64,000 bases of DNA. Origin: an uncultured bacterium. Lineage in GTDB: Bacteria; Margulisbacteria; WOR-1; CAVSGV01. The stretch covers positions 6,070-70,069 of the forward strand of contig OY969425.1 of assembly GCA_963699255.1 (NCBI GenBank). Direction: 5' to 3'. Under the pieces are notes generated by a model, which searched no databases, had not been told where the DNA came from, and saw only the letters and a list, made by a program, of their open reading frames with translations. Shown one piece after another: positions 1-64,000 of this stretch. The translations under genes were made by a program, and so were the position numbers. The number at the start of each line of letters is the position of its first letter. Positions within the stretch are counted from its first letter, which is position 1.

Positions 1-458
1 CATTTTTGGTGCCTTTATTTGTCTGTCCGCCCTGTCCGGAATACATGCCTCCGGTGTTCTCGCGGATGACGGTATAATCGATCTCTTTAGGCCCCTTTCC
101 TTTTATGGGGCACTCGACGCCCGGATAAAGCTTTACCGGCCTCAGGTTGATGTATTGATCAAGGTCAAAACGGATCTTGAGTAGAAGCCCTTTTTCAAGA
201 ATCCCCGGCTTTACTTTCGGGTCCCCGACGGCCGAAAGATATATGGCGTCGCTTTTTTTGAAATCGGCCATGACCTGGTCCGGAAGAACTTCGCCGGTCC
301 TTAAATATCTCGCGGCTCCGATGTCATGATATGTCAGATTCAACTTAAAGCCGAACTTATCCGCCGCCGCCATGATGACCTTGATCCCTTCGGCCATCAC
401 TTCCGGGCCGGTCCCGTCGCCTTTTATGACCGCGATGTTATATGTTTTTGCCATGTAT
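1..458 (-). CDS. leuB: 3-isopropylmalate dehydrogenase, N-terminal part; the gene continues past the window start
   Basis: Reverse-complement translation from ATG at 458 reads [20 protein letters not shown]...[17 protein letters not shown], the typical IPMDH/IDH-family N-terminus. It overlaps the leuD stop by 21 nt and sits next to leuD-leuC. Confidence 0.75.
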
Positions 459-938
459 CTTTGTCCTTACATACTCTATGAGCCCGCCCGCCTTTATTAT
501 CTGCTGCATGAAAGGCGGGAACGAGGTCGCTTTATAATTCTTTTTTGTCGTGACGTTCCTTATCTCGCCGATGGTCAGCTCTATCTCGATCTCGTCGCCA
601 TCTGTGATGCCGTCCACAGCTTCTTTTGATTCAAGTATCGGCAATCCTATATTGATGGCATTGCGATAGAAGATCCTCGCGAAAGATTTGGCGATGACCG
701 CCGATATCCCCGCCGCCTTTATCGCAATAGGCGCGTGCTCGCGTGAAGATCCGCAGCCGAAGTTCTCTCCGCCTACTATGATGTCGTTCACCTTCATCCT
801 GTTAACGAAGCGCGGATCAGCGTCTTCCATCACGTGTTTCGCGAGTTCCGCCGGGTCGTGAGTGTTCAGGTACCTCGCGGGGATTATCGCGTCGGTGTCA
901 ATATTGTCTCCGAATTTATGCGCTTTCCCTAATAACAT
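438..938 (-). CDS. leuD: 3-isopropylmalate dehydratase small subunit
   Basis: 166-aa ORF with the LeuD signature, [42 protein letters not shown]. Confidence 0.9.
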
Positions 939-1012
939 GGTAACCTTTCTTTGTCATCCTGAATTTATTTCAGGATCTCAAATGCGGATTCCGAAACAAG
1001 TTCGGAATGACA

Positions 1013-2293
1013 TTATAACTCTTCCGGGCTTCCGATGCGCCCCAGCACCGCCGATGCCGCCGCGACCGCCACATTTGAGAGATATACTTCCGATTTAGGA
1101 TGCCCCATGCGGCCCACAAAATTCCTGTTGGTGGTGGATAACGCTTTCTCGCCTTCCGCGAGGACTCCCATATGCCCGCCAAGGCACGGCCCGCAGGTCG
1201 GCGTTGAGACCGCGCATTGCGCGTCTATAAAGATGTCCATAAGGCCTTCTTTCACCATCTGTTTCACGATCATCTGGGTGGCGGGAAGTATTATCACTCT
1301 CAGGTCCTTATGTTTTTTCCTGCCTTTAAGTATCTTTGCCGCGATCCTCATGTCCTCGATCCTTCCGTTGGTGCAGGAGCCGATCACCACCTGGTCAAGC
1401 TTCACGTTCAGCCTGGATGCCTCGGATATCGGCTTGGCATTCGACGGCAGGCTGGGGAAAGCGACCTGAGGCTCGATCTCGGCGCAGTTATACTCGATCA
1501 CCCTGGCGTATGCCGCATCCGGATCGCTCTTATATAGTGTATAGCTTCTTTTAATGTTGTTCCTTTTAATGACATCTTTGACATATTTGACGGTAATGTC
1601 ATCCGGCTCTATTATCCCGTTCTTCCCGCCGGCTTCAATGGCCATGTTCGCCATGGTGAACCTCTGATCCATCGATAGGGCCTTTATCGCGTCGCCGGTG
1701 AACTCCATGGACATGTATCTGGCACCGTCAACCCCGATATTGCCGATCGTATAAAGTATCAGGTCTTTTCCCTCGACCCATTTGTTCATCTTGCCTTTGT
1801 ACACGAACTTAATGGTTTCCGGCACCTTGAGCCAGACCTCGCCTGTTGCCATGGCCGCGGCCATGTCAGTGGAGCCGACGCCCGTGGAGAACGCGCCAAG
1901 CGCTCCGTACGTACAGGTATGGGAATCCGCGCCTATTACAAGGTCGCCGGGAAGGACAAGCCCGAGTTCAGGGAGCAGCGCGTGTTCTATCCCGACGCAT
2001 CCGATCTCAAAGAAATTCGTGATATTGAATTTTCGGGCGAATTCCCTGAGCATCTTTACCTGCTGAGCTGACTTTATGTCCTTGTTCGGCGTGAAGTGGT
2101 CGGGGACCAGCGCTATCCGGTCTTTGTCGAATACCTTATCCACCCCGATCCTCTCGAATTCCTTTATGGCTGTGGGCGCGGTGATGTCGTTGCCCAGGAC
2201 AAGGTCTGTCCTGGCATTGATCAGCTCTCCCGCGGAGACTTTTGATCTGCCGCAGTGGGCCGCAAGTATCTTTTCGGTTATCGTCATTGCCAT
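1013..2293 (-). CDS. leuC: 3-isopropylmalate dehydratase large subunit (aconitase family)
   Basis: 426-aa ORF with the aconitase-family Fe-S motifs [15 protein letters not shown] and STPTCGPC. It lies immediately upstream of leuD. Confidence 0.9.
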
Positions 2294-2331
2294 GATGGTT
2301 AGATTTTAGCAGAAAATATTTTAAATTAAAC

Positions 2332-2362
2332 TGAAATTTTCCCATGAATATTACGATAATAA
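2332..2362 (+). promoter_or_regulatory. recurrent promoter-like motif, CTGAAAT-N16-CGATAAT
   Basis: ctgaaattttcccatgaatattacgataataacg lies in the divergent leuC / 2498 intergenic region. It matches the motif found upstream of 10 other genes in this window. Confidence 0.4.
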
Positions 2363-2497
2363 CGCGGAGGAAAAAGCGGCCTACGAAAGCAAATACCTTA
2401 ATGATTGAAATTTTCGCGTGAAACTGACGATATATAAAGAGGGAAGAAGCACAAATGTTTTGAGTCACGACGTTCGGCAACGTCACAGGAAGGATAC

Positions 2498-5200
2498 ATG
2501 ATGATGAATGTTTCAAAAATGACTTTAGGGACAAGACAACCGGGTTTGAACCATCCTGTCAGTTATCGGGGGAGGATCCTTTCGCTAATTTCTCCTGAAT
2601 ATGCAATTCACCCGGATTCAGAAAAAATTGGAAAGATCATACATAATATAGCCCTCTGGCACGCAAGTATCGGAATAAGGACAAATGTTATAATCCCGTA
2701 TTCCAGTAAACTTGATAACATTAATTGGGACCAGATCACATATAACCATCCGCATAATTTCTGCTATAAGGAATATGAGGGCATTCCTGTTTTCGCGATC
2801 GGGAAAGACAAGCCTTTTTCTAATGTAATTCCGCCTAAAGAAACCGGGTATGCCGATCTGATCCATTTTGGGGACGCATTATTATATTTTATGAATCTGA
2901 ACGACTACAGCAATCATCCAACGGCCTTATTGCATTTCTTTGATTATCCCATGGGGATCGCCATGGACTACATCAGCAAACAACTTAAAGGGAACCCAAT
3001 TGCGAGTAATATGATCTTTTCACCAATGGATCCGCAAAGAAACTTTCATAAATACAACATGGGAGGAATGGGAGTCGGCATGGAAAAAGTGGATGGGCTC
3101 GAAATGGGCGCTAATGTTGCGCATAGCGTCATGTTCTGGTCGGATAAGTTTTACAAGGAGCTTCAAGGTAGTCATATGTTCTACGAATTCCTTAGGGTAA
3201 CTGGCGACAAAGCGGTTAAGTTGCCCGGTAGCTGGCAGCCTAATGTATTGGATAATATCTCGGAAAAAACATTAAGAGAGATGCAGGAAGTATATATGGG
3301 CACGTTATATAAAAAAGGGATAGATAGGTCAATACATTTTATGACTGAACCGGACACGAAAATGTTCATGGACAAGGTTTACTACTTCATTCCCGAACCC
3401 TCAGACATAGCGAAACCTTCCAGAAAAATAGTGCTCAAAGATGCTTTAAGGCATGTCGCAAGTGACCTGGACAATATAATTGTCGGTGGACTCAGAGGAG
3501 TGAAGATACTTGGCGGAGGAAGGGACAAGGATGTGTTCTACGATTACTGGGAGAATCTGGGAGGTTTAACCGCTCTTCTGGAACAGGTCATAGTGGATAA
3601 CCGGGGGAGAGCGGACGTTGATGTAAAGGGAGCAAGATACCTTCTTTTGGCAGATGCGGGAGATTTTAAAAGAGGCGGGGTAATGGCCCAGGCGCTAGGA
3701 ATTGAAGCTCTAAAAAGTTTGACGCCGGAAGGGGAGAACACACTTGGCATTAATTGTATCAAACAGGCTCCGATCTTTTTCCGTCAGCTGCCTGATCACG
3801 GGAAGGGGTGGATAGTTTTTTCCGCTTCGGACAATAAATGGCTGCCGGATGGTTCGCCAAAAACGGGGAAAAAATATTTATGGGAGTCAAAGTCCAAGAT
3901 AATCCTTACCGGGAAGCCGGCCGCCAATGTGGAGGCTGTAAAAGGCCTGGGTTGTTGGGTCGCTGATGAAGCCGGAAAGATCCAATTGTTCGCGGAGAAA
4001 GCTTCGCCGGATGTGGTTAAAAACGCCTTGGATAACCTGGGATTGGCAGAGGAAGATATAAACTTGAACCCTTTCGTTTTCGCGATCAAATACGATATTG
4101 CTGAAAAAATAGTGAACTTATACAAGGATACGCCATGCAAGAAGGACGGAAAAGCTTTTGTGACCACGTATCCCCTGGATATTTCGAGCCATTTTATTTT
4201 CCCGACAACGCTTAAAAAGGGGGAATGGCAAAGGATATACGAGATATTACAGCAGGTCAGAAAAGGCAAGGTGGCTGATGAGGTTTATGATGAAGCTACC
4301 GAGAACGGGTTAAATCTGGTCGCGATAGCGAAAGGGATGAAAAAGTTTGAAAAAGAGAGGATAGGGCAGGTATTTGATAATCTGGAGGATTGGATGATGA
4401 TATATGAGATGGCGCAGAAAATAAAACTTGATGCAAATGATATCGCGGGAGCAAGCATCGGGCCGAATTGCCAGTGGAATGATTACGGGACCCTTGAAGA
4501 AATGATCGAAAAGATGTGGATGGCGGCTTTTGATAACAAGGAGCAGGTCAGATCTGTCGCAAGAAGAAGAACAGGGTTTCCTGAGGACAACAACGATATG
4601 AGCGTTGATATGGAACAAATCAAAACGTATGTAACATTCATTGATCCAGTAACCAATGATGTCATGGATCTCGAGGACGGGGAAATTCCGGAAAAGGTGA
4701 TAATACAAGATGTTAATTTTGATCATCCGGTCCAGATCGTTGCCGATAGAGTGATATTGCATGATGTTGTACTGGGAGAGGGAGTGAAAAGGATACCGGC
4801 GAATACCATCATTTCCAGAGGGGAAATAGATGAGCTGGAAGAAGCTCCCGACCAACCCAAAAGAATATCGCATCAGCCGGCGCTAATATTCAATTGTCAT
4901 AAAAAGGGCAAGGTCATTGTTTACAGAGGCATGGCACACGCATCCCTTAGTCTTGCGTATGTTGATAATGCGGATCTTATCGCACAGGGTTTACATGCAT
5001 CAGAAACGCCGCTGGCGTTAAGCCCCATATATTTCGATCTTAAGGAGGAAATCTTGAAACAGAACAATTATCAACTGTATCCCGGCATTAATCTGCTTGA
5101 ACCGGGACTGAACATGCTGGATCAGTCGTTCATCATAGAAGATGAAAATGGCAAGCCGAAGCTTTTGGGCCTGAACTTTTTCCAGGTCAAGAGCGATTGA
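2498..5200 (+). CDS. large hypothetical protein, paralog A (900 aa)
   Basis: Long ORF. It is collinear with the next gene along its whole length, with shared motifs HNFC, HFFDYPMG, FSPMDP, ADAGDFKRGG, WESK/NAKII, FVTTYP.DIS.HFIFPTTL, YRGMAHASLSL and YPGINLLEP. No recognisable domain. Confidence 0.7.
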   Translation: MMMNVSKMTLGTRQPGLNHPVSYRGRILSLISPEYAIHPDSEKIGKIIHNIALWHASIGIRTNVIIPYSSKLDNINWDQITYNHPHNFCYKEYEGIPVFAIGKDKPFSNVIPPKETGYADLIHFGDALLYFMNLNDYSNHPTALLHFFDYPMGIAMDYISKQLKGNPIASNMIFSPMDPQRNFHKYNMGGMGVGMEKVDGLEMGANVAHSVMFWSDKFYKELQGSHMFYEFLRVTGDKAVKLPGSWQPNVLDNISEKTLREMQEVYMGTLYKKGIDRSIHFMTEPDTKMFMDKVYYFIPEPSDIAKPSRKIVLKDALRHVASDLDNIIVGGLRGVKILGGGRDKDVFYDYWENLGGLTALLEQVIVDNRGRADVDVKGARYLLLADAGDFKRGGVMAQALGIEALKSLTPEGENTLGINCIKQAPIFFRQLPDHGKGWIVFSASDNKWLPDGSPKTGKKYLWESKSKIILTGKPAANVEAVKGLGCWVADEAGKIQLFAEKASPDVVKNALDNLGLAEEDINLNPFVFAIKYDIAEKIVNLYKDTPCKKDGKAFVTTYPLDISSHFIFPTTLKKGEWQRIYEILQQVRKGKVADEVYDEATENGLNLVAIAKGMKKFEKERIGQVFDNLEDWMMIYEMAQKIKLDANDIAGASIGPNCQWNDYGTLEEMIEKMWMAAFDNKEQVRSVARRRTGFPEDNNDMSVDMEQIKTYVTFIDPVTNDVMDLEDGEIPEKVIIQDVNFDHPVQIVADRVILHDVVLGEGVKRIPANTIISRGEIDELEEAPDQPKRISHQPALIFNCHKKGKVIVYRGMAHASLSLAYVDNADLIAQGLHASETPLALSPIYFDLKEEILKQNNYQLYPGINLLEPGLNMLDQSFIIEDENGKPKLLGLNFFQVKSD

Positions 5201-5265
5201 TGCTGTTTAAAGGAAATGCGGAATTTTAAGATCCGGAGTTTGTCAAGTTTTTAGGAGGACTTATC

Positions 5266-7962
5266 ATGGACAGGCTAACAAGGACATCAGGAACAATGAG
5301 CCATCCTATCAGTTATCAGGGAAGGACCGTCTGGCTCGTTTCTCCCGAGCACATTATCCATCCGGGATGCGGGAAAATGGGGAAGATCGTACATGAGATA
5401 GCTCTGTCGAACACAAAAGCCGGAACAAATACCAATATAATAATTCCATATTCGGAGAAACTGGCTGATGTTAAATGGGACGTAAGTACGCGTAATTATA
5501 CTCATAATTTTTGCTTTAGGAAGGTTGATAATATTAGCATTTTCGCGGTCGGACGCGACCAGCCCTGGTCCGAGGTGGTGCCGGCTCAAGATAAATACTA
5601 CGAGTATGTACAATTTGCGGACGCGCTGAATTATTTTATTCATCTGCACGCTTTTACGCAAGATCCCGCCGCGATCATGCATTTCTTTGATTATCCCATG
5701 GGTTTTGCTATGAGCAATCTTAAGAGCACTCTAAGATATAATGCGAACAATTCTGATCTGATGAACAATATAATATTTTCGCCAATGGATCCGCTTAATT
5801 TTAACAAACGATATAATACAGGCGACCTTTATAACATAGACGGACTTGAATCGGGCGCTAACGCGGCGCATAAAGTGATGTTCTGGTCAGAGAAATTCTA
5901 CGATGATATCAAACGAAGCAATAGGTTCCCGGAGTTTTTAAGCGCGGCCAGCGGCAAAGAGGATATTATGCCCGGCGGCTGGCAGCCCAGAATGACGGAA
6001 ACGATCCCTCAGGTAACGATACGGGGGATGCGGGCGGGGTACATGGACACATTGTATAAAAGCGGGCTTGATCGCTCGTTCCATTTTATGGCAAGACCAG
6101 GCGTAAAAATGGACAAAGTTTTCTATTTCATTCCTGAACCATCCGATACAGGGAAACCTTCCAGGAAATCTGTGATCAGAAAGTCGTTAAGACGCGTCGA
6201 GAATGAAATGGATAGTATAGTAAAAAATGGCATAGACGGAATTAAGATGCTTGGCGGAGGAAGGGACAATGTGTTCTACGATTACTGGGGGAACCTGGGG
6301 GGATTGGTCGCTTTTCTTGAGCAAATGATGATTGAGAACACGACCAAAACGGAAGATGAAATAAAAAATGCCAGATATCTTTTCATGGCTGATGCCGGGG
6401 ATTTTAAGAGGGGCGGCGGAATTGCCCAGGCAAAAGGAGTGGAAGCTCTAAAAAGCATGACGCCGGAAGGGGATCGCACGCTCGGAATTAACTGCATTTT
6501 GCAGGCCCCCGTCTTTTTCCGGCAGCTGCCGGATGACGGAAAAGGATGGATAGTATACACGGCTTCGGACAATAAATGGATCCCCGACGGCACGCCAAGA
6601 ACGGGCAATAATTATTTGTGGGAATCAAACGCTAAAATTATCATCAGCGGGCGGCCGGCCGCAAATGTGGAAGCGGTAAGAGGACTGGGTTGTTGGATCA
6701 CCGATAAATTCGGCCAGGTCATATTTTTTGCCGAGAAAGCATCGCCGGAGGTGATCAGACACACCTTAAATAAGTTAGGCCTGAAGGAAGAAGATCTGTG
6801 CCTGAACACGTTCGTGTGGGCCATGAAATACGATCTTGCCAAAAAGATAGTGGATCTATATAAGAATAAAAAATGCAAGAAGATCATGAAGGGCAAACAA
6901 GAAGCAAAATGTTTTGTGACCACGTATCCTATGGACATTTCAACTCATTTTATCTTCCCGACAACTCTCACCCGGGCAGAATGGGAAAAAACATACGAAA
7001 TATTGCAGTATGTTAGAGCGAAAAAGGATACCTCCAAATTCAGCAATGAATTTACCGGACGCGGGCTAAGCCTGGTTGAGGTGGCGAAACAAATGAAAGG
7101 ATTTGAAAAAGAGGGGCCGGGCACTGATCAGGTCTTTAATGATCTGGATGATTGGATGACCATATATGATATGGCGAGCATTATTAACGAGGATGCAAAC
7201 GGCATAGATGGAGCGAATATCGGGAAGAATTGCCTGTGGAACGATTTCGGAGACCTTAAGAGTATGGTTAATGAAATGTATTTTGAAAATTTTTCAGACA
7301 ATGAATGGGCCAGAAAAGCCGAAAGAACGAGATCGGGATACCCTCTGGATAAGAACACTCAGAATGTTGACATGAATGAGATCAGGGACTATGTGAAATT
7401 CATAGACCCGGAATCCGGCAAGCCTATGCAGCTTGCCGAGGGGGAGATACCTGAAAAGGTGATATTAAATAATGTGAGCTTTGATCATCCTGTTGAAATT
7501 GTCGCTGACAGGGTAATATTGGATGATGTAAAGCTTGGGAAAGGGGTCACAAAAATACCGGCAAATACTATCATTGCCAAAGGAGAAATAGAGGATCTGG
7601 AAGAAGCTCCAGATCAGTCCGAAACACTTTCGAAGATGCCGGCATTGATATTCAATTGCCATAAAAAAGGCAAAGTACTTGTTTATAGGGGCATGGCACA
7701 TGCGTCTCTTAGCCTTGAATATGTCGACCAAAAAGATCTCAACGAGCAGGGTTTATCACCCTCTGACACGCCACTGACATTAACTCCCATCCTTTTCAAT
7801 TTAAAAGCACCCATTAATGAGCAAGACGACTATATACTGTACCCGGGAATTAATCTGCTTGAACCAGAATTTAGCATGTTAGAGCAGTCGTTCATCATAG
7901 AAGATGAAAATGGCAAGCCGAAGCTATTGGGCCTGACCTTTTTCCAGGTTAAGGGCGACTGA
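5266..7962 (+). CDS. large hypothetical protein, paralog B (898 aa)
   Basis: Tandem paralog of 2498..5200. A GGAGG RBS precedes the ATG. The last ~40 nt of coding DNA are almost identical to paralog A. Confidence 0.7.
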   Translation: MDRLTRTSGTMSHPISYQGRTVWLVSPEHIIHPGCGKMGKIVHEIALSNTKAGTNTNIIIPYSEKLADVKWDVSTRNYTHNFCFRKVDNISIFAVGRDQPWSEVVPAQDKYYEYVQFADALNYFIHLHAFTQDPAAIMHFFDYPMGFAMSNLKSTLRYNANNSDLMNNIIFSPMDPLNFNKRYNTGDLYNIDGLESGANAAHKVMFWSEKFYDDIKRSNRFPEFLSAASGKEDIMPGGWQPRMTETIPQVTIRGMRAGYMDTLYKSGLDRSFHFMARPGVKMDKVFYFIPEPSDTGKPSRKSVIRKSLRRVENEMDSIVKNGIDGIKMLGGGRDNVFYDYWGNLGGLVAFLEQMMIENTTKTEDEIKNARYLFMADAGDFKRGGGIAQAKGVEALKSMTPEGDRTLGINCILQAPVFFRQLPDDGKGWIVYTASDNKWIPDGTPRTGNNYLWESNAKIIISGRPAANVEAVRGLGCWITDKFGQVIFFAEKASPEVIRHTLNKLGLKEEDLCLNTFVWAMKYDLAKKIVDLYKNKKCKKIMKGKQEAKCFVTTYPMDISTHFIFPTTLTRAEWEKTYEILQYVRAKKDTSKFSNEFTGRGLSLVEVAKQMKGFEKEGPGTDQVFNDLDDWMTIYDMASIINEDANGIDGANIGKNCLWNDFGDLKSMVNEMYFENFSDNEWARKAERTRSGYPLDKNTQNVDMNEIRDYVKFIDPESGKPMQLAEGEIPEKVILNNVSFDHPVEIVADRVILDDVKLGKGVTKIPANTIIAKGEIEDLEEAPDQSETLSKMPALIFNCHKKGKVLVYRGMAHASLSLEYVDQKDLNEQGLSPSDTPLTLTPILFNLKAPINEQDDYILYPGINLLEPEFSMLEQSFIIEDENGKPKLLGLTFFQVKGD

Positions 7963-8037
7963 TGTTTTATATTCAATGTTTTCAAAGCCAAGAGAATAGT
8001 TTTACGGGTATTTTGAATATTAACGAGATAACAAGTT

Positions 8038-11000
8038 ATGGTAGAACGCACTAGGGACATAAGCCATCTGCCTGTAGCGCGGTTCAATTCGCGTTCATGC
8101 GGGATCACGTCAAAAATACCCTCAATTAAAGCCGGCCGTGATGTCGTATCGTCGACTAAAAGAATATTGATCATGTTCAAGCCGGATTGTCTGGCGTACG
8201 GAATGGTCCCGGAGACGCTCCAGCTTTTAAAGAAAGGGCTTGACCGCGAAAAGATAGATGCCCGTTTTGCAGGTCTGGTCCTCCTTAATTTAACGCCTCA
8301 GCTGACGGACAGGATATATGCGGAACATGTTGGAAAGGATTGGTACGAAGGACTATTCAAACCATTCATGACCGCAAAGCACCCGAACGAAAAAGCTGTT
8401 CGTGCCCCGATCATCGCGGCAATGCTGGAAGTAAGAAATGACGCCAGCCGGGATGTTGTCAGCGTGATAAGGAAGAACGTCATCGGCCCCACCGATGTAG
8501 AAGAGTACGAAAATAAAGATGAAATAAAGGACACATTAAGATACAAACTGATACTGGAAAAAGGATTGTTAACATGGCCGTTCCCGGAGGATCCCAAAGG
8601 CCCGAATTACAACAGGATACATTGTTCTGCAAATGAAAAAATCGCGGGAGATGAACTTTACCCGGTTTTTGGCATAAAAGGCATTTTGTCCAAACTTTAT
8701 GAACCGTCCGCGGTAAAGGATGTTCTGTCAGGCTGGAGCCAGCAGGGTTATGCCGATGTCCCCGGCGTGATCAGGATACCGATTCATGAGTATCTTGGGG
8801 CTGATCCGGTGATCTTTTCCAGAAAGATCATCAGGGCCTTCAGTGACAATGGATGCGTATATAAGGACTTTGATGAGATCAAGGCTGAACAATTGATAAG
8901 GTCATTGAATGACATGCGGGAGATGATCCAGGGCCAGGAGTTTTTTTTTAACAAGGTAACCTCTTCGATCGACCCCACAGATCCCATAAATCCTTTAAAA
9001 CCAAGAGTTGTAGCAATATTTGGCGCCCCCGGAAGCGGAAAAACCACCATTTCAGACATATTAAAGAATAAAGGCGTCGTTTCCATTCTGCCTTTGACCG
9101 TGAATGAAGAAAGAGAAAAAAGCGGAGCGACGGAATATGAGCTCAGATCAAAGACCGAAATATTGCGGATGATCCGGGAGAATGAATTCGTCGGATGGGA
9201 AATCCTTGCCGGCAATTATTATGGAATATCAAAACGGACCGCGGAAATGATCCTGAGATCTTCCGGCAAAACTTTCGCTCTGCTGGCCGGGCCAACAATT
9301 GTTTATCCATTAAGGGAAGCGCTCAAGGGGAAAGCGGACTTTTATCAGGTGATGTTCAAAGTGCCCCCGAATGACCTTGCTTCAAGGATCACAAAACGCG
9401 CGACCGTCCGGGACAGGGAAAGGGGCATCGCTTTATCCCTTGAGACTCAAAAATGGATGGAGGAAAGTTTCGGGAATTTCGACCTCATAACGGAAAACCC
9501 GAACAGCGAAAGTGAAACGGCGGCGGCTCAAAAGCTGATCGATTTTCTGGCCAAGCCCCAAAACGTAGAATTCGACCGCAAAAAAGAAGCTTCAACTCTG
9601 GCGGCTACTTATCCATATAATGCCGTGGAAATGTTCAAGGACCAGAGACAGAGTTTCAGTAATAAGGATATTGTAACCCTTGAAAAACAAGTCATGTCCC
9701 TTGTGGGGACTACAATTGAAGCTATGTACCGCGCGGTCAGGAGCTCGCTTCCCGCGGAGACGGACCTGGGAGTCGAATTCAATGAATTTTTGTCCGGCTT
9801 GATATTGCATACCGCAAAAGTACTGGTCGCCGGTATTCAGCTTAGATCGTTCCAATATGAAGATATTACCGCGAGCCCGATCAAGTTCGGCAGGATAGGA
9901 CTGTGCAGCTCAAAAGAAAGGGCGGATAAACTTTATAAAAAGCTCAAGGATATCCAGAACAGGATGCCTCTTGAAGAAGAAATGCTTTTTGATCTTGTTC
10001 ATGATATCGGGAAAATGGAGAACATCATACAACATCCCGAAAAAGGTTATGAAATAGCGAAAAGGCTGAAAATGTTCGAAGGGTGGGGGGTTGAAGGGAT
10101 AGACACCGATGTCGATCTTATTGCCATAAAATGCTCGCATCTTATCGGCTCGTATATGTTGCCGGATAATTCGCTTATTGCCGTGGCAGATGAACTTTCC
10201 CATAAGGATGTGAAGAGCGTTCTTGCCAGGAAGGACGGGAGCGTGGACATGGAACGCATGAAAAACTTCCTGGAAAAGATATGTTTTTTCCCGTCCAAGG
10301 ACGCATCCGGATACAAGGATGGATGGTTGTTAGTTCTGTTCTCTGAAGGGTATTTTGCCTTTGGAGAATGGCTTTATTCCGTATTCAGCAGGAATTCGGA
10401 TAATTACGATAACGCGATAGCTGAAATTAAAAAGAGCAGCGCCGGGTCTAATATGGACAGGATAGCAAAGTGCGTTGCCATGGAGGATGCGGATGCCGAT
10501 GTCAACGGGCGAACATTCGAATATTACAGGGACAATATCGTAATGCCGAACGTCCGGGCCTGCGTTGATGAATGGGTATTCACGCAAAAAGACTGGGATC
10601 TGGTCGTGGGGAACCTCCATCATATAAGTAAACTCCGTTATTCAACGAACCTGATATGCGATTCCCTGCAGTGGATAGGGGCAAAAGGCGAAAAGATCGA
10701 GGACCTCAATAATTACAGGAATATGTTCAAGCTTTTCGTGATCATGGCTAAATCGCTCATCGCATTCTCAAAGGATCCATCGCGGCCCGGCGATTTTGAG
10801 TTCAGGTTCACATATGACGACGGCAAAGAGATAATGGGCCCGAAGAATTGGGGGCCGGCAATGGACTTTTGTAATGACCAGCTGGATATTTCAACCGGCG
10901 ATATTGAAAAAGTCGGCAACAGCATATCAATCGTTCCCAAAGAAAAAAGCAAGCTGCCGAACGTGGAAATTACCGAAGAAATCGTGGATGGATGCAGGTT

Positions 11001-11052
11001 GATCTCCTTCAAGCTTAAAGGTTATTCAGGGCAAAATCCCGCTTCAAAATAG
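8038..11052 (+). CDS. multidomain protein with NDK-like, guanylate-kinase-like and HD-phosphohydrolase domains plus a C-terminal region of unknown function (1004 aa)
   Basis: Residues ~40-180 read ILIMFKPDC...FAGLVLLNLTPQLTDRIYAEHVGKDWYEGLFKPFMT...APIIAAMLEVR, an NDK-like fold in which I cannot find the HGSD catalytic His. Residues ~330-490 have the P-loop AIFGAPGSGKTT, then TVNEEREKSG, GNYYGISKRT and LAGPTIV, matching GMP kinase. Residues ~590-700 have H...LVHDIGK, an HD motif. The start is uncertain; ATG at 8174 (MFKPD) is an alternative. Confidence 0.7.
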   Translation: MVERTRDISHLPVARFNSRSCGITSKIPSIKAGRDVVSSTKRILIMFKPDCLAYGMVPETLQLLKKGLDREKIDARFAGLVLLNLTPQLTDRIYAEHVGKDWYEGLFKPFMTAKHPNEKAVRAPIIAAMLEVRNDASRDVVSVIRKNVIGPTDVEEYENKDEIKDTLRYKLILEKGLLTWPFPEDPKGPNYNRIHCSANEKIAGDELYPVFGIKGILSKLYEPSAVKDVLSGWSQQGYADVPGVIRIPIHEYLGADPVIFSRKIIRAFSDNGCVYKDFDEIKAEQLIRSLNDMREMIQGQEFFFNKVTSSIDPTDPINPLKPRVVAIFGAPGSGKTTISDILKNKGVVSILPLTVNEEREKSGATEYELRSKTEILRMIRENEFVGWEILAGNYYGISKRTAEMILRSSGKTFALLAGPTIVYPLREALKGKADFYQVMFKVPPNDLASRITKRATVRDRERGIALSLETQKWMEESFGNFDLITENPNSESETAAAQKLIDFLAKPQNVEFDRKKEASTLAATYPYNAVEMFKDQRQSFSNKDIVTLEKQVMSLVGTTIEAMYRAVRSSLPAETDLGVEFNEFLSGLILHTAKVLVAGIQLRSFQYEDITASPIKFGRIGLCSSKERADKLYKKLKDIQNRMPLEEEMLFDLVHDIGKMENIIQHPEKGYEIAKRLKMFEGWGVEGIDTDVDLIAIKCSHLIGSYMLPDNSLIAVADELSHKDVKSVLARKDGSVDMERMKNFLEKICFFPSKDASGYKDGWLLVLFSEGYFAFGEWLYSVFSRNSDNYDNAIAEIKKSSAGSNMDRIAKCVAMEDADADVNGRTFEYYRDNIVMPNVRACVDEWVFTQKDWDLVVGNLHHISKLRYSTNLICDSLQWIGAKGEKIEDLNNYRNMFKLFVIMAKSLIAFSKDPSRPGDFEFRFTYDDGKEIMGPKNWGPAMDFCNDQLDISTGDIEKVGNSISIVPKEKSKLPNVEITEEIVDGCRLISFKLKGYSGQNPASK

Positions 11053-11061
11053 TCCTCAAAT

Positions 11062-11090
11062 TGAAATTTCCAGGAGTTTCATACGATAAA
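11062..11090 (+). promoter_or_regulatory. recurrent promoter-like motif
   Basis: ttgaaatttccaggagtttcatacgataaat, 12 nt upstream of the 11103 start. Confidence 0.4.
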
Positions 11091-11102
11091 TAAAGGAAGA
11101 TT

Positions 11103-12536
11103 ATGAGTGAAATTCGCTTTAACCCGAGAATGCCGCGCGTAGAGAACGCTGTTTTGCAGCCGAAAAAGCTGTCAAACGGAACATCCGCGCTTTATTTCAG
11201 CAGATCGCTCCCGTATAGCGATCCCAATAACGCGAGAGAACTGATAGATAACAAGCTTTTTTATCTGTCGGCGCAGAGGTTTGATGTCTTCGCGTGTTTC
11301 TCGGGGCACATGTCCAGAAAGCCCGCCATTTTACAGGAAAGCGTGAACCGATTTGCATCCCGTTTTAGAGAAAGAAACAAGGTGGTCATAAAGGAACTTG
11401 GAGCGGGATCCGGGGACAGCATGGCAATCGTGCTTGGCGATGTAAAAAAGAGATATTCTCCGCTGTACAAGAAATTGTCCGCGTATGCTTCCGACGGGTA
11501 TGAACCGGTTTGTGAAGCAATGAAAAGGTCAAAGCAGCTTCGACAATTCATTTCAGAAAATAAATTGGATATTTTACGGGAGGACCTGTTGGAAGATCTC
11601 CACGGCCAGAAATTAGCCGATTATGTTCGAGTGAGTTATTCTCTCTCGGACCTTCCGGAAGATATCGTGAAGAAAGAAAACGGAAGGTTTTACGCGGCTG
11701 ATGTAAGAGGATATATTACCGGCAAAGAGGGCTTTAGAACGCAAGACAATGAAAATATCCCTGTCAAATATATTGCCGGTCTGTTAAGCGAAGGAAAGCT
11801 GCAGGAGATCATAGACCTGGGACTGGACATACGCGACATAAAACCCAGAGTGGGATTTGATGTCAAGTATGCGCCTATGGATTTCGCCGTCATGACCGAC
11901 GGCGGTCTGGTCAGGAATATACTGGAGCAGATCACGGCTGGTATGGGAGATACCAAGCTCAGGACGGGATTGAACGCGGCAAAAGCGGTCGAAAAAATAT
12001 TGAACAATCATCTCAGGCCGGATGTTGGATCATATATCGAGGCGTTCGATGTGTGGACATCAGAGATCATGCCGCATGCGCACATCCCTTATACGGCCCT
12101 TGATCTTACTTCGGCATACAGCGTGAACCTGCCTTTCATCAAGGCGTATTTTGAAGCCAAAAAGACGCCGATAGATGTGGGATTCGAGGACTGGAAGAGA
12201 TACATAAATCTGACAGAGCCGTATATCGATCTGTCGCATTTTTCAAGATGGCTAAAGGGCAGCGGAGCGGAGATCGATTCGTTCTTCGGGCGGCATATTC
12301 CGGCAAGAAGCGTGAGCATGGTCGTTGACTTCCTTAAAAGGACGCAACATGTTGCTGATATGGTTTTATATTCCGAAAAGCAGGCTCATCCATTTATCCT
12401 GGTCCTTAATAACGCGGGATTCACTGAGAAGGAAAAAGAAATGTTATTCATCAGCGGAAAATTCCCGGAGACCGTTAATACAAAAACAAAAGGTTATTTC
12501 GGGCTTTATCAGGTCGTTACCATCAAAAACATATGA
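11103..12536 (+). CDS. hypothetical protein, possible Rossmann-fold SAM-methyltransferase-like (477 aa)
   Basis: AAGGAAG RBS. VIKELGAGSGDSMAIVLG resembles MTase motif I, with an acidic residue after the next strand (AYASDGYEP). Assignment is weak. Confidence 0.5.
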   Translation: MSEIRFNPRMPRVENAVLQPKKLSNGTSALYFSRSLPYSDPNNARELIDNKLFYLSAQRFDVFACFSGHMSRKPAILQESVNRFASRFRERNKVVIKELGAGSGDSMAIVLGDVKKRYSPLYKKLSAYASDGYEPVCEAMKRSKQLRQFISENKLDILREDLLEDLHGQKLADYVRVSYSLSDLPEDIVKKENGRFYAADVRGYITGKEGFRTQDNENIPVKYIAGLLSEGKLQEIIDLGLDIRDIKPRVGFDVKYAPMDFAVMTDGGLVRNILEQITAGMGDTKLRTGLNAAKAVEKILNNHLRPDVGSYIEAFDVWTSEIMPHAHIPYTALDLTSAYSVNLPFIKAYFEAKKTPIDVGFEDWKRYINLTEPYIDLSHFSRWLKGSGAEIDSFFGRHIPARSVSMVVDFLKRTQHVADMVLYSEKQAHPFILVLNNAGFTEKEKEMLFISGKFPETVNTKTKGYFGLYQVVTIKNI

Positions 12537-12537
12537 T

Positions 12538-12572
12538 CTGAAATTTCCCTCCATTTTTAACGATATATATAC
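12538..12572 (+). promoter_or_regulatory. recurrent promoter-like motif
   Basis: ctgaaatttccctccatttttaacgatatatatacac, followed by the RBS cagggagaaaatgcctatg. Confidence 0.4.
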
Positions 12573-12583
12573 ACAGGGAGAAA

Positions 12584-13327
12584 ATGCCTATGGCCGATAT
12601 TAGAGGGATTTCATTCGGGACAGCGTTAAAAGGGACGGCCCATTATCTAAAAATGAGGTCAATGGAAAAGCTGCATCCATTCAATGTCCCTGCCGGCGGG
12701 AAATTCTCAAAGCCCGGTCTCATAATGGACGAAGATGCTTACGTAATGGCCATGCATGAGCCGATAGCCGTATATTACGCGCAAAAGCTCGCGGTAAAGC
12801 ATCTGGTCGAGATCTGCTCAGGAGCCGGTTCAATGACAGTTCAATTCGGGCGGTTCAGCGACCGCGTATCCACAATAGAGATGGACCTTTACCGTTCTCA
12901 AAGGTGTGTCCCGCACAATACAAAAGTTTACGGCGTAAATGAAAAGGTGACCTCAATATGGGGGAACGCCATGCATGAAGATCTTTTAAAATCTTTAGCT
13001 CCGGCTGGTGCGGTTTGGGCCGATCCGGACTGGCTTTATGACGTGCCGCCGGCGAATTTCCCGATCGCCATGACGCAGCCGCCGATCCCGGAGGTATTTG
13101 AAAAGGTCAACCGCTTATTGACCCCTAACATGGCGTTCAGGATGGTGAGGACAACAAGGATCAATGACGTGCTGAAGCTTGGCCCATGCAGGATAGAATA
13201 TGTTTATTGGGACAATAAGCTTAAATTCCTGGTAAGCCTCTTTGGTAATCTTGCTTCTGAACAGGGTATCTTTGAAATTAACTTTTCCTCAGATAAAGGA
13301 TTCCTCTCAAGCCAGCGCATTAAGTGA
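12584..13327 (+). CDS. putative SAM-dependent methyltransferase (247 aa)
   Basis: Motif I-like VEICSGAGSMTVQFG. A downstream WADPDW / DVPPANF segment is reminiscent of the (D/N)PP(Y/W) motif of amino-MTases. Own promoter motif and RBS. Confidence 0.5.
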   Translation: MPMADIRGISFGTALKGTAHYLKMRSMEKLHPFNVPAGGKFSKPGLIMDEDAYVMAMHEPIAVYYAQKLAVKHLVEICSGAGSMTVQFGRFSDRVSTIEMDLYRSQRCVPHNTKVYGVNEKVTSIWGNAMHEDLLKSLAPAGAVWADPDWLYDVPPANFPIAMTQPPIPEVFEKVNRLLTPNMAFRMVRTTRINDVLKLGPCRIEYVYWDNKLKFLVSLFGNLASEQGIFEINFSSDKGFLSSQRIK

Positions 13328-13359
13328 AATTCCGCCCCATTTTTGACGATATATATATA
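13324..13359 (+). promoter_or_regulatory. recurrent promoter-like motif
   Basis: gtgaaattccgccccatttttgacgatatatatata, followed by the RBS caggggagaacaaaatg. Confidence 0.4.
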
Positions 13360-13373
13360 CAGGGGAGAACAAA

Positions 13374-13583
13374 ATGAAGACCGGAAAAGCAATAAATTTC
13401 TATTTCAATGAACCCCGCATTTACAGGGCGAGACCGGATGTCGCGAGGCTGAAAACACTGCATAAAGAAGGGCTTAACATACGGTATACAACAGCTGAGG
13501 ACAGGGACATGAAGATACCCGACAAATTTTTTCCCTGCACCGCGTATCGCGGGAAACCTCATTACCCAGGGATATTCATATAA
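13374..13583 (+). CDS. small hypothetical protein (69 aa)
   Basis: Strong RBS (AGGGGAG) and the promoter motif lie directly upstream. The ORF ends 4 nt before the PurA-like gene. Confidence 0.4.
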   Translation: MKTGKAINFYFNEPRIYRARPDVARLKTLHKEGLNIRYTTAEDRDMKIPDKFFPCTAYRGKPHYPGIFI

Positions 13584-13587
13584 AGCG

Positions 13588-15162
13588 TTGGATTACGCGG
13601 TCAGCGTCATTAAGAACCAATTTGACAATAAAACACTGAAGGCCGGAGACAGCATTGACCTGATGAAATACCTTAAATTGCGCGGCAATTCTATGGTCCT
13701 TTGCGGAGCGCAATGGGGCGATGAAGGAAAGGGAAGAATGGCTTACCTCATGGCTTCCTTATTGGGAGCCAAAGCCGTGGTGAGATTCAACGGCGGGCCG
13801 AACGCGGGGAAAGTGGTGGAGGCTGAAAATGGAAGGGTCTTTGAATTGTGCATGCTGCCTGCCGGCGCTCTCAACCCGGACGTGGAAATATACATGGCTC
13901 AGGGAACGTACATCAACCTCAAGTATCTTCTAAAAGAGATTGACGATCTAGAGGCAAACAAAATATCCACCAGGAGGAGAGTGTTCATTGATGACAATTG
14001 CAGTTTGGTCCTTCCGTACTACGAAGAATTAAGCCGGGCAAAAAATATGGAGCGTTCAAAGGCCATATCTTTTAATGCAGGAATGGGAGAAGGAAGCACC
14101 GGCATGGGAATGGGCGGGGCGGTGGAAAGTAATGATATGCGCCGGGGCATTAAAGTCCATGATCTGTTCGGCGATCCCAAGCAATTACTCTCCAAGATAA
14201 CTAAAGATTTGATTTTGCAAGAATATAAGATCAGGGGATTGCTATTGATAAATAATGATAGCTGGCGTTTTCCTGAAAATTACGCAAAGAACCTTTGTGA
14301 TGACCTGTTGAAAATGGCGGGAGAGATCAAGCATATGAGGGCGAATGTAGGCCGAAAGATAGAAAGAACGATTCTGGCCGGCGGGAACATTGTTTTTGAA
14401 GGCGTCCAGGCGGCGCTTCTGGATAATGCCTGGGGCACATATCCAATTAATACAACATCCACCAAAACAACACCAAATAGCATTTATGATGGTTTGAACC
14501 TTGATTCAAAATATATGCTGACAAAAGTGGGTATCGTCAAAAGTTATACTGCCGTAAGAGGGAAGACCCCGCTTCCTACCGAATTAACCGGGGCAGAAGG
14601 TGATAAATTAAGTGAAGCGGGAAATGAATATGAGGTCAGTTACAAGATAGATCCAGAAGGCACCTTAATAACGGTTTATAATCCCGACGGGAAAACGATA
14701 GCTTATGATAAAAGCAAGCGTATCGCTGTGGGGTGGCAGGATGCCCTGGTTCTTGCAGAGTGCGCAAAGACAGGATTCACGCACTTCGCGCTCACAAAAC
14801 TGGATGCTCTGGACGGCTTCGATGAAATAAAGATCGCGACAGCGTACAAATACGAAGGCGATCAGGAATTAAACCCTAGTATTTATGAGGTCGAAGAACA
14901 CGACGAGGCAACTTTCATCCGATCATATGTCAAAGACCCGAAAGTACTTAAACACTGCACGCCGATCTATGAGACACTCCCCGGGTGGGCGTCCGAACTT
15001 AAAAAAAGAGGGCTTGCATCAATTTCGGAGATAAAAAAGTTTGAAGATCTTCCTGCCGCGGCGCAGAACTATGTGAAACGAATAGAAGAGATTCTGGGGC
15101 GTCCGATCGTATTTGTCTCTGTCGGCCCCAAAAAGGACCAATATATTGAAAGAAAATACTAG
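13588..15162 (+). CDS. adenylosuccinate-synthetase (PurA)-family ligase, divergent, with a remodelled active site and a ~100-aa insertion
   Basis: The P-loop CGAQWGDEGKG, VVRFNGGPNAGKV (GHT replaced by GKV), LLDNAWGTYPINTTST, TKLDALDG and SVGPKKD all align to PurA. The Asp-binding GATTGRRRR loop is replaced by VSYKIDPEGTLITVYNPDGKTIAYDKSKRIAVGW. The annotated start is TTG; in-frame ATGs at 13663 and 13693 are alternatives. Confidence 0.8.
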   Translation: MDYAVSVIKNQFDNKTLKAGDSIDLMKYLKLRGNSMVLCGAQWGDEGKGRMAYLMASLLGAKAVVRFNGGPNAGKVVEAENGRVFELCMLPAGALNPDVEIYMAQGTYINLKYLLKEIDDLEANKISTRRRVFIDDNCSLVLPYYEELSRAKNMERSKAISFNAGMGEGSTGMGMGGAVESNDMRRGIKVHDLFGDPKQLLSKITKDLILQEYKIRGLLLINNDSWRFPENYAKNLCDDLLKMAGEIKHMRANVGRKIERTILAGGNIVFEGVQAALLDNAWGTYPINTTSTKTTPNSIYDGLNLDSKYMLTKVGIVKSYTAVRGKTPLPTELTGAEGDKLSEAGNEYEVSYKIDPEGTLITVYNPDGKTIAYDKSKRIAVGWQDALVLAECAKTGFTHFALTKLDALDGFDEIKIATAYKYEGDQELNPSIYEVEEHDEATFIRSYVKDPKVLKHCTPIYETLPGWASELKKRGLASISEIKKFEDLPAAAQNYVKRIEEILGRPIVFVSVGPKKDQYIERKY

Positions 15163-15230
15163 AAAAACAGCTCTATATCAAGCGAGGATGATCAAATTGA
15201 GCGGGACGCCGCAAAAAAACGGTGAAAAAG

Positions 15231-15262
15231 TGAAATTTTTATTTATTTATTGCGATAAAGTA
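15231..15262 (+). promoter_or_regulatory. recurrent promoter-like motif
   Basis: gtgaaatttttatttatttattgcgataaagtaatt. Confidence 0.35.
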
Positions 15263-15287
15263 ATTGAAAGAAAAGGGAAACCAATAT

Positions 15288-18200
15288 ATGCCATTTTTTG
15301 AACGAATTAAATTCAACAGGACAGATATAAGAAAGCAAAACGTTGAGCCCCTTAAAATAGGGAAGCAGGCTCCAAAGCTGCATTTGCCGGATCAAGAAAT
15401 AAGGGTTCGAATTATCCCTGAGATCCATGGCATAACGGGGAACATGGAAAACATGAATAATATCGGACGGACCATAAAGATTTCCCAGGATGACGCCACA
15501 CTGTTCAAGACCCATCCCTGGCTGGAGCAAATACCCGAGGACGCGATCTTAAGCGGGGAAACCGCGAAGATATTCAAGAATAAGCTTTCAAAGGTCATTG
15601 ACGCGATGGACGGCCTGATGCCAAGTATCGGTGTTACGGGCACTAAATTAAAGAGTATCAGGGTCGCGACAGCGGAATTAAAGAAAATATTTAAGAGATC
15701 GGAAGGAAAGACGGTCCGGGACACATGCAAGGCATTGATCGGCGTATACACCTATTTGGGTGTAAGAGCGGTCGGGACCGTGGCTGTGGTGGGGATCCCG
15801 CAAATATCGACAGGTGAAAAGGTGATAGACGGAATAGCCGCGGCGGCGCTTTTTCTGGGAGAAAGTGTCGTAAGGCTCAGGACAACGATCGGATACCAGC
15901 ACTCGATCCTGGAAGGATTGGGCAGGGGACCAAAATATTACGATATAAGCGCGGATGAGAAAGTGCATGCTTCGGGGATCGAATTCAACCCAAATGACCT
16001 GGAAAACCCTTTCAAAATATTTACTGACGCGCCGGAATGCATGTCTGTCCTATATATCAATGAAGAGCCCGGCGTGCTGGAGAGAAGCATTTTCGGGCAC
16101 TTCTTTATTGAGAACAAGAGGCAAATGATGGTCGTGAACAGCGGAGGTTATAAGTTCGAGGAGTTCCAGCATATCGTGGATACCGTAAAAAATTGGATAG
16201 AAGCAAGAAAGAGCGAGGTACTGTCGGCAAAAGCTAGGTCCATAAGCTCCCGGGACGCGGAACTGTCGGCCATGGAACTTTTAAAGCTTCTTGTGAACAT
16301 AAGGACGGAGTGCAAGAGGCTTTCCGATGCCTACTATGAAACGGCCGTTCAGGATTTTGGCAACATGATAGCGGGCAGCGGCGCGGCGCTAGATAAGGAG
16401 CTTGCTCAGCAGATATTGCTGCATACCCGCAAATGGGACGAGAAGATATCCGCTCTTTATGACCATATAGAAAATTATGAGGGCGGCAATGTAAACGCGG
16501 ACCAGCTGAGACGCCATATAAGTTCTCACTATGACTATCTTGAGCAAAAATTCACTTTTGACATAGTGATCAATTTCCGCAATTTCAAGACCTTTGATGT
16601 TGGAACGTATAAAGCCATGTGCGGCGCGATAGAAACAAGGCTTGCAGGTCAAAATATCGACATGAACGCGCCCGTAGAAAGCGCCTCTTTTAACGCGATA
16701 GTAGACAGGATAATCGAGGAGAGCGAAGACAGGGACAGGCCGGTAAGCTACCTGTTGTCAACGATCCAAATGAACAACGGGAACGTGCGCTATGATCAAA
16801 CCTCGGCTTCTTATAAATATAATTGCATCATCGGCGGAAAGACGAACAAAGCGGTGCTGGATGAGCTTATTATGGAGAATCTTTCAAGAATGGCGTTTGA
16901 AGGCGCCTACAAAGCCGGCGCCCGGGCCGAGGAATATGACCATCTTGGCAGGAAATACGTGAAGGCCGTGAACAGCTACGGTACAAGGTTCCTTGTGACC
17001 GTGGATGAATGGCTTGGCGGCATGTCGGATGTGATACTTGGGCCTGAATTGAGGAGAGCTTCAATTGATCTTGGGAACAATGTGGCCGGACAGCTTCAAC
17101 TGGATGCCGCAAGGGCAATAGATAAAGAGACAGCACAAAGAGCCATAGAAGCGGTGGCATCAAGGACATTGAACAACGGCGGCAACACGACGATCCGCGA
17201 CAGGCAAAAGATAAGGATAATGGAGAGGATCGCAAAAGTGTTCATGGAGGATGGCAGGACGACCGGCGATTTCCTGAAAGAAATAGCGGCTGTCGCGCTT
17301 TATGATGTGGCGGCTTCTCCGACTTATGATCCGACATATGAGACCGCGATCGAATGGGCGGCGTATCCCGAAAAGGCGTATATCCTGAGCTATGACAAGG
17401 ATTATGTCCCGCAGTCCATAGATCCGAACAGCGGCGAATATAATGATATGGCAAGATTGAGCGTGCCGATGCATGAAAAATGGATCTATGAAGACAACAG
17501 GACAAATATAGCTTTGATCCAGCATCCCCAGTACCAGAAGCATTTTAAAAAAGAAGGCCCCTTAAAAGACGGCGTCAGAATGACTACCGGCAACGGGAAG
17601 TACCTGGAGCCGGTGGCAAATTCTTCGGGATCGGACCAGCAGGCATGGTACGGCGAGTTTGCCCTGCCAAAGCCGCTTGAAAGGACGCTTAGCAGGTATA
17701 TCAACAGGAGAACAGGCGTGCAGTTCCTGGAAAAGGTTGCGAACAAACTTTACAAGGACAAGACCGTTAGAAAGAGCCTTGTCGCGAATATTACAAGGGA
17801 TATGCGGGAGAATGTGGCTTACAGGATGGAGAAAGGTATTGACCAGAAGCTGGATTACCTGACCGGGCGGGAGATCATTGAAAGGGTAAAATATTATTCA
17901 AGGGATATCATGATCGCCACCGGGATTGGGCCGGGAAGGGGAAAATTCAACTCGTTCTTCAGCTGCGGTACCAATGAGCTTGAATATGCGGTGGGCATGA
18001 TGCTTGGTTTTAACAGCCCATATACATATATGGTGGACGGTATAACGATGCTCGGGCAGACGACCGTAAGATATAACCCGGACATGGGAAAGATGGAGAT
18101 ACATAATTATGAGCCCAGATTTTCAAATGATCTGACATGGATAAGCGAAAGCAATGATCAAAATCACAGGCAAATGCATGAATTGAACGAGTCCGATATG

Positions 18201-18314
18201 AGGGAAATAAAAGAGGAGTACGAAGTTAACGGTAGGACCGTGGCGTTCTTGAATAACAGGGCATATGTGAAATACAACGGTGATGTTGAGAAGGTGATCT
18301 GGTGGTATCAGTAA
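15288..18314 (+). CDS. large hypothetical protein (~1008 aa)
   Basis: Long ORF. ATG at 15288 has AAGGGAAA 10 nt upstream; the ORF track's start at 15264 is TTG. No recognisable domain. Confidence 0.65.
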   Translation: MPFFERIKFNRTDIRKQNVEPLKIGKQAPKLHLPDQEIRVRIIPEIHGITGNMENMNNIGRTIKISQDDATLFKTHPWLEQIPEDAILSGETAKIFKNKLSKVIDAMDGLMPSIGVTGTKLKSIRVATAELKKIFKRSEGKTVRDTCKALIGVYTYLGVRAVGTVAVVGIPQISTGEKVIDGIAAAALFLGESVVRLRTTIGYQHSILEGLGRGPKYYDISADEKVHASGIEFNPNDLENPFKIFTDAPECMSVLYINEEPGVLERSIFGHFFIENKRQMMVVNSGGYKFEEFQHIVDTVKNWIEARKSEVLSAKARSISSRDAELSAMELLKLLVNIRTECKRLSDAYYETAVQDFGNMIAGSGAALDKELAQQILLHTRKWDEKISALYDHIENYEGGNVNADQLRRHISSHYDYLEQKFTFDIVINFRNFKTFDVGTYKAMCGAIETRLAGQNIDMNAPVESASFNAIVDRIIEESEDRDRPVSYLLSTIQMNNGNVRYDQTSASYKYNCIIGGKTNKAVLDELIMENLSRMAFEGAYKAGARAEEYDHLGRKYVKAVNSYGTRFLVTVDEWLGGMSDVILGPELRRASIDLGNNVAGQLQLDAARAIDKETAQRAIEAVASRTLNNGGNTTIRDRQKIRIMERIAKVFMEDGRTTGDFLKEIAAVALYDVAASPTYDPTYETAIEWAAYPEKAYILSYDKDYVPQSIDPNSGEYNDMARLSVPMHEKWIYEDNRTNIALIQHPQYQKHFKKEGPLKDGVRMTTGNGKYLEPVANSSGSDQQAWYGEFALPKPLERTLSRYINRRTGVQFLEKVANKLYKDKTVRKSLVANITRDMRENVAYRMEKGIDQKLDYLTGREIIERVKYYSRDIMIATGIGPGRGKFNSFFSCGTNELEYAVGMMLGFNSPYTYMVDGITMLGQTTVRYNPDMGKMEIHNYEPRFSNDLTWISESNDQNHRQMHELNESDMREIKEEYEVNGRTVAFLNNRAYVKYNGDVEKVIWWYQ

Positions 18315-19771
18315 AAAAAATCGAGAATAAATCGGTCAGGCTCGACTGCCGCAGGGTGGAGCTGGACTATTCGCGCCGTAAGCAGTCCGGAAAAATAATA
18401 AAGGATTATAACCCATCGAGCAGCAATTATTATGAATTGAAGCTGGGACCGGGAAGGGTGTTCACCGAAAGATTCAGATGTAAAGAGGATAATATTTCCA
18501 CGATAATAGCGAACCTGAAACTCCAGAGGGAAATGGTGGGTGTTCCTGATATCGGCGACGGCAGGGGAGGAACGAAGATCATTTCGGTTAAGACTCGCAT
18601 TGCCGAAATGGTCGCCCAGTACCATTCATTTAAAGATGACAAGGAATACGTTGAAACTGTATTGACCGCCCCTATCTTTCAGCCGCCAAGCTGGATCACA
18701 GAGGACATGATGACCACATATTTCCATTACCTTACCGGCTGGGACACGGAGATCAATCCTGAGGGCGTTGGGTTTGCGGTCGGGCCTTCGGATTTTGTTG
18801 ATCTGGCCAAGCAGCATCACAGATGGTTCAAGGGCGGGCCGGAATGTTATCTGGACATGAAAAAATACCTTGACGCGTACCCGGCGTTGAAACATTCAAT
18901 GCAGGGGTATTCCATGCAACAGGCGTTCTTATGGCCGCTACATACCTTAACCGATGAGCTTCTGTATTATGTGCCGGCCGTTTATTGGGCCGGCCAGATA
19001 CTCAAGATCGGCGGAAAGATCCTGAAGAAGGGGATAATCCCGTTTTCAACCAACTGGATCTTTATTCCCGTGTTCGGGTGGTATTTCTACTATACCCTTA
19101 AGAACTATATAAGGCCGATGGCTTTAATGGGGGTCAGTTTCCCCGAATTATGGAGAAAAGAAGCGATGCTTTCCATACAGGGACCTGTTTATGAGGACGC
19201 CGTTAAAAAGGCGGTCCTGCGAGAGCCGCTTGAATTCGCGGCGACGGCGGCCGGAGACAGGAAAATGCTCTCGTATGAATTCCTTAAAGGGATAAAATGG
19301 AAAAGGAACCTGAGCAAGGTCACAACGCTTGTCGGAACAGGTATTTCCGCGGGGCTTGTATATCTGAAAGGCGGCGATCTTGAGTGGCAGACTTATGCCG
19401 GCTTAGGGTTCAATGTCCTGTTCCCGCTTTTAAGATGGGGATTGCTCAGCAGCGGGATAAAAGACCAGTATTCTTACCCCACAAGTTATGACACATACCT
19501 GAAGGAAAACCTGGAGCTCGAGGGCGCCGGATACATAAAAGTATCCGAACATACCCCCGATACAAGGCTTGTAACCTTTAAGGTGAACAGCAAGCAGGAC
19601 GCGGAAAGGGCGATAAACAGATTATCGGGTAATCTGGGAGCGTTCACCCAGGTGAAGAATTATCTTGCGGGCATTCCGGGCACAGCGGGATTTGCCGAAA
19701 TAGCAAGCCAGATACTGGCGCCTGATAACGCGGCCGAACCGAACGGACCCAGACCGTGTACCTGGCGGTGA
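18302..19771 (+). CDS. hypothetical integral membrane protein (489 aa)
   Basis: GTG start overlaps the upstream stop. Hydrophobic segments include FLWPLHTLTDELLYYVPAVYWAGQIL and IPFSTNWIFIPVFGWYFYYTL. Confidence 0.55.
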   Translation: MVSVKKIENKSVRLDCRRVELDYSRRKQSGKIIKDYNPSSSNYYELKLGPGRVFTERFRCKEDNISTIIANLKLQREMVGVPDIGDGRGGTKIISVKTRIAEMVAQYHSFKDDKEYVETVLTAPIFQPPSWITEDMMTTYFHYLTGWDTEINPEGVGFAVGPSDFVDLAKQHHRWFKGGPECYLDMKKYLDAYPALKHSMQGYSMQQAFLWPLHTLTDELLYYVPAVYWAGQILKIGGKILKKGIIPFSTNWIFIPVFGWYFYYTLKNYIRPMALMGVSFPELWRKEAMLSIQGPVYEDAVKKAVLREPLEFAATAAGDRKMLSYEFLKGIKWKRNLSKVTTLVGTGISAGLVYLKGGDLEWQTYAGLGFNVLFPLLRWGLLSSGIKDQYSYPTSYDTYLKENLELEGAGYIKVSEHTPDTRLVTFKVNSKQDAERAINRLSGNLGAFTQVKNYLAGIPGTAGFAEIASQILAPDNAAEPNGPRPCTWR

Positions 19772-20706
19772 AGGTAAAAGAAGGCGGAATATACGAGAGC
19801 TTCTCAAGGCATTCAAGGATCGACGGTGATTTCTATTTCAAGCATGACTATAAGATCCAAAAAAATTACCATGACATGGATAAAGACCTTAAGACCGCCG
19901 TATCAAAGGGACGACTGGAAGAGGCATTGGATAATTACGACAGGATAGTTAAGGAGAAAAGAAGGAACAGCGCTGAGATCCTGGATGATAAAAAATCATA
20001 TAAAGCAAAGGTGACCGGCGAGGAAACAGGCCTGCTTAAATCGGCCATCAGCAAGCTTACTGATAATATTAAAAACGAGAACGACCCGGAAAAGACATAT
20101 GAGGATATCATGCTTCTTTCCAGGGCTTTTGTAACGACCGGGCGATACGCTGATTCGGCGGCGCTGCTCCTGAAACTGCTTTCCAAGGGGAATAGCACCA
20201 TCCCGGTAAAAGGGTTTAAGGATAACGAGCTTGATGCCGCAACAGGCAAAGCAGCTGACGCGGTGAAAGACAGGAGCGAGATAATAAAAAAGATCCGACA
20301 GGCTATATTGCGCGATCCGGCTTCCATGAACAAGATCGTGCTGTCAATGAAAACGGATGAGATAAAGGAGATATTCGGTTCGACAGGCGCTGTTTTCAAC
20401 GGGGTAAGCGCTGAAGATATTTCTGATGTAACATCAAATATGACCCTGGAACAGGAAGGCGTATTCATGCAGAGCCTGGTCAATGCGGGATGCGGGGAAT
20501 TAAAGGACGCATTGATCATAGAGTTCTATGGAGTGAGCGGAAAGTCCTATGATGAACTTATCGCGTTAACAAAGGAGTTTACGAAGAACGAGCGGGCTAT
20601 AAGGGACATACTGGACAGAGAAGCGAAAAAGAAAACGGAAAATATAATGATCAGGATAATCGGTCCTGATATCGCGAAACTATTGCTGACAGGGGGCAAG
20701 AAATAA
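19756..20706 (+). CDS. hypothetical protein (316 aa)
   Basis: ORF overlaps the upstream stop by 16 nt and ends 1 nt before the next gene. Lys/Glu-rich, probably helical. Confidence 0.5.
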   Translation: MYLAVKVKEGGIYESFSRHSRIDGDFYFKHDYKIQKNYHDMDKDLKTAVSKGRLEEALDNYDRIVKEKRRNSAEILDDKKSYKAKVTGEETGLLKSAISKLTDNIKNENDPEKTYEDIMLLSRAFVTTGRYADSAALLLKLLSKGNSTIPVKGFKDNELDAATGKAADAVKDRSEIIKKIRQAILRDPASMNKIVLSMKTDEIKEIFGSTGAVFNGVSAEDISDVTSNMTLEQEGVFMQSLVNAGCGELKDALIIEFYGVSGKSYDELIALTKEFTKNERAIRDILDREAKKKTENIMIRIIGPDIAKLLLTGGKK

Positions 20707-23700
20707 ATGAGCGACCCACTTAATAAAATATCCGGTTCCGGCAGCACGAACAATATCAAAAAAGACGTAAAGCCGGAAAATAAAAAGAAAAAGGATGAAA
20801 ACATGGATGTTTCTGTAACGTTCATCCCATACGGGCCGGATTACGCGGAAGTGGCGGATTGCGCGTTCGTGTTCAATCCAGCGCAGTATATGGCGCAGCA
20901 TCAGATAACCGGGAAAACCAACAAAACGGATGTGTCAGAGGAATCCAGGCTTTTTGTGGCAAATTTCTTCAAGAGCGGCAAGGAAAGCGTGGATAACGCG
21001 AACTTAGAATCCAAAACTAATTTTGTTGCTCCGATCGTTAGCCCCGAACCGTTCATAAGACCGTTCATAAACTCGGCGGTCCCGGATAAAACGTACGTGT
21101 ACAACGCGGCGCTGGACGCGGTGCAACGCGAGGAACAAGAACAGTTCGGTAGCTTCAATGCGAAGGTAAAGCCGGTGGAAGGCAAATGCTTACTTGGAGC
21201 TTGGTTCGGAGTTTCCCCGGATGAAAATAATTCAAAATCTATTTTCGCTGTCCCTACTGTTGTCAGGAGCGTTACTTTTGACCATTCAGACCTGGAAGCC
21301 CTAAAAAAGGAAAATCTGGCCAATCTGAAGACCATGCTGGAGAAAAAAGGGTATACAGGCAAAACGGCCCTAAAGCCTGAAAAAATAGATTTTATCAAGG
21401 CGCAATTGACGCCATATATCTCTTTGGACCTGGATTCCGCGAAAGATATAACCGCAGATATCCCGATCGAGATGAAGACCGTAAACAAGAAAATATCGAC
21501 CATGGAAGATTACAGGAAGAAAAGGGATGATTTTGCCGCCCTGACCGGCAAGGCCCCGAAAATAGAAATGATGTTCGAAGTGTGGAGCGATACCTGGACA
21601 TACAATCCATTCCCGGCGGCTTTTTGCACGGAAGTTGACCAGCATGGTCATATCCCGATGGTGACATGGGGACCTTCGGGGCTGCCGTTCAACCCGACGG
21701 ATGACAAAAGCACTTACCTGGATGAATTCAACAAGCAGCTCGCGAATAAGCACGGCGAAATTTATGAATACGCGAAAAATTGGGCCGAGGAGGCAAAGGA
21801 ATACGGGAAGCCGTTCTTGCTGAGGCCGTTCCATGAAATGAACCTGCAGGACAACTGCGAATGGACGGCGTGGATGAACGGAGGAGAAAAAGGAATAGCT
21901 AAATTCAAGAAAGCATGGCAAAACCTGTATACATTATTCAAGGAAGTGGGGGCGGACAACGCCACATTCGTCTGGTGCCCGAATACCAGGGGATATCCGC
22001 TAGAAGATTGGAACAGTAAAGCGCGGGATTACTTCCCCGGCGCCGAATATGTGGATTGGCTGGGCGTTGACGGATATCTGAAGTCCGAGATCAAGACAGG
22101 AAGCGAATTTCCGAGATTCGCCACGGTTTTTGGGGCCACGATCGGGAAATCGACCGTTCCAAAAAGCAGGATTGTCGGTATTTTTGGAGCGAAAGATATG
22201 TCCTGGCGCCAGTATTTCGTCGATCCGGACGATAAGGACATTCTTTTTAAGCCTGATATTGAAAATGAATTAAGAAAACAGGCGAATCCCGGCAAGGACA
22301 CAAAAGCGGACCCGGTTAAAGCAGAAAGGTCACGCAAGCTGCTTAAAATTTATGATGAGATCCCCGAGTTGAGCTTATTGTCCAAACAATACCATAAGCC
22401 TTTGATGATATGTGAAACATCTTCAAGGCCGGACCTGTACAAGGCCGAATATTTCACGCAATTATTTGGCGCTGCGAAAGCATACGACCTGAGCGCGGTG
22501 GTCCTGTTCAACCAGAACAAATTAGGGATGGGCGGAAGCGCAGAGGATGACTGGCTTATTGACGCGCCGATCAAGGGCGAAAAGGAAGAGCTTAGTGCCG
22601 AGGCGCAAATACAGCTTGATCAGGCAGCGCGCGAATCCAAAGAGGCGTGGCAATATGTATTCGATCATCTTAAGGATATGGGTTTACCCGAGCCCACAAA
22701 GGTTTTAGTTGCCCCGGAAAGGAATCCGGTGCTTGAAACATTCAGGAATATCGGGAATGACGGTTCCCTGCTGTTCGACCCAAAGGGAATATCGGTCAAT
22801 AAAATAGGAGTGAACAACGAAACGCCGCAGGATATCAAGATGCCGGAGCGGGAAAAAGATCTGAACATAAAAATAAGAAAGCGCAACACCGAGCTGAAAA
22901 TTTATCCGCAGGACATTGATATAAGGATGAAGGTGGGGGAGTATCAGGAAGAACTTTCCGGCTACCAGTACCTTAAAGTAATAAATGAAAAAATCGATCC
23001 TAAGGAGGTCCTGAAAAAGATAGGCGAACAGCATCAGCTGGCCATAAATGAACTTAAAAAAGTGCCCGGATCGGACCGCAATTACCTGAAAGCGCGCGCT
23101 GCAATGAAAGAAATCTACGCCTCATGGGATTCTGACGATAAAGACCTGAAAAAGTACTACAGGGATCAAGCGAAAAAGATATCCCTGGAAATAATAGCAT
23201 TGACGAAAGACGAAAAATACATCAAGCCTTTTAGCAATAAAACGGCGCTCAAATTCTTTGACCCCGGGTATACAGAAAGGGAGCTGCTCGGGATGAGGGC
23301 TTCCGCTCATGTGACGATAGCGGACATTTACGCGGAATGGTCCGAAAAGGAAAATGCGAAAAAAGAATATACAGAAGCTTTGAAGATCCTGAAAAACGAA
23401 GAATTCCAGAGAAGCGCGTATAAAGACAAGCTGGCGAATTCAAGCGCGGAATACCGGCAGGAAAAACATTATCCGGACGCTGGCAGGGACTTTTTGGAGG
23501 CGTGCGTTTATCCGGTGAACTGGCTTACCAGGGATAAGGACAAGGACCTGAAGACAAGCATCGCGATCGGCATGGCGAAAGTGAAGACCCTTGATACTAA
23601 AGACACAAAAACCTTTGATGAAGGCATTGAAGAGCTGAATAATATCGCTTACAAAACTTTCGGCGTAAGCCCAAGGCTTGTATTAAAGGCAAAAGTCGAG

Positions 23701-23892
23701 CTCGCGTACGCGCTAGCCAACTACGCGTTAATAGCGAAGAAAGTGAAAGACAAGGATCCGGCACTTTACAACAGTTATATGGCCAAGGCAATGCAGTCGT
23801 TCGTTATCGCAAGGGGACTCTTTGCCACGGAATACGCCTACAAGGCCGGCAAACTGATAGATGACCTCACGGCGACCCTGATCAAACAATAA
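20707..23892 (+). CDS. GH26-like glycoside-hydrolase domain protein with a C-terminal TPR-like helical region (1061 aa)
   Basis: LLRPFHEMNLQDNCEWTAWMNGGE, FVWCPN, YVDWLGVDGY and MICETSS resemble the GH26 acid/base and nucleophile regions. The C-terminal ~350 aa are helical repeats. Confidence 0.55.
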   Translation: MSDPLNKISGSGSTNNIKKDVKPENKKKKDENMDVSVTFIPYGPDYAEVADCAFVFNPAQYMAQHQITGKTNKTDVSEESRLFVANFFKSGKESVDNANLESKTNFVAPIVSPEPFIRPFINSAVPDKTYVYNAALDAVQREEQEQFGSFNAKVKPVEGKCLLGAWFGVSPDENNSKSIFAVPTVVRSVTFDHSDLEALKKENLANLKTMLEKKGYTGKTALKPEKIDFIKAQLTPYISLDLDSAKDITADIPIEMKTVNKKISTMEDYRKKRDDFAALTGKAPKIEMMFEVWSDTWTYNPFPAAFCTEVDQHGHIPMVTWGPSGLPFNPTDDKSTYLDEFNKQLANKHGEIYEYAKNWAEEAKEYGKPFLLRPFHEMNLQDNCEWTAWMNGGEKGIAKFKKAWQNLYTLFKEVGADNATFVWCPNTRGYPLEDWNSKARDYFPGAEYVDWLGVDGYLKSEIKTGSEFPRFATVFGATIGKSTVPKSRIVGIFGAKDMSWRQYFVDPDDKDILFKPDIENELRKQANPGKDTKADPVKAERSRKLLKIYDEIPELSLLSKQYHKPLMICETSSRPDLYKAEYFTQLFGAAKAYDLSAVVLFNQNKLGMGGSAEDDWLIDAPIKGEKEELSAEAQIQLDQAARESKEAWQYVFDHLKDMGLPEPTKVLVAPERNPVLETFRNIGNDGSLLFDPKGISVNKIGVNNETPQDIKMPEREKDLNIKIRKRNTELKIYPQDIDIRMKVGEYQEELSGYQYLKVINEKIDPKEVLKKIGEQHQLAINELKKVPGSDRNYLKARAAMKEIYASWDSDDKDLKKYYRDQAKKISLEIIALTKDEKYIKPFSNKTALKFFDPGYTERELLGMRASAHVTIADIYAEWSEKENAKKEYTEALKILKNEEFQRSAYKDKLANSSAEYRQEKHYPDAGRDFLEACVYPVNWLTRDKDKDLKTSIAIGMAKVKTLDTKDTKTFDEGIEELNNIAYKTFGVSPRLVLKAKVELAYALANYALIAKKVKDKDPALYNSYMAKAMQSFVIARGLFATEYAYKAGKLIDDLTATLIKQ

Positions 23893-23894
23893 CA

Positions 23895-23940
23895 GGTCTT
23901 CTCCCGAAGGGCAAAGACCGCGCAAAAATATTTTAAAAAC
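23895..23940 (+). terminator. stem-loop followed by an A/T-rich tract
   Basis: GGTCTTctcccgaagggcAAAGACC forms a hairpin 3 nt after the stop, followed by gcgcaaaaatattttaaaaa. Confidence 0.35.
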
Positions 23941-23942
23941 CA

Positions 23943-23977
23943 GTGAAATTTACGACGAAACCTGCCGATATATATAT
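23943..23977 (+). promoter_or_regulatory. recurrent promoter-like motif
   Basis: gtgaaatttacgacgaaacctgccgatatatatat is GAAA-N15-GCCGATAT, which also matches the sigma-28/SigD-type -10 element. Confidence 0.4.
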
Positions 23978-24037
23978 GTCGGAAATAAGGCCGAAAATCG
24001 ACTTAACGCGGCCAAAATATATTAGGGGGAAATACAA

Positions 24038-27000
24038 ATGGGTGAGCAAGTAAGACTGGGAACGACCACGGATTATTATAGTCCGCAGCCGATAGATGTA
24101 GGGCACGATAAAGTAACCGGAGAAGAAATATACAGGCAGAGAACTTACGCGAAATGCAGCGTGGGCAAACAGAGCAACCTGACATTGGATGCCGCGCTTG
24201 ATGAGGTTGAATCAGAGAAGATAGATTATCTGAATAAAAAACAGCCGTCACAGGCCTTTGGATGCATGATCCAGGCAGCCGGACTTTACGGGAACAGGGA
24301 CGACATTGGCGACCGGAAAAAAGCATATTTATTGCTCCGCAAAATAATAGTCCTGGCAAGCAAAGATACGATAGAAAGAACGAAAAAGACCATTGCCTAT
24401 GGCGTGCCGGGCGGAGAAATAACAACCGCTGAATTTGCAACATTTGACCCTAAGTTTTTGAAAGATCCCCAGGTGCAGGAAGCCCAGGCGAAGATCGCTA
24501 TAGCTGATCTGGTCCTGAAGCAGCTGAACGACAATGAGGTCCCGGATGTTAAGGTTGTAGACCCAAAGATCACAGACGCGACAGCCTACGCGATAAGCTG
24601 CTGCCAGTCCGCGAGAACCGCCCTTAACGCGTTTAAATACAAAGACGATTTCAATATAAGCAAGAGCTACATACTAGAGGCAAAATTGATGGCTTTGAGT
24701 AAAGCATCGGATGACGATGTCCGCGCGAAACTTAAGTCAGCGCACATCGATTGGAACGCGATCAAAGACCGCGTTTCGGATGATCCGAATGTCAAAGATG
24801 AAAGCCTGAGGCCGGCCGGGATGAGCAAGGATGACTACATTGAAGAGATCAGGAAAGGCACCGTATACATCAATGCGTGGGCGATGGTTGAAGACGCGCA
24901 TCTTACCGACCAGAAGGTGAACGTCAGCACGGAGGACATATCCGCGAAGATAGGTTTATGCAGTGATGCTCATGTAATGCTTTCCGGCAAGGACACGGAC
25001 AACGGCATAGACAAGGCAAAGGATTATATTAACCACGACGCGTTTTTAACAGAGGCGAACCTTACCGCGAAACTTGCCCGCCTTAACATTAATGATCCGG
25101 ACAAATATAGGGGCGGCTTGAATGACGCAAGGGCCCTGTATAAAGAAATATCGGAGAAAACCGCGTTCAGTGATATAAAAGCTATCGCGATCGCAGCAAA
25201 AATATCCATCGATATGGAGCTTGGCGAATTCACATGGGATGACGCGAAAAGTGCTTTAGAGGCTTATTTTGATCCAACAACCAGCACATTTCCCCTTAAA
25301 TCCCCATTCGCTGAAAATTCATTCACATACCTGTCCATGGAGCTCCTGGAGGCCCAGCTGAGGAATACAACGCAAAGGAAGAAAGTGTGGGTCCCCGGCT
25401 GCGGCGATTGCACATATAAAACGAAGACCGAAGTTGCTGATTATACCCTCGCGGGGATAAGGACGGACAACGTGAAAAAGGCCATTAAAGCCAGATCAGT
25501 TAAGGCGGTCAGGGATCCGGAGGCGCTGAACGACCTTAATATCAGGGCAAGTCTTGAACACGCCAGATCAACAGCTTTGGAAGGCATAGCGCTAAGGGAC
25601 GATATCGCCAAAAGGGCGAAATTCAATGACGACGCCATAAAAGAGCTTACGGATATCCTGGGCCCCACCGGCCTTAATGAAACCACGGACAATATATTGA
25701 ACAATCTCGGCGGCAAGAGAAAAATGGAAAGCTCCTTCTATGTGACGCTGTGGGGGGAATGGGCGAATTACCTGGAGCAGATAGCGTGGCTGGACAGCAA
25801 GGATAAGCCGGGAGACATGAACATATTTAAAGCCGCCAATGACAAATACGATGAAACAATAAAGCTCTGCGGTTATTCAAAGGCCACATATGACAAAGGG
25901 GTAGCGGGGCAGGAAAGCGCCAGGAAGCAAATGATAAAGCTTTCCAAGGACAACATTAAAAATTCCGTGGAGAATAATATTGAAGTTGCCGCGCTTACCA
26001 ACCCGGACGCGCAAAAGGCGATAACCGCTTTGGATGGTGTTATCAAGAACATCGGCGACTTCAAGATACCGTCCGAGTTCAAAGGCACGCAGCTGGTAAA
26101 AATGCAGGCGGAATTGAACAGGAGAAAGCTGGAGATCCGCTGCAAAGAGGTGTTCTACATAAACAAACAGCCGACCAGCTACCTTTACACCAGCAGCAAG
26201 ACGAACGCTCCGATCAGCGCGGATGACAAGAAAAAAGATGTCAGCGCGGATGACAAGATAAAAGATGTCAGCGCGGATGACAAGAAAAAAGATGTCAGCG
26301 CGGATGACAAGATAAAAGAGCTGTATCAGCAGATCAATGACCTGGCGGACAAAACGCTCCCGTACCTGGATACCCCGTATTATTCCATTTTGAACCTGTT
26401 CGGGGTGAATTCTGTTTACATGAGGATAAATAAAGATGCGGCCGCGGACGAGATAGTCGCGCTGTACGGCAATTATATAAAGGGAAAGGATTTTGAAACA
26501 ACTTACGACATGATAGACCCCCTTGCGAATGCCGCTTTAATAAGGACCGGCAGAATTAAAACAGCAAAGGGAGCCGACACAAATCTTAAGGGCGAGATAA
26601 TGGATTATCTAACTACATTATTAACGGGATCCAAGACGACGGCTGCTGACAAGGCGAAAGCTTATGTCTGGAAAGCGCGCATGAATGTCTGGTTCAAGGA
26701 TAGCCAGGATCTAAACCAAGCGTTGAAAGATTATGACGAGGCGATCAAACTTTACGGCACTATTACGGACGGCAATAAGCTTTACGGGAACGGCGCGTCA
26801 AAACTGGCTGTAATGGAGGAGCGATCGTTCGCCCAGTTCATGCTCGTGAACGATACCAAGAAAGGCGACGCGAATGCGAAGGATAGAATCGGTCAATACC
26901 AGCAGATCGCCAAGTATATCAACGATAATATCCTTAAGGGGGCCGCAACGACCGGCTTGAGCGAGGAGATCGCGAAGAAAGTGGATAAGCAGGACGCGGC

Positions 27001-28417
27001 GGCAAAAATAAAGGCGCGCCTCACCCTGATATCCATGACCATGGGCATCGCCGAACCTCTGAAAAAGGGCCTCCTGGCGGATCCAGTGATGGTCACGGCG
27101 GTTACGGATATCTGCGGCGAGAACATCACGGACGAGAACAAGCTTTTTGTCAAAACGGAAGAATTGTTCAATAGCGTTACAGCCGATATAAAAAAGCTTG
27201 GATTGATCGATACTGAGATGGTGAGCCTGGGGATAGATGTTCCCACTGTTTACGCGCGCATGGCCGAAAACTACATGATCCTGGCGTTAGAAGCCATGGT
27301 GCCTGGCAGAGATATTGATGATGCTGATGATTTATTAGAAGACTTGAAGGACGAGAAAGCCTCAATGGAAAATACTAATACCAGCTCAATGCCGGCAAAA
27401 CGACTCGAACGGTTCAATCAAAACATGAAAGCGATTTCAGACGCGATCCTTAAAGTAAGTTCCGCCCTGACTCAAGTTCAGAGCAAGAAGAACATTATTG
27501 CCCAGAACGCGCAAAAATACATCGAAAATATGAACAACTATTTAACTAAAGCTGCAAGTATCGCGGAAAAGGACGCTAACAGCTTAGCGCAGGCTAAAGC
27601 CCTTCTTGTTCAGGCGCAATACGCAGGCTGGACTGCGGGAAGTGATATTGACAAGTTAAAGGTAGCTCGAGGGTTATATGAAAAAGTCATCAGCATAAAT
27701 CCCGTCGCTATGGATATGAAGGCGAAATTGGACTATGCCGGCGTGATCTCGATCATATCGTTAAGGCTCCTGAAAACTGACAAAACAGCGGCGGCGGATG
27801 TAGCCAATATAGCCATAAGCAAATATAAAGAGGTAAAGACGAATGACGATATCGCTCTTGGCGCCAGGGCTTGCATAGAAATGGCGAATCTTCAAGCTGC
27901 GTTCGCAGTTGAAGATGGGACCAAGCTGAGGGAGGCGCGGGCAAGTGTCTACGACGCCCTTATAAAACTTACAGGATCGAAACAGGATACCATGGGATAC
28001 ATTAACCTGGTGAACGGCATGATCAACCTGAATAAGCCCGTCGATAAAACAATAATACAAGCCCTCTGCTATCTTGGCGTGATCGAAGCCAGATTGTACA
28101 CGTCAAAGACTAACCTGACGGAGCCGCAAAGATTGGCGGGGTATAATGCGATAAAAGGGATTATGGGCGGGATCGGAACTGTTACCGGCGGCATATACGG
28201 TATTATCAAGCAGCAGAATCTGGAAGGTGACGCCTCATTGAAAGTAGTTATGAAGCAATTTATGGATTTTAAGGCTGAGGTGGTGCTTGCCTGGGGAGAT
28301 GCCGGAGGAGACGAGTCAACTGATGAATATAAACAGGCAAGCTACAAAACGTCTAACTATGATGCCAGGGTGCAAGAAGCCATAGAGAAATTAAAAAAAT
28401 TAGAGGATATAAAATAG
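24038..28417 (+). CDS. very large hypothetical protein, helical/TPR-like, with an internal low-complexity repeat (1459 aa)
   Basis: GGGGGAAA RBS. Contains four SADDK(K/I)KDV repeats. No catalytic motif recognised. Confidence 0.65.
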   Translation: MGEQVRLGTTTDYYSPQPIDVGHDKVTGEEIYRQRTYAKCSVGKQSNLTLDAALDEVESEKIDYLNKKQPSQAFGCMIQAAGLYGNRDDIGDRKKAYLLLRKIIVLASKDTIERTKKTIAYGVPGGEITTAEFATFDPKFLKDPQVQEAQAKIAIADLVLKQLNDNEVPDVKVVDPKITDATAYAISCCQSARTALNAFKYKDDFNISKSYILEAKLMALSKASDDDVRAKLKSAHIDWNAIKDRVSDDPNVKDESLRPAGMSKDDYIEEIRKGTVYINAWAMVEDAHLTDQKVNVSTEDISAKIGLCSDAHVMLSGKDTDNGIDKAKDYINHDAFLTEANLTAKLARLNINDPDKYRGGLNDARALYKEISEKTAFSDIKAIAIAAKISIDMELGEFTWDDAKSALEAYFDPTTSTFPLKSPFAENSFTYLSMELLEAQLRNTTQRKKVWVPGCGDCTYKTKTEVADYTLAGIRTDNVKKAIKARSVKAVRDPEALNDLNIRASLEHARSTALEGIALRDDIAKRAKFNDDAIKELTDILGPTGLNETTDNILNNLGGKRKMESSFYVTLWGEWANYLEQIAWLDSKDKPGDMNIFKAANDKYDETIKLCGYSKATYDKGVAGQESARKQMIKLSKDNIKNSVENNIEVAALTNPDAQKAITALDGVIKNIGDFKIPSEFKGTQLVKMQAELNRRKLEIRCKEVFYINKQPTSYLYTSSKTNAPISADDKKKDVSADDKIKDVSADDKKKDVSADDKIKELYQQINDLADKTLPYLDTPYYSILNLFGVNSVYMRINKDAAADEIVALYGNYIKGKDFETTYDMIDPLANAALIRTGRIKTAKGADTNLKGEIMDYLTTLLTGSKTTAADKAKAYVWKARMNVWFKDSQDLNQALKDYDEAIKLYGTITDGNKLYGNGASKLAVMEERSFAQFMLVNDTKKGDANAKDRIGQYQQIAKYINDNILKGAATTGLSEEIAKKVDKQDAAAKIKARLTLISMTMGIAEPLKKGLLADPVMVTAVTDICGENITDENKLFVKTEELFNSVTADIKKLGLIDTEMVSLGIDVPTVYARMAENYMILALEAMVPGRDIDDADDLLEDLKDEKASMENTNTSSMPAKRLERFNQNMKAISDAILKVSSALTQVQSKKNIIAQNAQKYIENMNNYLTKAASIAEKDANSLAQAKALLVQAQYAGWTAGSDIDKLKVARGLYEKVISINPVAMDMKAKLDYAGVISIISLRLLKTDKTAAADVANIAISKYKEVKTNDDIALGARACIEMANLQAAFAVEDGTKLREARASVYDALIKLTGSKQDTMGYINLVNGMINLNKPVDKTIIQALCYLGVIEARLYTSKTNLTEPQRLAGYNAIKGIMGGIGTVTGGIYGIIKQQNLEGDASLKVVMKQFMDFKAEVVLAWGDAGGDESTDEYKQASYKTSNYDARVQEAIEKLKKLEDIK
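26216..26322 (+). repeat. 27-bp tandem repeat x4 within a CDS
   Basis: agcgcggatgacaag(a/a)(a/t)aaaagatgtc repeated, giving SADDKKKDV / SADDKIKDV. Confidence 0.8.
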
Positions 28418-28430
28418 GGGAGACGAAAAA

Positions 28431-30518
28431 ATGAGCTCAGCCGGTAGAATATCAGGTTCCATGTACCAGACGTTTTCTAGCGATTCCATCGCTCAGGATA
28501 CCGTACACATACGCAACAATAAAATATCAAAGGAAGACCTGAAAAGGATAACGTCGCAGAAGGATGCGAACAGTAAAACAGTTTCTATCGTTTTCGATCA
28601 GAACGAAGTTGGCAAGAATGACCAGAGTCAAACCCAGCCGCAGGGCCAGCAAACACAGACCCAGCCAAAGGATACGACAAACAATGTGACCAGGCAGCCG
28701 TTCGAGTTCCCCGGATGGAAAGATGCCGAGCAGCTAAAAAAATATCAAGAGATCGAAAATGACATTCTTTGCGCGGATATAAACTATTATAACGGCAACA
28801 TACCGGAATTTCACAAATACAGCGATTGGGCTATAGGTAATGGATATAAAAAGGATTCACCGTCAGGAAAGCGGTTTTGGCCCCAATTCAGGGAAATATC
28901 GCTCTATACCAAACCGATCATCCAAGTGTCCAGTTATTGGTCCAAAAGCAATATCAGGCCGGAATTTGTGAATTTTATAGATGAGAATAATATGGGCGCG
29001 GATGGGAAGATGCTGACGGACGGGGTGAAGCAGCCCTGGGAAAAATACTCATACATTTATAATGCCGATAGTACTAAGATAATCAGGCCCGATTATAAAT
29101 TAAGCGATGTTAAACAGCCGCAGAACGCGTTGACAACGCAGGTCTCATACATAATCCCGAATTTTGACTTTGAGGGCAAAGGTTTTAACACCAAAAATGC
29201 CAAAGACCGGATACTGGACCTTCAGGGGACCCTGATCGTGGACCTGCTCAAGACCGACTACAACGGGACCCTCAACACAGGGTTCAACTTATACTCTTTT
29301 ATCAATCCCGATCATCCTGAATATACTCTGAATTACCTGAAGAAACTTAACGGGAATGAATATACGGCATGCGAATTCGGGCCTGTTTATTCCCAGCATG
29401 TGTTATTCGGACTCGCCCAGCCTTTGTTCGGCACGCTTCCCGAAATGCCTCAAGCGATCCGCTGGCTGGTCCCTATTTTAGTGAACAAGCTGTCGGCAAC
29501 ATATGAGAACACACTGACGGAAATGAGCATGAGAGCTTTTCCGAATTACGCGTACAACGAATCGACAAAGAACCTGGCGAATTATATATACGATTATGCA
29601 CACAATGAATCCACCAACATCCTGGCGCCGGAGGGAATTAAGGGACTTTTTGTCAGCGACCTCCAGTCTCTCACGCTTGGTTTTGAGTCTCGAACGCTGA
29701 CGATGTTAAAGAACAAATGGCCGTATTCGATATATCCCGCCCTGATATTCAAGTATAAATTCTCCTGGCTTTCCAGCAACATGCCGGACCCGTATTATCT
29801 GTCCGAAAAGTATTATGTCCCGCCTTTTTATGATAAGGACGTTAAGCTTACCCAGGCCCAGAGGGACACCATAATGAACGATTATGTCAATAATTACCTG
29901 CCGGAGAGAAGTGAAAATAAGGGACTTACCGCCAACGAGATGACTCTCGGCGCGAGGGTGAATTTCCCGGGCTTTGCGCAGCTCCTTACCGGCATGGGGA
30001 TCCTGAGCATCCCTGACGGAGGGGCCGACCAGACAAAGACCCTTTTTCAGTACACCATCACCGGTTATGATCCGATACGGAACACGGGGGGGAACGGGCT
30101 TTCCCCGGCATATCTGAACCACTTCGCGGAGTATCATCTGGATGAGTCCGGCAACCTTGTGAAGGTGGGCAGCAACTATCACGCGCCGATAGAGCCGTAT
30201 AAAGGGCATTCATGGCGTTTTTCACTGGACAACAATATCAGACTGAGCAAGGGCCCCGATCTGGATGATAAGGGAAATGACATAACCACAGGGATCTACA
30301 TGCCTGTTGGATTCAGCATAGGCGGAGGCAGCTACACGGTGGGTGGAGTTAAGAAGCACTCGTCCGAGTGGAGCTTCAATATAGGACTGGGCATAACGGA
30401 CCAGGCGACCTTAAGATACACCATATCCAAGAACAACAACGGGTATGATTATGATGAGGCCGTTCAATCCTTGACGTTCACATGGATGTTCGACGAACCG
30501 AAGAAACATAAGAAATGA
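28431..30518 (+). CDS. hypothetical protein, possibly an outer-membrane beta-barrel (695 aa)
   Basis: GGGGGAG RBS. A Gln/Thr-rich linker (QTQPQGQQTQTQP) and a C-terminal aromatic residue (…FTWMF) suggest an OMP. Confidence 0.55.
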   Translation: MSSAGRISGSMYQTFSSDSIAQDTVHIRNNKISKEDLKRITSQKDANSKTVSIVFDQNEVGKNDQSQTQPQGQQTQTQPKDTTNNVTRQPFEFPGWKDAEQLKKYQEIENDILCADINYYNGNIPEFHKYSDWAIGNGYKKDSPSGKRFWPQFREISLYTKPIIQVSSYWSKSNIRPEFVNFIDENNMGADGKMLTDGVKQPWEKYSYIYNADSTKIIRPDYKLSDVKQPQNALTTQVSYIIPNFDFEGKGFNTKNAKDRILDLQGTLIVDLLKTDYNGTLNTGFNLYSFINPDHPEYTLNYLKKLNGNEYTACEFGPVYSQHVLFGLAQPLFGTLPEMPQAIRWLVPILVNKLSATYENTLTEMSMRAFPNYAYNESTKNLANYIYDYAHNESTNILAPEGIKGLFVSDLQSLTLGFESRTLTMLKNKWPYSIYPALIFKYKFSWLSSNMPDPYYLSEKYYVPPFYDKDVKLTQAQRDTIMNDYVNNYLPERSENKGLTANEMTLGARVNFPGFAQLLTGMGILSIPDGGADQTKTLFQYTITGYDPIRNTGGNGLSPAYLNHFAEYHLDESGNLVKVGSNYHAPIEPYKGHSWRFSLDNNIRLSKGPDLDDKGNDITTGIYMPVGFSIGGGSYTVGGVKKHSSEWSFNIGLGITDQATLRYTISKNNNGYDYDEAVQSLTFTWMFDEPKKHKK

Positions 30519-30561
30519 GCCGCGCTTTAAGGATTTTCCCGTCCAGAAAAATCATTAAAAA

Positions 30562-30600
30562 CTGAAATTCTTCATAAGATCCGACGATAATATAGTATAG
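30562..30600 (+). promoter_or_regulatory. recurrent promoter-like motif
   Basis: ctgaaattcttcataagatccgacgataatatagtata. Confidence 0.4.
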
Positions 30601-30652
30601 GGAAAAAGCGTCTTTCGGGCTTGAGCGTAGCATATAAGGAGATAAACAGTAT

Positions 30653-32458
30653 ATGGACCCTATTAATAGTATATCGAATAATTCCCTGTTATATCAGCAG
30701 AGCGATACGACCTCCTCGGCGCAGGATACAACAAAAAAGGCAAAGGTCAAGGTCGTGCCTCAGCCAAACCCCCATCCCCAAATTGACGCGTTCAACAAAC
30801 CGGTGTTCGGGACCGGGGACATTTATTTTGTCGACAAAATCGAATGGCAGCCTTTCGGGAACGAAGTGTGGAACATAAAGGATTTCGGGAACGGGAACGA
30901 TCTTGTCAATAAGAGCTCTGTCGGGCTCGGGTTGGGCGCGAACCTGACAATTCCCAGCATCGGACTTCTCAATGCTTTATCGGTGAATTATGATAACGCC
31001 GATTACACGTACGGAGGGGGCGACGCCGGGAACAACAGGAACTTCAGCTTAAACTTGCAGACGCTGATCCCCGAAAAAAAATATCTCGATAAGGTCTTTC
31101 CATCAATAAGCGGCGACCCGCTGTTCAAGGGCAAGGAATGGTACCAGCAGCCGGCAGAAGCGCTCAGGATGTTGTGGAGATGGCCGTCCTACCTGAAAGA
31201 TCAAGTGGATGGTCTTTCGGACGGCTGGAAGGCGGTCGGCATGCTTGCGGACATTCCGCTGACCGTATTAAAATTTGCCGCCGAGGATATCCCGAATTCG
31301 CTCATCGGCGGGCAGGTAAGATATTCATTCATTGATAACAGCGAGAGGGATATCCCGAACTTTTATGATCCGTCCGTGAAAGCCGCGGGCATTAACTTGA
31401 ACGCGTACTGGGCCCTGGGCAATTCTTCTTTTATAACGACTTCATACGAGCGCAGGCTGGGCACAAAGGAGTACACGCTTGGGCTTCCGCACAGGTCCGA
31501 CGACAGGAACTGGGCGGTCCGCTTTGACGCGCCGAACATTCTGGATGAGAACTGGGGACTTTCTTTCCTGAGGCTCCATCCGTGGGCGGAGTTCAGGAAA
31601 GGACGGGATCAGCTGCAGATATCCTCCAGCTCCACTGTCACAACAACGGAAACGGACCCGATAACCCTGGTGGAATCAGACACGACGAATAATGTGTCCG
31701 GCAGGGCGGCCGAAATACAGATCGCGTATTCAAAGCTCAGCGGCGGGGTCAACATGTATCTCTTTGATAACAGGCTGGAGGCGGGAGTGGCACTTTCAAA
31801 AGAGACGCGCCAGATGCAGAAGGACAGGCAGACCACCGAATATCATCTGACCTACGGGCCGGCGACCTTGAAATACTCGCAGATCCAGAACCCGATAATG
31901 TTCTACCATATGAACACGAACCTGCCGGAAGAACAGAACAGGTTCGAATTTGAATTCGATCCAAGGTACTACACTGGCAGTGCCGGGCAGTTCATTCCCA
32001 GCGTGGTCATCGGCTATGAGAAAACATGGGTGGATAACGGCGGTTTGCGTACCATTAAGGACAATTTCCCGTATTTCGGCATAAAGTTCTCATTGAGGCT
32101 GTCCGGCAGGAAGCAAAAACAGGCGGTATGCAACTACGGCAATGAACAGTTCATTAACGCTTCGGACGTTACTAACATCATGGGGAACAATAAATACACC
32201 TCGGACAGGTATCTTACGTATAAGATCGTGCAGAACTTGAAGATCGATCATGAAAAAGCACTGAAGACATGCATCTACAACATGTTGCCGAACGCCGATG
32301 ATATAACAAAAGCCAAGGACAAGGAAAGAGCGAAATTAGATGACTACATAAAGGACTTCAAAACAATAGTCAGGCAGAAAGGCCTTGCTTCTGATGAGGC
32401 GACAGCAAAGAAAACCGAGATAGATAAGTACATAAAGGAGCTGTCAACTACCAAATGA
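30653..32458 (+). CDS. hypothetical protein (601 aa)
   Basis: AAGGAG RBS. No recognisable domain. Confidence 0.6.
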   Translation: MDPINSISNNSLLYQQSDTTSSAQDTTKKAKVKVVPQPNPHPQIDAFNKPVFGTGDIYFVDKIEWQPFGNEVWNIKDFGNGNDLVNKSSVGLGLGANLTIPSIGLLNALSVNYDNADYTYGGGDAGNNRNFSLNLQTLIPEKKYLDKVFPSISGDPLFKGKEWYQQPAEALRMLWRWPSYLKDQVDGLSDGWKAVGMLADIPLTVLKFAAEDIPNSLIGGQVRYSFIDNSERDIPNFYDPSVKAAGINLNAYWALGNSSFITTSYERRLGTKEYTLGLPHRSDDRNWAVRFDAPNILDENWGLSFLRLHPWAEFRKGRDQLQISSSSTVTTTETDPITLVESDTTNNVSGRAAEIQIAYSKLSGGVNMYLFDNRLEAGVALSKETRQMQKDRQTTEYHLTYGPATLKYSQIQNPIMFYHMNTNLPEEQNRFEFEFDPRYYTGSAGQFIPSVVIGYEKTWVDNGGLRTIKDNFPYFGIKFSLRLSGRKQKQAVCNYGNEQFINASDVTNIMGNNKYTSDRYLTYKIVQNLKIDHEKALKTCIYNMLPNADDITKAKDKERAKLDDYIKDFKTIVRQKGLASDEATAKKTEIDKYIKELSTTK

Positions 32459-32497
32459 TGTTAGAAAAAGTAAGGGGTGTAAAAGGGGGAATAAGAT

Positions 32498-34438
32498 ATG
32501 CCTATTAGCGCATTATCATCGGACTCAACAAGCACGGTAAAGCCGGTTATTTTAAATAATAATTTAGCAAAATCTGATTCGACAAAGACGGATTCAACGT
32601 ACGTCATGCCGCTGGTCTACCCTGACGGCACTTTCAACCAGAAACCGGCTAAAGGGAAAAAAGAGGCAAATACCTGGGGGATAACTCCTCTCATTACCGA
32701 GGATCAGAACAGGAATGGCGGCACTGTAGGGGCTAATGTGGATCTCTGGCGCTTGATGTCGAAGGACGATAAGGGCACTTTTGACTTCGGCGTTGAGAAC
32801 AGGATGGGCAAGGATCTCAGCACCAATAAGAACATGTTGAGCAAAGATCTTAATGTATACGCATATATTGATCCGGGCGTGTGCAAGATCGGGACGTTCA
32901 ATAGGAACCTGAAATTCCTTGGCGAGCTTCAGATAAGGCCGACCGTGGACCTGAATTACGGCTATAACTCAGAGTTCAAAACGAACAGACTTGATGGTTT
33001 CGGGTCGTTCGCAATGGGGCTTAATAAACCGTTCCAGTCCGACAAGTTCAAACTTGTCAATTACTTTGGCTTTACTGTGGCTTATTCCGGAAGCGCCGCG
33101 CTGAGCGGAAAAAAGATGGATGTTCTCCTGGGAAATTATGAGGATAACGGGGAGGCGGCGGACAGGGAATTATCGGTGAAAACAGAGATACGGTTCGCGC
33201 CGAAACCGGGTTCAAGTATCTTTGATTTCGCGGACATATATATGAAGAACAATCTTGGGAGGGACCCCTTCAATCCGTATCTTACTTCGAGAGAGAAATT
33301 CAGGCTCGGGGGGTATCTTCAGCGTCGACAGGAGCAGGTTTATCCTTGACGTGGAGGCTTATAAGGCGCCTTCATATTATGCGGGTGATCCTTACAGCAA
33401 GAAGCTTGACCTGGATGCGTTCCTCAGATATCAAATAGTTAATTGGGATAATAAGAAGAGCGGAGAGAACAGGAGATCCGTGGTCATTACCGGGGATGTG
33501 TCCTCGACCGGTATCTTCGGATGGTTGAACAAGGGATATCCATTTTCGCCCATTCTTTTGGAGCTTACCGCGAATATCGACCTTGGCTGGGGCCATATCA
33601 ATGGATCATATCAACATATATTTAAAAGCAAACATGTGAACGATGGACCGGTAGAGCTGATCCAACCGGGGCTTCAGACCGTGACAGCCCAATGGAACGG
33701 CATCTCGGTGGATATGTCCGGCGGGCCGTACCAGACCACGAAAGAGGTAAGTCTTACAGCGGAGAAAATCTATGCGGATCCTAACTCCAAGCCGCAGATC
33801 ACCATAAATGCGGGTAATGTGGATTATCAGATAAGAGCCTTAGGACGGGGCCGGATGCGATCGGTGAAAATGCTCTGACCACGTGGCAGGACGGCGGATC
33901 GGCTCCTGTTAAACTATATGTAAGGAGCGTAAAGCTTATTGACAATGCCCATAACCGTATCTGGGGCCTTAATTCTGCCGGAAAATGGGTACCGCTTTCA
34001 GGGGCTCAGCCTACAACGTCGCCGGAAATCCTGCCGGAATCGAAATTTAATCTCTCCGGCGGATCGCGAACATTCACTTTTCCGGCGGATATGTGGTCAA
34101 GCCTCTTAAGCGATGGAACAAGAAGTTTTACCGTGAAAGTGGAATACGGCGCTGATATTTCAAAGCTTCCCCCAGATATAAATGCTCTTAAAAAATACAC
34201 CTCGGGGAGCAACAGAGTATTGGTCTGGGATCCAGATCAAGGTGTCGGGTATGTGCATGATAATTACGTTAGGTGGGACGCTCAAGGCGGATGGGCAGCG
34301 TATCATTATGATGACATCAACAGGATCGTAGTTGATCCGTATGACCCGGCGCAACCGAACGATCCTAATACGAACCCGTATTATGTCGGGCTCATGAAAC
34401 TGTCGACGATATTCCTTGGAACTACATTGCAGTATTAA
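32498..34438 (+). pseudogene. hypothetical ~645-aa gene split into three ORF fragments by two +/-1 shifts at G-runs
   Basis: Fragments are 32498..33349, 33255..33878 and 33826..34438. The reading frame continues across ctcGGGGGGTatc at ~33309 and acGGGGcc at ~33856. The third frame stays open upstream of the listed 34091 start (…DAIGENALTTWQDGGSAPVKLYVRSVKL…). Confidence 0.5.
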
Positions 34439-34443
34439 AAGGC

Positions 34444-34459
34444 CCGCAATCGATTGCGG
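34444..34459. other. perfect 16-bp palindrome, CCGCAATCGATTGCGG
   Basis: Read directly from the sequence, 5 nt after the stop at 34438. It could be a terminator stem or a protein-binding site. Confidence 0.5.
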
Positions 34460-34546
34460 TGCCTCAGGAATAGGAGTAAAATATACATATATATGTAAAG
34501 GCCGGAAATGAAGGAAAACCGCGGGTAACCTGCCCTTGGCGGGTTT

Positions 34547-34984
34547 TTGGTCAGGAAGGATAATATGCGCATAAAAAATTTATTGATAGGGTTAATGACG
34601 GTAATGCTGACGGCGATGCTGTCATCTGCCGCGTTCGCGGTGCTGGATCCCGCGTCAGGCACTTCAACCCCGAACGGTGATTTTATTTTTGTCCCCAACC
34701 AGACGAACACCGCGTCGATAGAGGTAGTAAGGACGTCCGATGATGCTGCGGTGCAGGCGATCAACGTTGCAAGCGGAACCCCGGCCAGCATGGCGACTTC
34801 CCCGGACGGAAAAACCCTTTTTGTCGTCGTTGCCGGAGCTACAGGAAGCAGGGTAAGGGCCTACAGCATAGGTTCCACAGAGCCTTACTTCTTTATCCTA
34901 TACGGTACTGAGCTCCACCTACACCGCAGGAAGGCAGTGCGCCATCACCCCCGACGGAAAATACCTTTATGTGGCGAACTATGA
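34547..34984 (+). CDS. N-terminal fragment of the giant protein (signal peptide plus YVTN-like beta-propeller repeat)
   Basis: MRIKNLLIGLMTVMLTAMLSSAAFA is a signal peptide. The frame of 34971..43685 is open from 34872 and reads …STYTAGRQCAITPDGKYLYVANYDD, which continues the same repeat type. A -1 shift near 34880-34895 is implied. Confidence 0.45.
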   Translation: MVRKDNMRIKNLLIGLMTVMLTAMLSSAAFAVLDPASGTSTPNGDFIFVPNQTNTASIEVVRTSDDAAVQAINVASGTPASMATSPDGKTLFVVVAGATGSRVRAYSIGSTEPYFFILYGTELHLHRRKAVRHHPRRKIPLCGEL

Positions 34985-37900
34985 TGATTCATTCGCGGGC
35001 GCAGGCAGGAGGGTTTACATACTTGATGTTTCAAATCCTTCAGCAATGACCGTTGCGGGCAGTTTCCAGGTCGCCGCTTCGGATTCCACGGTCAACCTCT
35101 GGGGAATAGCCATAAAACCGGACGGCACAAGGCTTTATGTGGGAGACAGGTACAACTACTACGGTTATTACAAGGTGTGCGTCTACAACATAGCGGGTGC
35201 GAACAGAACAAGTCCCCAGCATGTTACGGACATAAACCTTGGCACGACCAAGAACCCGACCTATCTTGCCGTGAATACGGACGGGAACAGGTTATTCGTG
35301 AAAGTGGATGAGACAGCGGATCCGGGCGACGGCGCCAGAAAAGACGTTGAAATGTACGATATTTCAGGCCCCACGCCTGTGCTTATGGCGGAGGTTTATA
35401 AGATAACGGGAAATAATTACAGAAGCTACCTTCCCGGGGACCATCTTCCAACCGGCAACGATCTGGACACGAGGAACGGCAGCGAGGGTATGGCATTAAG
35501 CCCCAACGGCTGGTTCATGTATTTTTCAAATTTTAACGGGCCTTCCGGCGACGGGAGCCTTTACTATCGGGATACTTTATACGGCTCTTCGATCGCTAAT
35601 TTAACGAACGGTTTTGACAGGACAAATCCGGGGGACATCTGGGTAAGCTGGGGCGGATGCACACAGGAGTCCCCGGCCATCTGGAGCGGATGGCATTCTT
35701 CCGACGGCATCATCGCCACAAGAAACAATAAAGTTTATTTTACTTACAGCGATGTAAGCGTGACCCCGGAATATCTCAGCGTGCCGACGACGACCGACGC
35801 GAATATTCCCCCGACAGCGCCGAAAATAACCTATCCTCTGCCGCAAGCTACTAATGTTTCCGGTTTCATTACCTGGGAGCCTTCGCTGGATGACGGCATC
35901 GGTCCTCACGGATTAACATACACCGTTGAAACCATAGAAGCTTCGACTCTGGAAGGCGGAACAACCGCCTGGAATCACATGGCTTACACCGCGACGGGCG
36001 AGGTATATACGCCTCTTATCGGAGTCAAGCCCGGCGGAACGTATTATGCCAGAGTGCAGGCTTTTGACGGCACATATACCAGCCCATGGTCCTATACGGG
36101 GCCGTTCACCATGGATGCCAATTTCCTTTTGCCACCCACATGGGAGAGCTCTTATCTGATCACATCCAGAGAAGCGGTGATCGACTGGGCAAGTGTTGCG
36201 GCGGCCGACAGTTACATTATCCAGTATAGGATAACAGGCGAAGCGACCTGGCACAGCACGTCTGCTATAGCAAGCACATACAGGTATAATTCGACAGATC
36301 CAAATCCGAACTATAGGCTTACGAACCTTACTCCGAGCGCGACCTATGAGGTGAATTTAATCGCGGTTAGGAGCGGGGTCAAAAGCGTCCCGTCTTCAAA
36401 GCCTTATGTTTCTTTCTACACGCTGGAAGAGCCGTGGGTGAGCCACGCCAGGGTCACGTCGACAGAGGCATATATATTGTGGGGACCTGAGGTAAGCACA
36501 TTGGAGCTGAATGTTCCGAACGCTGTCAATTATGAATGCTGGTACAGGATACAGAATGCGCCTGTGGACTGGACAAGAGTCACATGGCCTTCCGGAAAGC
36601 AGGACAGTACAACAATGACAGTGTTGAACGCCAAGCTGAGCGGCTTAACGGCGTCCACCACATATGAGGTCAGGATGAGGACCGTAGATGCATATGGCGG
36701 GCGCTCTCTCTGGTCGCCAATTCATGATGTGTACACGATGGAGCGGCCGTGGGTGAGCCACGCAAAGGTCACATCAACAGAGGCGTATATATTGTGGGGA
36801 CCCGAAGAAAGCACTTCTTTTAATATACCCAATGCCGCCAGCTATCAATATCAGTATATGAAGAAAACGGATACCTCATGGACCACCGGTCCCGAGCCTC
36901 TCAGCAAGAGAGACGATGGAACTATGCCCGTATTGAATTTTAAGCTGAGCAATTTAACGGCGTCAACCACATATGAAGTTCAGATGAGAGCGTTGGATGT
37001 CTATGGCCGCACTTCCGACTGGTCAGCGACGGATGAAGTGTATACTCTTGAGAGCCCGTGGGTGAGCCACGCCAAGACGTCAACGAACGAATCGTACATA
37101 TTGTGGGGTTCCTCGACGAGCTTTGAAGTTAGGAACGCCACTACCTACGAAGCAAGAGCCAGAATAACATCCAGCGCTTCGTGGGATGCGGTCCCGATCA
37201 AAGGGGTGCCTCGATATAATCGCGATGACGGCACCATGTCGCCGACGTTAAACATCAAATTAAGCTCGTTGCTCGGATTTACTCCGATAGTAAACACTAC
37301 ATATGAGGTCAGGATGAGGGCGAGAAATGCCGGCGGAGCATCTGACTGGTCCGCCACAAATGAAGTGTATGTGCTGGGGACCCCGTGGGTAAGCGCCGCG
37401 AAGGTCACATCGAAAGAGGCGTATATATTGTGGGGGCCGGTAGGCGAGACCGGGCTGGATGTGACCGGAGCTACAAGTTATCAGTGCTGGTACAGGGTGC
37501 AGAATGCGCCTGTGGACTGGACAAAGGTCACATGGCCTGTCGGCAAGCAGGACGATAGGACAATGGCAACGTTGAACGCCAAGCTGAGCGGCTTAACGGC
37601 GTCCACCACATATGAGGTCCAGATGAGGGCGGTTGGATCAGGAGGATACTCTGACTGGTCGCCTATCTATGATGTGTTCACATTTGAGCGGCCCTGGGTG
37701 AATCATGCGAACGTCAAAGCGACAGAAGCATACATATTATGGGGGCCTGAAGAAAGCGCTTCTCTTAATATACCCAATGCCGCCAGCTATGTGTATCAAT
37801 ACAGGAAGCCGGCGGATACTTCATGGACCAGCGGTCCCGAGCCTCTAAGCAAGCAGGACGATGGGACCATGCCCGTGTTGAATTTTAAGTTAACGGGCTT

Positions 37901-40900
37901 GACGGCGTTGACCACATATGAAGTTCAGATGAAAGCGCTGGATTCTATCGGCCGCAGCTCAGACTGGTCCGCCACAAACGAGGTGTTCACACTTGAGTGC
38001 CCGTGGGTGAGCCACGCCAAGACGTCAACGAACGAAGCGTACATATTATGGGGTTCCACGACGAGCTTTGAAGTGATAAACGCCACGACCTACGAAGCCA
38101 AAGCCAGAATAGCATCCAGCGCTTCGTGGGCTTCCATACCGTCGATAGGGGTTCCGCGATATAACCGCGATGATGCCACCATGTCTCCTACGCTGAACAT
38201 CAAACTAAGCAAGCTGCTTGGTTATGCTCCGACTACCGGCGTTACCTATGAGGTAATAATGAGGGCGGATGGACCGGGAGGATACTCCGACTGGTCGGCC
38301 ACACATGAGGTGTTCATGCTTGAGAGTCCATGGGTGGGGCACGCCAAGGTGGCGACCAATGAGGCGATAATATTGTGGGGCGCCACGACCAGTTTCGAGG
38401 TTCAAGGGGCTACTAGCTATCAGGCTATGGCATGCGCCAAGAACGGGGCATGGCAGCCGATAGTGAGCGTGCCTAACTTTAATATCGATGATGGGACCAT
38501 AAGCCCGACGGCTACAAGTATGTTCAATATCAAATTAAGCAAGTTGCTCGGATCAGCTCCGACACTGAACACTACTTATGAAGTAATGATGAGAGCGGTC
38601 GGATCCGCGGGTTACTCCGACTGGTCAGCCACTCATGAGGTATATATATTGGGGGCCCCATGGGTAAGCCACGCTAATGTTACAGCAACGCAGGAATATG
38701 TGTTATGGGGTCCGATAGGCCAAAGCGGCTTGAATGTGACCGGCGCGGTAAGTTATGAATATCAATACAAGAGAAAGATAGATACTTCATGGATCGGCGG
38801 CTCCGAGCCTCTCAGCAAGAGAGATAATATTTTGATGAGTTGCTTGAACTTCAGGTTGACCGGTTTGACGGCGTCAACCACATATGATGTTCAGGTGAGG
38901 TCGGTCGGGACATACGGTCGCTCCGACTGGTCTGCCACAGATGAAGTGTACACTCTTGAAAGCCCGTGGGTGAGCTACGCTAACATAACAACAAATGAAG
39001 CATCCATATTGTGGGGTTCAACGTCGAGCTTTGAAGTGATAAATGCGGCAACATATGAAGCTAAAGCCAGGATACAGGGCGGCGCTTCGTGGGATACCAT
39101 CTCGTCCATAGGTGTGCCGCGATATAACCGCGATGATCCAACTATGGCTCCAACATTGAACATAAAATTAAGCAAGCTGCTCGGAATTGCTCCGACATCG
39201 GGCGTTACTTATGAAGTAATTATGAGAGCGGATAATGCCGGCGGAGTTTCAGACTGGTCAGCCACAGCTGAGGTGTTCATGATAGGGACCCCGTGGGTAA
39301 GCCACGCGAAGGTTTCGTCTAAGGAAGCTTATGTGTTGTGGGGACCGATAGGTCAAAGCGGTCTGGATGTGACCGGAGCCTCATCTTATGAATGCCGATA
39401 CAGGATAAAGGGAGCGCAGGTGCCGTGGACAACGAAGATCGAGCCTCTCGGCAAGCAGGACGATCCGACAATGCCTGTATTGAACTTCGAGCTTAGCAAT
39501 TTAACGCCGTCCACAACATATCAGATCCAGATGAGGGCGGATGGAACAGGAGGGAACTCCGGCTGGTCGGCAACAGATGAGGTGTATACTCTGGAGACCC
39601 CGTGGGTGAACCATGCGAACGTCAAAAAGACAGAAGCATACATAATATGGGGATCGATAAGCGGAGGGTTGGACGTTCCCAACGCCGCCTATTACAAATA
39701 TCAATACAAGAAGCTGTCGTCCGCGGTATGGATGAGCGGTACTCAGCCTCTCGGCATGAAAGACGATCCATCAATGGCCGTGTTGAACTTCAGGCTGGCT
39801 GGATTAACGGCATCGACCTCGTATGAGGTCCAGATGAAGGCGGTAGACGCCCTCGGCGGCGAATCCGACTGGTCGGCCATTGATTATTTCATAACGATAC
39901 AAGGCCCGTGGTGGATAGATGTAAGCCATGTAACCGGAACATCCGCTCTTATTTCCTGGGATAATACGGCTCCGGGAGTGACACAGTATGATCTTAGGTA
40001 CAGCACGGCCCCGTCGGCGGAACTCGGGACAGCGGTCCTTACTACGGATGCCCAGCTTGCCGTCACCGGTCTTAGTACGAATACACAGTATTACGCGAAA
40101 GTGAGGGCGATAACCGCTGCCGGCCCGAGCAGCTGGACGAGTGTTGCGCCCTTCTTTACAAATCCTGTTGTAGGCCCGTCATGGATAGCTGCTTTCAATA
40201 CGACAACAACAGCAACAATGGTCACGTGGGAAGGTGTATCCGGCGCAACATCGTATGAAGTGAATTACGGGATAAATACCATGCCCATGGTGTGGACTTC
40301 CTGGGCTCCGTCGCCGCAGGATCAGAATTACGGCGGTCCTATTACAGGATTGAACCCGAGGACATGGTATAACCTGAGGGTCAAGCTGCACAGCGGCGCA
40401 AGCGCAAGCGAGTGGTCACCCACGGCGTTATTTTATACGATACCCGCTCCGACCGGTGTTACACAGATAGGCTCCACCGTGACCACAGCGACCATTACAT
40501 GGGAGCCCGTGGACATGGGCGGAGGAACGCCCGCACCCGCTTACGAGATAAGCTGGGGCGTGGATGCTACTGCTTCCGGAAGCGGTGATGCCGTAACGGG
40601 CAACATTAATTATACTATGACAGGATTAACGACCGGCTTAACATATTATGTGACGGTCAGGGCACGCGAGAGCTCCAATCCTTCCGATGGATACAGCGAT
40701 TGGTCCCCGTATCCGGCACTGCAGGTAGTGGCATCGGGAACCATGGGTCCTGTCGCTCCAGCGTGGTCAAGCCATTACCTGGTCACTTCGAATGAGGCGG
40801 TGGTGAACTGGGGAAGCGTTGCACTGGCGGACCATTATATCGTGCAATATAAGAAATTGACCGATGCGACCTGGGCCAGCGTAGAGGTGCTAAGCACATA

Positions 40901-43685
40901 TCAATACAATACAGCCGATACGAACCCGAATTGCCAGCTTACCAATCTTTCTCCAACCGTGACCTATCAGGTAAGGGTGATATCGGAGATAGGCGCGCTG
41001 CAAAGCTTCCCGTCCAATCCGCCGGATACTTTCTACACTCTGGAAAGGCCATGGGTGGACACCTATAAGCCTGACTCAACCCAGATATATGTTACCTGGG
41101 GGCCGGAGGTCAATACATCAGAAGTAGCTGTTCCGCTCGCGGACCATTATCTCCTGCAATACAGCCAGAACGGCGGAACATCATGGACGACTTATTCGGC
41201 CAAGATCCTGGATAACACCGTTCACGATGACGCGACCAACCTGAATTTGAACATATTATTGAGCGGCCTGATCACAAATTCAACATATGAGGTCCAGATG
41301 AGGACCGTTGACAGCACGGGCGGGTTGAGCGACTGGTCGGCCATCAAGACGTTCCACACGATAAGAGCGCCCTGGTGGATAGACGCGACCATTACGGGAG
41401 CCGACTCTGCCAACATATTCTGGGACAATGTGTCAGCTCCGCAGTATGAACTCAGGTACAGCCATAATCCTTCAGCTGAAGGTGCAGGCATGACCGTTGT
41501 TACTACTACGGATGCAAAGTGCGCTGTCGCCGGCCTAGATGTCAATTCCACGTATTATGCGAAGGTCAGGGCGCTGACAGTCGCCGGCGCGAGCGACTGG
41601 TCGCCCATAAAGATGTTCGGTACGTTGCCCGGACCGACCTGGATATCTAATTATTTGACAACGACCACCTCGACCTCGTTCACCTGGGAGGGGGTTGCCG
41701 GGACTTATGAGGTGAGCTACGGGACAAATACGGATGCTTCAGGCACCCTTATTTATCCGTTCATGCCGACCGATCCTTTTATCACAGGTATTACCGGGCT
41801 GACGCCGAAGACATGGTATCACGCGAAAGTGAGGGCTTATTCCAGCGGGAGCGTAAGCTCATGGTCGCCGATAGATGACTTTTTCACTATACCCGCTCCG
41901 AACAATGTTGCCTGGACAGGGTCCACTATAACCACAGCATCCATAACATGGGAGCCGGTGGACCTGGGCGGGACGCCGTGCACCTCTTATGAGGTAAGCT
42001 GGAGCCTGACGCCCGAGGTTACGGGAAGCGTCAGTATTATGACCAAAGAGGTTTACTCGACCATATCCGGCTTAACGACAGGTTCGACTTATTATGTGAA
42101 AGTCAGGGCGCGTGACGACGCCGACAGCGGATACAGCAGCTGGGCGCCGTATCCTCCTCTTACTATCGTGGCGACGGATCAAGCTACGATAAACGATGTG
42201 AACGCGGGTTATGGCGTTACAGGCGGCTGGAGAGGCACAACGGTCATGATCGAAGGGATGAATTTCGGTTCAACTATGGGGACCGTTTCATTTGGATCAA
42301 CGGTCGCGCAGCCCGGTTACTGGAAGAACAATGAAATAGCCGTGTCCGTGCCGCCGACCGCGGTTTCAGGACCTAATGCCATAACGGTCGTGACCAATGC
42401 CGGGGTCACCGCGACGAGCGTCCCGTCAACATTTTTCTTTACCGTGACCGACGGCGGGGTTGTTCTTGATGACTTTGAAGGCGGCGCGTGGCAGTTCTCC
42501 ACCTGCGAGGTCGGACCTCTGAACTCCGTGAGCGCAGTGAAGAACTACACCAACCCGCAGGAGAGGAACACTTATTTGACGGTTGAATGCAACGGGACCG
42601 CGGCTTATGAAATAGTGGGCGGGGTTACCCCGTACGGCGACCAGCCTACCGAGAATGGCATCGACATAAGTTCATGCAAGCAGATAAAGCTCTGGTTCAA
42701 AGGCGACGGCTCCACGAATATCGCCACATTCGAGCTGGGCGAAAGCAATATGGCGCCCGGAAACAATCCGACGAACCCGAATGCCGCGGAAATATGGGCA
42801 TATAATGTTCCGATCTCCATGTCTAATACGAACTGGCAGCAGATAACCATAAACCTGACCACTGAAGGGGCGGGCAGTTTCGCGGTTACCAACTACTGGC
42901 CCGGAGACGGCGTTCTTGAACTTAACATGATAAAGAGCTACCAGATACTTACGAGCGGCGGGAACCCGAAATCATACGCTGTAGATTATATTTTCGCGAC
43001 GACGGAAGCAGGCGGAGGCCCTGGGACAGTTAGCTATAATCTTCAGAATAATGCATCAGGGAACGTCAACTGGGTCGCATTTCCTTATACCGGTTCCGGA
43101 TATAACACGACGACTGATCTGGCTGCGGCGATAGGCAACACGATACCTATTGGTTCTCGTACCGCCTGGGTGGATGTTGTGGAAGTGAACGTATGGGATG
43201 CCACCGCCCAGTCTCAAACGACATATCAATCATGGTGGGATGGGACCATCTGGAATGATCTGGGCAGCAACGCGAATCTGGTAGTTGGAGATATGTATAC
43301 GGTTACGGTCCCAAGCAGCGCTAATGGGAATGCTTTCTCGATCAATGGGAACACGCCTGCAAGCGGTTCTGTTTCATTTACTCTTCAGAATAATGCATCC
43401 GGAAATGTCAACTGGATGACGATACCTGCGTATTTATCGGGGATCGTGACAACGACCGATCTGGCAACATCAATAGGCAATAAGATACCGATAGGTTCTC
43501 GCACCGCATGGGTGGATGTTGTGGAAGTGAACGTATGGGATCCCGTCGCTCAGTCTCAAACGACATATCAATCATGGTGGGATGGGACCATCTGGAATGA
43601 TCTGGGCAGCAATACGGCCGTGGTTACACCAGGCGCGTATAAAGTAACAGTTCCATCGTCAGCAAATGGCCTTGTTTGGCCATAA
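34971..43685 (+). CDS. giant cell-surface protein with ~20 fibronectin-III-like modules and a duplicated C-terminal domain (2904 aa as called; ~3045 aa if joined to 34547)
   Basis: ~100-aa modules of the form PWVSHAKVTS.EAYILWGP…Y.YQY…LS.LTASTTYEVQMRA…SDWSAT.EVYTLE recur about 20 times. The C-terminal ~110-aa unit NVNW.A.P…IGSRTAWVDVVEVNVWD…TTYQSWWDGTIWNDLGSN occurs twice. Confidence 0.8.
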   Translation: MANYDDSFAGAGRRVYILDVSNPSAMTVAGSFQVAASDSTVNLWGIAIKPDGTRLYVGDRYNYYGYYKVCVYNIAGANRTSPQHVTDINLGTTKNPTYLAVNTDGNRLFVKVDETADPGDGARKDVEMYDISGPTPVLMAEVYKITGNNYRSYLPGDHLPTGNDLDTRNGSEGMALSPNGWFMYFSNFNGPSGDGSLYYRDTLYGSSIANLTNGFDRTNPGDIWVSWGGCTQESPAIWSGWHSSDGIIATRNNKVYFTYSDVSVTPEYLSVPTTTDANIPPTAPKITYPLPQATNVSGFITWEPSLDDGIGPHGLTYTVETIEASTLEGGTTAWNHMAYTATGEVYTPLIGVKPGGTYYARVQAFDGTYTSPWSYTGPFTMDANFLLPPTWESSYLITSREAVIDWASVAAADSYIIQYRITGEATWHSTSAIASTYRYNSTDPNPNYRLTNLTPSATYEVNLIAVRSGVKSVPSSKPYVSFYTLEEPWVSHARVTSTEAYILWGPEVSTLELNVPNAVNYECWYRIQNAPVDWTRVTWPSGKQDSTTMTVLNAKLSGLTASTTYEVRMRTVDAYGGRSLWSPIHDVYTMERPWVSHAKVTSTEAYILWGPEESTSFNIPNAASYQYQYMKKTDTSWTTGPEPLSKRDDGTMPVLNFKLSNLTASTTYEVQMRALDVYGRTSDWSATDEVYTLESPWVSHAKTSTNESYILWGSSTSFEVRNATTYEARARITSSASWDAVPIKGVPRYNRDDGTMSPTLNIKLSSLLGFTPIVNTTYEVRMRARNAGGASDWSATNEVYVLGTPWVSAAKVTSKEAYILWGPVGETGLDVTGATSYQCWYRVQNAPVDWTKVTWPVGKQDDRTMATLNAKLSGLTASTTYEVQMRAVGSGGYSDWSPIYDVFTFERPWVNHANVKATEAYILWGPEESASLNIPNAASYVYQYRKPADTSWTSGPEPLSKQDDGTMPVLNFKLTGLTALTTYEVQMKALDSIGRSSDWSATNEVFTLECPWVSHAKTSTNEAYILWGSTTSFEVINATTYEAKARIASSASWASIPSIGVPRYNRDDATMSPTLNIKLSKLLGYAPTTGVTYEVIMRADGPGGYSDWSATHEVFMLESPWVGHAKVATNEAIILWGATTSFEVQGATSYQAMACAKNGAWQPIVSVPNFNIDDGTISPTATSMFNIKLSKLLGSAPTLNTTYEVMMRAVGSAGYSDWSATHEVYILGAPWVSHANVTATQEYVLWGPIGQSGLNVTGAVSYEYQYKRKIDTSWIGGSEPLSKRDNILMSCLNFRLTGLTASTTYDVQVRSVGTYGRSDWSATDEVYTLESPWVSYANITTNEASILWGSTSSFEVINAATYEAKARIQGGASWDTISSIGVPRYNRDDPTMAPTLNIKLSKLLGIAPTSGVTYEVIMRADNAGGVSDWSATAEVFMIGTPWVSHAKVSSKEAYVLWGPIGQSGLDVTGASSYECRYRIKGAQVPWTTKIEPLGKQDDPTMPVLNFELSNLTPSTTYQIQMRADGTGGNSGWSATDEVYTLETPWVNHANVKKTEAYIIWGSISGGLDVPNAAYYKYQYKKLSSAVWMSGTQPLGMKDDPSMAVLNFRLAGLTASTSYEVQMKAVDALGGESDWSAIDYFITIQGPWWIDVSHVTGTSALISWDNTAPGVTQYDLRYSTAPSAELGTAVLTTDAQLAVTGLSTNTQYYAKVRAITAAGPSSWTSVAPFFTNPVVGPSWIAAFNTTTTATMVTWEGVSGATSYEVNYGINTMPMVWTSWAPSPQDQNYGGPITGLNPRTWYNLRVKLHSGASASEWSPTALFYTIPAPTGVTQIGSTVTTATITWEPVDMGGGTPAPAYEISWGVDATASGSGDAVTGNINYTMTGLTTGLTYYVTVRARESSNPSDGYSDWSPYPALQVVASGTMGPVAPAWSSHYLVTSNEAVVNWGSVALADHYIVQYKKLTDATWASVEVLSTYQYNTADTNPNCQLTNLSPTVTYQVRVISEIGALQSFPSNPPDTFYTLERPWVDTYKPDSTQIYVTWGPEVNTSEVAVPLADHYLLQYSQNGGTSWTTYSAKILDNTVHDDATNLNLNILLSGLITNSTYEVQMRTVDSTGGLSDWSAIKTFHTIRAPWWIDATITGADSANIFWDNVSAPQYELRYSHNPSAEGAGMTVVTTTDAKCAVAGLDVNSTYYAKVRALTVAGASDWSPIKMFGTLPGPTWISNYLTTTTSTSFTWEGVAGTYEVSYGTNTDASGTLIYPFMPTDPFITGITGLTPKTWYHAKVRAYSSGSVSSWSPIDDFFTIPAPNNVAWTGSTITTASITWEPVDLGGTPCTSYEVSWSLTPEVTGSVSIMTKEVYSTISGLTTGSTYYVKVRARDDADSGYSSWAPYPPLTIVATDQATINDVNAGYGVTGGWRGTTVMIEGMNFGSTMGTVSFGSTVAQPGYWKNNEIAVSVPPTAVSGPNAITVVTNAGVTATSVPSTFFFTVTDGGVVLDDFEGGAWQFSTCEVGPLNSVSAVKNYTNPQERNTYLTVECNGTAAYEIVGGVTPYGDQPTENGIDISSCKQIKLWFKGDGSTNIATFELGESNMAPGNNPTNPNAAEIWAYNVPISMSNTNWQQITINLTTEGAGSFAVTNYWPGDGVLELNMIKSYQILTSGGNPKSYAVDYIFATTEAGGGPGTVSYNLQNNASGNVNWVAFPYTGSGYNTTTDLAAAIGNTIPIGSRTAWVDVVEVNVWDATAQSQTTYQSWWDGTIWNDLGSNANLVVGDMYTVTVPSSANGNAFSINGNTPASGSVSFTLQNNASGNVNWMTIPAYLSGIVTTTDLATSIGNKIPIGSRTAWVDVVEVNVWDPVAQSQTTYQSWWDGTIWNDLGSNTAVVTPGAYKVTVPSSANGLVWP
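36420..39900 (+). repeat. tandem array of ~300-bp FN3-module coding repeats
   Basis: Recurring ccgtgggtgagccacgcc / catatgaggtccagatgag strings. Several copies are more than 85% identical at DNA level, so assembly collapse is possible. Confidence 0.7.
43038..43680 (+). repeat. ~340-bp tandem duplication encoding the C-terminal domain of the giant protein
   Basis: cttcagaataatgcatc…gtcaactgg…ggttctcg(t/c)accgc(c/a)tgggtggatgttgtggaagtgaacgtatgggat occurs at ~43041 and ~43382. Confidence 0.75.
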
Positions 43686-43710
43686 TTTTATAAACGGGAG
43701 GAAGATTTTT

Positions 43711-46110
43711 ATGATAAAAATGAATTTAAATAGAGGAGGGAAGATAGGGCTGCTGATGCTTATGGTGGCGGCAGTTCTGTGCGTAACCGCCAGTGCGTCA
43801 TTTGCGGTCACGGATCAGACCTGGCTTAAAACCGCTGCCGGGGGGCAGGTTGCTGCGGCCGGGAATTGCCGTTTTATAGCCGTTGCAAAAGGCGATGACA
43901 GCTACATCATGACAGAGGACGACGGCGGCGCGAGTTATGCCGACTCGAACGGTGCATATATGGCAGCTGGAACTACAGGATTTGCCAAAACGGACAGCAC
44001 TCACTGGTCGACAGGATGGATCGTTGCAACGGATACTTACGCTATATGGGTTTCTTCGATCGCGGACGGTCAGACCGGCACTGCTTCAGGCACGATCGGC
44101 ACCACTTCACCGAATTACACTACTCCGGGGACCAACGCATCCCAGCTGTCTCTGGCAACGACCAGTTATATGGCCGCGCCGGGGAACTTTAAAGCATATG
44201 CCGGGGACAAAGTTGCATTATTGAAATGGGATGCGGTGACAGGCGCAACAAAGTACAGGATATTCAAGGGACCGGTAACCGGCAATTCCAACAGTCTGTA
44301 TTCAAAAGTGGGAACAACAACCGGTCTTTGTTATGAAGATACTTCCTTAACGGATGGAACGGCCTATTATTATATAGTTGTGCCTATGAACGGCAGCAAT
44401 TGGTACGGTGTTCATGCCAATCAGTTATCGGTGACACCAAGCGCAACAGGCGCGCCGACCATATCATTGAACCCCACGACCGGTATCGTAGGCTCATCGG
44501 TCACGATAACCGGCACAAATTTTGGGGCCGCACAGGGGACCGGGTTCGTTGAGTTCAATGGAGTGGTGGCTACGGTAACTTCATGGAGCGCTACTTCAGT
44601 GGTTGTAACAGTTCCGACCGGCGCGACAACGGGCCTTGTTTGTTTAGTTAACTCATCCAATGCCGCAAGCAATGGCGTCACTTTTACGGTTTCCACGCCC
44701 GGCACTCCTTCATTTACCAGTATTACTCCCTCAAGCGGATATAAGGGCGACACGCTCACAAGCGTTGCTATAGTGGGTGCGAATACGAACTTTGTTAATG
44801 GAACGACCACGGTGAGCATTAGCGGGAGCAATGTGACCGTAAGCAATGTTACCGTGACCAACTCCACACATTTAACCTGTGATATCGCCATAGCTGCCGG
44901 GGCAGCCGCGGGAGCAAGGGATGTTGTTGTTACGACCGGCAGCGAAGTCGTTACCGGGACAGGATCTTTCACGGTCAAAGCACCTGTATTCACGAGCATT
45001 TCTCCGGCCAGTGAAGCGGAGGGGACGACTACCAGCGTGACCATAGTTGGAACAGGAACGCACTTTACCGGAACGCCTACTGTGACCTTTAGCGGGACCG
45101 GCGTTACCGCCAGCGGCATTTCTGTAACCGATGCCACGCATTTAACATGTAATGCCGTCATCGTGGCCGTCACGGCATTGACAGCAAGGGATGTCACCGT
45201 AACGACCGGCAGTGAAACCGTTACCGGTACCGGCGTATTCACGGTCACTTCCGGAGCGCCGACCGTTACCAGCGTTTCTCCGTCAAGCGGGGCGTCGCCG
45301 GCTACGGGAATAACGATATCAGGAACGAATTTCAACGGCGTAACAGGTATAGTTATCGGCTCTACCGCGATAACCACATACACCGTTTCAAGCGCAACAT
45401 CCATAACCGGCGTTTCCATCCCTTCCGGATTGGCTGCCGGAGCATATGATATAAAGGTCACGAACGCGTCAGGGACGAGCTCAGTTGTGGCAGGGGATAA
45501 ATATACGGTAACACCCGGAGTGCCCACCGTTACGAGCGTTTCTCCGTCAAGCGGAGCGTCGCCGAATACGGGAATAACGATATCAGGAACGAATTTCAGC
45601 GGCGTAACAGGTATAGTTATCGGTTCTACCGCTATAACCACATACACCGTTTCAAGCGCAACATCCATAACCGGCGTTTCCATCCCCTCCGGACTGGCTG
45701 CCGGTATATATGATATACAGGTGACGAACTCGTCAGGTCAGAGCTCGATCACGGCAGGGGATAAATATACGGTTATCGCCGGCGGCGGCGGCAATGGCTC
45801 GGGCATATATGAAGGAGCCGGCGGAGTAATGATGGCTTATCCGAACCCGTTCAATCCGCTGGACAAGGCCAATCCGCTCAAGATGCTATTTAACGTGGCT
45901 ACCGGAGAAGCGGTTGATATTTACATCTTTGACACGAACGGAAGGGTGATCTACCAGGACAGGAACAGCGCGATCAATGCGGACAGAACGGTTACTTGGT
46001 CCGGAGACACAGCATATGGCGAAACAGTGGATAACGGGCTCTACCTTATAAGGGTCGTAAACAACGGAAAACTGGTCGCAAAGGGCAAGATCCTGGTAAT
46101 AAAGAATTGA
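43711..46110 (+). CDS. secreted IPT/TIG-repeat surface protein with a T9SS-type (Por_Secre_tail-like) C-terminal sorting domain (~800 aa)
   Basis: GGGAGGAAG RBS then MIKMNLNRGGKIGLLMLMVAAVLCVTASASFA signal peptide. Repeated ...SGTNF.GV…TYTV.S… Ig-like units. C-terminus reads VDIYIFDTNGRVIYQD…NGLYLIRVVNNGKLVAKGKILVIKN. Confidence 0.75.
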   Translation: MIKMNLNRGGKIGLLMLMVAAVLCVTASASFAVTDQTWLKTAAGGQVAAAGNCRFIAVAKGDDSYIMTEDDGGASYADSNGAYMAAGTTGFAKTDSTHWSTGWIVATDTYAIWVSSIADGQTGTASGTIGTTSPNYTTPGTNASQLSLATTSYMAAPGNFKAYAGDKVALLKWDAVTGATKYRIFKGPVTGNSNSLYSKVGTTTGLCYEDTSLTDGTAYYYIVVPMNGSNWYGVHANQLSVTPSATGAPTISLNPTTGIVGSSVTITGTNFGAAQGTGFVEFNGVVATVTSWSATSVVVTVPTGATTGLVCLVNSSNAASNGVTFTVSTPGTPSFTSITPSSGYKGDTLTSVAIVGANTNFVNGTTTVSISGSNVTVSNVTVTNSTHLTCDIAIAAGAAAGARDVVVTTGSEVVTGTGSFTVKAPVFTSISPASEAEGTTTSVTIVGTGTHFTGTPTVTFSGTGVTASGISVTDATHLTCNAVIVAVTALTARDVTVTTGSETVTGTGVFTVTSGAPTVTSVSPSSGASPATGITISGTNFNGVTGIVIGSTAITTYTVSSATSITGVSIPSGLAAGAYDIKVTNASGTSSVVAGDKYTVTPGVPTVTSVSPSSGASPNTGITISGTNFSGVTGIVIGSTAITTYTVSSATSITGVSIPSGLAAGIYDIQVTNSSGQSSITAGDKYTVIAGGGGNGSGIYEGAGGVMMAYPNPFNPLDKANPLKMLFNVATGEAVDIYIFDTNGRVIYQDRNSAINADRTVTWSGDTAYGETVDNGLYLIRVVNNGKLVAKGKILVIKN
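45241..45780 (+). repeat. two near-identical ~277-bp units encoding TIG domains
   Basis: ccgttac(c/g)agcgtttctccgtcaagcgg(g/a)gcgtcgcc…ataacgatatcaggaacgaatttc occurs at 45250 and 45527. Confidence 0.75.
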
Positions 46111-46423
46111 AGCCTTTTAAACCCTCCGTCAATAACTGACCCAGGGAAATTTCATTCGGACGTCCCGACGCTATAGTCGGGGCAAATGAACAGCCATGAT
46201 ACTAAAAGTTTGTCAACATTTTAATGGTTTTTCCCGTCCAATCTGTGGGGCTTCCGCTATTCTTTCATGTGATCGAACATCTCGAACGCGCGATATTTAC
46301 ATGTACATATATATACATAACAGACTTGATATCAGGATCGCGGGCTCTGGAAGCGCGAAAAGAATTTGATGGAAAATCGTCCGCCGGAGGCGGGCGGTAC
46401 CTTACCGGTAATTTTGGTGAAAA

Positions 46424-46456
46424 GTGAAATTTATCCAGCGATCGGTCGATAATAAT
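46424..46456 (+). promoter_or_regulatory. recurrent promoter-like motif, distal copy
   Basis: gtgaaatttatccagcgatcggtcgataataat. Confidence 0.35.
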
Positions 46457-46502
46457 AAGAGAGGAACTGACAGGATTGATCGGTCAGGGAAATTAAAGAA
46501 GA

Positions 46503-46538
46503 AGTGAAATTTAAAGTGGATTTTAACGATATATATAT
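46503..46538 (+). promoter_or_regulatory. recurrent promoter-like motif, proximal copy
   Basis: gtgaaatttaaagtggattttaacgatatatatata, 57 nt upstream of the 46595 start. Confidence 0.4.
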
Positions 46539-46594
46539 AGAGGGAAAGGATATAAGAGGATCAATATATCAGGCGATCAGGGGGAGAAATTCAA

Positions 46595-49183
46595 ATGCTT
46601 GGTAAAAGAAAATATTGTTTAATATTCGCGCTGTGCCTCGCGGCATGCCTCATGAGCTTTACCCCGGCTTTTTCCCTTACAGCCGACCCGATGGATCTCT
46701 CGGTGGGAGCAAGGTCAATGGGAATGGGCAACGCCTATGTCGCTCTCGGGGAGGATGCGGAGACCGTATTTGTTAACCCTGCGGGACTCGGGACCATATC
46801 CTCGCTAAAGCTCGGGAGCATGTACACGAGCCTTCTTGATGATGTGAATTATACGGTGATATCCGGCGTATACCCGATGGACAGTAATTCAGGCACGATA
46901 GGAGCCGGCATCATAAACCAGTCCGTATCCAGCATTCCTCTTTACAGCACCGAAGGGACGCCCGAAGGCAACGGCACGTACGGGGACAATGTCTTTTTTA
47001 TCTCTCACGGATTCGACCTGAGCAAAAAAGGGATTGCTGCAAATAACCTCTACGGTGGATATACATTAAAATATTTCATGAAGAGCGCGAGCGGCCAGGA
47101 TACCTCGGACATGACAGGCACCGGTTTTGCCGCGGATCTCGGGCTGTTATATAAACCAACAGGATCCATATCATATGGCTTGACCCTGCAGAACATACTT
47201 GCGGGCACAATGAACTATGCCAACGGGGATGAAGATGACATCGACTCCGCCATGAAGATCGGCACCAATATAAATCTCCTCGGCGACGCGCAGGGCGGAG
47301 ACGCTATTTATCAGAACGATTCAAAGGTGAATATGGCCCTTGAATATGACATAGGCCTCAGAGGGAAAGTCCCGGCCACGGCACACGTGGGATTTGAATA
47401 TAAACCCCAGCTGGGCGTTAACTTTATAGATAAGATATTAACTCTCAGGGCAGGCTTGAACCAGATCTCCAGCCCGACAGGTAACATAAGCGATGCCACA
47501 ATCGGCGTTGGCATAAATGTCCAGGGCGTGGAATTCAACTATGCCTACAGCCCGATGTACGAAGACATTCCGGGAACATCGACCCAGTACTTCTCTCTGT
47601 CATATGTGGGCGTGCCTGCGCCGGTTAAACCGATAGAAGAAATGAAGCCTCTGATCTCGCAGGCGCCTATGCCCATGATCTCCATGGTAACGCCCGATGA
47701 CAAACTCGTAACGAGCGCGTCAACGATCCTTGTCCAGGGCAGGGTATCGGTCCCCGCGAAGCTGGCAAAGCTGGAGATCAATAATGCGGGAGTGAACGTT
47801 TCCGATATAGGCGCGTTCGAGATGAACGTTCCGCTTTCTTCGACAGGCAAGCACCTGATAGTCGTCCGCGCGACGGATACAGCGGGAAAGACCGAGGAGC
47901 GCCAGATAAGAGTGGTAAGAATGTCGCAATTCACGGATGTTCCAAATAATCACTGGGCGGTAACCCCGATACAACAGCTTGCCACGGCAGGCCTGATAGA
48001 AGGGTATCCGACCGGGGCATTCCAGCCGGAAAGGGCGCTGTCCAGAGCGGAGCTTGCCACTCTTCTTGTGAAGAGCAAGGGCATAGAATCAGCTCAAGCT
48101 ACTGGAAGGATATTTAAAGATGTGCCTCCTTCCCACTGGGCGGCAAAATATGTGAAAGACGCGGTCGCAATGGGGCTTGTTACGGGGTACCCGGACAGGA
48201 CATTCAAGCCGAACAATAAGATAAGCAGAATGGAAGGCGTGGCGGTCCTCGCAAGGTTCGGCGAACTTCAGCAGGCCGGGCTTACAGCGAACCCGTATCC
48301 GGATGTGTCTGCCAGGTCCTGGGCGTCTCCTTTCATAGCCGCCGCAAAGACAGCCGGATTGCTTGATTATATCGGCAACAATAACTTTGAGCCCAGGAGA
48401 ACTCTTACAAGGGCTGAGGCAGCTGAGATGCTCGCAAAGACCACTTATGTCAAGGCAAAACTGGACAATCTTATGGACTGGACGGTCGGCTTTGCGCCTG
48501 AAACCGGAAAAGCGGTCGTGGCCGCAGCACCCGCTACGGTTACGGGACAAACCGCCAATGTAGTTGGATTGCCCGTGCCCGGCATGGGGACAATGGTAAC
48601 GCCGGGAACCGAGTTTTCCGATATACCGGATGATTTCTGGGCAAGTAACTCGGTCAAGTACATTGCCGCTGCAGGCGTCATGAAAGGGTATCCTGACGGT
48701 ACATTCAAGCCGAATAAGATCGTGAGCAGGGCGGATCTCGCTTCAATACTCGTAAAAGCAAGAAGGATCCCGGTCAATAAAGTTGCCGTGACGCAGTATT
48801 CGGATGTTTCAAGGCAGAACGTGGCGGCGCCGTACATAAAGGCCGCGGTCGTTTCCGGATATTTAACGGGAAGAAAAGGCAGCAAGTTCGAGCCGAACAA
48901 AGGGGCGTCAAGGGCCGAAGCCGTCGCCGCGCTGGTAAAGTTCGACAAAATGGAAGTGCCGACAGGACTTCGCGAGGGGCCATTCTCGGACATGAAAGCT
49001 AAAGACTGGTCATCAAAGTACGTCGCCGCAGCGAAAGATGCCGGAATGCTGGAGTTCCTGCAAGGGGATAACTTTGAAGCGAACAAGCCCATAACCAGGG
49101 CGGAGCTTGCGGAGATGATCGCAAAGACAAGTTTCGGACAGGCGAAGATAGATCAAGTGAAATCTGCCGGCATATCTCAATAA
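46595..49183 (+). CDS. outer-membrane protein with an N-terminal PorV/FadL-like beta-barrel region and ~6 C-terminal SLH domains (862 aa)
   Basis: Signal peptide MLGKRKYCLIFALCLAACLMSFTPAFS. The N-terminal region has DLSVGARSMGMGNAYVALGEDAETVFVNPAGLG, a PorV/PorP/FadL-like signature. Repeated SLH motifs follow, of the form FTDVP..HWA…I…A.GL..GYPDGTF.P…SRAE.A.LL. Confidence 0.8.
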   Translation: MLGKRKYCLIFALCLAACLMSFTPAFSLTADPMDLSVGARSMGMGNAYVALGEDAETVFVNPAGLGTISSLKLGSMYTSLLDDVNYTVISGVYPMDSNSGTIGAGIINQSVSSIPLYSTEGTPEGNGTYGDNVFFISHGFDLSKKGIAANNLYGGYTLKYFMKSASGQDTSDMTGTGFAADLGLLYKPTGSISYGLTLQNILAGTMNYANGDEDDIDSAMKIGTNINLLGDAQGGDAIYQNDSKVNMALEYDIGLRGKVPATAHVGFEYKPQLGVNFIDKILTLRAGLNQISSPTGNISDATIGVGINVQGVEFNYAYSPMYEDIPGTSTQYFSLSYVGVPAPVKPIEEMKPLISQAPMPMISMVTPDDKLVTSASTILVQGRVSVPAKLAKLEINNAGVNVSDIGAFEMNVPLSSTGKHLIVVRATDTAGKTEERQIRVVRMSQFTDVPNNHWAVTPIQQLATAGLIEGYPTGAFQPERALSRAELATLLVKSKGIESAQATGRIFKDVPPSHWAAKYVKDAVAMGLVTGYPDRTFKPNNKISRMEGVAVLARFGELQQAGLTANPYPDVSARSWASPFIAAAKTAGLLDYIGNNNFEPRRTLTRAEAAEMLAKTTYVKAKLDNLMDWTVGFAPETGKAVVAAAPATVTGQTANVVGLPVPGMGTMVTPGTEFSDIPDDFWASNSVKYIAAAGVMKGYPDGTFKPNKIVSRADLASILVKARRIPVNKVAVTQYSDVSRQNVAAPYIKAAVVSGYLTGRKGSKFEPNKGASRAEAVAALVKFDKMEVPTGLREGPFSDMKAKDWSSKYVAAAKDAGMLEFLQGDNFEANKPITRAELAEMIAKTSFGQAKIDQVKSAGISQ

Positions 49184-49299
49184 AAGAATAAGCCCTAAAT
49201 CCTAAGCACTAAACCCTAAACAATCCCAAGATCAGAAGATCGAAATTCCGCTTGACAAAATATACCCAATACCTGTATGGTGTATCATAGCGTATAAAT

Positions 49300-49560
49300 A
49301 TGGCTAATACAGGCAGGGAAGAAATAATAAATCGGCTTAACCGCATAAAAGGGCAGGTGGAGGGGATACTGCGCATGGTGGACCGTCCGAAGCCCGCGGT
49401 AGAGATATTCCATCAGATCACGGCGGCCAGGAAGGCCCTTGATTCAACGGGGAGACTGCTGCTGGAGAATTATATCCAGGAAAATTTAAGCGGTGTATCA
49501 AGGTCAAAAGGGGATAGCGATAAGATCAGGGAAATACTCGAAATAATGGAGAAGTTCTAA
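49300..49560 (+). CDS. CsoR/RcnR-family metal-sensing transcriptional repressor
   Basis: Contains the CsoR-family (DUF156) pattern LNRIKGQVEGILRMVDRPKPAVEIFHQITAARKALDSTGRLLLENY. Confidence 0.8.
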   Translation: MANTGREEIINRLNRIKGQVEGILRMVDRPKPAVEIFHQITAARKALDSTGRLLLENYIQENLSGVSRSKGDSDKIREILEIMEKF

Positions 49561-49592
49561 TGGGGCAATTAAAAATGAACAATTTCTCAATT

Positions 49593-49640
49593 AACAACAA
49601 GGTGTCGCTTTCGCGACATAATATATTATTCTTTGTTGTT
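49593..49640 (+). terminator. hairpin plus T-rich tract after csoR
   Basis: aacaacaaggtGTCGCtttcGCGACataatatattattctttgttgtt. Inner stem is 5 bp, outer AACAACAA/TTGTTGTT. Confidence 0.4.
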
Positions 49641-49690
49641 CATTGTGTCATTGTTAATTGTTCATTGTCCATTTAAATTGAAGGGGGTGT

Positions 49691-51834
49691 ATGTGTATGG
49701 TAGAATGTAACAAAATGAAGAGATTTGAAAGGGTGGGCATTGTAGGTCTGGCGCTGTTCCTGTCCCTCGCAAGCCTGCCGGCCGGCAGGCGGGGGGAGGC
49801 TTTTGCGTTCTCATCCCCTCCATCAAAAGAAAAGTCGGAAGCGCCAAAAGTGGTGAGCAGGTTCAGTGCGCCTCCTGCCGAAACAGATTGGCCCACCTTC
49901 CACGGGGATGTGGACAGGAACGGCATATCTCTTGCTAAATACATCAAGCCGCCGCTTTCTGTTAAGTGGGGATACTCCACCGGCGGGAACATATGGTCTT
50001 CTCCAGCCGTGGTCGCGGACACGCTCTTTGTCGGGTCGTCTGACGGCAAGCTGTACAGCCTGGACGTCGGGGACGGCAATATGCGCTGGGCGTTCAAGAC
50101 GGGAGGCGCGGTATTCTCTTCTCCGGCAGTCGACAAAGGGAACGTATATTTCGGTTCGTCGGATCACATGTTTTACGCCCTGGATGCCGATACAGGGGAC
50201 CTGAAATGGTTTTTTGAGACCGGCGACCAGATAACATCATCACCCGCGGCCTATGAAGGCAGGATTTATTTCGGTTCGTGGGACGGCTCCATGTATGCCT
50301 TAACGGATAGCGGAGGACTGAAGTGGAAATTCCAGACTGACGGCGCCATATATTCATCTCCCGCTCTGGCTTACAAGAAGGTCTTTTTCGGCTCATCTGA
50401 CGGCAAGGTGTACGCGCTGGACAGGGAAAAAGGAACCCTGTCTGGACGTTCCAGACAGACGACAACATTTCCGCGACCCCGTCCATCTCGGGGAAGGTCA
50501 TTTATATCGGGTCATGGGACGGCAGCATGTACGCTCTGGGCAGCGAGGACGGGAAGCTGTTATGGAAATTCAGGACCGGGGGAGGGGTTTATTCTTCGCC
50601 GGCGATATTGGACGATACGATCATTTTTGGTTCGTATGACGGCAAGCTATACTGCCTTGACAAACAAACGGGCGCGCTAAGGTGGTTTTATGCCTCAAAA
50701 GATTCCGTTTACCATTCATCGCCGGTCGTTGCCAACGGCGTTGTGTATGTGGGGCTTGGCTACAAGAACAAGGTACAGGCATTTAACGCAAGGACCGGAG
50801 AATATTTGTGGAGCTATCCGACAGGAGCGTCCGTAGGGGCCACTCCGGCTATTTCCGAAACCAACATGTACATAGCCGCGTCGGACGGCAAAATATACGC
50901 CTTCGGGGACATTGTGCCTCCGGATGCAAAAGTTAATCCGCTTAAGATGGCGCACAATCGATATGATTTTGTTGTCAGCTGGTCGGGGGAGGACAAGGGG
51001 GGATCCGGTATAAGGTCCTACGATGTCCAGTTCAGGTCGGGAGCCGGAGAGCCGTGGCAGAACTGGCTTACGAACGTGGCGACCACGTTCGCCGTTTTCG
51101 GCCCAAATGATCCTGTAGATGTCAGGGATAATACCGTTTATTATTTCCAGGCGCGGGCCCACGATCATGCGGGGAATGTCGGCGCTTACGCCGGCGGCGA
51201 CGGGGACACTTACACGATCATCGATCTGACCCCGCCGAGGATCGCGAAAGTAAGCATAAATAATGTTCAGGTGCAGTCCGGAAGTTTCATAAGCGCCAAA
51301 CCGCTCATCCAGGCTTCCATAAGCGACAATGTTTCCGTGGATCCGGAGAGCCTGAAAGTCTATATCGATAATGCCGAATTCATCCCGAACAGCTTCATAG
51401 GAGGGATCATGAAGTACCAGCACAAGATCCCGCTTACGCCCGGGAAGCACAATATAAAGGTCGTCGCGGAGGACACTTCCGGCAATTGGGCTGATACGTG
51501 GGAGGTAAAGAGCGTGAGGGTTTCTGAAGGGATAGAGGCGGCGGATATCTCGGCTTATCCTACGCCGTTCAATCCTCTGGCCGGCCCTATATATATTTCT
51601 TACAGGCTTAACGCCAGCGCGGAAACCAACATATACATTTATGAGAGATCCGGCTCCCTGATTTTTTCGATGAAATTCAGCGAGGGGGCGAACGGAGGAA
51701 AGCGCGGCTGGAACAAAATAGCATGGAACGGCGTATCGGCATCCGACAGCATCGCGGGGAACGGGGAATATTCCTATAAGATAGTCGCCAACAGGAATCT
51801 GGTCGGAAAAGGTCAGATAATAATACAAAAATAA
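49691..51834 (+). pseudogene. PQQ-like beta-propeller repeat protein with a T9SS-type C-terminal domain, interrupted by a single frameshift
   Basis: ORFs 49691..50680 and 50527..51834 carry the same repeat, G.LYALD..TG.L.W.F.TGG.I.SSPA. The frame switches at gaaaaaggaaccctgtctgg (~50440). The 3' frame is open from ~50446 and reads VWTFQTDDNISATPSISGKVIYIGSWDG. C-terminus: ETNIYIYERSGSLIF…GKGQIIIQK. Confidence 0.65.
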
Positions 51835-51838
51835 CACG

Positions 51839-53116
51839 ATGAAATTCAGCGAAAGCTTTATCAGCAGGATCGCCCGCCTTGAGAGGGTCTCCGAAAAGAA
51901 AATATTGAGCGGGCTCAGCTCCGGAGAGATCGCCATCCCGTATAACAAGGTCCATTCTCCTCTTCATCCCGTGGCGATCGGCGCGGGACTGCGGACAAAG
52001 GTAAACGCGAATATCGGGACCTCACAGGAATTCTGCGACCTCTCGCTTGAACTTGAAAAGGTGGAAGTGTGCCTGAAGAACAAGGCCGACGCGATAATGG
52101 ACCTGTCCATCGGAGGCGACATGGACGAGATAAGACAGGCGGTGATCAACGCTTCCACCGTTCCCGTGGGCACGGTCCCCATTTATCAGGCGGCGATAGA
52201 ATCGGGTTCAATAGAGAAAATGACGGCGGACATAATGTTCAGGGTCATCGAGAAGCACGCCCGGTCGGGGGTCGATTTCATGACGGTCCACTGCGGCGTG
52301 ACAAGGTCCCTCATAAAAAGGACAAAAGGCAAAAAGCGCATCATGGACATAGTAAGCCGCGGAGGCGCATTTTTGTATAAATGGATCGTTTCGAGAGATA
52401 TGGAGAATCCCCTGTATGAACAGTACGACAGGCTGCTTGAGATAGCGGAAAAATACGGAGTGACGCTCAGCCTCGGAGACGGAATGAGGCCGGGGTGCAT
52501 AGCCGATGCCGGCGATATGCTTCAGCTTGGGGAGCTGAAGGTGCTGGGGCAGCTGGCCCAGAGGGCCCGCAGGGCTGGCGTACAGGTCATCATTGAAGGG
52601 CCGGGGCATGTTCCTATCGATAAGATAGAGGAGCAGATCAGGCTGGAGAAAAAGATATGCAGGAAGGCGCCTTTCTATGTGCTCGGGCCGCTTCCCACGG
52701 ATGTCGCGCCGGGCTATGACCATTTGACCTCCGCCATAGGAGGGGCGATCGCGGCCGCCGCGGGAGCGGATTTCCTGTGCTACGTGACGCCGTCCGAGCA
52801 CCTGGGGCTCCCGAATTTATCGGATGTGAAGAACGGGATCGTCGCGGCCAGGATCGCCGCGCACATAGGGGATATAGCGAAGGGCGTTAACGGAGCCAGG
52901 GAGTGGGACCTGGAAATGTCCAAAGCAAGAAAAGCGCTTGATTGGGATAAACAAATCGACCTTGCTGTCGATCCAGTCACCGCGGCGGAGATAAGGGAGA
53001 CAAGGTCCGCTGCTAAAAAAACGGATACCTGCACCATGTGCGGGGAATTTTGCGCGATGAAAGTGATGTCGGAAGCAAAGCCTGCCTTGCCGTCAGGCAG
53101 GAAGCGCAAAAAATGA
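51839..53116 (+). CDS. thiC: phosphomethylpyrimidine synthase
   Basis: GTVPIYQA motif, radical-SAM/ThiC family, and the C-terminal cluster CTMCGEFCAMK. Short (425 aa) form. Confidence 0.9.
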   Translation: MKFSESFISRIARLERVSEKKILSGLSSGEIAIPYNKVHSPLHPVAIGAGLRTKVNANIGTSQEFCDLSLELEKVEVCLKNKADAIMDLSIGGDMDEIRQAVINASTVPVGTVPIYQAAIESGSIEKMTADIMFRVIEKHARSGVDFMTVHCGVTRSLIKRTKGKKRIMDIVSRGGAFLYKWIVSRDMENPLYEQYDRLLEIAEKYGVTLSLGDGMRPGCIADAGDMLQLGELKVLGQLAQRARRAGVQVIIEGPGHVPIDKIEEQIRLEKKICRKAPFYVLGPLPTDVAPGYDHLTSAIGGAIAAAAGADFLCYVTPSEHLGLPNLSDVKNGIVAARIAAHIGDIAKGVNGAREWDLEMSKARKALDWDKQIDLAVDPVTAAEIRETRSAAKKTDTCTMCGEFCAMKVMSEAKPALPSGRKRKK

Positions 53117-54048
53117 AGATATCCAAAGTCGGGCAGTTCGGGCTGATCGATATCATAAAAAGAAAGAATCCTTCAAGAGCGAAGGATGTTGTTGCCTCTA
53201 TCGGCGACGATGCAGCCGTAATAAAAAACAACGCAAAAGATAAATATATATTATTGACCACGGATACGCTGGTCGAGAAGACACATTTCAATTTAAAATA
53301 TTTCACGTTTTTCGAATTAGGATGGAAACTTCTCGCGGTGAACCTTTCGGATATCGCCGCTATGGGAGGCGTCCCGAAGTATGCTCTCGTGACGCTGGGA
53401 CTGAAGAAGGATCTAAGCGTTGCGGATATCAATGGCTTTTATGCGGGGATCAGGGCCCTTGCCGGAAAGCATCATGTTGAAATAGTCGGCGGGGACATCG
53501 TAAGTTCGCCGCGGAATTTATTTTTTACTCTGGACCTTTTTGGCACGGCGGAAAAAGTCATCAAGAGGAGCGGGGCAAGGCCCGGTGATGCGGTTGTTTC
53601 GATCGGGAGTATTGGCGGATCCGCTGCGGGGCTTGCATCTTTGAGAAAATACGGCAGGAAAGCTTTGAATATTGATAGATCGAATGCGAAAGCCCATCTT
53701 ATGCCGTATCCCATGATCAAAGAAGGCCGCCTCGCGTCCAGATACGCGACTTCGATGATAGATAACAGCGACGGGCTCGCGAGATGCCTCATTGAAATAT
53801 GCGGATCAGGCAAAGTCGGCGCGAAAATATACTTAAAGAGCGTCCCGGTCGCCAAAGGGGCCACACTTAAGGATGCGTTCGACGGCGGGGAAGATTACAA
53901 CTTGATCTTAACCGTCCCGAAAAATAAAGTTAAGCTGGTCAAAAAAGGCGTAATGATCGGAGAGGTTACGAGGGCAAGGAAGATCGTTCTAGTCGACGGC
54001 AAAGGCCGGGAGTCTCTCATGAAAGCAAAGGGGTACGAGCACTTTTGA
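53113..54048 (+). CDS. thiL: thiamine-monophosphate kinase
   Basis: MKISKVGQFGLIDII…ASIGDDAAVI…LLTTDTLVEKTHF…VNLSDIAAMGG matches the AIR-synthase-related ThiL family. ATG overlaps the thiC stop (ATGA). Confidence 0.8.
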   Translation: MKISKVGQFGLIDIIKRKNPSRAKDVVASIGDDAAVIKNNAKDKYILLTTDTLVEKTHFNLKYFTFFELGWKLLAVNLSDIAAMGGVPKYALVTLGLKKDLSVADINGFYAGIRALAGKHHVEIVGGDIVSSPRNLFFTLDLFGTAEKVIKRSGARPGDAVVSIGSIGGSAAGLASLRKYGRKALNIDRSNAKAHLMPYPMIKEGRLASRYATSMIDNSDGLARCLIEICGSGKVGAKIYLKSVPVAKGATLKDAFDGGEDYNLILTVPKNKVKLVKKGVMIGEVTRARKIVLVDGKGRESLMKAKGYEHF

Positions 54049-54071
54049 AGGGGTGAGGTCGGAGGGTAATT

Positions 54072-55187
54072 TTGATAAATAAGAACAATTTGGTAAAGCG
54101 TTTCATTAAATACGTTAAGATCGACAGCCTGTCGGGAAAAGAAGCCCGGTTCATGAAGCTTATCAGGAAACAGCTGTCGGATATGGGGATCAGGTCATAT
54201 CAGGACAATGCCGGCCGCAAGATCGGGGGCGACTGCGGCAACCTTTACGCTTTCATTAAAGGCACGGTAAAGGGCGCGCCAAGGATACTTATTAACGCTC
54301 ATGTTGACACGGTCATGCCGGGGGAGAACATCAGGCCGCGGATAAGGAAAGGGATCATCCGCAGCGACGGGAAAACTATATTAGGCGCGGATAACAAGGC
54401 CGGCGTCGCGGTGATAATGGAAGTTTTAAAAACGATCAGGTCAAATAAAGTGCCTCACGGGGACCTGGATATTCTGTTCACTGTTTCGGAAGAAACCGGT
54501 CTCATGGGCTCAAAATACGTGGACAGGAAATTCCTGAAGGCCGACTTCGGCTATGTCCTGGACGGCGGGGAAGTGGAGGAGATGATCAACAATGCCCCTT
54601 CGCAGGACTCGTTCGACATCACGATAACGGGGCGCGCGGCGCATGCAGGGGTCCATCCGGAGCAGGGGATAAACGCGATCAAGGTCGCGTCCGCGGCGAT
54701 ATCAAAGATGAGACTCGGAAGGATCGACCATGAAACCACCGCCAATATCGGGATAATAAAAGGCGGCGTCGCGACGAATATCGTCCCTGAAACCGTTAAT
54801 ATTCTGGGAGAGGCGAGGAGCCGCGACATGAAGAAACTGAGGCGGCAGGTGAAGCATATGGTAAGCGTCCTGCGCGAGGCGTGCTCTAAATTCAAGGCAA
54901 AACTGATATGCAAGGTCACGCCTTCTTACAGGGCGTTCAATATCCCAAAGACGCATAAGGCATTGGTCCTGGCGCAGAAAGCGGCAAAAAAGATCGGATT
55001 GAAACCGGTCGTTAAACCTACCGGCGGCGGAAGCGACGCGAATATTTTCTCTTCATTTGGACTGCCGTGCCTGATCCTGGGCGTCGGAGCGGACAGCGTC
55101 CACACAAAAAAAGAGAACATAGCCGTGGATGACATGGCGGCCGGCGCGGACCTTCTTTTAAATATCATAAAGGAGAGCTTGGGATGA
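54072..55187 (+). CDS. M20-family metallopeptidase (peptidase T-like)
   Basis: LVKRFIKYVKIDSLSGKE, INAHVDTVMPGE, GADNKAGVAVIME and FTVSEETG match M20/PepT. Confidence 0.75.
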   Translation: MINKNNLVKRFIKYVKIDSLSGKEARFMKLIRKQLSDMGIRSYQDNAGRKIGGDCGNLYAFIKGTVKGAPRILINAHVDTVMPGENIRPRIRKGIIRSDGKTILGADNKAGVAVIMEVLKTIRSNKVPHGDLDILFTVSEETGLMGSKYVDRKFLKADFGYVLDGGEVEEMINNAPSQDSFDITITGRAAHAGVHPEQGINAIKVASAAISKMRLGRIDHETTANIGIIKGGVATNIVPETVNILGEARSRDMKKLRRQVKHMVSVLREACSKFKAKLICKVTPSYRAFNIPKTHKALVLAQKAAKKIGLKPVVKPTGGGSDANIFSSFGLPCLILGVGADSVHTKKENIAVDDMAAGADLLLNIIKESLG

Positions 55188-55714
55188 TGGAGAAGACCCT
55201 GAAAACAAATAGGATATATAAAGGCAGGATCGTCGGATTGAGGGAGGACACTGTCAAACTAGTTAACGGAGTGGTGTCCAAAAGGGAGATAGTTGAGCAT
55301 CCGGGCGCCGTCGCCGTTATCGCCGTTACAAAAGACGGCAGGATGGTCCTGATAAGGCAGTTCAGGAAACCCGCGGAGAAAGTTCTTCTTGAAATTCCCG
55401 CGGGGCTTGTGCACAAGGGAGAAAGCAATATCAACGGCGCGCGAAGGGAGCTTACGGAAGAGACCGGATATGTGGCCGGCAGGATCAGGGAGATATTCAG
55501 CGGCTACTCGTCCCCTGGGTACAGCACGGAAGTGATAAAATTCTTCCTCGCGACCGACCTGAAGAAAGCGGAACAAAATTGCGATGCGGATGAAATGATC
55601 AGCGTTGAACTTTGTCCCGTGAAAAAAGCCCTGAAGATGCTGAGGCTGGGAAAGATAAGGGACAATAAAACAGCCGTCGGAATACTGCTAGCTAATATTT
55701 TATGGAAAAGATAA
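55184..55714 (+). CDS. NUDIX hydrolase (ADP-ribose pyrophosphatase-like)
   Basis: Nudix box GLVHKGESNINGARRELTEETGY. Start overlaps the upstream stop. Confidence 0.8.
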   Translation: MMEKTLKTNRIYKGRIVGLREDTVKLVNGVVSKREIVEHPGAVAVIAVTKDGRMVLIRQFRKPAEKVLLEIPAGLVHKGESNINGARRELTEETGYVAGRIREIFSGYSSPGYSTEVIKFFLATDLKKAEQNCDADEMISVELCPVKKALKMLRLGKIRDNKTAVGILLANILWKR

Positions 55715-56562
55715 TAGAAGAATTTTTAAGCCACCTTAAGTATGAAAGGGGATACAGCGGGAACACCGTATCTGCTTATAAGAGGGACCTTGCTCATTTT
55801 GACAGGCATTTGAGGCAGCTGAATATCAGCTCTGTAAGCAGCATCACAAGGCCCGCGATAAGTTCGTTCGTCACGGCCCTTGTGGGGATGGGGCTTGAAG
55901 CTTCAAGCATAGAAAGGCATGTTGCGGCGGTAAAATCATTTTTTGCTTATCTGGTAAGGGAAGGCAAGGTCAAGATAAACCCCACTTCTGATATAAGGCT
56001 TCCGAGAAAGAGCAAGAAACTGCCGAAAGCCCTTTCAATGAACGAGGCGAAGAGCCTGGTGGAATGCCCCAGGTCAAAAAAGGACAGGGCGATAATGGAG
56101 CTTCTTTACGCGACGGGGATAAGGGCGACGGAGCTGGTCGGCCTCACGCTGAATGATGTCAATCTGGACGTCGGCTTTATCAAATGTTTCGGCAAGGGCG
56201 GGAAAGAACGGATCGTGCCGATGGGAGGATCCGCGATCTCCGCCATTAAAGAATACATCAAGTCGGACCGTCCAAAGTCCTCAAGCGATATTTTGTTCCT
56301 GGACAGGATGGGAAAGCAGCTTACCCGCCAGGGACTCTGGTTCATCGTCAAGAAATACGTTGAATTATCGGGGGTGAGGGCGAGCGCGTCTCCCCACACC
56401 CTGAGGCATTCTTTCGCCACGCACCTTTTGGAGGGCGGCGCGGACCTGCGCTGCGTCCAGGAGATGCTGGGCCACAGCGATATTTCCACCACCCAGGTGT
56501 ATACTAGCGTAAGCAGGGAGCGGCTGAAAAAGATATATCACTCCGCTCATCCTAGGGCATAA
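55702..56562 (+). CDS. XerC/XerD-family tyrosine recombinase
   Basis: N-terminal SAM-like domain (LKYERGYSGNTVSAYKRDLAHF). C-terminal catalytic region HTLRHSFATHLLEGGADLRCVQEMLGHSDISTTQVYT has the R..H..R..Y residues. Confidence 0.85.
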   Translation: MEKIIEEFLSHLKYERGYSGNTVSAYKRDLAHFDRHLRQLNISSVSSITRPAISSFVTALVGMGLEASSIERHVAAVKSFFAYLVREGKVKINPTSDIRLPRKSKKLPKALSMNEAKSLVECPRSKKDRAIMELLYATGIRATELVGLTLNDVNLDVGFIKCFGKGGKERIVPMGGSAISAIKEYIKSDRPKSSSDILFLDRMGKQLTRQGLWFIVKKYVELSGVRASASPHTLRHSFATHLLEGGADLRCVQEMLGHSDISTTQVYTSVSRERLKKIYHSAHPRA

Positions 56563-56776
56563 CGGGTAACCATGGAACCTGAGACTAAAAGTCTCGGTTC
56601 CAAATAGAGTATGAAAATTAACCGCGAATTTTATTCGCGGGATGTTAGTTAGCTCATCCTAGGGCATAACGGGTAACCATGGAACCTGAGACTAAAAGTC
56701 TCGGTTCCAAATAGAGTATGAAAATTAACCGCGAATTTTATTCGCGGGATTTTAGTTAACTCATCCGAGGGCATAA
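56545..56776 (+). repeat. tandem direct repeat, 2 x 107 bp plus a 15-bp partial third unit; each unit has two hairpins and includes the last ~18 nt of the recombinase gene
   Basis: The unit is (gct)catcctagggcataacgggtaaccatGGAACCtGAGACtaaaaGTCTCGGTTCCaaatagagtatgaaaattaaCCGCGAATtttATTCGCGGgat(g/t)ttagtta(g/a)ct, with units at 56548-56654 and 56655-56761, then catccgagggcataa. Confidence 0.85.
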
Positions 56777-56779
56777 AAT

Positions 56780-57379
56780 ATGTTAGGCGCTTTGATACTT
56801 ATTTTGATATTCCTTTTTGCCGTCACGATACACGAGGCCTCTCACGGATTCGTGGCTAACATGCTTGGGGATCCGACGCCGAAGCTTGCCGGCCGCCTGA
56901 CCCTGAACCCTGTGGCGCATCTGGATCCCATCGGGACGCTGCTGCCTCTTTTGCTGATATTTTCTGGGTCTCCAATGGTATTCGGCTGGGCGAAGCCGGT
57001 GCCGATAAACCCTTATAATTTCAAGGACCCATCCCGTGGGGAAATGCTGGTTTCGTTCGCCGGGCCGTTCTCAAATTTCCTTGCCGCATGGATAGTTGCG
57101 ATGCTGATAAGGTTCATCCCCGCACATATAATGATGACCGGTATTACAGTTTCCGTTATACGCAGCTTTATTCTGGTCAATCTTACCCTGGCGGTCTTTA
57201 ATCTTATTCCTATCCCGCCTTTGGACGGTTCGCACATACTTGAGCCGTTCATTCCGTACGAGTTCAGGCGGATGTTCGAGCAATACGGCTTCTTCATATT
57301 GATATTCATACTTATTTTCCCGCCAACGGCGGACCTGTTGTTCTACATAATAAACTTCCTGTTCGGGCTGATGACCTAA
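56780..57379 (+). CDS. M50-family (site-2 protease-like) membrane metalloprotease
   Basis: HEASHGF zinc motif at the N-terminus, multiple TM segments, and NLIPIPPLDGSHIL (the LDG motif). Confidence 0.75.
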   Translation: MLGALILILIFLFAVTIHEASHGFVANMLGDPTPKLAGRLTLNPVAHLDPIGTLLPLLLIFSGSPMVFGWAKPVPINPYNFKDPSRGEMLVSFAGPFSNFLAAWIVAMLIRFIPAHIMMTGITVSVIRSFILVNLTLAVFNLIPIPPLDGSHILEPFIPYEFRRMFEQYGFFILIFILIFPPTADLLFYIINFLFGLMT

Positions 57380-57380
57380 A

Positions 57381-58562
57381 ATGAACTATCGCCGCGCGGT
57401 CGCCTATCTGGAGAGCTTTCAGAAAATGGGCATAAGGCTTGGGCTTGAAAGGATCCGCACCCTGCTTTCGCATCTCGGAGCCCCCCAGGATGCTTACAAG
57501 ATGATCCACATTGCCGGAACGAACGGAAAAGGTTCCATTGCCGCCATGCTTTCATCGATACTTAAACAGGCCGGATATAATGTAGGGCTTTACACTTCGC
57601 CGCATCTCGTCGATTACACCGAGAGGATAAGGATAAATGAGAAGGACGTCTCGAGGGAAAAATTCGCCGCGGCCGTTGAGGCGGTTAAAAAGGTCATCAA
57701 CAAGCTGCCGGAGATGGACCTTACGGAATTCGAGGTCCTGACCGCCGCATCGTTCTTGTTGTTATCCCGTGAAAAAGTTGAGATAGTCATCGTTGAGACC
57801 GGGCTTGGCGGCAGTCTTGACGCGACGAACGTAATAACCCCCATATTATCGATCATCACTAATATCGATTATGACCACATGGATGTTCTGGGCGGCACTA
57901 TAAGCAAGATAGCAAAGGAAAAGGGCGGGATCATAAAGAACCATGTCCCGCTTGTCACCGGCGAAAAAAAAGTGTGGCGGATCCTGCATAGTATATGTAA
58001 GGAAAAGAGATGCAGGTTCATCAGGTCCGTCAGGGAAAAGGTTAAATATGTCCCGTTACTGGGGAGCCATCAGGCGGAGAACACGAAGGTTGTGCTTGCC
58101 AGCGTACGGGTTTTAAGGGGTTTGGGGCTCAATATCAGCGATAAGCAGGTGGACAGAGGGCTTCGGCGCACTTTCTGGCCAGGAAGGCTTCAGGTCGTCT
58201 CAAAAAGTCCTCTGACTATCCTTGACGGGGCGCATAATCCCGCGGGAGCGAAAGCTCTGGTTGAATATCTGTCAGGATTGAAGAAGAAGTTCACTTTTGT
58301 TATCGGGATGCAGAGGAACAAGGATATTGATAGTGTTATCAAAATATTGATGCCTGTCGCGGACAGGTTCATTGTTGTAAAGTCGAGCAATCCGAATGCC
58401 GTGTCGAAAGATGTCCTTGCGAAGAAGATAGAGAGGGCAGGGGGGCTGGCGGTGATCGCGAAGGATCTGAAGGGGGCACTTTCGATGGCGAAAAAGACAG
58501 GGAATCCCGTCTGTGTCGCCGGCTCGCTTTATTTAATAGGAGATGCGTTAAAGAAGTTTTAA
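57381..58562 (+). CDS. folC: folylpolyglutamate synthase / dihydrofolate synthase
   Basis: HIAGTNGKGS P-loop, YTSPHLVDYTERI and DGAHNPAGAKAL are typical of FolC (Mur ligase family). Confidence 0.85.
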   Translation: MNYRRAVAYLESFQKMGIRLGLERIRTLLSHLGAPQDAYKMIHIAGTNGKGSIAAMLSSILKQAGYNVGLYTSPHLVDYTERIRINEKDVSREKFAAAVEAVKKVINKLPEMDLTEFEVLTAASFLLLSREKVEIVIVETGLGGSLDATNVITPILSIITNIDYDHMDVLGGTISKIAKEKGGIIKNHVPLVTGEKKVWRILHSICKEKRCRFIRSVREKVKYVPLLGSHQAENTKVVLASVRVLRGLGLNISDKQVDRGLRRTFWPGRLQVVSKSPLTILDGAHNPAGAKALVEYLSGLKKKFTFVIGMQRNKDIDSVIKILMPVADRFIVVKSSNPNAVSKDVLAKKIERAGGLAVIAKDLKGALSMAKKTGNPVCVAGSLYLIGDALKKF

Positions 58563-58801
58563 TTTGAGAAGGATTTAAAAGGTCCTTATTTAAGGAGTTG
58601 TCGGATGATGCTCGTTGCAATGGCATTTACTCTAATTCATAGGCACAGTCTGGGTAAAGAGAGTTTGAGAAGGCGAAGGAATGGAATATTAGGATTCCGA
58701 ACGAAAAAGAGTATAATGAGTTGAAATATCTTATTTTGTTAGGTGTACTAATGTGATTAGCGGAAATGAATCAACTAAAAAACGACTATTGGAGGTAAAT
58801 C

Positions 58802-60343
58802 ATGGATGTAACAGATGAAGTGTCTTTTTGGTCCAGATTAGGATTTAAGGCGAACCCTTTCCAATATACAAATGCTGACCAGGAAGATGAATTGCATAAA
58901 TATTTTGTGCCGCCTCAATATTTTCCGTCTGTATGGGGTGACCCTCAAAAACCCCAGTCTTGTGTGGTGTTTGCACCACGTGGTGGAGGCAAATCTGCAC
59001 AAAGAAGAATGATCGAAAATCAAAGTATTGGGAGTAAAGTCCTTGCACTTCAGTACACAAGGTTTGAATTTAGACCGGGTATGCGCATATCGGACATAGA
59101 TATTGAATATCATCTCAAAAACATTATTCGAATATGTTTAATCGGATTTCTTATGCAAACATATGAGAATAAAATTGGGCATATGGTTTTCAATGCAACT
59201 GAAAAGAGGCAAGTTAAGGATCTATGTAATTTTTATTTACATGATATGAATACTGAAGCGGTTTCCGCAGCTGTAAATGCGATAATGAGTCCAGCCGAAA
59301 AAGCAAAAAAATTGTTTTATGAGAACTCATGGGTTATCGGACCAATTATTCAGATTTTAGCAAAAACGTATATAGGGATAGACTTATTCCCTTTAACACT
59401 TCAAGCTGATGATACATCAATAAGAAATGTATCAAAGACGCACTTAGAGAACATATTATTACTAATTAAAAAGCTTGGTTATGATTCAGTATATGTATTA
59501 ATTGATAAAGTCGATGAAACAAGCTTAACAAGTAATAATGCACAAGCTTCCTTTGATTTGATTGCTCCAATGCTTAAGGATTTAGAATTACTACAAATGG
59601 GTAATATTGCCTTCAAATTCTTTTTGTGGGATGAAATCACTCCTTCATTTATTAAATATGCACGGCCTGACAGAATTACGGCATTTAATATGACATGGTT
59701 AGAAGCAGACTTAAAAAATATGATGACTCGGAGGCTGTGTGCTTATAGCAATAATGGTAAGCGCAATTTCGGAAATCTATTTGATGCTAAGATAGCCCCC
59801 ATAGATGTCCTTGAAGAATTGCTTTCTATTTTCTCCCAGAATTCCCCAAGAGATATGATTCGGATATGCAGGCAAATGGCTGCTGAACAATTAAAAATTA
59901 ACCCATCAGATAGCCATATAGGCATGACTGCTGCTACTGAAGGGATAAACAGATTTTGTCTTGACCGCGCGCGCGAAGTTGTTTCCACGAAGATTCTTGA
60001 AGAGCTTCAGAAAACTCACCGATTAGATTTCACTGTAAATTATGTTGCAAATGATATTTTTAAAATAGACCAAAATGCTGCAAGGGCAAAAATTACCTCA
60101 AGTTGGGTGGTAACTGGTATTATAAGGCGCATTGATGATACCCATATTAAGGGAGTAAAAAAACCAGCGCATCATTTTGCGGTTATGGATTCTAGGATTG
60201 CCAGATCAATATTCCCTGAACTAAACTTTCTGGATTTCTTAGAGAATAAAGTTCGTGAATGTAAATGCGGGGAATTTGTTCTTAGAGATTGGGATATTTC
60301 AAGCAATCAGATATGTCAAAAGTGCAAAACGCAAATGAAATAA
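58802..60343 (+). CDS. P-loop NTPase with a C-terminal zinc ribbon (513 aa), carried on a low-GC islet
   Basis: Walker A FAPRGGGKSAQRR. A candidate Walker B lies in VYVLIDKVDETS. The C-terminal motif is CKCGEFV…CQKCKTQ. The gene and its flanks (58563-60433) are visibly more AT-rich than the neighbours, with different codon usage. Confidence 0.7.
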   Translation: MDVTDEVSFWSRLGFKANPFQYTNADQEDELHKYFVPPQYFPSVWGDPQKPQSCVVFAPRGGGKSAQRRMIENQSIGSKVLALQYTRFEFRPGMRISDIDIEYHLKNIIRICLIGFLMQTYENKIGHMVFNATEKRQVKDLCNFYLHDMNTEAVSAAVNAIMSPAEKAKKLFYENSWVIGPIIQILAKTYIGIDLFPLTLQADDTSIRNVSKTHLENILLLIKKLGYDSVYVLIDKVDETSLTSNNAQASFDLIAPMLKDLELLQMGNIAFKFFLWDEITPSFIKYARPDRITAFNMTWLEADLKNMMTRRLCAYSNNGKRNFGNLFDAKIAPIDVLEELLSIFSQNSPRDMIRICRQMAAEQLKINPSDSHIGMTAATEGINRFCLDRAREVVSTKILEELQKTHRLDFTVNYVANDIFKIDQNAARAKITSSWVVTGIIRRIDDTHIKGVKKPAHHFAVMDSRIARSIFPELNFLDFLENKVRECKCGEFVLRDWDISSNQICQKCKTQMK

Positions 60344-60350
60344 TGGACAG

Positions 60351-60383
60351 GTGATTATCTATGCTAATCACTCTTCTTCTTCA
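60351..60383. terminator. hairpin between convergent genes
   Basis: GTGATTAtctatgcTAATCAC is a 7-bp stem followed by tcttcttcttc. It sits 8 nt after the 58802..60343 stop and upstream of the - strand MTase 3' end. Confidence 0.45.
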
Positions 60384-60433
60384 GGAGTGCTAGGGAGGCA
60401 GGCTAAGAATCCTTAAATATGCTCTCTAACTTG

Positions 60434-60994
60434 CTATTTCTTGATATTTATTGCCACTGACCGGCTGAACCAGATCTTAGGTTCTTCAAGAACATTAAAC
60501 CCAAGGCTTTTTATCGTTTCTATCGACTTGCTAAAGTCTTTCTTTGAAACATGGAACTTCGGCTCAACTATTAGGACTTTCCCGTCCGGCTTCAATAACG
60601 TCTTTATTTCCTTCAACAACGCCAGCTGGTCGGGGATCTCGTGAAGGACATAAAATATCAAAATAAAGTCGAACTTTTCCGTTAAGCCTAACTTGTCCTT
60701 CGGGGTTATATATAGCTCTATGTTCTTAAGGCCCGAACGCTCGATCTTTTTCTTCAGTATCTCCAGCATCCCATCCTGCAGATCAGCCGCAACCACCTTG
60801 CCGGAAGCTCCCACCATCTTCGCCATATCCATGGTGAAAAATCCCGGGCCGCAGCCAAGATCAAGCACCGTCATCCCTTCATTAATATATGGCTTTAATA
60901 TCCGCTTCGGATCATGGGCCCGCCTGCGTATCCCCATATCCAATATGCCCGAGAGTATTACCGGGCAGATTTTGTAGTTTATATCTAATTTCAT
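60434..60994 (-). CDS. class I SAM-dependent methyltransferase (UbiE/SmtA-like)
   Basis: Motif I VLDLGCGPGFFTMDMA, followed by the acidic motif VVAADL. Confidence 0.75.
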   Translation of the reverse strand: MKLDINYKICPVILSGILDMGIRRRAHDPKRILKPYINEGMTVLDLGCGPGFFTMDMAKMVGASGKVVAADLQDGMLEILKKKIERSGLKNIELYITPKDKLGLTEKFDFILIFYVLHEIPDQLALLKEIKTLLKPDGKVLIVEPKFHVSKKDFSKSIETIKSLGFNVLEEPKIWFSRSVAINIKK

Positions 60995-61181
60995 TTTTCC
61001 TTCCCGCTTTCTTTATTATATTTATCGTTCATCAGCTTGTCTATATTTCATTTGTTGAACTATTTTTCAGGTGAGAGTTAACATGGTGGAAGCTAATTTG
61101 GGCTTATCGGCAAGATCAAAACGCGTTTCTGCGCTTTAGATATACTATGGCATAGTAATAAGCCAATCAGAAACGCTTGAC

Positions 61182-61505
61182 CTTCTTTCTTTGTTACTTT
61201 CTTTGTGTCAAGACAAAGAAAGTAAGAAAGAAATGCCTTTGTGTTGTTTAGACAAAAAATGATCTTAAATGATCGAGACGAGGGGCTCTGCCCTTACGTA
61301 GAAAGTATAGTGGTTCCATTAAGATATCTCTCTCATCCCGCCCATTTTCTTTCTGCTCCTTCCTTGACTTGCCTACTCCCCCGACACAAGGTCGAGGTCG
61401 TACGGCTCAAACAGAAGGCCTAACAATGAAACCCCCTCTGTATCTCCCCCTTACTAAGGGGGAGAAGTCTTGCGCGCAAGCGTGAGACAGAGGGGGTGCA
61501 GACTT
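61182..61505. repeat. hairpin-rich ~300-bp intergenic element, copy 1, including a 22/24-bp inverted repeat at 61184-61232
   Basis: cttctttctttgttactttctttgtgtc-aa-gacaaagaaagtaagaaagaaa is a near-perfect palindrome. The core …gggctctgcccttacgtagaaagtatagtggttccattaagatatctctctcatcccgcccattttctttctgc…ggtcgaggtcgtacggctcaaacagaaggcctaacaatgaaaccccctctgtatctcccccttactaagggggagaag… is shared with 63469-63830. Confidence 0.6.
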
Positions 61506-61598
61506 ATTAAGAGGTTGACAATGGGATTTTTGGCTATTAGTATGACTGCATCGGTCTCGCAAGAGGGGTTAACCCGTTATTCTTTAAGCCATAAATAC

Positions 61599-61630
61599 TG
61601 AAATTTATCGCGTAATTTAATGATATATAT
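61599..61630 (+). promoter_or_regulatory. recurrent promoter-like motif
   Basis: ctgaaatttatcgcgtaatttaatgatatatat, 24 nt upstream of the 61655 start. RBS is agaggag. Confidence 0.4.
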
Positions 61631-61654
61631 GATGAGAAGAGGAGAATTGATCCG

Positions 61655-61843
61655 ATGGACAACACATTGGTAAAAGATGAAAAATACGGCGGCCGGTTCG
61701 TGGCTCTGAAGAGCTTTGACGACAAAACAATACTTGTTGACGGGAAAGATCCGAAAGAAACCCTTGAAAAAGCAGCTCAAAAAGGGTTTAAAAATCCTGT
61801 AATATTCTATGTGCCGATAAAAGATATGGTTCAGATCTACTGA
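61655..61843 (+). CDS. small hypothetical protein (62 aa), DUF5678-like
   Basis: Good RBS and the promoter motif upstream. It is of the small protein type often paired with retropepsin-like proteases in uncultivated bacteria and archaea; I state this family assignment from memory only. Confidence 0.5.
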   Translation: MDNTLVKDEKYGGRFVALKSFDDKTILVDGKDPKETLEKAAQKGFKNPVIFYVPIKDMVQIY

Positions 61844-61907
61844 CAGATGGGACTTCAGAACAAACCTTTTATTCAGATCGGCTCGGGAAATACTCCAAAA
61901 CCCTAGC

Positions 61908-62251
61908 TTCCTATCGTTATAATAAATCCTCATACCAAGAAAAGCGTTTCCACTTATGGACTTGTTGACACGGGTGCGGATGAATGCGCCTTGCCCGCTA
62001 GTTTTGCCGAAATACTTGGCCATAACCTGCAACAAGGAAGCCCCAAGGAAATATCCACGGGGAATGGCATTACGATCGCATATTCGCATACTGTTTCAAT
62101 TGAAACGGATGGCTTTCATACGGAGGATGTGTTGATCGATTTTATGCCCAATTTAAGCATTCCATTGTTGGGCGTGAGAAGCTTTTTGAGTAAATTTATT
62201 CTAACGATTAACTATAAAGAGCGAACTTTTTCTCTGCAGCCAAACAACTGA
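61908..62251 (+). CDS. retropepsin-like aspartic protease (clan AA), start codon unclear
   Basis: …STYGLVDTGADECALPASFAEILG… has the D-T/S-G-A catalytic motif. The frame is open from 61908 but holds no ATG before the TTG at 61991. The 3' end overlaps pabB convergently by 44 nt. Confidence 0.55.
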
Positions 62252-63329
62252 TAAACTCCGCTTTCAGCCGGGTTTCGGCCCATTCGCCCTCCGCAGTGGA
62301 ATCCCAGATTATCCCGCCGCCTATTCCCATCTCGCAACTTTTACCTCGTACAAGTATAGTCCTGATGGGAACATTGAAATACATCCCGCCATCGGGAGAT
62401 ATGTACCCGATCGCCCCCGTGTAAACATTCCTTTCTTCCTTTTCGATCTCCCTGATGATCTCCATCGCGCGTATCTTCGGCGCGCCGGTGACCGACCCGG
62501 AAGGGAAAAGCGCGGACATCAGTCTTGAGAGCTTGATATCAGGCGGGACTTTAGCGGTGACCGTGGATGTCATCTGGAACAGAGTTTTATATGCCGTTAC
62601 CTTGAACAGGTCCCGCCACGCGATATTTCTGCCTATCCTTCCCAGGTCATTCCGCAAAAGATCCGCTATCATTATGTTCTCAGCCCTGTTCTTTCCATCA
62701 TGGAAGAACCTGCGCTTCTCGATAACATCGGATATCGCATTTTTCCCCCTGCGCCACGTGCCTTTCATCGGCTCAGTTAGAATATGCCCGCAGTTTTTCT
62801 TTATAAAACGCTCCGGGGAAAGCGACAGGACCTGGAATCCTCCCGCGTCGATGTAAGCGGGATAGGGGACAGGCTGGCGGCGTAAAAGCTCTTTGTACAG
62901 CGCGTACGGGTCGCCCTGAAGATCGAATTTATATTTTACGCAGTATGTTATCTGATAAACATCGCCGTTCGATATGTGCCGGCGGATGAGTCCGATATTG
63001 CGGGAGTAATCTTCAAATGAAATATCCGGCCTTAGATCTTTGATGCCGAAGGTCCCGGGTTTCCTCGATGTTGACTCCTGGCCACAAGCATTTTTATAAA
63101 CGCCGAAAATAAGAAGTGGGAGATCAGAAGGGATCGCTGTGTATAATTTTTCTTCAAGGCAATAGCCGGCTTCGTATGAAATGTATCCCGCCAGCCAGTA
63201 TCCGGCGGCGGAAAGATCCTCCAGCTCCTTCAGCGCGGAATGAAAATGCTGCGGATCATAACAGGCCACGATCTTTTCCGGATCGCGGAAAAAAAGCGGT
63301 TTGTTCTCAAAACTGGCCTGGACTTCCAT
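62208..63329 (-). CDS. pabB: aminodeoxychorismate synthase component I (chorismate-binding enzyme, PabB/TrpE family)
   Basis: C-terminal chorismate-binding domain has GSVTGAPKIRAMEIIREIE, RNVYTGAIGYISPDG and GIGGGIIWDSTAEGEWAETRLKA. It is short (373 aa) and lies near folC. Confidence 0.75.
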   Translation of the reverse strand: MEVQASFENKPLFFRDPEKIVACYDPQHFHSALKELEDLSAAGYWLAGYISYEAGYCLEEKLYTAIPSDLPLLIFGVYKNACGQESTSRKPGTFGIKDLRPDISFEDYSRNIGLIRRHISNGDVYQITYCVKYKFDLQGDPYALYKELLRRQPVPYPAYIDAGGFQVLSLSPERFIKKNCGHILTEPMKGTWRRGKNAISDVIEKRRFFHDGKNRAENIMIADLLRNDLGRIGRNIAWRDLFKVTAYKTLFQMTSTVTAKVPPDIKLSRLMSALFPSGSVTGAPKIRAMEIIREIEKEERNVYTGAIGYISPDGGMYFNVPIRTILVRGKSCEMGIGGGIIWDSTAEGEWAETRLKAEFISCLAAEKKFALYS

Positions 63330-63468
63330 GGACTTACTCCTTTAAGCCTGGGTGTCCCGGTTAAAGAGGAGTGAAGTTCATGGCCCGGACATGATTATAT
63401 CACTTATAATTCCGGATGTAATTTCTTACCTTGTGAGCAACTGCTCGAAGCCGCGAGCCTGAAGGAAT

Positions 63469-63830
63469 GTAAAAGAAAGTGGAAAGGAAATACCTTTTAT
63501 GTAAAACAATGCAAAATGAAAACTAAAGTTATCGTGACGATGGGCTCTGCCCTTGCGTGGAAAGTATAGTGGTTCCATTAAGATATCTCTCTCATCCCGC
63601 CCATTTTCTTTCTGCAGCGAAAGAAAATGGGGGAAAAGAACGCCGACAGGGGACAAGCCCCCTGTACCCCCACGGCCTTGACTCGCCTTCTCGTCCTCAC
63701 CAAGCTCGGCCTCGTACGGCTCAGACAGAAGGCCTAATAATGAAACCCCCTCTGTATCTCCCCCTTACAAAGGGGGAGAAGTTTCGAACGCAAGCAAAAG
63801 AAAGTAAGAAGGAAAGGTATTATGTTTTTT
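63469..63830. repeat. hairpin-rich intergenic element, copy 2, with a ~50-nt insertion relative to copy 1 that creates a 13-bp perfect hairpin
   Basis: CCCATTTTCTTTCtgcagcGAAAGAAAATGGG and ACAGGGGacaagcCCCCTGT hairpins. It is flanked by aaagaaagtggaaaggaaa on the left and aaagaaagtaagaaggaaagg on the right. Confidence 0.6.
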
Positions 63831-63842
63831 TGAGTTAGAAAC

Positions 63843-63877
63843 ATGGAGCGAACTTTTTCTCTACAGCCAAGCAACAC
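63843..63877 (+). other. remnant of the 3' end of a second retropepsin-like protease gene
   Basis: atggagcgaactttttctctacagccaagcaacactag (MERTFSLQPSN…) aligns with agagcgaactttttctctgcagccaaacaactgataa (KERTFSLQPNN*) at 62214-62251. Confidence 0.4.
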
Positions 63878-64000
63878 TAGCCCAATTCTAAGATTATGAA
63901 GGCTAGGTGGCCATGATGATTACGAGCATATATAATTAATGATATGCTCCTCTAGGGTCCTTCCGATTTGATATGCGTCATTTCTTTCGATCACTTTTTT

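Follow-up and report, generated by a model that had tools for sequence, protein, structure and literature searches.

A rigidly spaced candidate promoter with sigma-28-like features, conserved across Margulisiibacteriota

In Bacillus subtilis, promoters of the sigma-28 class follow the consensus TAAA-N15-GCCGATAT. In Streptomyces (WhiG) and in Chlamydia (the sigma-28 of late genes), a FliA-family sigma factor serves a developmental or late-stage, non-flagellar programme; these regulons are small and keep the canonical TAAA / GCCGATAA consensus. The phylum Margulisiibacteriota, sister to Cyanobacteria, has so far been read only for its metabolism. The sigma-28 consensus of Escherichia coli is TAAAGTTT-N11-GCCGATAA (PMC4183435), the attack-phase promoters of Bdellovibrio have the form TTAAG-N16-CCGATA in 92 of 140 promoters (PMC3627812), and promoters of the ECF sigma-W of B. 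subtilis read tGAAACnTTTt-N-CGTA (PMC5758882). Flagellar superoperons, of the kind that usually encodes sigma-28, are present in some Margulisbacteria (PMC11607428). Our literature search returned no account of the promoter described below or of sigma factors in Margulisbacteria.

The motif and its sites in the window

The window, that is, the whole 64-kb stretch of Margulisiibacteriota DNA that was analysed, carries ten exact copies of the core TGAAAT-N16-CGATA, all of them upstream of genes and on the + strand, with none on the - strand. About 0.1 would be expected by chance (47 TGAAAT sites times the frequency of CGATA) and, when one mismatch is tolerated, there are 12 matches against 2.2 ± 1.5 in shuffles; the motif is real and is confirmed as a repeated element of the window. 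The ten sites cited in a previous sequence-only reading all exist, at coordinates 0-2 nt off because the preceding G/C had been included, but that reading missed the copy at 2406, tandem partner of the one at 2332, and gave a spacer of 15-18 nt where it is 16 nt at every exact site. The start codon lies 14-67 nt past the end of CGATA at eight sites; for the upstream members of the two tandem pairs the distance is 139 and 143 nt. In the window the accessory block spans 47 kb (2.5-49 kb), and the motif heads each of its transcription units; it indeed marks the unit starts there, as had been proposed.

The block opens with a tandem pair ahead of a 900-aa ORFan at 2498. The upstream copy, at 2332..2361 (TGAAAT-N16-CGATAATA), sits in a divergent intergenic region common to leuC; the downstream copy, at 2406..2435 (TGAAAT-N16-CGATATAT), lies 65 nt before the ATG at 2498 and heads the unit 2498-11052, which encodes two ORFans of about 900 aa and an NDK/guanylate-kinase fusion. 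The orthologous locus L005 also has a tandem pair, at 4007/4098. When three block proteins were searched against PDB sequences, only guanylate kinase and NDK were matched, for a 1004-aa protein. The putative promoter of a 477-aa ORFan (11103-12536) is found at 11062..11091, with CGATA 14 nt from the ATG, and is kept in eight of eight lineages. Further copies precede a methyltransferase gene (site 12539..12568, gene 12584-13327; kept in L005 at 11446) and a PurA-like gene that is frameshifted here (site 13325..13354, gene 13374-15162). In the latter site the preceding gene takes its stop codon, TGA, from TGAAAT, and the motif of the PurA-like gene is kept in L002 (12868), L005 (12232), L135 (6009) and L136 (4259).

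The remainder of the block is arranged in longer units. A copy of the CGATAAAG variant at 15231..15260 precedes the unit 15288-23892, whose proteins have 1008, 489, 316 and 1061 aa, the 1061-aa one with a GH26 domain, and the most sigma-28-like site, at 23944..23973 (GCCGATAT), precedes the unit 24038-30518, with ORFans of 1459 and 695 aa. The candidate promoter at 30563..30592 leads the unit 30653-46110, which comprises a 601-aa ORFan, small ORFs, a 2904-aa Fn3 protein and an 814-aa TIG protein. The second tandem pair, at 46425..46454 and 46505..46534, the downstream copy being 63 nt before the ATG at 46595, stands before a gene for an SLH/outer-membrane protein (46595-49183); homologous outer-membrane protein genes in L015, L028, L056 and L070 are also preceded by the motif.

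Three further matches are of lesser standing. The near copy at 61599..61628 on the + strand (TGAAAT-N16-TGATATAT), which had been cited as a full site, precedes a 62-aa DUF5678 gene (61655-61843) and has TGATA in place of CGATA; it is probably a weak member, and NGATA variants are modestly above chance in Margulisiibacteriota DNA. A copy on the - strand at 61020..61050, before a methyltransferase gene (60994..60434), is doubtful because of its 17-nt spacer, a spacing at chance level in Margulisiibacteriota DNA, and its coincidence with a sigma-70 match (TAGACA-N17-TATAAT). The looser copy earlier placed at 58713, TTGAAAT...TACTAAT at 58720..58752 (+), was rejected as a member, CGATA being absent. 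Rfam gave no match in the window, L066, L089 or L097. Exact look-ups of two window proteins came back empty because the called start codons differ; an identical 468-aa version of a window protein (P0001) turned up by homology search.

Rigidity, position and spread in related genomes

The rigidity of the motif extends to related DNA. A spacer of 16 nt is found at 172 sites in 875 kb of Margulisiibacteriota DNA, spacers of 14, 15, 17 and 18 nt at 1, 4, 1 and 3 sites, respectively. Every single-base variant of the -35 box is at chance level in this sample, and variants at the C, G, A, T and A positions of the -10 box are at or near it. The invariance of CGATA is set by the search definition; 81% of the sites have T as the next base and 18% have A. 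A same-strand ORF of at least 100 aa starts within 80 nt of 68% of the sites vs 19% of random positions, and 32% of the sites vs 88% of random positions fall inside a long ORF. The start codon follows CGATA at a median distance of 31 nt. Sequence 5' of TGAAAT is A/T-rich, and the 3' side carries ATAG followed by a purine-rich Shine-Dalgarno (SD) sequence. Bipartite, rigidly spaced, strand-specific, A/T-rich upstream and placed just 5' of the SD and start codon, the motif agrees with the sigma-factor recognition pattern suggested by the earlier reading.

Upstream of the orthologs of the 477-aa ORFan, the motif lies 41-48 nt before the start codon in all eight lineages, among which protein identity is 49-73%, contig GC is 44-61% and the flanks have diverged; in the upstream alignment nothing but TGAAAT and ACGATA-ATA is invariant, which makes the motif a phylogenetic footprint. 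In L002 and L005 it has been retained ahead of further orthologous genes too.

We scanned 185,579 species genomes with the pattern and obtained at least 118 loci. Among the matches listed, at least 69 loci are labelled Margulisiibacteriota, Saganbacteria or WOR-1, at least 36 come from unlabelled MAGs with several matches in each, and at least 13 are singletons from other phyla, which is about chance level. One of the loci, L028, belongs to a Margulisiibacteriota single-cell genome and is syntenic with the window at 46.6-52.1 kb. A scan of viral contigs gave eight single matches, in AT-rich contigs; this is chance level and therefore the motif is not phage-associated. The motif thus appears to be a promoter conserved across the whole phylum Margulisiibacteriota and not local to the accessory island, a phylum-wide conservation that the previous reading missed.

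About three quarters of the 138 downstream Margulisiibacteriota genes sampled have no Pfam domain, and the remaining ones include kinases, TPR, LRR and outer-membrane proteins. Several members of the regulon belong to the envelope: SLH/PorV/FadL-like outer-membrane proteins, YkuD and signal peptidase II. Neither flagellar, chemotaxis, FlgM and sigma families nor ribosomal or other core housekeeping families occur among the 138, and a phmmer search with an approximate flagellin query found no flagellin in any ORF of the loci or the window. A flagellar, SigD-type role has no support, with 0 of 138 downstream genes being flagellar or chemotactic.

The candidate sigma factor and its rivals

We then considered what may read the motif. 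That it is an alternative-sigma promoter of one kind or another seems to us very likely; that the sigma belongs to the FliA family and drives a large, non-flagellar, lineage-specific regulon through a promoter conserved phylum-wide is, in our judgement, probable. When a matrix derived from 25 FliA ChIP-seq sites of E. coli (PMC4183435) is applied, seven of the ten window sites are within the top 25 of 127,946 positions; they score 8.9-16.2, real E. coli sites score 6.4-25.7 and the 99.9th percentile is 4.6. The site at 2406 scores 13.3 and that at 23944 reaches 16.2, rank 2. Columns agree with the E. coli FliA sites at AAA, the T-run, a C-rich spacer at positions 10-12, T19, G20 and CGATA, and the register in which GAAA equals TAAA puts CGATA at +21, as in the ChIP-seq sites, with a single spacer length. 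The resemblance to sigma-28/SigD promoters noted earlier is quantitative. Given the sigma-28 geometry and most of the base preferences, the sigma is therefore most likely of the FliA family (group 3), with its -35 specificity presumably moved from TAAA to GAAA.

The motif, its rigidity, placement, conservation and concentration in one phylum, and the canonical sigma-70 promoters of other genes, are observed directly; from these features we infer promoter status, the position of the transcription start and the identity of the sigma. RNA polymerase with an alternative, non-housekeeping sigma would read the motif, region 4 contacting the -35 element GAAATTT and regions 2 and 3 the -10 element (t)G-n-CGATAT, while the A/T-rich stretch upstream could act in the manner of an UP element. 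Transcription would start about 7-9 nt past CGATAT, at the conserved ATAG, and the mRNA leaders are expected to be very short, beginning almost at the SD sequence.

A search for the factor itself was made with phmmer, in which approximate sequences of FliA, SigD, SigW, RpoE and RpoD were run against every ORF in the loci and in the window. No sigma factor gene came to light, either in the window or across some 0.9 Mb of related DNA. The sole match was a 128-aa region-4-only protein (L089 546-932), which was dropped as a candidate regulator: homology search returned only the protein itself, and in L066 and L097 the same small gene has no such neighbour. A protein with Sigma70 r2/r4 was found downstream of none of 166 sites, a test of low power.

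An ECF (group 4) sigma like sigma-W of B. subtilis, whose promoters (TGAAAC, T-tract, N16, CGTA) serve envelope and surface genes, would share with the motif an identical spacing (6-mer, N16, CG...), five of six -35 bases followed by T's as in tGAAACnTTTt (PMC5758882), the very stringent recognition typical of ECF sigmas and several envelope proteins in the regulon. We consider this reading unlikely, since no site has the hallmark AAC (0 copies of TGAAAC-N16-CGATA in 875 kb), the CGTTA version occurs once in 875 kb, as by chance, and the -10 is the 8-nt CGATATAT, the same as the sigma-28 core, and not CGTA, CGTC or GTC. Moreover, none of 166 sites stands before a sigma or anti-sigma gene, though ECF sigmas are usually autoregulated, and the agreement with FliA sites also covers the spacer and the TG that precedes CGATA. 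The primary-sigma consensus (-35 GTGAAA, -10 TATATA) that the sequence-only reading had left as an option is hardly credible at all. In this lineage the promoters of housekeeping and tRNA genes are canonical (TTGACA / TGnTATAAT), and the motif is missing there: tRNA genes in the loci have TTGACT-N17-TATAAT or TGnTATAAT, csoR has TTGACA-N18-TATGGT and pabB has TGaTATAAT. In its favour are the frequency of the motif, ten copies in 64 kb, its place before a probably abundant outer-membrane/SLH protein, and one site that reads GTGAAA-N18-GATAAT in a sigma-70 scan; but sigma-70 recognition fits neither a CGATA whose C and G never vary nor a gap of 20 nt before TATATA, degenerate copies form no continuum, and the downstream sample is devoid of core housekeeping families.

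The motif might also be no promoter, but a transcription-factor site whose neighbouring promoter went unseen, or a signal for processing or translation that acts at the RNA level in read-through transcripts. We regard this as very improbable. It occurs where a co-directional upstream transcript is impossible, in the leuC intergenic region (2332/2406) and in divergent back-to-back pairs in L072, L079 and L120, and its two boxes are neither complementary nor symmetric, unlike a dimeric factor site. The closeness to the SD and start codon would fit a signal in RNA, as would the C-rich spacer, which can pair with the SD at 12539 and 13325, and the intergenic gaps of 46-50 nt, which could belong to operons; yet RNA folding is neither significant nor common to the sites (z-scores -1.45 to +1.64), E. 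coli FliA promoters have the same C-rich spacer, and the -35/-10 spacing with an UP-like A/T tract is promoter geometry. An integron or cassette-junction reading was rejected: there is no inverted repeat, orthologous positions are kept, and the sites are dispersed beside housekeeping genes.

It is also conceivable, and we put it forward only tentatively, that a phylum-specific master sigma, be it a FliA put to new use or a novel sigma lineage, acts from the unusually rigid promoter TGAAATTT-N14-CGATATAT on tens to about 100 lineage-specific genes per genome. If so, giant surface proteins, Ser/Thr kinases, LRR, TPR and RRM proteins and a conserved nucleotide-enzyme cluster would be switched on, as part of a two-state lifestyle or developmental programme comparable to those of Bdellovibrio or Chlamydia. 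The motif suggests recruitment of a sigma-28-type factor to a non-flagellar global programme and offers a way into the gene regulation of an uncultured phylum from sequence alone: one 27-nt pattern may predict transcription units and co-regulated "dark matter" genes in any Margulisiibacteriota genome. It would also provide strong native promoters of defined consensus, and the pairing of sigma and promoter is open to a direct in vitro test that does not require cultivating the organism.

Comparison with known sigma systems

Like sigma-28 promoters, the motif has the core -10 CGATA(A/T), 15 nt from the xAAA box to the 8-mer ending the -10 (11 nt between the two 8-mers), a T-run after the -35, C-rich spacer positions 10-12 and T-G before the -10. 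GAAATTT matches the sigma-28 -35 TAAA(G)TTT at six of eight positions; unlike in sigma-28, the first base is G, not T, at every site, position 5 is T, not G, and the base right before CGATA is mostly A, not C. The "GC" before CGATA is weakly kept (G at -2 in 54%, C at -1 in 21%, A being the commonest at -1), as compared with G in 88% and C in 84% of E. coli FliA sites at the same two positions. The canonical TAAA-N15-nnCGATA, its GCCGATA form included, is at chance in the sample, with 14 found and 10.4 expected. The motif is far more rigid than the E. coli FliA sites and, unlike in sigma-28, flagellar and chemotaxis genes are absent from its sampled regulon. The likeness to WhiG and to sigma-28 of Chlamydia lies in the putative non-flagellar use of a FliA-family sigma; the consensus differs.

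With sigma-W the motif shares a -35 of TGAAAx followed by T's, an interval of 16 nt before the CG of the -10, and stringent recognition (PMC5758882); it differs in having AAT, not AAC, and CGATAT, not CGTA/CGTC, and an autoregulated sigma/anti-sigma operon was not seen. The attack phase of Bdellovibrio bacteriovorus differs in its -35 sequence and in a regulon that, unlike the Margulisiibacteriota one, still has flagellar and chemotaxis genes; FliA is a global regulator there and its expression was measured, whereas the Margulisiibacteriota regulon is predicted from sequence. In both, a sigma-28-type motif heads a large regulon made up mostly of "hypothetical" or cell-surface genes (PMC3627812).

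The motif and its sites

The feature is genuine and highly conserved; its best reading is as a predicted promoter for an alternative sigma factor, used phylum-wide, whose architecture is sigma-28-like but whose -35 has shifted. The repeated motif proposed by the sequence-only reading is present in the window as an exact core, TGAAAT-N16-CGATA (a -35-like and a -10-like box), which occurs 10 times, at 2332, 2406, 11062, 12539, 13325, 15231, 23944, 30563, 46425 and 46505, always on the + strand and never on the - strand. Given 47 TGAAAT and 127 CGATA in the window, about 0.1 exact cores are expected by chance; with one mismatch allowed, the window gave 12 matches versus 2.2 ± 1.5 in shuffles. 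The spacer, formerly given as 15-18 nt, is a constant 16 nt at all 10 exact copies, and the copy at 2406 had been left out. The + strand near copy at 61599 is present but carries TGATA in place of CGATA, and the "looser copy" at 58713 lacks CGATA and is not a member. Membership of a - strand match at 61050, with a 17-nt spacer, is doubtful because it overlaps a TAGACA-N17-TATAAT sigma-70 match.

Repeats of ~240-290 nt (82-88% identical; 61253-61490 and 63512-63804) and 30 nt (62219 and 63846) flank the pabB-like gene (62208-63329, - strand) and could represent an intergenic element that is mobile or repeated. A 107-nt tandem duplication (56545-56758, 99% identical), with the hairpin CCGCGAATTTTATTCGCGG in each copy, sits between xerD-like and M50 peptidase genes.

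The motif is extraordinarily rigid. In an 875-kb sample of related DNA, picked by an exact-pattern scan that inflates the exact class, 172 sites had a 16-nt spacer, against 1, 4, 1 and 3 with spacers of 14, 15, 17 and 18 nt; there, single-base -35 variants were all at chance level and, among -10 variants, NGATA and CGAAA were modestly enriched, with no others beyond these few. The unselected sets (the window and the relatives' loci L002 and L005) agree, with 20 exact sites versus 1-2 variants. In the aligned sites, an A/T-rich stretch precedes the -35 region, [G/C]TGAAATTT; the spacer is C-rich and later A-rich, with T and G at positions 19-20, and the -10 region, CGATATAT, is followed by ATAG and a purine-rich Shine-Dalgarno (SD) sequence. 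Transcription would be expected to begin at the A/G of this conserved ATAG, 7-9 nt past CGATAT.

The start codon lies 14-67 nt from the end of CGATA at 8 window sites, and 139 and 143 nt away for the upstream copy in each of the two tandem pairs. In the accessory block (window 2.5-49 kb), every gap of at least 46 nt heading a tightly packed gene group contains the motif, and no copy was found between abutting or overlapping genes; the motif therefore marks transcription-unit starts, as had been suggested for this block. Across the loci assigned to Margulisiibacteriota (Margulis loci), a same-strand ORF of 100 aa or longer begins within 80 nt of 68% of sites and of 19% of random positions, and 32% of sites fall inside a long ORF, versus 88% of random positions; divergent back-to-back motif pairs also exist. 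At window 13325, L002 8119 and 12868, and L005 12232, the TGA of TGAAAT is also the stop codon of the gene before it. The putative promoters sit tightly in gaps of 46-50 nt. The GC content is 0.44-0.49 in window 2000-34000, the first part of the block, versus 0.50-0.54 elsewhere (compared: 34000-58000).

Conservation and taxonomic range

A homology search among 5.8 billion proteins returned just 9 homologs of the 477-aa ORFan encoded at 11103. The DNA of 7 of them was fetched and compared with the window, giving 8 lineages that diverge to 49-73% protein identity and a contig GC of 44-61%. TGAAAT-N16-CGATA(T/A)AT precedes the gene in 8/8 lineages, with 41-48 nt from the start of TGAAAT to the ATG; TGAAAT and ACGATA-ATA alone are invariant columns, and the flanks have diverged. 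Further cluster orthologs retain the motif, and the first gene keeps its tandem pair. Judged from these alignments, the motif is a phylogenetic footprint and not a recent duplication.

The cluster itself is conserved and lineage-restricted (window 2498-23892; loci L002, L005 and L134-L137). It contains two ~900-aa ORFans, a ~1000-aa NDK + guanylate-kinase fusion, a methyltransferase, the 477-aa ORFan (often duplicated), giant ORFans, a GH26 protein and a PurA-like enzyme with an N-terminal extension of ~170 aa; a role in the synthesis or modification of a nucleotide is possible. In the window, the PurA-like (adenylosuccinate synthetase family) gene (13374-15162) is split by a frameshift into frames of 69 aa from ATG 13374 and 524 aa from 13588, reflecting either a pseudogene or an error in the assembly; its orthologs in L002, L005 and L136 are unbroken ORFs of 581-608 aa.

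We scanned one genome per species (185,579 species) with TGAAATTY-N14-CGATATATAT and obtained at least 118 loci. Among the matches listed, which make confinement of the motif to one phylum possible, 69 in 26 assemblies were labelled Candidatus Margulisiibacteriota, Saganbacteria or WOR-1, 36 came from 11 unlabelled MAGs (up to 8 apiece) that have regulon gene families in common with the labelled set, and 13 were singletons from other phyla, where our own calculation from pattern size expects ~35 by chance. The scan loci hold 166 exact cores, 48 of them beyond the selected-for copies, and strict-pattern matches per MAG together with local site density bracket the sites per genome at ~25-100. 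A Margulisiibacteriota single-cell genome (L028) is syntenic with window 46.6-52.1 kb, and therefore the window belongs to this phylum. The entire IMG/VR gave 8 single matches, which is chance level, and our literature search found no description of such a promoter.

Nature of the element and predicted sigma factor

An RNA-level element or an operator for a transcription factor is an unlikely alternative to a promoter, since RNA folding of ten sites gave structure neither significant nor shared, the two boxes have no symmetry or complementarity, and the motif also occurs where an upstream co-directional transcript is impossible. At window 12545-12590 and 13331-13370, base pairing is possible between the C-rich spacer and the SD that follows (CCCTCC/GGGAG); this pairing could silence translation of read-through transcripts, or the C-rich spacer may simply be a promoter feature, as also in E. 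coli FliA promoters.

The sequence-only reading offered two promoter classes. The primary-sigma consensus is ruled out by the promoters of csoR (TTGACA-N18-TATGGT) and pabB (extended -10, TGaTATAAT) in the window and of tRNA genes in the Margulis loci (TTGACT-N17-TATAAT or TGnTATAAT), so that the housekeeping promoters of this lineage are canonical. The resemblance to sigma-28/SigD is borne out by geometry and matrix ranks: GAAA aligned on TAAA gives the sigma-28 arrangement TAAA-N15-GCCGATAA, and with a matrix of 25 E. coli FliA ChIP-seq sites with FAT > 4 (PMC4183435), 7 of the 10 window sites are among the 25 best of 127,946 positions, and their scores fall within the span of genuine E. coli sites. 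The top match of this matrix in the window, GAAAGATT-N11-GCCGATAT at 681-708 (+; score 20.9), lies within leuD on the antisense strand, where it would be an antisense promoter or else a match by chance.

An ECF (group 4) sigma similar to sigma-W might read the promoter instead, as the sigma-W consensus, tGAAACnTTTt...CGTA (PMC5758882), has the same spacing and shares most of the -35; however, TGAAAC with the motif's -10 has 0 occurrences and CGT-type -10s are absent in the 875 kb, no sigma/anti-sigma operon lies downstream of any site, and we regard this possibility as rather improbable. For these reasons a FliA-family sigma is the favoured prediction over an ECF sigma, with moderate confidence. 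No sigma gene for the motif was found in the window plus ~0.9 Mb of related DNA. A motif-driven small gene in L089 is directly followed by the gene (546-932) of a 128-aa protein that consists of sigma-70 region 4 alone (Pfam E = 1.9e-12); this orphan has 0 homologs in a large protein database.

The predicted regulon and its precedents

The predicted regulon is best read as non-flagellar and composed mostly of uncharacterised genes. Among 170 downstream proteins, 128 fell in singleton or small clusters, and ~3/4 of the 138 from Margulis loci have no Pfam domain, as estimated from family counts. These 138 include 7 Ser/Thr kinases, TPR and LRR proteins, FGE-sulfatase (3) and GH16 (2) members, PorV/FadL-like outer-membrane proteins, and YkuD, GGDEF, FHA and RRM domains, with 0 members of flagellar, chemotaxis, pilus, sigma or anti-sigma families. 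In the window, the putative promoter precedes the two ~900-aa ORFans, the NDK/guanylate-kinase fusion, the 477-aa ORFan, the methyltransferase, the PurA-like enzyme, an SLH outer-membrane protein and giant ORFans that include the GH26 protein, a 2904-aa Fn3 protein and a TIG protein.

A conserved protein of 61-65 aa without Pfam domains is motif-driven in five MAGs (L038 6361, L073 3003, L076 7599, L079 5244 and L094 6742) and is a core regulon member. A 75-80 aa ORF comes after it in L038, L073 and L094, where an adjoining gene has, by eye only, an NAD kinase-like N-terminus; L076 and L079 stop too early for these surroundings to be judged. In three MAGs, a conserved non-coding stretch of ~100 nt (L066 ~1300-1450, - strand; L089 ~480-620; L097 ~3310-3450), with no Rfam match, lies 3' of a motif-driven small gene of a 94-110 aa family with the N-terminus MKLNDKIRDRK.

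Compared with E. coli FliA sites, the motif shares the AAA, the T-run after it, the C-rich spacer positions 10-12, T19, G20 and CGATA followed by A/T; it differs in the opening base of the -35 (G, versus T in E. coli), in position 5 and in the base preceding CGATA. Some Margulisbacteria carry flagellar superoperons of a kind in which sigma-28 is usually encoded (PMC11607428; PMC7018530). The nearest functional precedent is the attack-phase regulon of Bdellovibrio, where 92/140 attack-phase promoters have a FliA-type motif and hypothetical genes make up 59% of the attack-phase set (PMC3627812).

Follow-up and report, generated by a model that had tools for sequence, protein, structure and literature searches.

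Two neighbouring genes that are diverged paralogs but end in almost the same coding DNA raise a double question, namely, what has kept the ends alike and what proteins the genes encode. Here, we address both parts of this question for genes A and B of an uncultured bacterium, within a 64-kb stretch of one contig (64,000 nucleotides; hereafter, the window, to which all coordinates refer). The two copies in the window are denoted W_A and W_B, and L-numbers denote the loci of homologs elsewhere.

A tandem pair of diverged paralogs

2498..5200, + strand: gene A, encoding a predicted three-module cytoplasmic protein of 900 aa; the upstream, slower-evolving paralog
5266..7962, + strand: gene B, encoding an 898-aa paralog of gene A; downstream and faster-evolving

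The preliminary description of this locus had interpreted A and B as collinear homologs that diverged throughout, and this is borne out by an end-to-end alignment with 57-58% amino acid identity (BLASTP) and 68% nucleotide identity (codon alignment). Gene B is preceded by a ribosome-binding site, AGGAGGA, at 5253-5259. No signal peptide, transmembrane segment or hydrophobic segment was found in either protein (maximum Kyte-Doolittle(19), 1.1; no hydrophobic N-terminus). Orthologs of gene A were identified at L001, L004, L005 and L095. In both lineages that allow measurement, the downstream copy evolves faster, with ortholog identities of 73% for A versus 58% for B in the W/L005 lineage and 94% versus 92% in the second one, and B appears to be the less constrained partner of A. 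Ongoing concerted evolution of the whole gene is ruled out by the clustering of A orthologs across genomes, with 100% bootstrap, together with the lack of any sign of recent conversion in the L004/L095 lineage (O 782, G 10, X 7).

The 3' ends depart from this picture of divergence in a short, well-delimited region:

5123..5197, + strand: gene A tail, aa 876-900, QSFIIEDENGKPKLLGLNFFQVKSD; contains the 41-nt repeat at 5123-5163
7885..7959, + strand: gene B tail, aa 874-898, QSFIIEDENGKPKLLGLTFFQVKGD; contains the 41-nt repeat at 7885-7925
5078..5104, + strand: YPGINLLEP block of gene A (counterpart in B, 7840-7866), where 17 nt match exactly; a second patch of genome-specific states common to the two copies

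The tails originally quoted, YPGINLLEP...QSFIIEDENGKPKLLGL.FFQVK(S/G)D, are correct in both translations, and the reported near-identity of the last ~40 coding nucleotides corresponds to an exact 41-nt match, CAGTCGTTCATCATAGAAGATGAAAATGGCAAGCCGAAGCT, embedded in a block of 75 identical bases out of 80 that extends from the first codon of the match to 2 bases past the stop codon, beyond which the similarity vanishes in the intergenic DNA. This match is the longest exact run shared by A and B (the runner-up is 25 nt), and, even with 3 mismatches tolerated, the sequence occurs only at these two sites in the window. Upon pairwise alignment, the 3' end stands clearly above the rest, with the best 15-codon window reaching 98% nucleotide identity versus 68% overall.

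Domain architecture of the A/B family

Direct scans of A and B against Pfam, NCBIfam and PADLOC yielded nothing, even at E = 5, and a phmmer search of gene A against the PDB produced only noise. The earlier statement that neither protein matches a recognised family thus holds for direct Pfam and NCBIfam scans but fails once profiles and structures are compared, as these detect a GT5-like N-terminal domain, a pyrophosphorylase and a beta-helix. The AF2 model of gene A, generated from an 18-sequence alignment, is confident (pLDDT 89, pTM 0.87; it supersedes a poor model from 5 sequences, with pLDDT 50), and its Foldseek matches reveal known folds. According to this model and the profile matches, the A/B proteins combine a glycogen/starch-synthase-like N-terminal domain, a sugar-1-phosphate nucleotidylyltransferase core, a left-handed beta-helix and an 80-residue C-terminal cap:

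2573..3352, + strand: gene A, GT5 glycogen/starch-synthase-like N-terminal Rossmann domain, aa 26-285 (profile, PF08323, Foldseek)
3353..3631, + strand: gene A, two beta-alpha units, aa 286-378, a second-Rossmann remnant or linker (model secondary structure)
3632..4492, + strand: gene A, nucleotidylyltransferase-like core, aa 379-665, with ADAGDFKRGG (385), EALKS (403), FRQLP (428), SDNK (444), FAEKAS (498) and WNDYG (660)
6370..7254, + strand: gene B, nucleotidylyltransferase-like core, aa ~369-663, with ADAGDFKRGG (375), EALKS (393), FRQLP (418), SDNK (434), FAEKAS (488) and WNDFG (658)
4631..5122, + strand: gene A, left-handed beta-helix-like strand ladder and C-terminal cap, aa 712-875, with the ladder at 734-817 in the model

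The N-terminal ~260 residues of the family are homologous to the N-terminal Rossmann domain of GlgA and plant starch synthases (GT5, GT-B). The family profile matches residues 3-257 of E. coli glycogen synthase (E = 2e-12), PF08323 scores above the gathering threshold in 10 of 34 distant homologs, with A and B themselves below Pfam significance, and the top Foldseek matches of this part in the PDB are 3fro (E = 3e-10), 1rzu, 6gne and 2qzs. Unlike these synthases, A and B lack a Glycos_transf_1-type domain and, instead, continue with the two beta-alpha units and the nucleotidyltransferase core; no match to Glycos_transf_1, the donor-binding domain, was detected in any homolog, and the sequence match ends at glycogen synthase residue 257. 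The segment aligned with the KTGGL motif of GlgA, SEKIGKI in A and CGKMGKI in B, retains a Lys and a Gly, whereas the motif itself is degenerate (EKIGK and GKMGK). Given the absence of the donor-binding domain, the degenerate motif and the sub-threshold Pfam scores of A and B, a classical glucan-synthase activity appears doubtful.

The core displays the signature pattern of a Gly-rich loop with an Arg, a downstream Lys, and GDN-like, EKP-like and WxDxG motifs. No variation was seen among 18 homologs at G388, R392, K406, Q430, D445, N446, E500, K501, D662 or G664, and A and B carry the same residues at these positions; we infer that these motifs map onto the catalytic residues of RmlA and GlgC, and an hhalign comparison with RmlA gave a weak match (probability 13%) that covered the G-loop and the Lys. 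In Foldseek searches, the core matched GDP-fucose pyrophosphorylase (9iis, E = 9e-10), E. coli AGPase (5l6v, E = 1e-8) and many other AGPase chains. The first of these, the pyrophosphorylase domain of bifunctional FKP (PF07959), is the best single structural match, aligning with the C-terminal two-thirds over 593 columns (rmsd 8.5), and PF07959 is the Pfam model most often matched by distant homologs in the core region, namely, in 8 of 34, all below threshold (at most 29 bits versus a cut-off of 34). Apart from these sub-threshold scores, A and B differ from FKP in having no fucokinase (GHMP) domain and in their neighbour genes. PF00483 is matched by one homolog (21.6 bits; cut-off, 21.2) and, up to E = 5, by neither A nor B.

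As in GlgC and other AGPases, the core is followed by a left-handed beta-helix (Foldseek matches 5l6v, 5w5t and 3brk, E = 1e-8 to 1e-6); matches of the family profile to hexapeptide proteins (GlmU, gamma-carbonic anhydrase) are weak (E = 0.003-0.09), and LbH_EIF2B and Hexapep_GlmU were matched in homologs. The differences from AGPase are substantial, including ~10% sequence identity, a large helical insertion (~562-645), the extra C-terminal cap and the fused synthase-like domain. With this arrangement, the predicted activity of A and B would be the synthesis of an NDP-sugar from an NTP and a sugar-1-phosphate.

Selection and a probable short gene-conversion patch at the 3' ends

The similarity of the 3' ends is best considered as two layers. 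In the first layer, the tail peptide would be under very strong purifying selection that accounts for most of the identity, and 17 consecutive identical amino acids indeed underlie most of it at the DNA level. The second layer concerns synonymous positions, where A and B use the same codon at 20 of the 22-23 tail codons with identical residues, compared with 13.3 expected from the per-residue background (local P = 0.0012); expressed as a frequency, the background of shared codons is 0.51-0.57. A run of 13 identical codons has a gene-wide P of 0.005 by simulation, and synonymous identity in the tail is elevated relative to the 200 upstream codons (Fisher P = 0.001). By these measures, the 3' identity exceeds chance, so that the possibility that it would prove no higher than elsewhere once properly aligned can be set aside.

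Comparison with homologs points in the same direction. Among 28 pairwise comparisons, W_A-W_B is the strongest outlier. The nucleotide identity of the W_A and W_B tails is 93%, versus 84% between the A orthologs W_A and L005_A, whereas upstream of the tail the orthologs are closer; the tails of the tandem pairs at L005 and L004 are 73% and 53% identical, respectively. All 5 informative sites within residues 876-893 place the copies of one genome together (Fisher P = 0.008), and the last two codons follow orthology. In residues 862-886, 8 sites group by genome, 1 by orthology and 1 in another way. Over the full length of the gene, 73 sites of the genome-grouping type stand against 35 of the alternative homoplasy class (P = 3e-4). 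W_A and W_B have the rarely used codons TCG and ATA in common, and the L005 copies have different ones in common, TCT, ATT, GTT and GGG. Genome-specific codon bias as the source of such common states is unsupported, codon usage being similar in the W and L005 genomes. These patterns indicate, with moderate support, that a short gene-conversion patch was probably exchanged between the tandem copies in this lineage; the patch would span at least 41 nt and no more than ~100 nt, end before the last two codons, and have erased synonymous differences. Gene conversion is known to drive concerted evolution of some duplicated genes in bacteria, for example, tufA/tufB. As in that case, A and B share synonymous states that have no counterpart in the orthologs. 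Unlike tufA/tufB, the exchange is limited to a patch of ~40-100 nt between adjacent genes that are otherwise 32% diverged, and its statistical support is moderate.

The main alternative, which we consider rather unlikely, dispenses with conversion and attributes the 3' identity to extreme purifying selection on the tail peptide, together with chance, common codon preferences and synonymous sites that are not fully saturated. The unbroken run of identical residues by itself forces most of the identity, and the background frequency of shared codons between A and B is high (0.51-0.63). When same/different flags are simply shuffled, the run of 13 codons yields P = 0.13, whereas P is 0.001-0.005 when residue type and position are taken into account; correction of the genome-grouping cluster for a whole-gene scan yields P = 0.09, as against the gene-wide excess of such sites. 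A further point in favour of this alternative is a gene from a third organism, L096, with tail DNA 89-91% identical to both W tails and the same codons at 19 of 22 positions relative to W_A (P = 0.02) and 17 of 22 relative to W_B. Within-genome conversion cannot produce such a resemblance, so that part of the identity could reflect slow evolution rather than exchange between the copies, and the peptide QSFIIEDE[ND]GKPKLLGLNFFQV looks ancestral for the subclade. Against this alternative stand the outlier status of W_A-W_B and the different sets of codons shared within the W and L005 pairs despite similar codon usage.

It is highly improbable that the conserved 41-80 nt represent an element acting at the nucleotide level, such as an mRNA stem-loop involved in transcript stability or processing, or a sequence that adjusts how the following cistron is translated. 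The predicted folding of both 3' ends is somewhat better than that of shuffled sequences, the two share a hairpin (UUCAUC/GAUGAA) and an outer stem (CAGUCG/CGAYUG) that stays paired across the GAT/GAC difference, and the tail DNA is also conserved in L096. The z-scores are weak, however (-2.2 and -1.7), and the Phe-Ile...Asp-Glu codons produce the hairpin automatically. Furthermore, the tails of the L005, L001 and L004 orthologs are at background synonymous divergence, the only Rfam match is a spurious NRON hit at 2308-2371, neither tail contains a promoter- or terminator-like site, and the spacing to the next gene ranges from 6 to 76 nt across loci.

The tail as a part of the fold

The tail motif QSF[IV][IV]ED..G...LLG[LM].F is present in every member of the close clade, and the last 25 residues are among the most conserved and well-ordered parts of the fold across that clade. 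In the AF2 model of gene A, the tail has a pLDDT of ~90 and forms strands at 879-881 and 887-889 and a helix at 894-898. Neither the motif nor the 41-mer was found on any ORF of the 64-kb window besides A and B, and database searches recovered the tail in family members only. Being conserved across the close clade, confidently structured in the model and confined to A and B within the window, the tail is a part of the fold, and the near-identical 3' ends encode a conserved structural element rather than a secretion tag. The notion of a tag at the C-terminus for secretion, sorting or partner docking, common to a set of proteins, is largely refuted and retains hardly any probability: its extreme C-terminal position and high conservation, and the many cell-surface proteins (fn3, SLH) encoded downstream in the window, would fit a tag, but A and B have neither export signals nor membrane segments, their enzyme folds are typical of the cytoplasm (Foldseek), the same residues terminate no other protein among the ORFs of the window, and the first strand of the tail (Q-[SP]-[FI]...) can be aligned even in homologs with 20-25% identity that end differently.

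Of the two explanations offered initially, concerted evolution or strong selection on the C-terminus, selection is upheld by the presence of the motif throughout the close clade, and local concerted evolution receives moderate support from the synonymous excess and the 5:0 split of informative sites. Jointly, the explanation that we favour, and consider somewhat better than even, is that A and B are rare soluble cytoplasmic fusion enzymes with a conserved structural tail shaped by selection and, probably, by a short conversion patch.

Rarity, tandem duplication and gene neighbourhood

The family is very rare, with 5 matches among 5.8 billion proteins and 48 among 1.84 billion representatives; a scan of GTDB representative genomes detected no relative, and a metagenome scan added one further locus, L095. 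Some distant homologs carry a fused phosphoglucomutase, as in P0016 (1624 aa), where phosphoglucomutase is joined to the C-terminal two-thirds of the family. In the literature, we found no description of this fusion or of the gene cluster, the only related item being a note on domain co-occurrence from a survey of Omnitrophota, in which PF08323 co-occurs with phosphoglucomutase domains in long proteins (bioRxiv 10.64898/2026.06.07.730766). The phosphoglucomutase fusion in P0016 resembles these long sugar-metabolism proteins, for which the evidence is a co-occurrence statistic only; LeuC from the window has its nearest matches (73-75% identity) in MAGs of Bacillota and Margulisiibacteriota, not of Omnitrophota.

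Tandem pairs were observed in three independent lineages (W/L005, L004/L095 and L090), corresponding to at least three separate tandem duplications in the family. AGPases assemble as homo- or heterotetramers, and NDP-sugar pyrophosphorylases oligomerise through beta-helix domains (PMC11046441). Like GlgC/GlgD and the small and large subunits of plant AGPase, A and B are paralogs encoded side by side, one of them faster-evolving, and by this analogy they would act as a hetero-oligomer, with the beta-helix and the C-terminal tail forming part of the subunit interface. Unlike many catalytic/regulatory pairs, both proteins retain all motif residues, and neither is a degenerate subunit.

The proposal that A and B head a gene cluster that continues into nucleotide enzymes is supported by synteny at other loci, which encompasses nucleotide genes (the NDK/GK fusion and the AdSS-like gene) and sugar genes (GH26, ABC permeases, PfkB and PGM):

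8038..11052, + strand: NDK-like and guanylate-kinase-like fusion with a C-terminal region, 1004 aa (Pfam, NCBIfam and PDB matches)
13588..15162, + strand: atypical adenylosuccinate-synthetase-like protein (Pfam E = 1e-92; below NCBIfam equivalog cut-offs)

The NDK/GK fusion lies 3' of the family gene in L001, L004, L095, L096 and L007, and the AdSS-like gene is found alongside family members at L001, L095 and L008, the last a distant locus. The AdSS-like enzyme has kept its GTP site, but its catalytic His is gone, as is the TTGRxRR loop that binds Asp. A possible HD domain was noticed in the NDK/GK fusion, and the cluster also encodes a cap-guanine-N2-methyltransferase-like protein. Interpretation of the locus as a defence system was rejected because there were no PADLOC matches.

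The NTP used by A and B would come from the neighbouring kinases. A more speculative and, in our estimate, improbable extension is that the cluster makes and uses an unusual purine-nucleotide sugar, with the A/B hetero-oligomer coupling a non-canonical NTP to a sugar-1-phosphate while the orphan synthase N-domain holds an acceptor glycan. Under this scheme, the NTP would be produced by the AdSS-like enzyme, the NDK/GK fusion and the methyltransferase-like protein, and imported GH26 substrates would supply the sugar by way of PfkB and PGM. If true, a pyrophosphorylase in place of the donor-binding half of a GT-B enzyme would constitute a new activating-and-transferring enzyme.

Implications

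The identity of the 3' ends is a small evolutionary detail, and the identity of the genes is the more useful result: the A/B family unites known folds, the acceptor-side half of glycogen synthase and an NDP-sugar pyrophosphorylase, in an undescribed combination, and its cluster is kept across deeply diverged uncultivated bacteria, beside atypical nucleotide enzymes. Should the predicted activity and the heteromer not be confirmed, the locus would still provide a clean case of short-tract concerted evolution between neighbours that are 32% diverged. If both are confirmed, the family would represent a new architecture in sugar-nucleotide and polysaccharide metabolism, and over 15 kb of genes now labelled 'hypothetical' would gain a function.

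A tandem pair of paralogs with a shared 3' end

Two genes lie in tandem in the window according to the ORF listing, the second preceded by AGGAGGA at 5253-5259, and a string search of the window places an exact repeat in their coding ends:

2498-5200, + strand: gene A, 900 aa
5266-7962, + strand: gene B, 898 aa
5123-5163 (A) and 7885-7925 (B), + strand: 41-nt exact repeat

The proteins align end to end with 57% amino acid identity (BLASTP), and the genes with 68% nucleotide identity (codon alignment). The 41-mer is the longest exact run common to A and B (the runner-up is 25 nt), and from its start through the second base after the stop codon, 75 of 80 positions match; the intergenic DNA after one gene is unrelated to that after the other. 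No third copy was detected in the window with three mismatches allowed. The tandem paralogs with near-identical 3' ends reported in the preliminary description are thus real, and the 41-mer quoted there has exactly two copies.

Identity and architecture of the family

Direct scans of A and B against known families yielded no match, as had been noted for both proteins, but profile and structure searches identify their folds. The family is extremely rare, with five proteins found among 5.8 billion and 48 members recovered by profile search among 1.84 billion representatives. Distant members (20-25% identity) exceed the threshold of PF08323, the starch-synthase catalytic domain, and show weak matches to Fucose_pyrophosphorylase (PF07959) and NTP_transferase; they also match beta-helix models, and some are fused to phosphoglucomutase. 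Of E. coli glycogen synthase, the family profile covers residues 3-257 only (E = 2e-12), and its matches to hexapeptide-repeat proteins are weak. An AlphaFold model built from 18 homologs is confident (pLDDT 89, pTM 0.87), and its Foldseek matches include glycogen/starch synthases, the GDP-fucose pyrophosphorylase part of FKP (9iis, E = 9e-10), and the ADP-glucose pyrophosphorylases of E. coli and Agrobacterium. Columns invariant in the 18 homologs are G388, R392, K406, Q430, D445, N446, E500, K501, D662 and G664, a pattern that we take to represent the sugar-1-phosphate nucleotidylyltransferase motifs of RmlA and GlgC. An hhalign alignment of low probability with an RmlA sequence puts the G-loop, Arg and Lys at the expected places, and the motifs are letter-for-letter identical between A and B. 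Protein A is divided as follows:

aa 26-285: synthase-like N-domain (profile and structure matches)
aa 286-378: two beta-alpha units (model)
aa 379-665: nucleotidyltransferase core with helical insertion (Foldseek, invariant motifs)
aa 712-875: beta-helix and cap (model, weak profile matches)
aa 876-900: tail (model, conservation)

Unlike glycogen synthase, A and B lack the donor-binding half and therefore were not assigned to the glycogen synthases. Neither sequence contains a hydrophobic segment or signal peptide.

The tail as a predicted element of the fold

Of the last 25 positions, 11 do not vary within the close clade. The tail motif can be written Q[SP]F[IV][IV]ED..G.{3,5}[LM].F. A fragment from another organism ends in QSFIIEDEDGKPKLLGLNFFQVRGD, a 25%-identical relative ends in ...FTFFDLRGGN, and the leading Q-[SP]-[FI] strand can be aligned even in homologs with a different continuation. 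In the model, the tail forms two strands (879-881 and 887-889) and a helix (894-898) at a pLDDT of about 90. Among the ORFs of the window, the tail motif was found on A and B only. Because the tail is conserved, alignable in distant homologs, modelled as ordered and carried by no other window ORF, it is predicted to belong to the fold rather than to be a detachable tag; the C-terminal signal or tag proposed earlier, including its secretion variant, was rejected on the same observations. Beta-helix domains take part in subunit interfaces in this enzyme class (PMC11046441), and by analogy the tail may contribute to such an interface.

Conserved gene neighbourhood

Close relatives in other genomes and metagenomes (L001-L003, L004/L095, L005 and L096) share the gene order of the window. 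In L001-L003, a single family copy adjoins leuCD, as in the window. A fusion of nucleoside diphosphate kinase (NDK)-like and guanylate kinase (GK)-like domains lies downstream of the family gene or genes in every close relative, split into two genes in L001. Among the loci that reach further downstream, L001 and L002 continue with genes for a 477-aa unknown protein, a Methyltransf_15-like protein and an adenylosuccinate-synthetase (AdSS)-like protein, an order repeated in L095 minus the methyltransferase-like gene. The neighbourhood is still recognisable around distant homologs. There, stand-alone GH26 genes, one of them with CBM9, are located upstream of the family genes in divergent orientation, as are two ABC sugar permeases; the distant loci also include PfkB kinases, an NTP_transferase, a guanylate-kinase-like protein and a PGM fusion. 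An AdSS-like gene is located near the homolog in L008, and a further homolog adjoins a SemiSWEET, a polysaccharide deacetylase and a methyltransferase. This conserved neighbourhood supports a sugar-phosphate and nucleotide-sugar role of the family, leaving the substrate unfixed.

Window 8038-11052: NDK/GK fusion, 1004 aa (NDK-like aa 40-210, guanylate-kinase-like aa 320-495)
Window 13588-15162; L001 13443-15269; L095 20459-22243: AdSS-like gene

The NDK-like domain is divergent, and an HD-like LVHDIGK motif was spotted by eye in the C-terminal region of the fusion. It is divided between two genes (303 aa and 702 aa) in L001-L003; in L004, L095, L096 and L007 it is syntenic with the family. In the AdSS-like protein, the GDEGKG P-loop and TKLD are retained. 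GG[PL]N[AS]GK stands where GGHNAGH is canonical, which puts Lys at the position of the catalytic His41 of E. coli PurA, and an unrelated insert of ~32 residues takes the place of the G-TTGRxRR-GW loop. Since it scores under all PurA/PurZ equivalog cut-offs, this protein probably works as a GTP-dependent enzyme on a different substrate. The 477-aa gene (window 11103-12536) is tandemly duplicated in L004/L095 (L095 17540-18973 and 18976-20409), the L095 copies being 56% and 41% identical to the window protein.

A 27-nt direct repeat (2332-2358 and 2406-2432; 81% identity, 74 nt apart) between the divergent leuC and gene A may be a regulatory site. Elsewhere in the window, a 1061-aa ORF (20707-23892) contains a GH26-like segment at aa 276-475. 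Two same-strand ORF pairs overlap, 32498-33349 / 33255-33878 by 95 nt and 49691-50680 / 50527-51834 by 154 nt; both members of the latter code for segments of a PQQ-type beta-propeller, suggesting a frameshift or split gene. A very large cell-surface block (34971-49183) includes a protein of 2904 aa in which many fn3 domains occur alongside purple-acid-phosphatase-N-like and TIG domains. The block also encodes a TIG/FlgD-Ig protein of 814 aa and a protein of 862 aa that carries five SLH repeats, a domain content that indicates a putative S-layer-type envelope.

Duplication history

In a neighbour-joining tree of family copies, gene A groups with its L005 counterpart with 100% support and gene B with its own with only 53%, and the two copies of L004 (99.5%) and of L090 (100%) group with each other. 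These groupings indicate that tandem pairs arose, or were homogenised, separately in three or more lineages. Tandem copies are now 55-61% identical within each of three lineages. The downstream copy evolves faster (A orthologs of the window and L005 are 73% identical, B orthologs 58%); between L004 and L095 the values are 94% and 92%. The L090/L091 pair, on a distant branch with 23% identity to A, comprises 874-aa and 875-aa proteins (7308-9932 and 10001-12628; 61% identical) between a 618-aa NTP_transferase and a PfkB-ARMT1 fusion.

Probable conversion versus constraint in the tail DNA

Most of the A/B tail DNA identity results from 17 consecutive identical residues. Against a background same-codon rate of 57% at identical degenerate residues, the tails use the same codon at 20/22, where residue-specific rates predict 13.3 (P = 0.0012). 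For 13 identical codons in a row at any position in the gene, simulations retaining the real identical-residue pattern give P = 0.005 and a cruder shuffle gives P = 0.13. The excess is real but modest.

We consider a short conversion patch between the A and B tails, laid over purifying selection, the likeliest account and a somewhat probable one. Tail DNA is 93% identical between A and B and 84% between A and its L005 ortholog, whereas upstream the order is reversed (70% versus 72%); the 3' identity does exceed that elsewhere. Tail identity in other tandem pairs is ordinary (L005 73%, L004 53%). In four-taxon patterns, residues 876-893 include 5 sites grouping by genome and 0 otherwise (Fisher P = 0.008), and residues 862-886 include 8 genome-grouping sites, 1 by orthology and 1 other; grouping of the final two codons by orthology would bound the patch there. 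Over the whole gene, 73 sites group by genome versus 35 in the alternative homoplasy class (P = 3e-4). Codon usage is alike in both genomes.

Selection and chance alone, ranked second, would explain the tail identity without conversion, and we regard this as possible though rather doubtful. Conversion is weakened by the scan-corrected P of only 0.09 for the cluster of genome-grouping sites and by the L004/L095 pair (92-94% identical), where no conversion was seen; A and B of the window are still the strongest same-codon outlier of 28 pairs (P = 0.001). The earlier proposal of concerted evolution or selection is partly right. L096, a 1070-bp contig, carries the gene of a third relative at 6-671, the NDK/GK gene beginning 6 nt later. 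At the DNA level, its tail matches both window tails with 89-91% identity (about 70% over the upstream 200 codons), with same-codon counts of 19/22 and 17/22 over backgrounds of 0.63 and 0.60. This likeness in another organism also favours selection and chance, and complicates a purely within-genome conversion.

An RNA element embedded in the tail DNA is weakly suggested by folding z-scores of -2.2 and -1.7 for the A and B 3' ends, but Phe-Ile/Asp-Glu codons produce the hairpin as a side effect, the tail DNA is not conserved in L005, L001 and L004, Rfam returned nothing relevant, and no promoter- or terminator-like site was found in the tails.

Implications

The function, substrate and heteromer formation of A and B are matters that we infer; the chief value of the analysis is that it recognises a fusion family without annotation, together with the gene cluster conserved around it.

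Follow-up and report, generated by a model that had tools for sequence, protein, structure and literature searches.

A conserved cassette of PurA-like, kinase-fusion and methyltransferase genes among glycan-type genes of an uncultured bacterium: a candidate route to a modified purine nucleotide

Gene clusters for 7-deazapurine nucleoside antibiotics carry homologues of PurA (adenylosuccinate synthetase; PF00709, TIGR00184), such as ToyG in toyocamycin biosynthesis, and combine this synthetase with an adenylosuccinate-lyase homologue and 7-deazaguanine genes, with the aspartate chemistry being kept. In PurA itself, H41 is reportedly the catalytic acid, as known from the studies of Honzatko and Fromm. 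Asp13 of PurA is essential and 99% conserved (PMC12884076). In the PurA paralogue PurZ, a short archaeal-type phage protein that keeps the His (H52) and the aspartate loop (PMC8342488, PMC12884076), Ser replaces Asp13 in all 147 phage sequences (PMC12884076), and PurZ is active with this Ser (PMC8342488, PMC12884076).

Here we describe a rare gene cassette, shared by few uncultured bacteria, whose content matches no described system, located in a window (the whole stretch of DNA analysed) of 64,000 nucleotides from an uncultured bacterium. As in ToyG-type clusters, a PurA paralogue appears to sit inside a specialised purine-analogue pathway, whereas the lyase homologue and the 7-deazaguanine partner genes are absent here. 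As in the phage system of PurZ/PurZ0, DatZ and MazZ, a PurA paralogue would be recruited for a non-canonical purine nucleotide, with an HD-type hydrolase alongside and with NMP and NDP kinase steps needed, but the PurA-like protein here is long, cellular and devoid of the aspartate loop. The initial annotation had listed five adjacent plus-strand genes. Its open reading frame (ORF) positions are exact, while the number of genes is four: the ORFs read at 13374-13583 (69 aa) and 13588-15162 (524 aa, TTG start) belong to one PurA-family GTP-dependent ligase-like gene (13374..15162, +), interrupted by a +1 frameshift in a T6 run at 13527-13532. Removal of one T from this run restores a protein of 595 aa, and the orthologue P0001 (608 aa) is continuous across the same region; the 69-aa ORF is therefore the 5' end of the PurA-like gene and no gene of its own. 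The cassette ORFs are long and have orthologues in other assemblies at 43-66% identity, and are thus not chance.

That the last gene is a PurA homolog with its GTP elements kept was borne out by a Pfam profile search (PF00709, 311 bits) and by the retention of GDEGKG (13717-13734), TKLD (14794-14805) and SVGP (15118-15129, all +). The NCBIfam purA equivalog gave 291 bits where 402 are required, and the protein reaches none of the purA equivalog cut-offs in NCBIfam. It shares the fold and about 35% core identity with PurA (33-37% over the aligned core, versus 68% among the sampled canonical sequences themselves). After mapping onto E. coli PurA for residue numbering, the canonical GGHNAGHT is found as GGPNAGKV (13792-13815, +), with H41 replaced by Lys and T42 by Val, so that the catalytic His is indeed gone, and R131 is Met. 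The GATTGRRRR aspartate loop has given way to a 27-aa insert (14632-14730, +); to call this Arg-rich loop lost, as was done at first, overstates the change, since its substitute still ends basic (KSKR in the window, KRKK in P0001). Besides, the single insertion of about 100 aa proposed initially turned out to be an N-terminal extension of that length, together with six internal inserts, five of them measuring about 7 to 27 aa and the sixth 2 aa.

Searches identified only six relatives of this protein, falling into two types (A and B). The GTP elements K16, TKLD and SVG[P/Q] and the NMP contacts N38, R143, Q224 and T239 are present in all six family members, while the aspartate loop is replaced by an insert of 20-28 aa in 6/6 and H41 is kept in 0/6. 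Type A has Lys at position 41 and keeps Asp13, with a P-loop that reads G-D-E-G-K-G; type B has Tyr at position 41 and Gln in place of Asp13. Each type has conserved its own loop substitute, an argument for selection for a new pocket and against decay. On enzymology, the initial annotation is largely right: judging from these residue patterns, the gene encodes a PurA paralogue apparently turned to a new function, whose GTP site is intact and whose pocket for the third substrate has been rebuilt. With H41 replaced throughout and Asp13 exchanged for Gln in type B, canonical phosphoryl transfer may no longer take place, at least in type B.

The first gene of the cassette (8038..11052, +) encodes a fusion protein of 1004 aa, initially read as NDK-like, guanylate-kinase-like and HD, of which the first two domains were confirmed by profiles and the third is weak. 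The NDK-like domain (aa 42-211, 8161-8670, +) and the guanylate-kinase-like P-loop kinase domain (aa 322-493, 9001-9516, +) score just under the Pfam cut-offs in the window protein (NDK, E = 2.1e-5, 24.9 bits versus 27; Guanylate_kin, E = 2.4e-5, 24.6 bits versus 25.2), yet both were found in 4/4 orthologues bearing the region, at E-values down to 5.8e-10 and 3e-9, respectively. TIGR03263 (E = 2.3e-9) and guanylate kinases in the PDB (E = 3e-8) also match. The NDK catalytic His and its partner residues K, Y, R, T and N are conserved, as are the NDK motifs FKPD, YAEH and NRIHCS in the three orthologues aligned. A probable HDIG-type HD domain (about aa 588-758, 9799-10311, +) is weakly indicated, mainly by the pattern H591...H655-D656 (VHDIGK)...H666...H701...D755; Pfam HD gave E = 0.037 in the window protein and matched 2/4 orthologues (best E = 0.01), and a PDB profile search with the fusion protein gave no HD match. 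None of the aligned orthologues deviates in the P-loop GAPGSGKTT, the motif VNEEREK or the His/Asp positions of HD type, and the C-terminal region of about 245 aa is conserved as well.

The designation of the kinase domain as GMP-kinase-like holds for the P-loop, but not for the acceptor site: among the residues by which yeast guanylate kinase contacts GMP, Y50 and Y78 alone remain, whereas S34, R38, R41, E44, E69, S80 and D100 are all replaced, with VNEEREK occupying their place. This replacement by an invariant motif fits an acceptor other than GMP. A T9 homopolymer (8941..8949, +) lies at the junction of the NDK-like and kinase-like domains; L001 and L002 carry T8 at this site, and the gene consists there of overlapping ORFs of 304 and 702 aa. 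In three lineages the NDK part is joined to the rest of the protein and in one it stands apart, which speaks for a functional link.

Both Rossmann methyltransferase-like genes proposed in the initial annotation could be assigned to families. By its profile matches, the 247-aa protein (12584..13327, +) is a full-length TGS1-like (cap guanine-N2 type) methyltransferase, as it scores 36.9 bits with PF09445 (cut-off 22) and matches human TGS1 (PDB 3egi, 3gdh) with E = 2e-10 over aa 44-224, the whole methyltransferase domain. SPPW of TGS1 aligns with DPDW (13022-13033), keeping the Trp; the protein differs from TGS1 in this motif, in being bacterial and small, and in its lack of an RNA-cap context. 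The 477-aa protein (11103..12536, +) is, at profile level, a distant SAM methyltransferase of MidA/NDUFAF7 type (PF02636-like). Pfam Methyltransf_28 stays below its cut-off (E = 0.017), while hhalign joins the 477-aa family to P0136, a bona fide PF02636 protein (E = 1.4e-14), with 97.4% probability and E = 1.2e-11 over the Rossmann core and a D-x-LP segment. At about 25% identity the relationship is very distant, and the family is tiny, with only 4 relatives among 1.84 billion representatives searched exhaustively with HMMER. SAM motifs are intact in both methyltransferases, including motif I, IKELGAGSGDS (11388-11420, +), in the MidA-like gene. The TGS1-like gene occurs only in the window and in L001/L002; in the sister lineages L086, L088 and L089 a second MidA-like paralogue takes its place. 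The closest characterised relatives of both enzymes act on guanidine-type nitrogens: characterised MidA/NDUFAF7 enzymes methylate protein arginine, and the natural substrates of TGS1 are capped RNAs, although TGS1 reportedly also methylates free m7GDP/m7GTP, according to work from the Shuman laboratory.

The PurA-like protein has one close relative among 5.8 billion clusters, and its relatives sit in the same type of gene cluster wherever the contig reaches far enough, with genes for proteins of about 900 aa that have a GT5-like N-domain, the fusion, MidA-like and PurA-like genes, a giant gene with GT2 motifs (on weak evidence) and a GH26 gene. The order fusion, MidA-like, PurA-like recurs in L001 and L002 (identical in DNA over 9.9 kb) and in L089, and also in L004 plus L088, but only if these two contigs represent one genome; the pair MidA-like, PurA-like recurs in L086. 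The neighbourhood is hence conserved in relatives (L001, L002, L086, L089), and the initial annotation stands in this respect. Another difference from PurA is that the PurA-like gene always lies beside MidA-like genes. The intergenic gaps of 0-145 bp, all on one strand, fit co-transcription, and the cluster adjoins leuCD where the left flank is visible (window, L001, L002). The cassette is absent from the viral, plasmid and defence collections searched.

Upstream of the fusion gene lie two paralogous genes for proteins of about 900 aa (2498-5200 and 5266-7962, +), 58% identical to each other, the N-domain of which resembles GT5 starch/glycogen synthase. One or two such genes directly precede the fusion in all four loci with both in view, and L085 holds a pair of them, followed by the first 37 codons only of the next gene. 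In this family, PF08323 was detected in 2/5 members (best E = 8e-4) and TIGR02095 glgA in 1/5 (E = 0.005). Downstream of the PurA-like gene, directly so in the window, L001, L086 and L089, follows a giant membrane protein with GT2 processive synthase motifs (15264..20706, +), present as three overlapping ORFs in the window and as a single protein of 1775 aa in L001. Of the two ORF junctions, the first (18302/18314) coincides with an A8 run, and the second (19756/19771) lies at no homopolymer. PF13632 (E = 0.0012) and PF13641 (E = 0.012) match aa 1111-1247 of the L001 protein; in the window ITED (18695-18706) precedes QHHRW (18812-18826) by 39 aa, and the same pair is 38 aa apart in L086 and L089, whose profile finds BcsA as top PDB match in the motif region without significance (E = 0.35). 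The GT2 and GT5 assignments lie below curated cut-offs and are accordingly weak. The next gene encodes a 1061-aa protein with a GH26 glycoside-hydrolase domain (20707..23892, +; PF02156, E = 1.9e-12) and is conserved downstream of the synthase-like gene, as a 724-aa protein of L001 carries PF02156 and a partial ORF of L089 matches both. This arrangement recalls exopolysaccharide operons of BcsA/BcsZ type, in which a membrane protein with TED and QxxRW in similar spacing stands beside a glycoside hydrolase. In contrast, the hydrolase here is GH26 rather than GH8, the synthase-like protein is far larger with all GT2 evidence sub-threshold, and a nucleotide-tailoring cassette would lie directly upstream; no PilZ domain or other known synthase accessory subunit was detected at the glycan locus.

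Our best explanation, which we put forward tentatively, is that the cassette supplies the adjacent glycan machinery with a modified purine nucleotide. We infer its catalytic steps, substrate and product from sequence; two structure models were unusable (pLDDT 38 and 35). The PurA-family protein would, like PurA, bind GTP together with a 6-oxopurine nucleoside monophosphate, phosphorylate the 6-oxo group and couple this position to a nucleophile other than aspartate, given that R131 and the 298-306 loop, which make up the aspartate pocket, have been rebuilt. The MidA-like and TGS1-like enzymes may then methylate the base on nitrogens that are exocyclic or of guanidine type, with a second MidA-like enzyme substituting for the TGS1-like one in other lineages. 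The kinase domain, with an NMP site unfit for GMP, would convert the product to the diphosphate and the NDK domain the latter to the triphosphate, while the HD domain might hydrolyse a nucleotide for pool control or recycling. A different N-substituent, possibly methylated, as the initial annotation had suggested, remains the best reading of the chemistry. Counting against our explanation are the replacement of H41 and, in type B, of Asp13, the weak HD call, GT2 and GT5 signals below curated cut-offs, the presence of the TGS1-like gene in only two lineages, the frameshift in the PurA-like copy of the window, and the action of characterised MidA enzymes on protein arginine and not on nucleotides.

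Rather unlikely, in our estimation, is a regulatory module, in which the PurA-like protein would act as a pseudoenzyme, binding GTP or an alarmone and governing the neighbouring synthase, perhaps in the manner of the degenerate nucleotide-binding subunits known from other polysaccharide synthases, while local recycling of guanine nucleotides, e.g., for a GDP-sugar, would fall to the NDK, kinase and HD domains. The replacement of H41 by Lys or Tyr in all members and of Asp13 by Gln in type B, next to invariant GTP-binding elements, would suit such a role, as would the constant position of the gene directly upstream of the giant GT2-motif gene. GH26 consists mainly of mannanases, and GDP-mannose is used in mannan synthesis; PurA, guanylate kinases and HD hydrolases are, moreover, classical (p)ppGpp-interacting families. 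However, this gives the two methyltransferases no role, would require GMP recycling by a kinase domain that has shed the GMP-contacting residues, and leaves the conservation of N38, R143, Q224 and T239 at the NMP site aside; since PurZ is active with Ser, replacement of Asp13 alone is no proof of inactivity.

We consider it improbable that the methyltransferases modify a macromolecule, be it an RNA cap-like structure (TGS1-like) or the arginine of a partner such as the synthase (MidA-like). Their homology to enzymes for capped RNAs and protein arginine would favour this, but domain searches found no RNA-binding, guanylyltransferase or capping-type domain in the cluster, searches of the window turned up no conserved RNA element, and mononucleotides are the substrates of the PurA, NMP-kinase and NDK folds alike.

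Viperin-like anti-phage defence, in which a nucleotide antimetabolite is made and raised to the triphosphate, had been offered as an alternative and is now very improbable. A ligase with kinases is compatible in principle, and the family is rare and patchy. Nevertheless, PADLOC families matched only weakly, in the P-loop region of the fusion (DolB, E = 8e-5; PDC-S06, E = 0.003), neither viperin nor a radical-SAM partner is found at the cluster, which lies beside leuCD in the window, L001 and L002 and travels with glycan-type genes and not with defence islands, and an integrase (55702-56562) is 40 kb away, outside the low-GC block.

The parallel to the Z-base (2-aminoadenine) pathway drawn initially, or a cellular version of it or of another DNA-base hypermodification, hardly survives. 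It rests formally on a PurA-family ligase, an HD hydrolase, an NMP kinase and NDK, and on a match to PHROG 1211 (E = 3.5e-59), which groups PurA-type proteins generally. In contrast, the PurZ model gives 75 bits (cut-off 300), TKLD, the GTP-specificity element, is kept, domain searches found no DatZ, MazZ, DpoZ or polymerase genes nearby, and the viral contigs searched held no PurA-like relatives, phage records having canonical purA only, at about 30% identity. Besides, the PurZ Ser at Asp13 (PMC12884076) occurs in no family member, and the aspartate-binding loop conserved by PurZ (PMC8342488) is missing.

Judged from the window alone, there is next to no chance that these are housekeeping purA, gmk and ndk genes merely divergent in a deep lineage, as the strong PF00709 match would allow, given the sub-equivalog scores, the replaced H41, R131 and aspartate loop, the low core identity to canonical PurA, the near-absence of close relatives, the missing GMP contacts and the domain scores of thiC and leuC in the window, which are not unusually divergent.

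Returning to the production of a modified purine nucleotide, the cassette is always found among glycan-type genes, a setting that the initial annotation missed and that changes the likely purpose of the product. We surmise, with the same reserve, that the four genes form a conserved module in a larger operon of glycan-synthesis type in a deep uncultured bacterial lineage, and that the product may be used by the neighbouring GT5-like proteins, GT2-like synthase and GH26 protein as a nucleotide carrier or effector.

The cassette lies on the plus strand and comprises a fusion gene (8038-11052), a MidA-like methyltransferase gene (11103-12536), a TGS1-like methyltransferase gene (12584-13327) and a PurA-like gene (13374-15162), which are spaced by 46-75 bp within a single co-directional block running from 2498 to ~33.9 kb with gaps of 0-145 bp. 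The positions of the five ORFs in the initial annotation were exact; its count of five genes had to be revised, as the 69-aa and 524-aa ORFs form one PurA-like gene through which P0001, a 608-aa orthologue from the related locus L001, runs uninterrupted. The first ~85 residues of P0001 match the 69-aa ORF and then pass into the frame of the 524-aa ORF, and a continuous 595-aa protein results when the T6 run at 13527-13532 is shortened by one T. One further ORF break coincides with an A8 run at ~18310, in a gene whose L001 counterpart is an uninterrupted ORF of 1775 aa. Since other ORF pairs in the window are broken too, one of them at a homopolymer, the breaks are probably indel errors of long-read assembly rather than pseudogenes. 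More overlapping same-strand ORF pairs, including two PQQ/BamB-like beta-propeller halves, were seen at 49691-50680/50527-51834, 33255-33349 and 53038-53116, and these may be additional frameshift artefacts, fitting an indel-prone long-read assembly.

The PurA-like protein belongs to the PurA superfamily by its PF00709 score of 311 bits, and it missed both NCBIfam purA equivalogs (NF002223, 290.8 bits vs. 402; TIGR00184, 261.5 vs. 395.55). Residues were numbered after E. coli PurA, the numbering being checked against HMMER alignments to PDB chains 1ade, 3hid, and 6bs7; the roles of D13, H41, R131, R303, and R305 were reportedly established by the structural and mutational work of Honzatko and Fromm. 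The GTP-binding elements had been described as kept, and indeed the P-loop Lys, TKLD and S-x-G-P are conserved in all six family members. The window protein retains G12-D13-E14-G15-K16-G17, N38, T129, R143, Q224, T239, K331/D333 (of TKLD) and S414-x-G-P, while His41 is changed to Lys, Thr42 to Val, Arg131 to Met, Pro135 to Gly and TRVG to AVRG. The reported loss of the catalytic His thus extends through the family, as residue 41 is Lys in one type of member (type A, to which the window copy belongs) and Tyr in the other (type B). Asp13 is kept in type A, including the window, and is Gln in type B; in canonical PurA this residue is essential and 99% conserved (PMC12884076). The Arg-rich aspartate loop, said to be lost, is replaced, although a basic remnant still closes the insert: in place of GATTGRRRR (298-306) stands EVSYKIDPEGTLITVYNPDGKTIAYDKSKRIAV, a 27-aa insert ending in this remnant. 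The replacement reads EVSY...YDKSKRIAV, and the aspartate-binding residues R131, T300/T301, R303, and R305 are not retained, position 131 being Met. A single insertion of ~100 aa, as initially proposed, is absent; instead, the protein carries an N-terminal extension of ~100 aa together with six internal inserts, five of ~7-27 aa and a sixth of 2 aa.

In a search of 5.8 billion protein clusters, P0001 alone (58% identity) is a close relative, the remaining matches being canonical PurA with 31-36% identity. Five members were found through neighbors and relatives, which brings the family to six, with contigs that are short or unlinked in some cases: the window, L001, L086, L088, L089, and L090. 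Type A (window, P0001, L089) has the P-loop GDEGKG and the His41 region GG[P/L]N[A/S]GK[V/I], while type B (L086, L088, L090) has GQEGK[A/G], with the Asp13-to-Gln change, and GGDNC[D/C]Y, with the His41-to-Tyr change. Common to all six are the N-terminal extension, the insert replacing the aspartate loop, K16, N38, R143, Q224, T239, TKLD and SVG[P/Q]. A neighbor-joining tree with 33 canonical PurAs recovered the six members as one group in 89 of 100 bootstrap replicates, and each type was recovered in all 100. Long-branch attraction may lie behind the grouping of the six, because the identity between types A and B (~32%) is no higher than that to canonical PurA (~36%). The common extension, the loop replacement and the gene context are stronger arguments than the tree, and on these features the six proteins are best assigned to one family.

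Both adjacent genes had been called methyltransferase-like. The 247-aa protein matched PF09445 with 36.9 bits (cut-off 22) and aligns over the whole catalytic domain to human TGS1 (PDB 3egi, E = 2e-10, aa 44-224), the TGS1 motif SPPW being aligned with DPDW; it is thus predicted to be a TGS1-like, guanine-N2 type methyltransferase. The 477-aa protein scored 15 bits against PF02636 (cut-off 23.3), its family yielded four matches when 1.84 billion representatives were searched exhaustively, and sequence and profile searches of the PDB returned no match for it. The family profile matched P0136, a bona fide PF02636 protein (E = 1.4e-14), with 97.4% probability, and profile comparison accordingly places the 477-aa protein as a putative distant MidA/NDUFAF7-type methyltransferase. 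The slot occupied by the TGS1-like gene in the window and L001 is filled by a second MidA-like paralogue in L086, L088, and L089, which suggests that two methyltransferase functions are needed and that either fold can fill the second slot.

The fusion protein is similarly rare. Three database entries were retrieved, namely the window's own protein, P0122 (48% identity) and P0123 (65%), and L089 adds a fourth; a profile of the part from the kinase to the C-terminus found no relative in the GTDB species genomes. The NDK-like domain was borne out by PF00334 matches in all four orthologues carrying the region (best E = 5.8e-10), with the window protein itself scoring 24.9 bits against the Pfam cut-off of 27 and 19.6 against the 155 of the NCBIfam ndk equivalog. 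As the motifs FKPD, YAEH, IGPT, LRY, and NRIHCS are conserved, the last including the catalytic His of N-x-x-H-G-S-D, the phosphohistidine site looks intact. The guanylate-kinase-like P-loop domain also proved well founded, with PF00625 matches in four of four orthologues (best E = 3e-9) and PDB guanylate kinases at E = 3e-8, and its P-loop GAPGSGKTT is invariant across the orthologues aligned. The guanylate kinase equivalog was missed (37 bits vs. 160). We take the GMP contacts of the yeast enzyme (1GKY) to be S34, R38, R41, E44, Y50, E69, Y78, S80, and D100; in the HMMER alignment to 1gky, Y50 and Y78 remain, all the others are replaced, and an invariant VNEEREK stands in place of the lost contacts. 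This guanylate-kinase fold probably does not use GMP in the manner of ordinary guanylate kinases.

The HD domain is a less certain part of the fusion: the invariant HDIG-type His/Asp pattern is there, but PF01966 scored 14.8 bits, below the gathering score of 22, matches were seen in two of the four orthologues (best E = 0.01; E = 0.01-0.04 with the window protein included), and a PDB profile search gave no HD match. The residues H591, H655-D656 (VHDIGK), H666, H701, and D755 do not vary among the three aligned orthologues. A (p)ppGpp hydrolase of the RSH type was considered and rejected, the motif being HDIG-type and not HDxxED. Sequence and profile searches of the PDB matched the C-terminal part of the fusion to nothing beyond guanylate kinase, and an AlphaFold2 model from a three-sequence alignment was unusable (pLDDT 38). 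In L001 and L002, drawn from two assemblies and identical in DNA, the NDK part forms an ORF of its own (304 aa): the poly-T at the NDK/kinase junction is T9 in the window (8941-8949), where the gene is fused, vs. T8 in L001 (~5548-5555) and L002, where it is split into overlapping ORFs. The difference may reflect assembly noise, a true fission of the gene or a switch prone to slippage.

The neighborhood is conserved in relatives, which were viewed as ±10-kb loci. The window runs from leuCD through paralogues of 900 and 898 aa, the fusion, the MidA-like, TGS1-like and PurA-like genes to a giant GT2-like gene and a GH26 gene. In L001 the order is leuCD, 908 aa, NDK (304) plus 702 aa, 471 aa, TGS1-like, PurA-like (608), 1775 aa and GH26 (724), and in L089 it is 900, 898, fusion (993), 272, 316, 477, 477, PurA-like (594), 1130, 833 and GH26-like. 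L004 and L088, from the same sample and treated as one genome by assumption, with no direct link between the contigs, jointly give 904, 898, fusion (995), a repeat protein, and then 264, 214, 477, 478 and PurA-like. L086 begins with a nucleotidyltransferase-like gene (by eye), followed by 468, 471, 236, PurA-like (581), 1108 and 864, and L085 contains two 900-aa paralogues followed by the opening 37 codons of another gene. Between the fusion and MidA-like genes, the related clusters repeatedly contain HEAT/PBS-like repeat proteins and small coiled-coil proteins with the N-terminus MGLFS... (L001, 19440-20546; L004, 8617-9306; L088, 3-1400; L089, 8166-9946), and no counterpart of either was identified at this position in the window. 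The L086 gene (24-665, at the contig end), upstream of two MidA-like genes, resembles by eye a minimal nucleotidyltransferase with a GS...DxD-like motif.

Every related locus that extends far enough has one or two copies of the ~900-aa protein upstream of its fusion gene. The two paralogues in the window (2498-5200 and 5266-7962) share 58% identity and have no significant Pfam domain; sub-threshold matches to the N-domain of GT5 starch/glycogen synthases, which are of the ADP-glucose type, were obtained in this family (PF08323 in two of five, E = 8e-4; glgA, E = 0.005). Sequence and profile searches of the PDB gave no match for the family, and the AlphaFold2 model of the 898-aa protein (four sequences) was unusable at pLDDT 35. 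A fucokinase/GDP-fucose-pyrophosphorylase-like nucleotidyltransferase with a left-handed beta-helix was entertained for the middle region and set aside, the likeness having been seen by eye with no tool supporting it. Downstream of the PurA-like gene, three overlapping ORFs at 15264-20706 (1016, 489, and 316 aa), with the A8 run at the first of their junctions, correspond to the one 1775-aa protein in L001, which matched the GT2 models PF13632 (E = 0.0012) and PF13641 (E = 0.012), both under the cut-off. The giants in the window, L086, and L089 contain [I/T][I/T]ED and, 38-39 aa on, QxxRW, just ahead of a transmembrane-rich region, a spacing like that of BcsA; with a profile built from the giants of L086 and L089, BcsA was the top PDB match in this region, at a non-significant E of 0.35. 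BLAST revealed no similarity between these two and the window/L001 giant, and MAFFT left their motifs unaligned, so that they would be equivalent by position and motif pair only. The GH26 assignment in the window is solid (E = 1.9e-12). Together with the GT5 and GT2 assignments, which are sub-threshold and suggestive, this marks the setting as a locus of the glycan-synthesis type.

The window is bacterial chromosome, with leuC and leuD on the minus strand at 438-2293 and genes for thiC, an AIR-synthase-like protein, an M20 peptidase, a NUDIX protein and a xerC-type recombinase at 51.8-56.6 kb. Scanned against the GTDB species genomes, ThiC reached ~60% identity at most, with matches spread over mixed phyla. 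Its GC content is 44-48% over 2-30 kb vs. 50-54% downstream (to ~56 kb). Despite this odd composition the island is old in the lineage, as the same leuCD flank is found in a relative whose PurA-like protein is just 58% identical. Searches of the window found no tRNA and no Rfam family or riboswitch, the leader region 2200-2600 included, and promoter and terminator scans of it were at chance level. Six plus-strand ORFs at 24038-33878 (including 1459, 695, 601, 283, and 207 aa), which have no Pfam match, lie between the GH26 gene and a block of SLH, TIG, and fn3-rich surface proteins at 35-49 kb. This cell-surface block directly downstream of the island opens with a 2904-aa protein (34971-43685), in which 16 fn3 stretches were matched along with purple-acid-phosphatase-N-like domains; a TIG-domain protein (43666-46110) and an SLH-domain protein (46595-49183) come next. 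The xerC-type tyrosine recombinase (55702-56562) precedes a stretch of 40-41% GC at 58000-62000 that encodes an ORC/CDC6-like protein (58802-60343) as well as a small class-I methyltransferase on the minus strand; recombinase and low-GC stretch may form an integrated element that has no relation to the cassette.

With the intact cofactor sites and rebuilt pockets of the cassette parts taken together, a purine-nucleotide route is the simplest reading, and we infer every catalytic step of it from sequence. The PurA fold would bind GTP and an NMP and use a rebuilt third pocket, the two N-methyltransferase folds would methylate the product, the NMP-kinase fold with its rebuilt acceptor site and then the NDK would raise it to the di- or triphosphate, and the probable HD hydrolase would complete the set. 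The conversion of a 6-oxopurine NMP into an N-substituted, N-methylated purine di- or triphosphate, which is the chemical idea of the initial annotation in general form, is thus put forward tentatively, at somewhat below even chances. The constant embedding of the cassette among glycan-type genes suggests that the product serves the glycan-type machinery.

In the main rival reading, the PurA-like protein has turned into a pseudoenzyme that senses guanine nucleotides for the synthase. The loss of His41 in all members and of Asp13 in type B speaks for it, whereas the methyltransferases and the altered kinase site are left unexplained and PurZ stays active with Asp13 replaced, and we regard this role as unlikely. 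More doubtful still is an extension of the purine-nucleotide route, in which the methylated di- or triphosphate, made from IMP or another 6-oxopurine NMP, would be loaded with sugar by the ~900-aa GT5-like proteins and serve as a private orthogonal donor or dedicated allosteric nucleotide, with the giant GT2-like synthase as sole user.

The initially drawn parallel to the phage Z-base pathway does not hold. The protein scored 75.2 bits against the cut-off of 300 for PurZ (NF038379), and the cassette lies on a bacterial chromosome (leuCD, thiC), not in a phage with DatZ/MazZ or DutZ/DmtZ. Ser replaces Asp13 in all 147 phage PurZ sequences examined (PMC12884076), and the aspartate loop is conserved in PurZ (T273-T276 in S-2L PurZ; PMC8342488), whereas no member of the present family has Ser at this position (Asp in type A, Gln in type B) and the loop is replaced in all of them, with TKLD kept. 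Viral contigs, phage records and plasmids contained no relatives beyond canonical purA (~30% identity in phage records). A viperin-like antiviral strategy, suggested as the alternative, fared no better, as PADLOC gave weak matches in the P-loop region of the fusion alone and none for the other eight proteins, and PHROGs returned nothing specific. The cassette is not mobile or defensive by any test run. A housekeeping purA appears implausible for a protein that falls below the equivalog cut-offs, misses the catalytic and aspartate residues and belongs to an extremely rare family.

To our knowledge, very few PurA paralogues have been recruited to new chemistry, with PurZ as the best-known case, and we found no description of such a cluster in the literature. 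The present family would be a cellular PurA branch without aspartate use or the catalytic His that retains the GTP and NMP sites, next to a putative bacterial TGS1-like enzyme, a MidA-like methyltransferase and an NMP kinase whose acceptor site has apparently been refitted to a substrate other than GMP. Should the cassette make a new methylated purine nucleotide, it would provide a new enzyme reaction, new tools for tailoring nucleotides and perhaps sugar donors or effectors of a new class; were the sugar-donor or effector reading true, a cell-surface glycan would be built with a nucleotide currency of a kind not known before. If the PurA-like protein is instead a GTP-sensing pseudoenzyme, it would represent a new type of regulator for polysaccharide synthases. 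Under either reading, the cassette offers a well-delimited group of genes that can be put to the test, from a lineage whose biology is almost entirely uncharacterized.

Follow-up and report, generated by a model that had tools for sequence, protein, structure and literature searches.

A three-domain gene and its family

The window, the whole stretch of 64,000 nucleotides analysed here, carries on its plus strand an uninterrupted open reading frame with an ATG start that encodes a protein of 1004 aa, in which a nucleoside-diphosphate-kinase-like (NDK), a guanylate-kinase-like (GK) and an HD phosphohydrolase domain follow each other. A second sequencing run, assembled independently (locus L005), gives an identical protein, so the NDK–GK–HD fusion is not an assembly artefact. 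The features of the gene and its neighbours are the following:

2498..7962 (+): tandem pair of paralogues, 900 and 898 aa long, from a partner family, seen in profile matches and recurrence in other loci
8038..11052 (+): whole gene of the NDK–GK–HD protein, from the list of open reading frames, the independent assembly and homologues
8146..8673 (+): aa 37-212, NDK-like domain carrying five insertions that canonical NDKs lack
8620..8622 (+): codon of His195 (NRIHCSA), predicted to be the phosphorylated histidine, from alignment with NDKs and family conservation
8674..8988 (+): helical linker between NDK and GK, aa 213-317, matching no library entry, from the AF2 model
8941..8949 (+): T9 homopolymer (FFF, aa 302-304) at the NDK/GK junction, the split site in sister species, from sequence comparison
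8989..9522 (+): guanylate-kinase-fold P-loop NMP-kinase domain, aa 318-495
9022-9048 (+): P-loop GAPGSGKTT, aa 329-337
9523..10317 (+): HD-superfamily phosphohydrolase domain, aa 496-760, from Pfam HD, invariant columns and weak PDB profile matches; ligand positions H591, H655-D656 (10000-10005), K659, H666, S700/H701 and D755
10318..10782 (+): aa 761-915, conserved helices that extend the HD module, from family alignments and AF2
10783..11037 (+): small C-terminal α/β domain, aa 916-1000, β-α-β-β-β-β, from AF2 secondary structure
11103..12536 (+): 477-aa protein with a SAM-methyltransferase-like motif (ELGAGSG), from recurrence and a weak Pfam Methyltransf_28 match
12584..13327 (+): 247-aa class I methyltransferase, from a Pfam Methyltransf_15 match to the SAM-binding part only
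13588..15162 (+): divergent adenylosuccinate-synthetase-like (PurA-like) protein, 524 aa, Pfam E 1e-92
15264..23892 (+): open reading frames of 1016, 489 and 316 aa, then a 1061-aa protein with a GH26 domain

Textbooks know NDKs, NMP kinases and HD hydrolases as enzymes of a single domain each. The initial annotation had proposed their order in this polypeptide from the letters alone, and Pfam, NCBIfam and PDB sequence matches bear it out. Profile searches assign the N-terminal and middle regions to NDK and guanylate kinase, each under the Pfam cut-off, and in the window sequence each of the three domains scores just below the gathering threshold. The architecture had also been called unusual, and it is: an exhaustive profile search of 1.84 billion representative proteins retrieved 36 relatives, most of them 950-1050 aa long with the same architecture. 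This exhaustive search was needed, since word-indexed homology searches, also with family profiles as query, returned three close relatives only; P0002 and P0003 are 48% and 65% identical to the window protein. Among 22 relatives scanned with Pfam, Guanylate_kin matches 13, NDK 10 (counted at E below 0.01, best 5.8e-10) and HD five. A pattern-limited scan of GTDB species representatives found no relative, and a metagenome scan added two loci, L092 and L093. Pattern-limited scans of viral contigs gave ordinary stand-alone phage guanylate kinases and not the fusion, and a phage origin was therefore discarded. Literature searches found no description of the architecture, nor of LDcluster4-linked systems. 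NDK–GK–HD is a rare family from uncultured bacteria, with a novel architecture made out of known folds.

In a sister species (L002, L003 and L004) the protein occurs in two parts, a 303-aa NDK and a 702-aa GK-HD protein. At the junction the window reads GAG-T9-AAC and stays in frame; the other three loci read GG-T8-AAC, which yields TTT TTT TAA, and the GK-HD frame resumes at +1. The modules are separable partners, being encoded separately in these loci.

Predicted active sites of the three modules

The N-terminal domain has the ferredoxin-like NDK fold, and it is matched by Pfam NDK (aa 42-211, E 2e-5, 24.9 bits, cut-off 27) and, in a PDB sequence search, by the NDK structure 1wkj (E 2e-3). 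The initial annotation had missed the catalytic histidine and suggested that the module might be non-catalytic. However, His195 in NRIHCSA aligns with the histidine of the IHGS motif of the Thermus thermophilus NDK, and presumably also with the catalytic histidine of the Escherichia coli and human enzymes, and position 195 is His in 15 of the 16 family members carrying the domain. Moreover, the canonical set K12, Y52, R88, T94, R105, N115, S120 and E129, together with the catalytic His, is matched by K48 (within IMFKPDC), Y94, R145, T152, R168, N192, S197, E206 and H195, conserved in 12-16 of the 16 members. This conservation gives no support to a module devoid of catalysis. Compared with known members of Ndk (PF00334), which are stand-alone proteins of ~140 aa, the window domain has HCS where their active-site motif has HGS, is enlarged by five insertions, each of 6-15 residues, scores below both the Pfam and the NCBIfam cut-offs (Ndk equivalog 19.6 bits, cut-off 155) and forms a fusion with other enzymes or, in one species, lies beside them. 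In the full-length AF2 model, built on a 37-sequence alignment, the linker that follows is made of helices with pLDDT of about 80-95, disorder being confined to aa 311-317.

The middle domain has the GK fold with P-loop and lid, the lid arginines being present, and its matches are to Pfam Guanylate_kin (aa 322-493, E 2.4e-5, 24.6 bits, cut-off 25.2), NCBIfam guanyl_kin (E 2e-9; TIGR03263, 37.1 bits) and guanylate kinase 7luy (E 3e-8 in the PDB sequence search). All 22 members compared keep the P-loop lysine K335. The fold and the motifs on which the initial annotation based a GMP-kinase-like domain (the P-loop, and GNYYGISK at aa 392-399) are confirmed, but GMP itself is doubtful as a substrate. 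The residue set that binds GMP in the yeast enzyme (S34, R38, R41, Y50, E69, Y78, S80 and D100) is not retained: across the family E69 is replaced by Gly or Ala, S80 by Ile, Leu or Val and D100 by Gly, three residues that we take to recognise guanine, after the 1GKY structure. In the window protein these positions are Gly, Ile and Gly and the R38 position is Asn, as throughout its clade, whereas the equivalents of R41, Y50 and Y78 are kept. These replacements, and a TIGR03263 score of 37 bits against a cut-off of 160, set the domain apart from Gmk (PF00625 / TIGR03263). Because the guanine-binding residues are replaced family-wide, GMP is unlikely to be the acceptor; the kinase may also have another role, or work more slowly than true GMP kinases.

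For the HD module, Pfam HD gives a weak match in the window protein (aa 653-721, E 0.037) and matches 8 of 16 family members, with a best E of 2e-5. In PDB profile searches PPX, Cas10 and poly(A) polymerase gave weak matches through their HD-type domains; in fold searches the match lists were filled by kinases. No match was obtained to RelA/SpoT, HD-GYP or PgpH models, only to the generic HD model. The initial annotation had recognised the H…HDIGK segment and left open whether the metal ligands were complete. In the family as a whole they are: wherever a member covers the columns (30-35 sequences), H591, H655/D656 (the HD of HDIGK, aa 655-659), H666 and D755 are kept without exception, while 29 of 34 members have H700. 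The clade of the window protein deviates at the last of these, with Ser at 700 and His at 701. Also conserved in the family are R628, K659, S712, E770, D817 and D821. The module resembles HD phosphohydrolases of PF01966 (PPX/GppA C-terminal, Cas10 and class II CCA/poly(A) polymerase HD domains) in its all-helical core and in the motif H…HDxGK…H…(H)H…D, but it has ~85 N-terminal and ~250 C-terminal extra conserved residues, and R628, S712, E770, D817 and D821 as additional invariant positions.

About 300 C-terminal residues had been described as lacking any recognisable domain. This holds for library searches, Pfam included, yet the region is conserved and confidently folded in the AF2 model. 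It consists of the helical extension, where E770, D817 and D821 are invariant or nearly so and pLDDT is above 90 over most of the length, and of the α/β domain, with pLDDT of about 90 and present in most family members. The latter is possibly ligand-binding or regulatory. An earlier AF2 run on the C-terminal half alone, with 3 sequences, was unusable (pLDDT 53) and was replaced by the full-length model.

Genes kept next to the fusion

At every locus with enough context the NDK–GK–HD gene is accompanied by one or two partners of ~900 aa, and the two genes adjoin in seven loci (the window, L001, L002, L088, L090, L091 and L092). The partner has a GT5-like N-terminal half, a nucleotidyltransferase-like centre and a left-handed β-helix, with profile matches to glycogen synthase (aa 23-224) and β-helix proteins (aa 703-782). 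The member in L091 has a Pfam Glyco_transf_5 match and the motif LNGGVGERL; neither of the two in the window reaches a curated glycosyltransferase threshold.

Downstream, the 477-aa methyltransferase-like gene occurs in four loci; L090 has a homologue that is 43% identical and L088 has a fragment, and there the NDK–GK–HD protein itself is only about 25% identical. A PDB profile search with it was uninformative. Among the other loci, only the close relatives have the 247-aa methyltransferase (L002, L003 and L005). The PurA-like gene occurs in three loci, and a homologous fragment lies upstream of a distant family member in L086. In the window and L002 the motif GGHNAGH has become GGPNAGK, with Lys in place of the catalytic His41 (E. 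coli numbering). The protein scores 291 bits on the NCBIfam PurA model (cut-off 402) and 75 bits on PurZ (NF038379, cut-off 300), so a PurZ or Z-genome reading was rejected. The open reading frames of 1016, 489 and 316 aa correspond to a single gene of 1775-1778 aa in L002 and L091. The GH26 protein is present in the window, L002 and L091 and absent from L088, L090 and L092. Other partners are SLOG/LOG-like proteins (4 loci), ribokinase-like PfkB proteins (3 loci), an NTP_transferase+LbH protein (L092) and an adenylate kinase (L088).

No signal peptide or membrane segment was found among the cluster proteins from 2498 to 33878, which argues for a cytoplasmic location. The genes lie on the same strand with intergenic gaps of 47-75 nt and no intergenic terminator, an operon-like layout; promoter and terminator scans performed no better than on shuffled sequence. 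Neither Rfam families nor tRNAs were found in the window. PADLOC defence models matched none of eight neighbours, and on the NDK–GK–HD protein itself gave weak matches in the linker/P-loop region (DolB, E 8e-5, aa 256-344), so a defence-system reading was set aside.

A probable nucleotide supply and the pathways it may serve

From the folds, the catalytic residues, the family and the neighbourhood described above, we infer an order of reactions, a passage between domains, a kind of nucleotide and a substrate for the HD module. The preferred reading, to which we give a probability of roughly 0.6, is a cytoplasmic nucleotide enzyme of three activities that would be the supply or recycling part of a conserved gene set, with the ~900-aa GT5-like/nucleotidyltransferase-like/β-helix enzyme as its constant partner. 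The GK-fold domain would carry out the ATP-dependent phosphorylation of a nucleoside monophosphate to the diphosphate, from which the NDK domain would then make the triphosphate, with phospho-His195 as the intermediate. The HD module, probably a two-metal one and enlarged by the helical extension and the small α/β domain, would act by hydrolysis on a phosphorylated nucleotide, be it as a return valve, for sanitising or as a regulated step. Channelling from NMP to NTP, already proposed in the initial annotation, can reasonably be inferred for such a fusion. Most likely, this NMP to NDP to NTP ladder with its phosphohydrolase would serve a cytoplasmic nucleotide or nucleotide-sugar pathway. A more specific version, which we hold tentatively and at clearly less than even odds, is that the fusion and its ~900-aa partner would form the core of a new cytoplasmic pathway, where a non-canonical purine nucleotide is activated by way of the altered GK pocket and the His41Lys PurA-like protein and passed to the nucleotidyltransferase/glycosyltransferase-type enzyme, with the HD module as a dedicated hydrolase.

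Two other proposals, both rather unlikely, differ in what the gene set would make. One is a module recycling NDP and NMP to NTP for an intracellular, possibly methylated, polysaccharide made from NDP-sugar, comparable to glycogen or to the mycobacterial methylmannose polysaccharide. The mycobacterial cluster comprises ManT, MeT1, MeT3 and MmpH, with a GDP-mannose transferase, methyltransferases and an endo-hydrolase (PMC9883506). The window shares this cytoplasmic set of glycosyltransferase-like, methyltransferase and glycanase-type genes in its GT5-like, methyltransferase-like and GH26 genes, a likeness of gene types, whereas the mycobacterial side has no kinase/HD, SLOG or PurA-like protein. 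The partner, with its glycogen-synthase-like half, LNGGxGxRL-type nucleotidyltransferase centre and β-helix, the NTP_transferase+LbH and PfkB sugar-kinase-like genes of other loci and the lack of signal peptides would all fit such a product. However, SLOG/LOG-like, PurA-like and adenylate kinase partners are unexpected in a glycan pathway, GH26 is missing from three loci, the ~900-aa proteins of the window stay under the curated threshold, a housekeeping NDK would normally be enough for NDP recycling, and the HD domain has no obvious role in this scheme. The other proposal, marginally less probable, is that the gene set would make a non-canonical purine nucleotide, for example methylated or N6-substituted: GK would phosphorylate the modified NMP, NDK would yield the triphosphate and HD would eliminate either an intermediate or the canonical nucleotide that competes, in parallel with phage base-modification pathways. 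The phage 2-aminoadenine (Z-base) pathway, the subject of 2021 papers in Science and Nat Commun, reportedly combines PurZ, guanylate kinase and NDK with the HD-domain dATPase DatZ. The likeness is one of analogy: the same four enzyme types (adenylosuccinate-synthetase-like, GK fold, NDK and HD) lie within 7 kb here, but on a bacterial chromosome, with the kinases and HD fused, with no viral relatives found in the scans and with a PurA-like protein that fails the PurZ model. In favour of a modified purine are the family-wide replacement of guanine-specifying residues while phosphoryl-transfer residues are kept, the His41 to Lys change, the recurring methyltransferase-like genes and the SLOG/LOG-like, PfkB and adenylate kinase partners. 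Yet the methyltransferase matches cover the SAM-binding fold only, no candidate modifying enzyme has a defined substrate, and the sole invariant partner points to sugar-nucleotide chemistry.

Much less probable is an alarmone or second-messenger enzyme, in which the C-terminal α/β domain would control the hydrolysis, by the HD module, of a (p)ppGpp-like, Ap4A-like or cyclic nucleotide signal while the kinases reset the purine pool. Two-metal HD phosphodiesterases show a pattern of the type H…HDxGK…H…HH…D, the best PDB match, a weak one, is the PPX/GppA C-terminal domain, and the predicted α/β domain is comparable to the small C-terminal regulatory domains carried by HD proteins such as RelA/SpoT and GlnD. 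Nonetheless, the RelA/SpoT, HD-GYP and PgpH models are unmatched and the neighbourhood has no synthetase or cyclase gene. About equally improbable is that the organism's housekeeping enzymes, Ndk and Gmk, would simply be joined to an HD nucleotidase and unlinked to their neighbours or, as a variant, that the protein would deplete nucleotides against phages. Consecutive enzymes are often found fused, the replicon of the host is small (a contig of 1.77 Mb) and the weak DolB match could speak for the variant. This account is opposed by the replaced GMP-site residues, NCBIfam equivalog scores far under cut-off (Gmk 37 against 160 bits, Ndk 20 against 155), partner genes kept at 25% protein identity and the extreme rarity of the family, and the defence variant by the lack of any neighbour matching a defence-system model.

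Gene order links this conserved fusion of three domains, whose base pocket is altered, to a set of large uncharacterised proteins, and the fusion offers a biochemical entry into ~30 kb of unannotated genes in a lineage without a close representative genome. The substrate preference of the kinase and HD modules would reveal the nucleotide used by the neighbouring enzymes. Moreover, if the fusion and its ~900-aa partner are indeed the core of a pathway, this would yield a new nucleotide-linked metabolite or polymer in a deep uncultured lineage.

The fused protein and its catalytic sites

The initial annotation had proposed a single reading frame joining nucleoside-diphosphate-kinase-like (NDK), guanylate-kinase-like (GK) and HD phosphohydrolase domains, and the ORF list places it exactly as described, uninterrupted:

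8038-11052, + strand: NDK–GK–HD gene, uninterrupted ORF of 1004 aa with an ATG start

The gene lies within a long same-strand run with intergenic gaps of 47-75 nt, and no terminator-like site was found between the genes of this run. The identical 1004-aa protein is encoded on L005, a short contig from an independent assembly of another sequencing run, so the fusion is not an assembly artefact. Profile libraries detect all three domains, each slightly below its curated threshold: in Pfam, NDK at residues 42-211 (E 2e-5, 24.9 bits against a threshold of 27), Guanylate_kin at 322-493 (E 2.4e-5, 24.6 against 25.2 bits) and HD at 653-721 (E 0.037). The protein also matches the guanylate kinase models of NCBIfam (E 2e-9) and PHROGs (E 3e-7), and in a PDB sequence search the best guanylate kinase match has E 3e-8, while NDKs appear at E 2e-3. 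Moreover, the full-length AlphaFold2 model, built from a 37-sequence family alignment, is confident (pLDDT 89.2, pTM 0.73), being disordered only at residues 1-26, 311-317, 880-888 and the last five; its best 50 Foldseek matches are all guanylate kinases.

In the NDK domain, the catalytic histidine thought to be missing is present as His195 in NRIHCSA, a segment that pairs with ...NVIHGSA... of the T. thermophilus NDK in the HMMER alignment. When the domain is aligned by MAFFT to E. coli Ndk and human NME1, the invariant columns are K48, Y94, T152, R168, N192, H195, S197 and E206, with R145 offset one position from R88. The catalytic positions are kept in 12-16 of the 16 domain-bearing family members. 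Although the domain carries five insertions and HCS in place of HGS, both the structural and the catalytic features of an NDK are found in it, and the conserved residues give no sign of the inactivity that had been suspected, as far as sequence can tell.

The kinase domain has the P-loop GAPGSGKTT (residues 329-337, with K335 in 22/22 family members), the GNYYG segment, the equivalents of Tyr50 and Tyr78 and the lid arginines, which points to a GK-fold NMP kinase. However, the residues that bind the guanine base in yeast guanylate kinase (1GKY structure) are replaced in all of the family, E69 by Gly/Ala, S80 by Ile/Leu/Val and D100 by Gly, with a conserved acidic residue two positions past the E69 site. 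The canonical phosphate-binding segment TTRxPRxGE…DYxF is kept by several distant members and reads TVNEEREK…EY in the window protein's clade, R38 being Asn. Since the guanine-site residues are replaced, the acceptor is probably not ordinary GMP; the GMP-kinase-like assignment thus holds for fold, P-loop and GNYYG, whereas at the substrate site the domain departs from guanylate kinases proper.

For the HD module, H591, H655-D656, K659, H666, D755 and D821 are invariant in the family alignments and R628, H700, S712, E770 and D817 nearly so. As a ligand pattern, H…HDxGK…H…(H)H…D, this is the one that characterises HD phosphohydrolases. The HD motif is found in the window protein, and the metal-ligand set is present in the family, but position 700 is Ser in the window's clade, the neighbouring 701 being His. 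The C-terminal stretch previously described as lacking a recognisable domain is a conserved part of this module. Only the generic Pfam HD model matches the HD module (8/16 members, best 2e-5), and in a PDB profile search it has only weak matches, in which an exopolyphosphatase (E 0.011), Cas10 and a class II poly(A) polymerase align through their HD-type domains.

A rare family and its gene neighbours

Word-indexed searches of 5.8 billion proteins returned the window protein and two homologues only, one of 995 aa (48% identity) and one of 702 aa (65% identity) without the NDK part. When a profile built from the C-terminal half was run exhaustively with HMMER against 1.84 billion representative proteins, it gave 36 proteins at E ≤ 1e-3, most of them of 950-1050 aa and matching at residues ~500-1000, as in the window protein. 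Among 22 members scanned with Pfam, Guanylate_kin matches 13 (best 1e-14), NDK 10 (best 6e-10) and HD five. The layout, earlier called unusual, therefore recurs, and with only 36 relatives among 1.84 billion proteins the family is real but very rare. In pattern-limited scans, one genome per GTDB species yielded no relatives, and viral contigs no fusion relatives, only stand-alone phage guanylate kinases.

Loci whose family members are distant, with 23-26% identity to the protein of the window, were retrieved and compared by BLAST.

2498-7962: two tandem ~900-aa paralogues
13588-15162 (13443-15269 in the sister-species locus L002): divergent adenylosuccinate-synthetase-like (PurA-like) gene
L088 5337-9713, L090 13055-14455, L092 3489-6408, L093 1694-3053 (distant loci): SLOG/LOG-like, PfkB and other partner genes

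A ~900-aa family member adjoins the NDK–GK–HD gene in the window, L001, L002, L088, L090, L091 and L092. This family's profile matches the N-terminal half of glycogen synthase and left-handed β-helix proteins, and one member has a Pfam Glyco_transf_5 match and the nucleotidyltransferase-type motif LNGGVGERL. The window shares a 477-aa protein bearing a SAM-methyltransferase-like motif with L002, L090 (43% identity) and L088; the PurA-like gene is found in the window and L002, with a fragment in L086. Further window neighbours are a 247-aa methyltransferase, a GH26-domain protein and very large proteins without Pfam match; L002 and L091 both have a 1775-aa giant and GH26. SLOG/LOG-like (LDcluster4) genes are found in L088, L090, L092 and L093, and PfkB kinase genes in L090, L091 and L093. 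L092 has an NTP_transferase+β-helix gene, and L088 carries genes for an adenylate kinase and a B12/radical-SAM protein. The SLOG/LOG-like proteins are of 460-480 aa (LDcluster4/TIGR00725), the PfkB kinases are ribokinase-like, and a sugar-1-phosphate nucleotidyltransferase is among the partners beside the NDK–GK–HD gene at the distant loci. In the PurA-like protein, which has insertions and scores under the NCBIfam PurA cut-off, the canonical GGHNAGH is GGPNAGK, which puts Lys where E. coli PurA has its catalytic His41; the L002 protein has the same change.

Interrupted reading frames and the wider window

In the sister species the fusion is divided at a T run located at the NDK/GK junction.

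Window 8941-8949: T9 run
L002 8989-8996, L003 4453-4460, L004 8975-8982: T8 run, sister species

There, with T8 and one base fewer upstream, a 303-aa NDK ORF ends TTT TTT TAA and overlaps by 20 nt a 702-aa GK-HD ORF in the +1 frame; three independent assemblies have the same junction. The arrangement may reflect a gene that is truly split, +1 frameshifting at UUU UAA, slippage during transcription or phase variation. The T run is absent from the more distant homologue L001. A 69-aa ORF at 13374-13583, in a different frame from 13588-15162, has its homologue in the extension at the N-terminus of the 608-aa L002 PurA-like protein; a frameshift, either genuine or due to a sequencing indel, therefore appears to divide the window gene. 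At 15264-20706, three ORFs of 1016, 489 and 316 aa without Pfam match, which overlap by 13 and 16 nt, are equivalent to one 1775-1778-aa gene in L002 and L091, being either a frameshift set or a genuine split. The overlapping ORFs of 329 and 435 aa at 49691-51834 match the same PQQ/BamB-like β-propeller families and are probably a single frameshifted gene.

Left of the block, ordinary leuC/leuD genes run in the opposite direction. The products of the ~30 kb of same-strand genes at 2498-33878 are large, reaching 1459 aa, almost all without Pfam matches, and no signal peptide or membrane segment was found in any of them. Next come a fibronectin-III-rich protein of 2904 aa and secreted proteins with TIG and SLH domains.

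51839-53116: ThiC

ThiC has at most 60% identity to any GTDB species representative, its best matches being scattered across many phyla; the host lineage is without a close representative. No tRNA, rRNA or Rfam element was found in the 64 kb, nor a TPP riboswitch upstream of thiC. An integrated element may lie at 55702-62100, where a XerC/D-type tyrosine recombinase gene is followed by DNA of lower G+C content (0.40-0.41 against about 0.50) with genes for a methyltransferase and an ORC/Cdc6-like ATPase.

Proposed role of the fused enzyme

Considering the three catalytically equipped domains, their conserved fusion or adjacency and the conserved nucleotide/sugar-nucleotide-type partners, the GK-fold domain would convert NMP to NDP, the NDK domain NDP to NTP via phospho-His195, and the HD module would hydrolyse a phosphorylated nucleotide, so that together they would supply, recycle or police nucleotide for the nucleotidyltransferase-like ~900-aa partner. 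We consider this the most economical reading, with a probability of roughly 60%.

As for the pathway served, two possibilities carry about equal weight. The gene set could synthesise a non-canonical purine nucleotide, as suggested by the altered base pocket of the GK domain, the His41Lys PurA-like enzyme, and the methyltransferases, LOG-like and ribokinase-like genes. With the PurZ model, for which the cut-off is 300 bits, the PurA-like protein reaches 75, so the likeness to the phage Z-base pathway (PurZ, GK, NDK and an HD dATPase) is no more than an analogy. Alternatively, nucleotide could be recycled for an intracellular, possibly methylated, glycan, on the model of the mycobacterial methylmannose polysaccharide cluster (PMC9883506); the GT5-like, nucleotidyltransferase, GH26 and methyltransferase proteins, all cytoplasmic, are consistent with this. 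Alarmone metabolism is less likely since no specific HD subfamily model matches, as are a plain housekeeping fusion, given the very low NCBIfam equivalog scores, and anti-phage defence, PADLOC giving no match for the neighbours.

All three domains fall into known fold classes, and literature searches found no description of the NDK–GK–HD architecture. We rate as new the architecture and the family, assembled from known kinds of enzyme within an undescribed conserved gene set.
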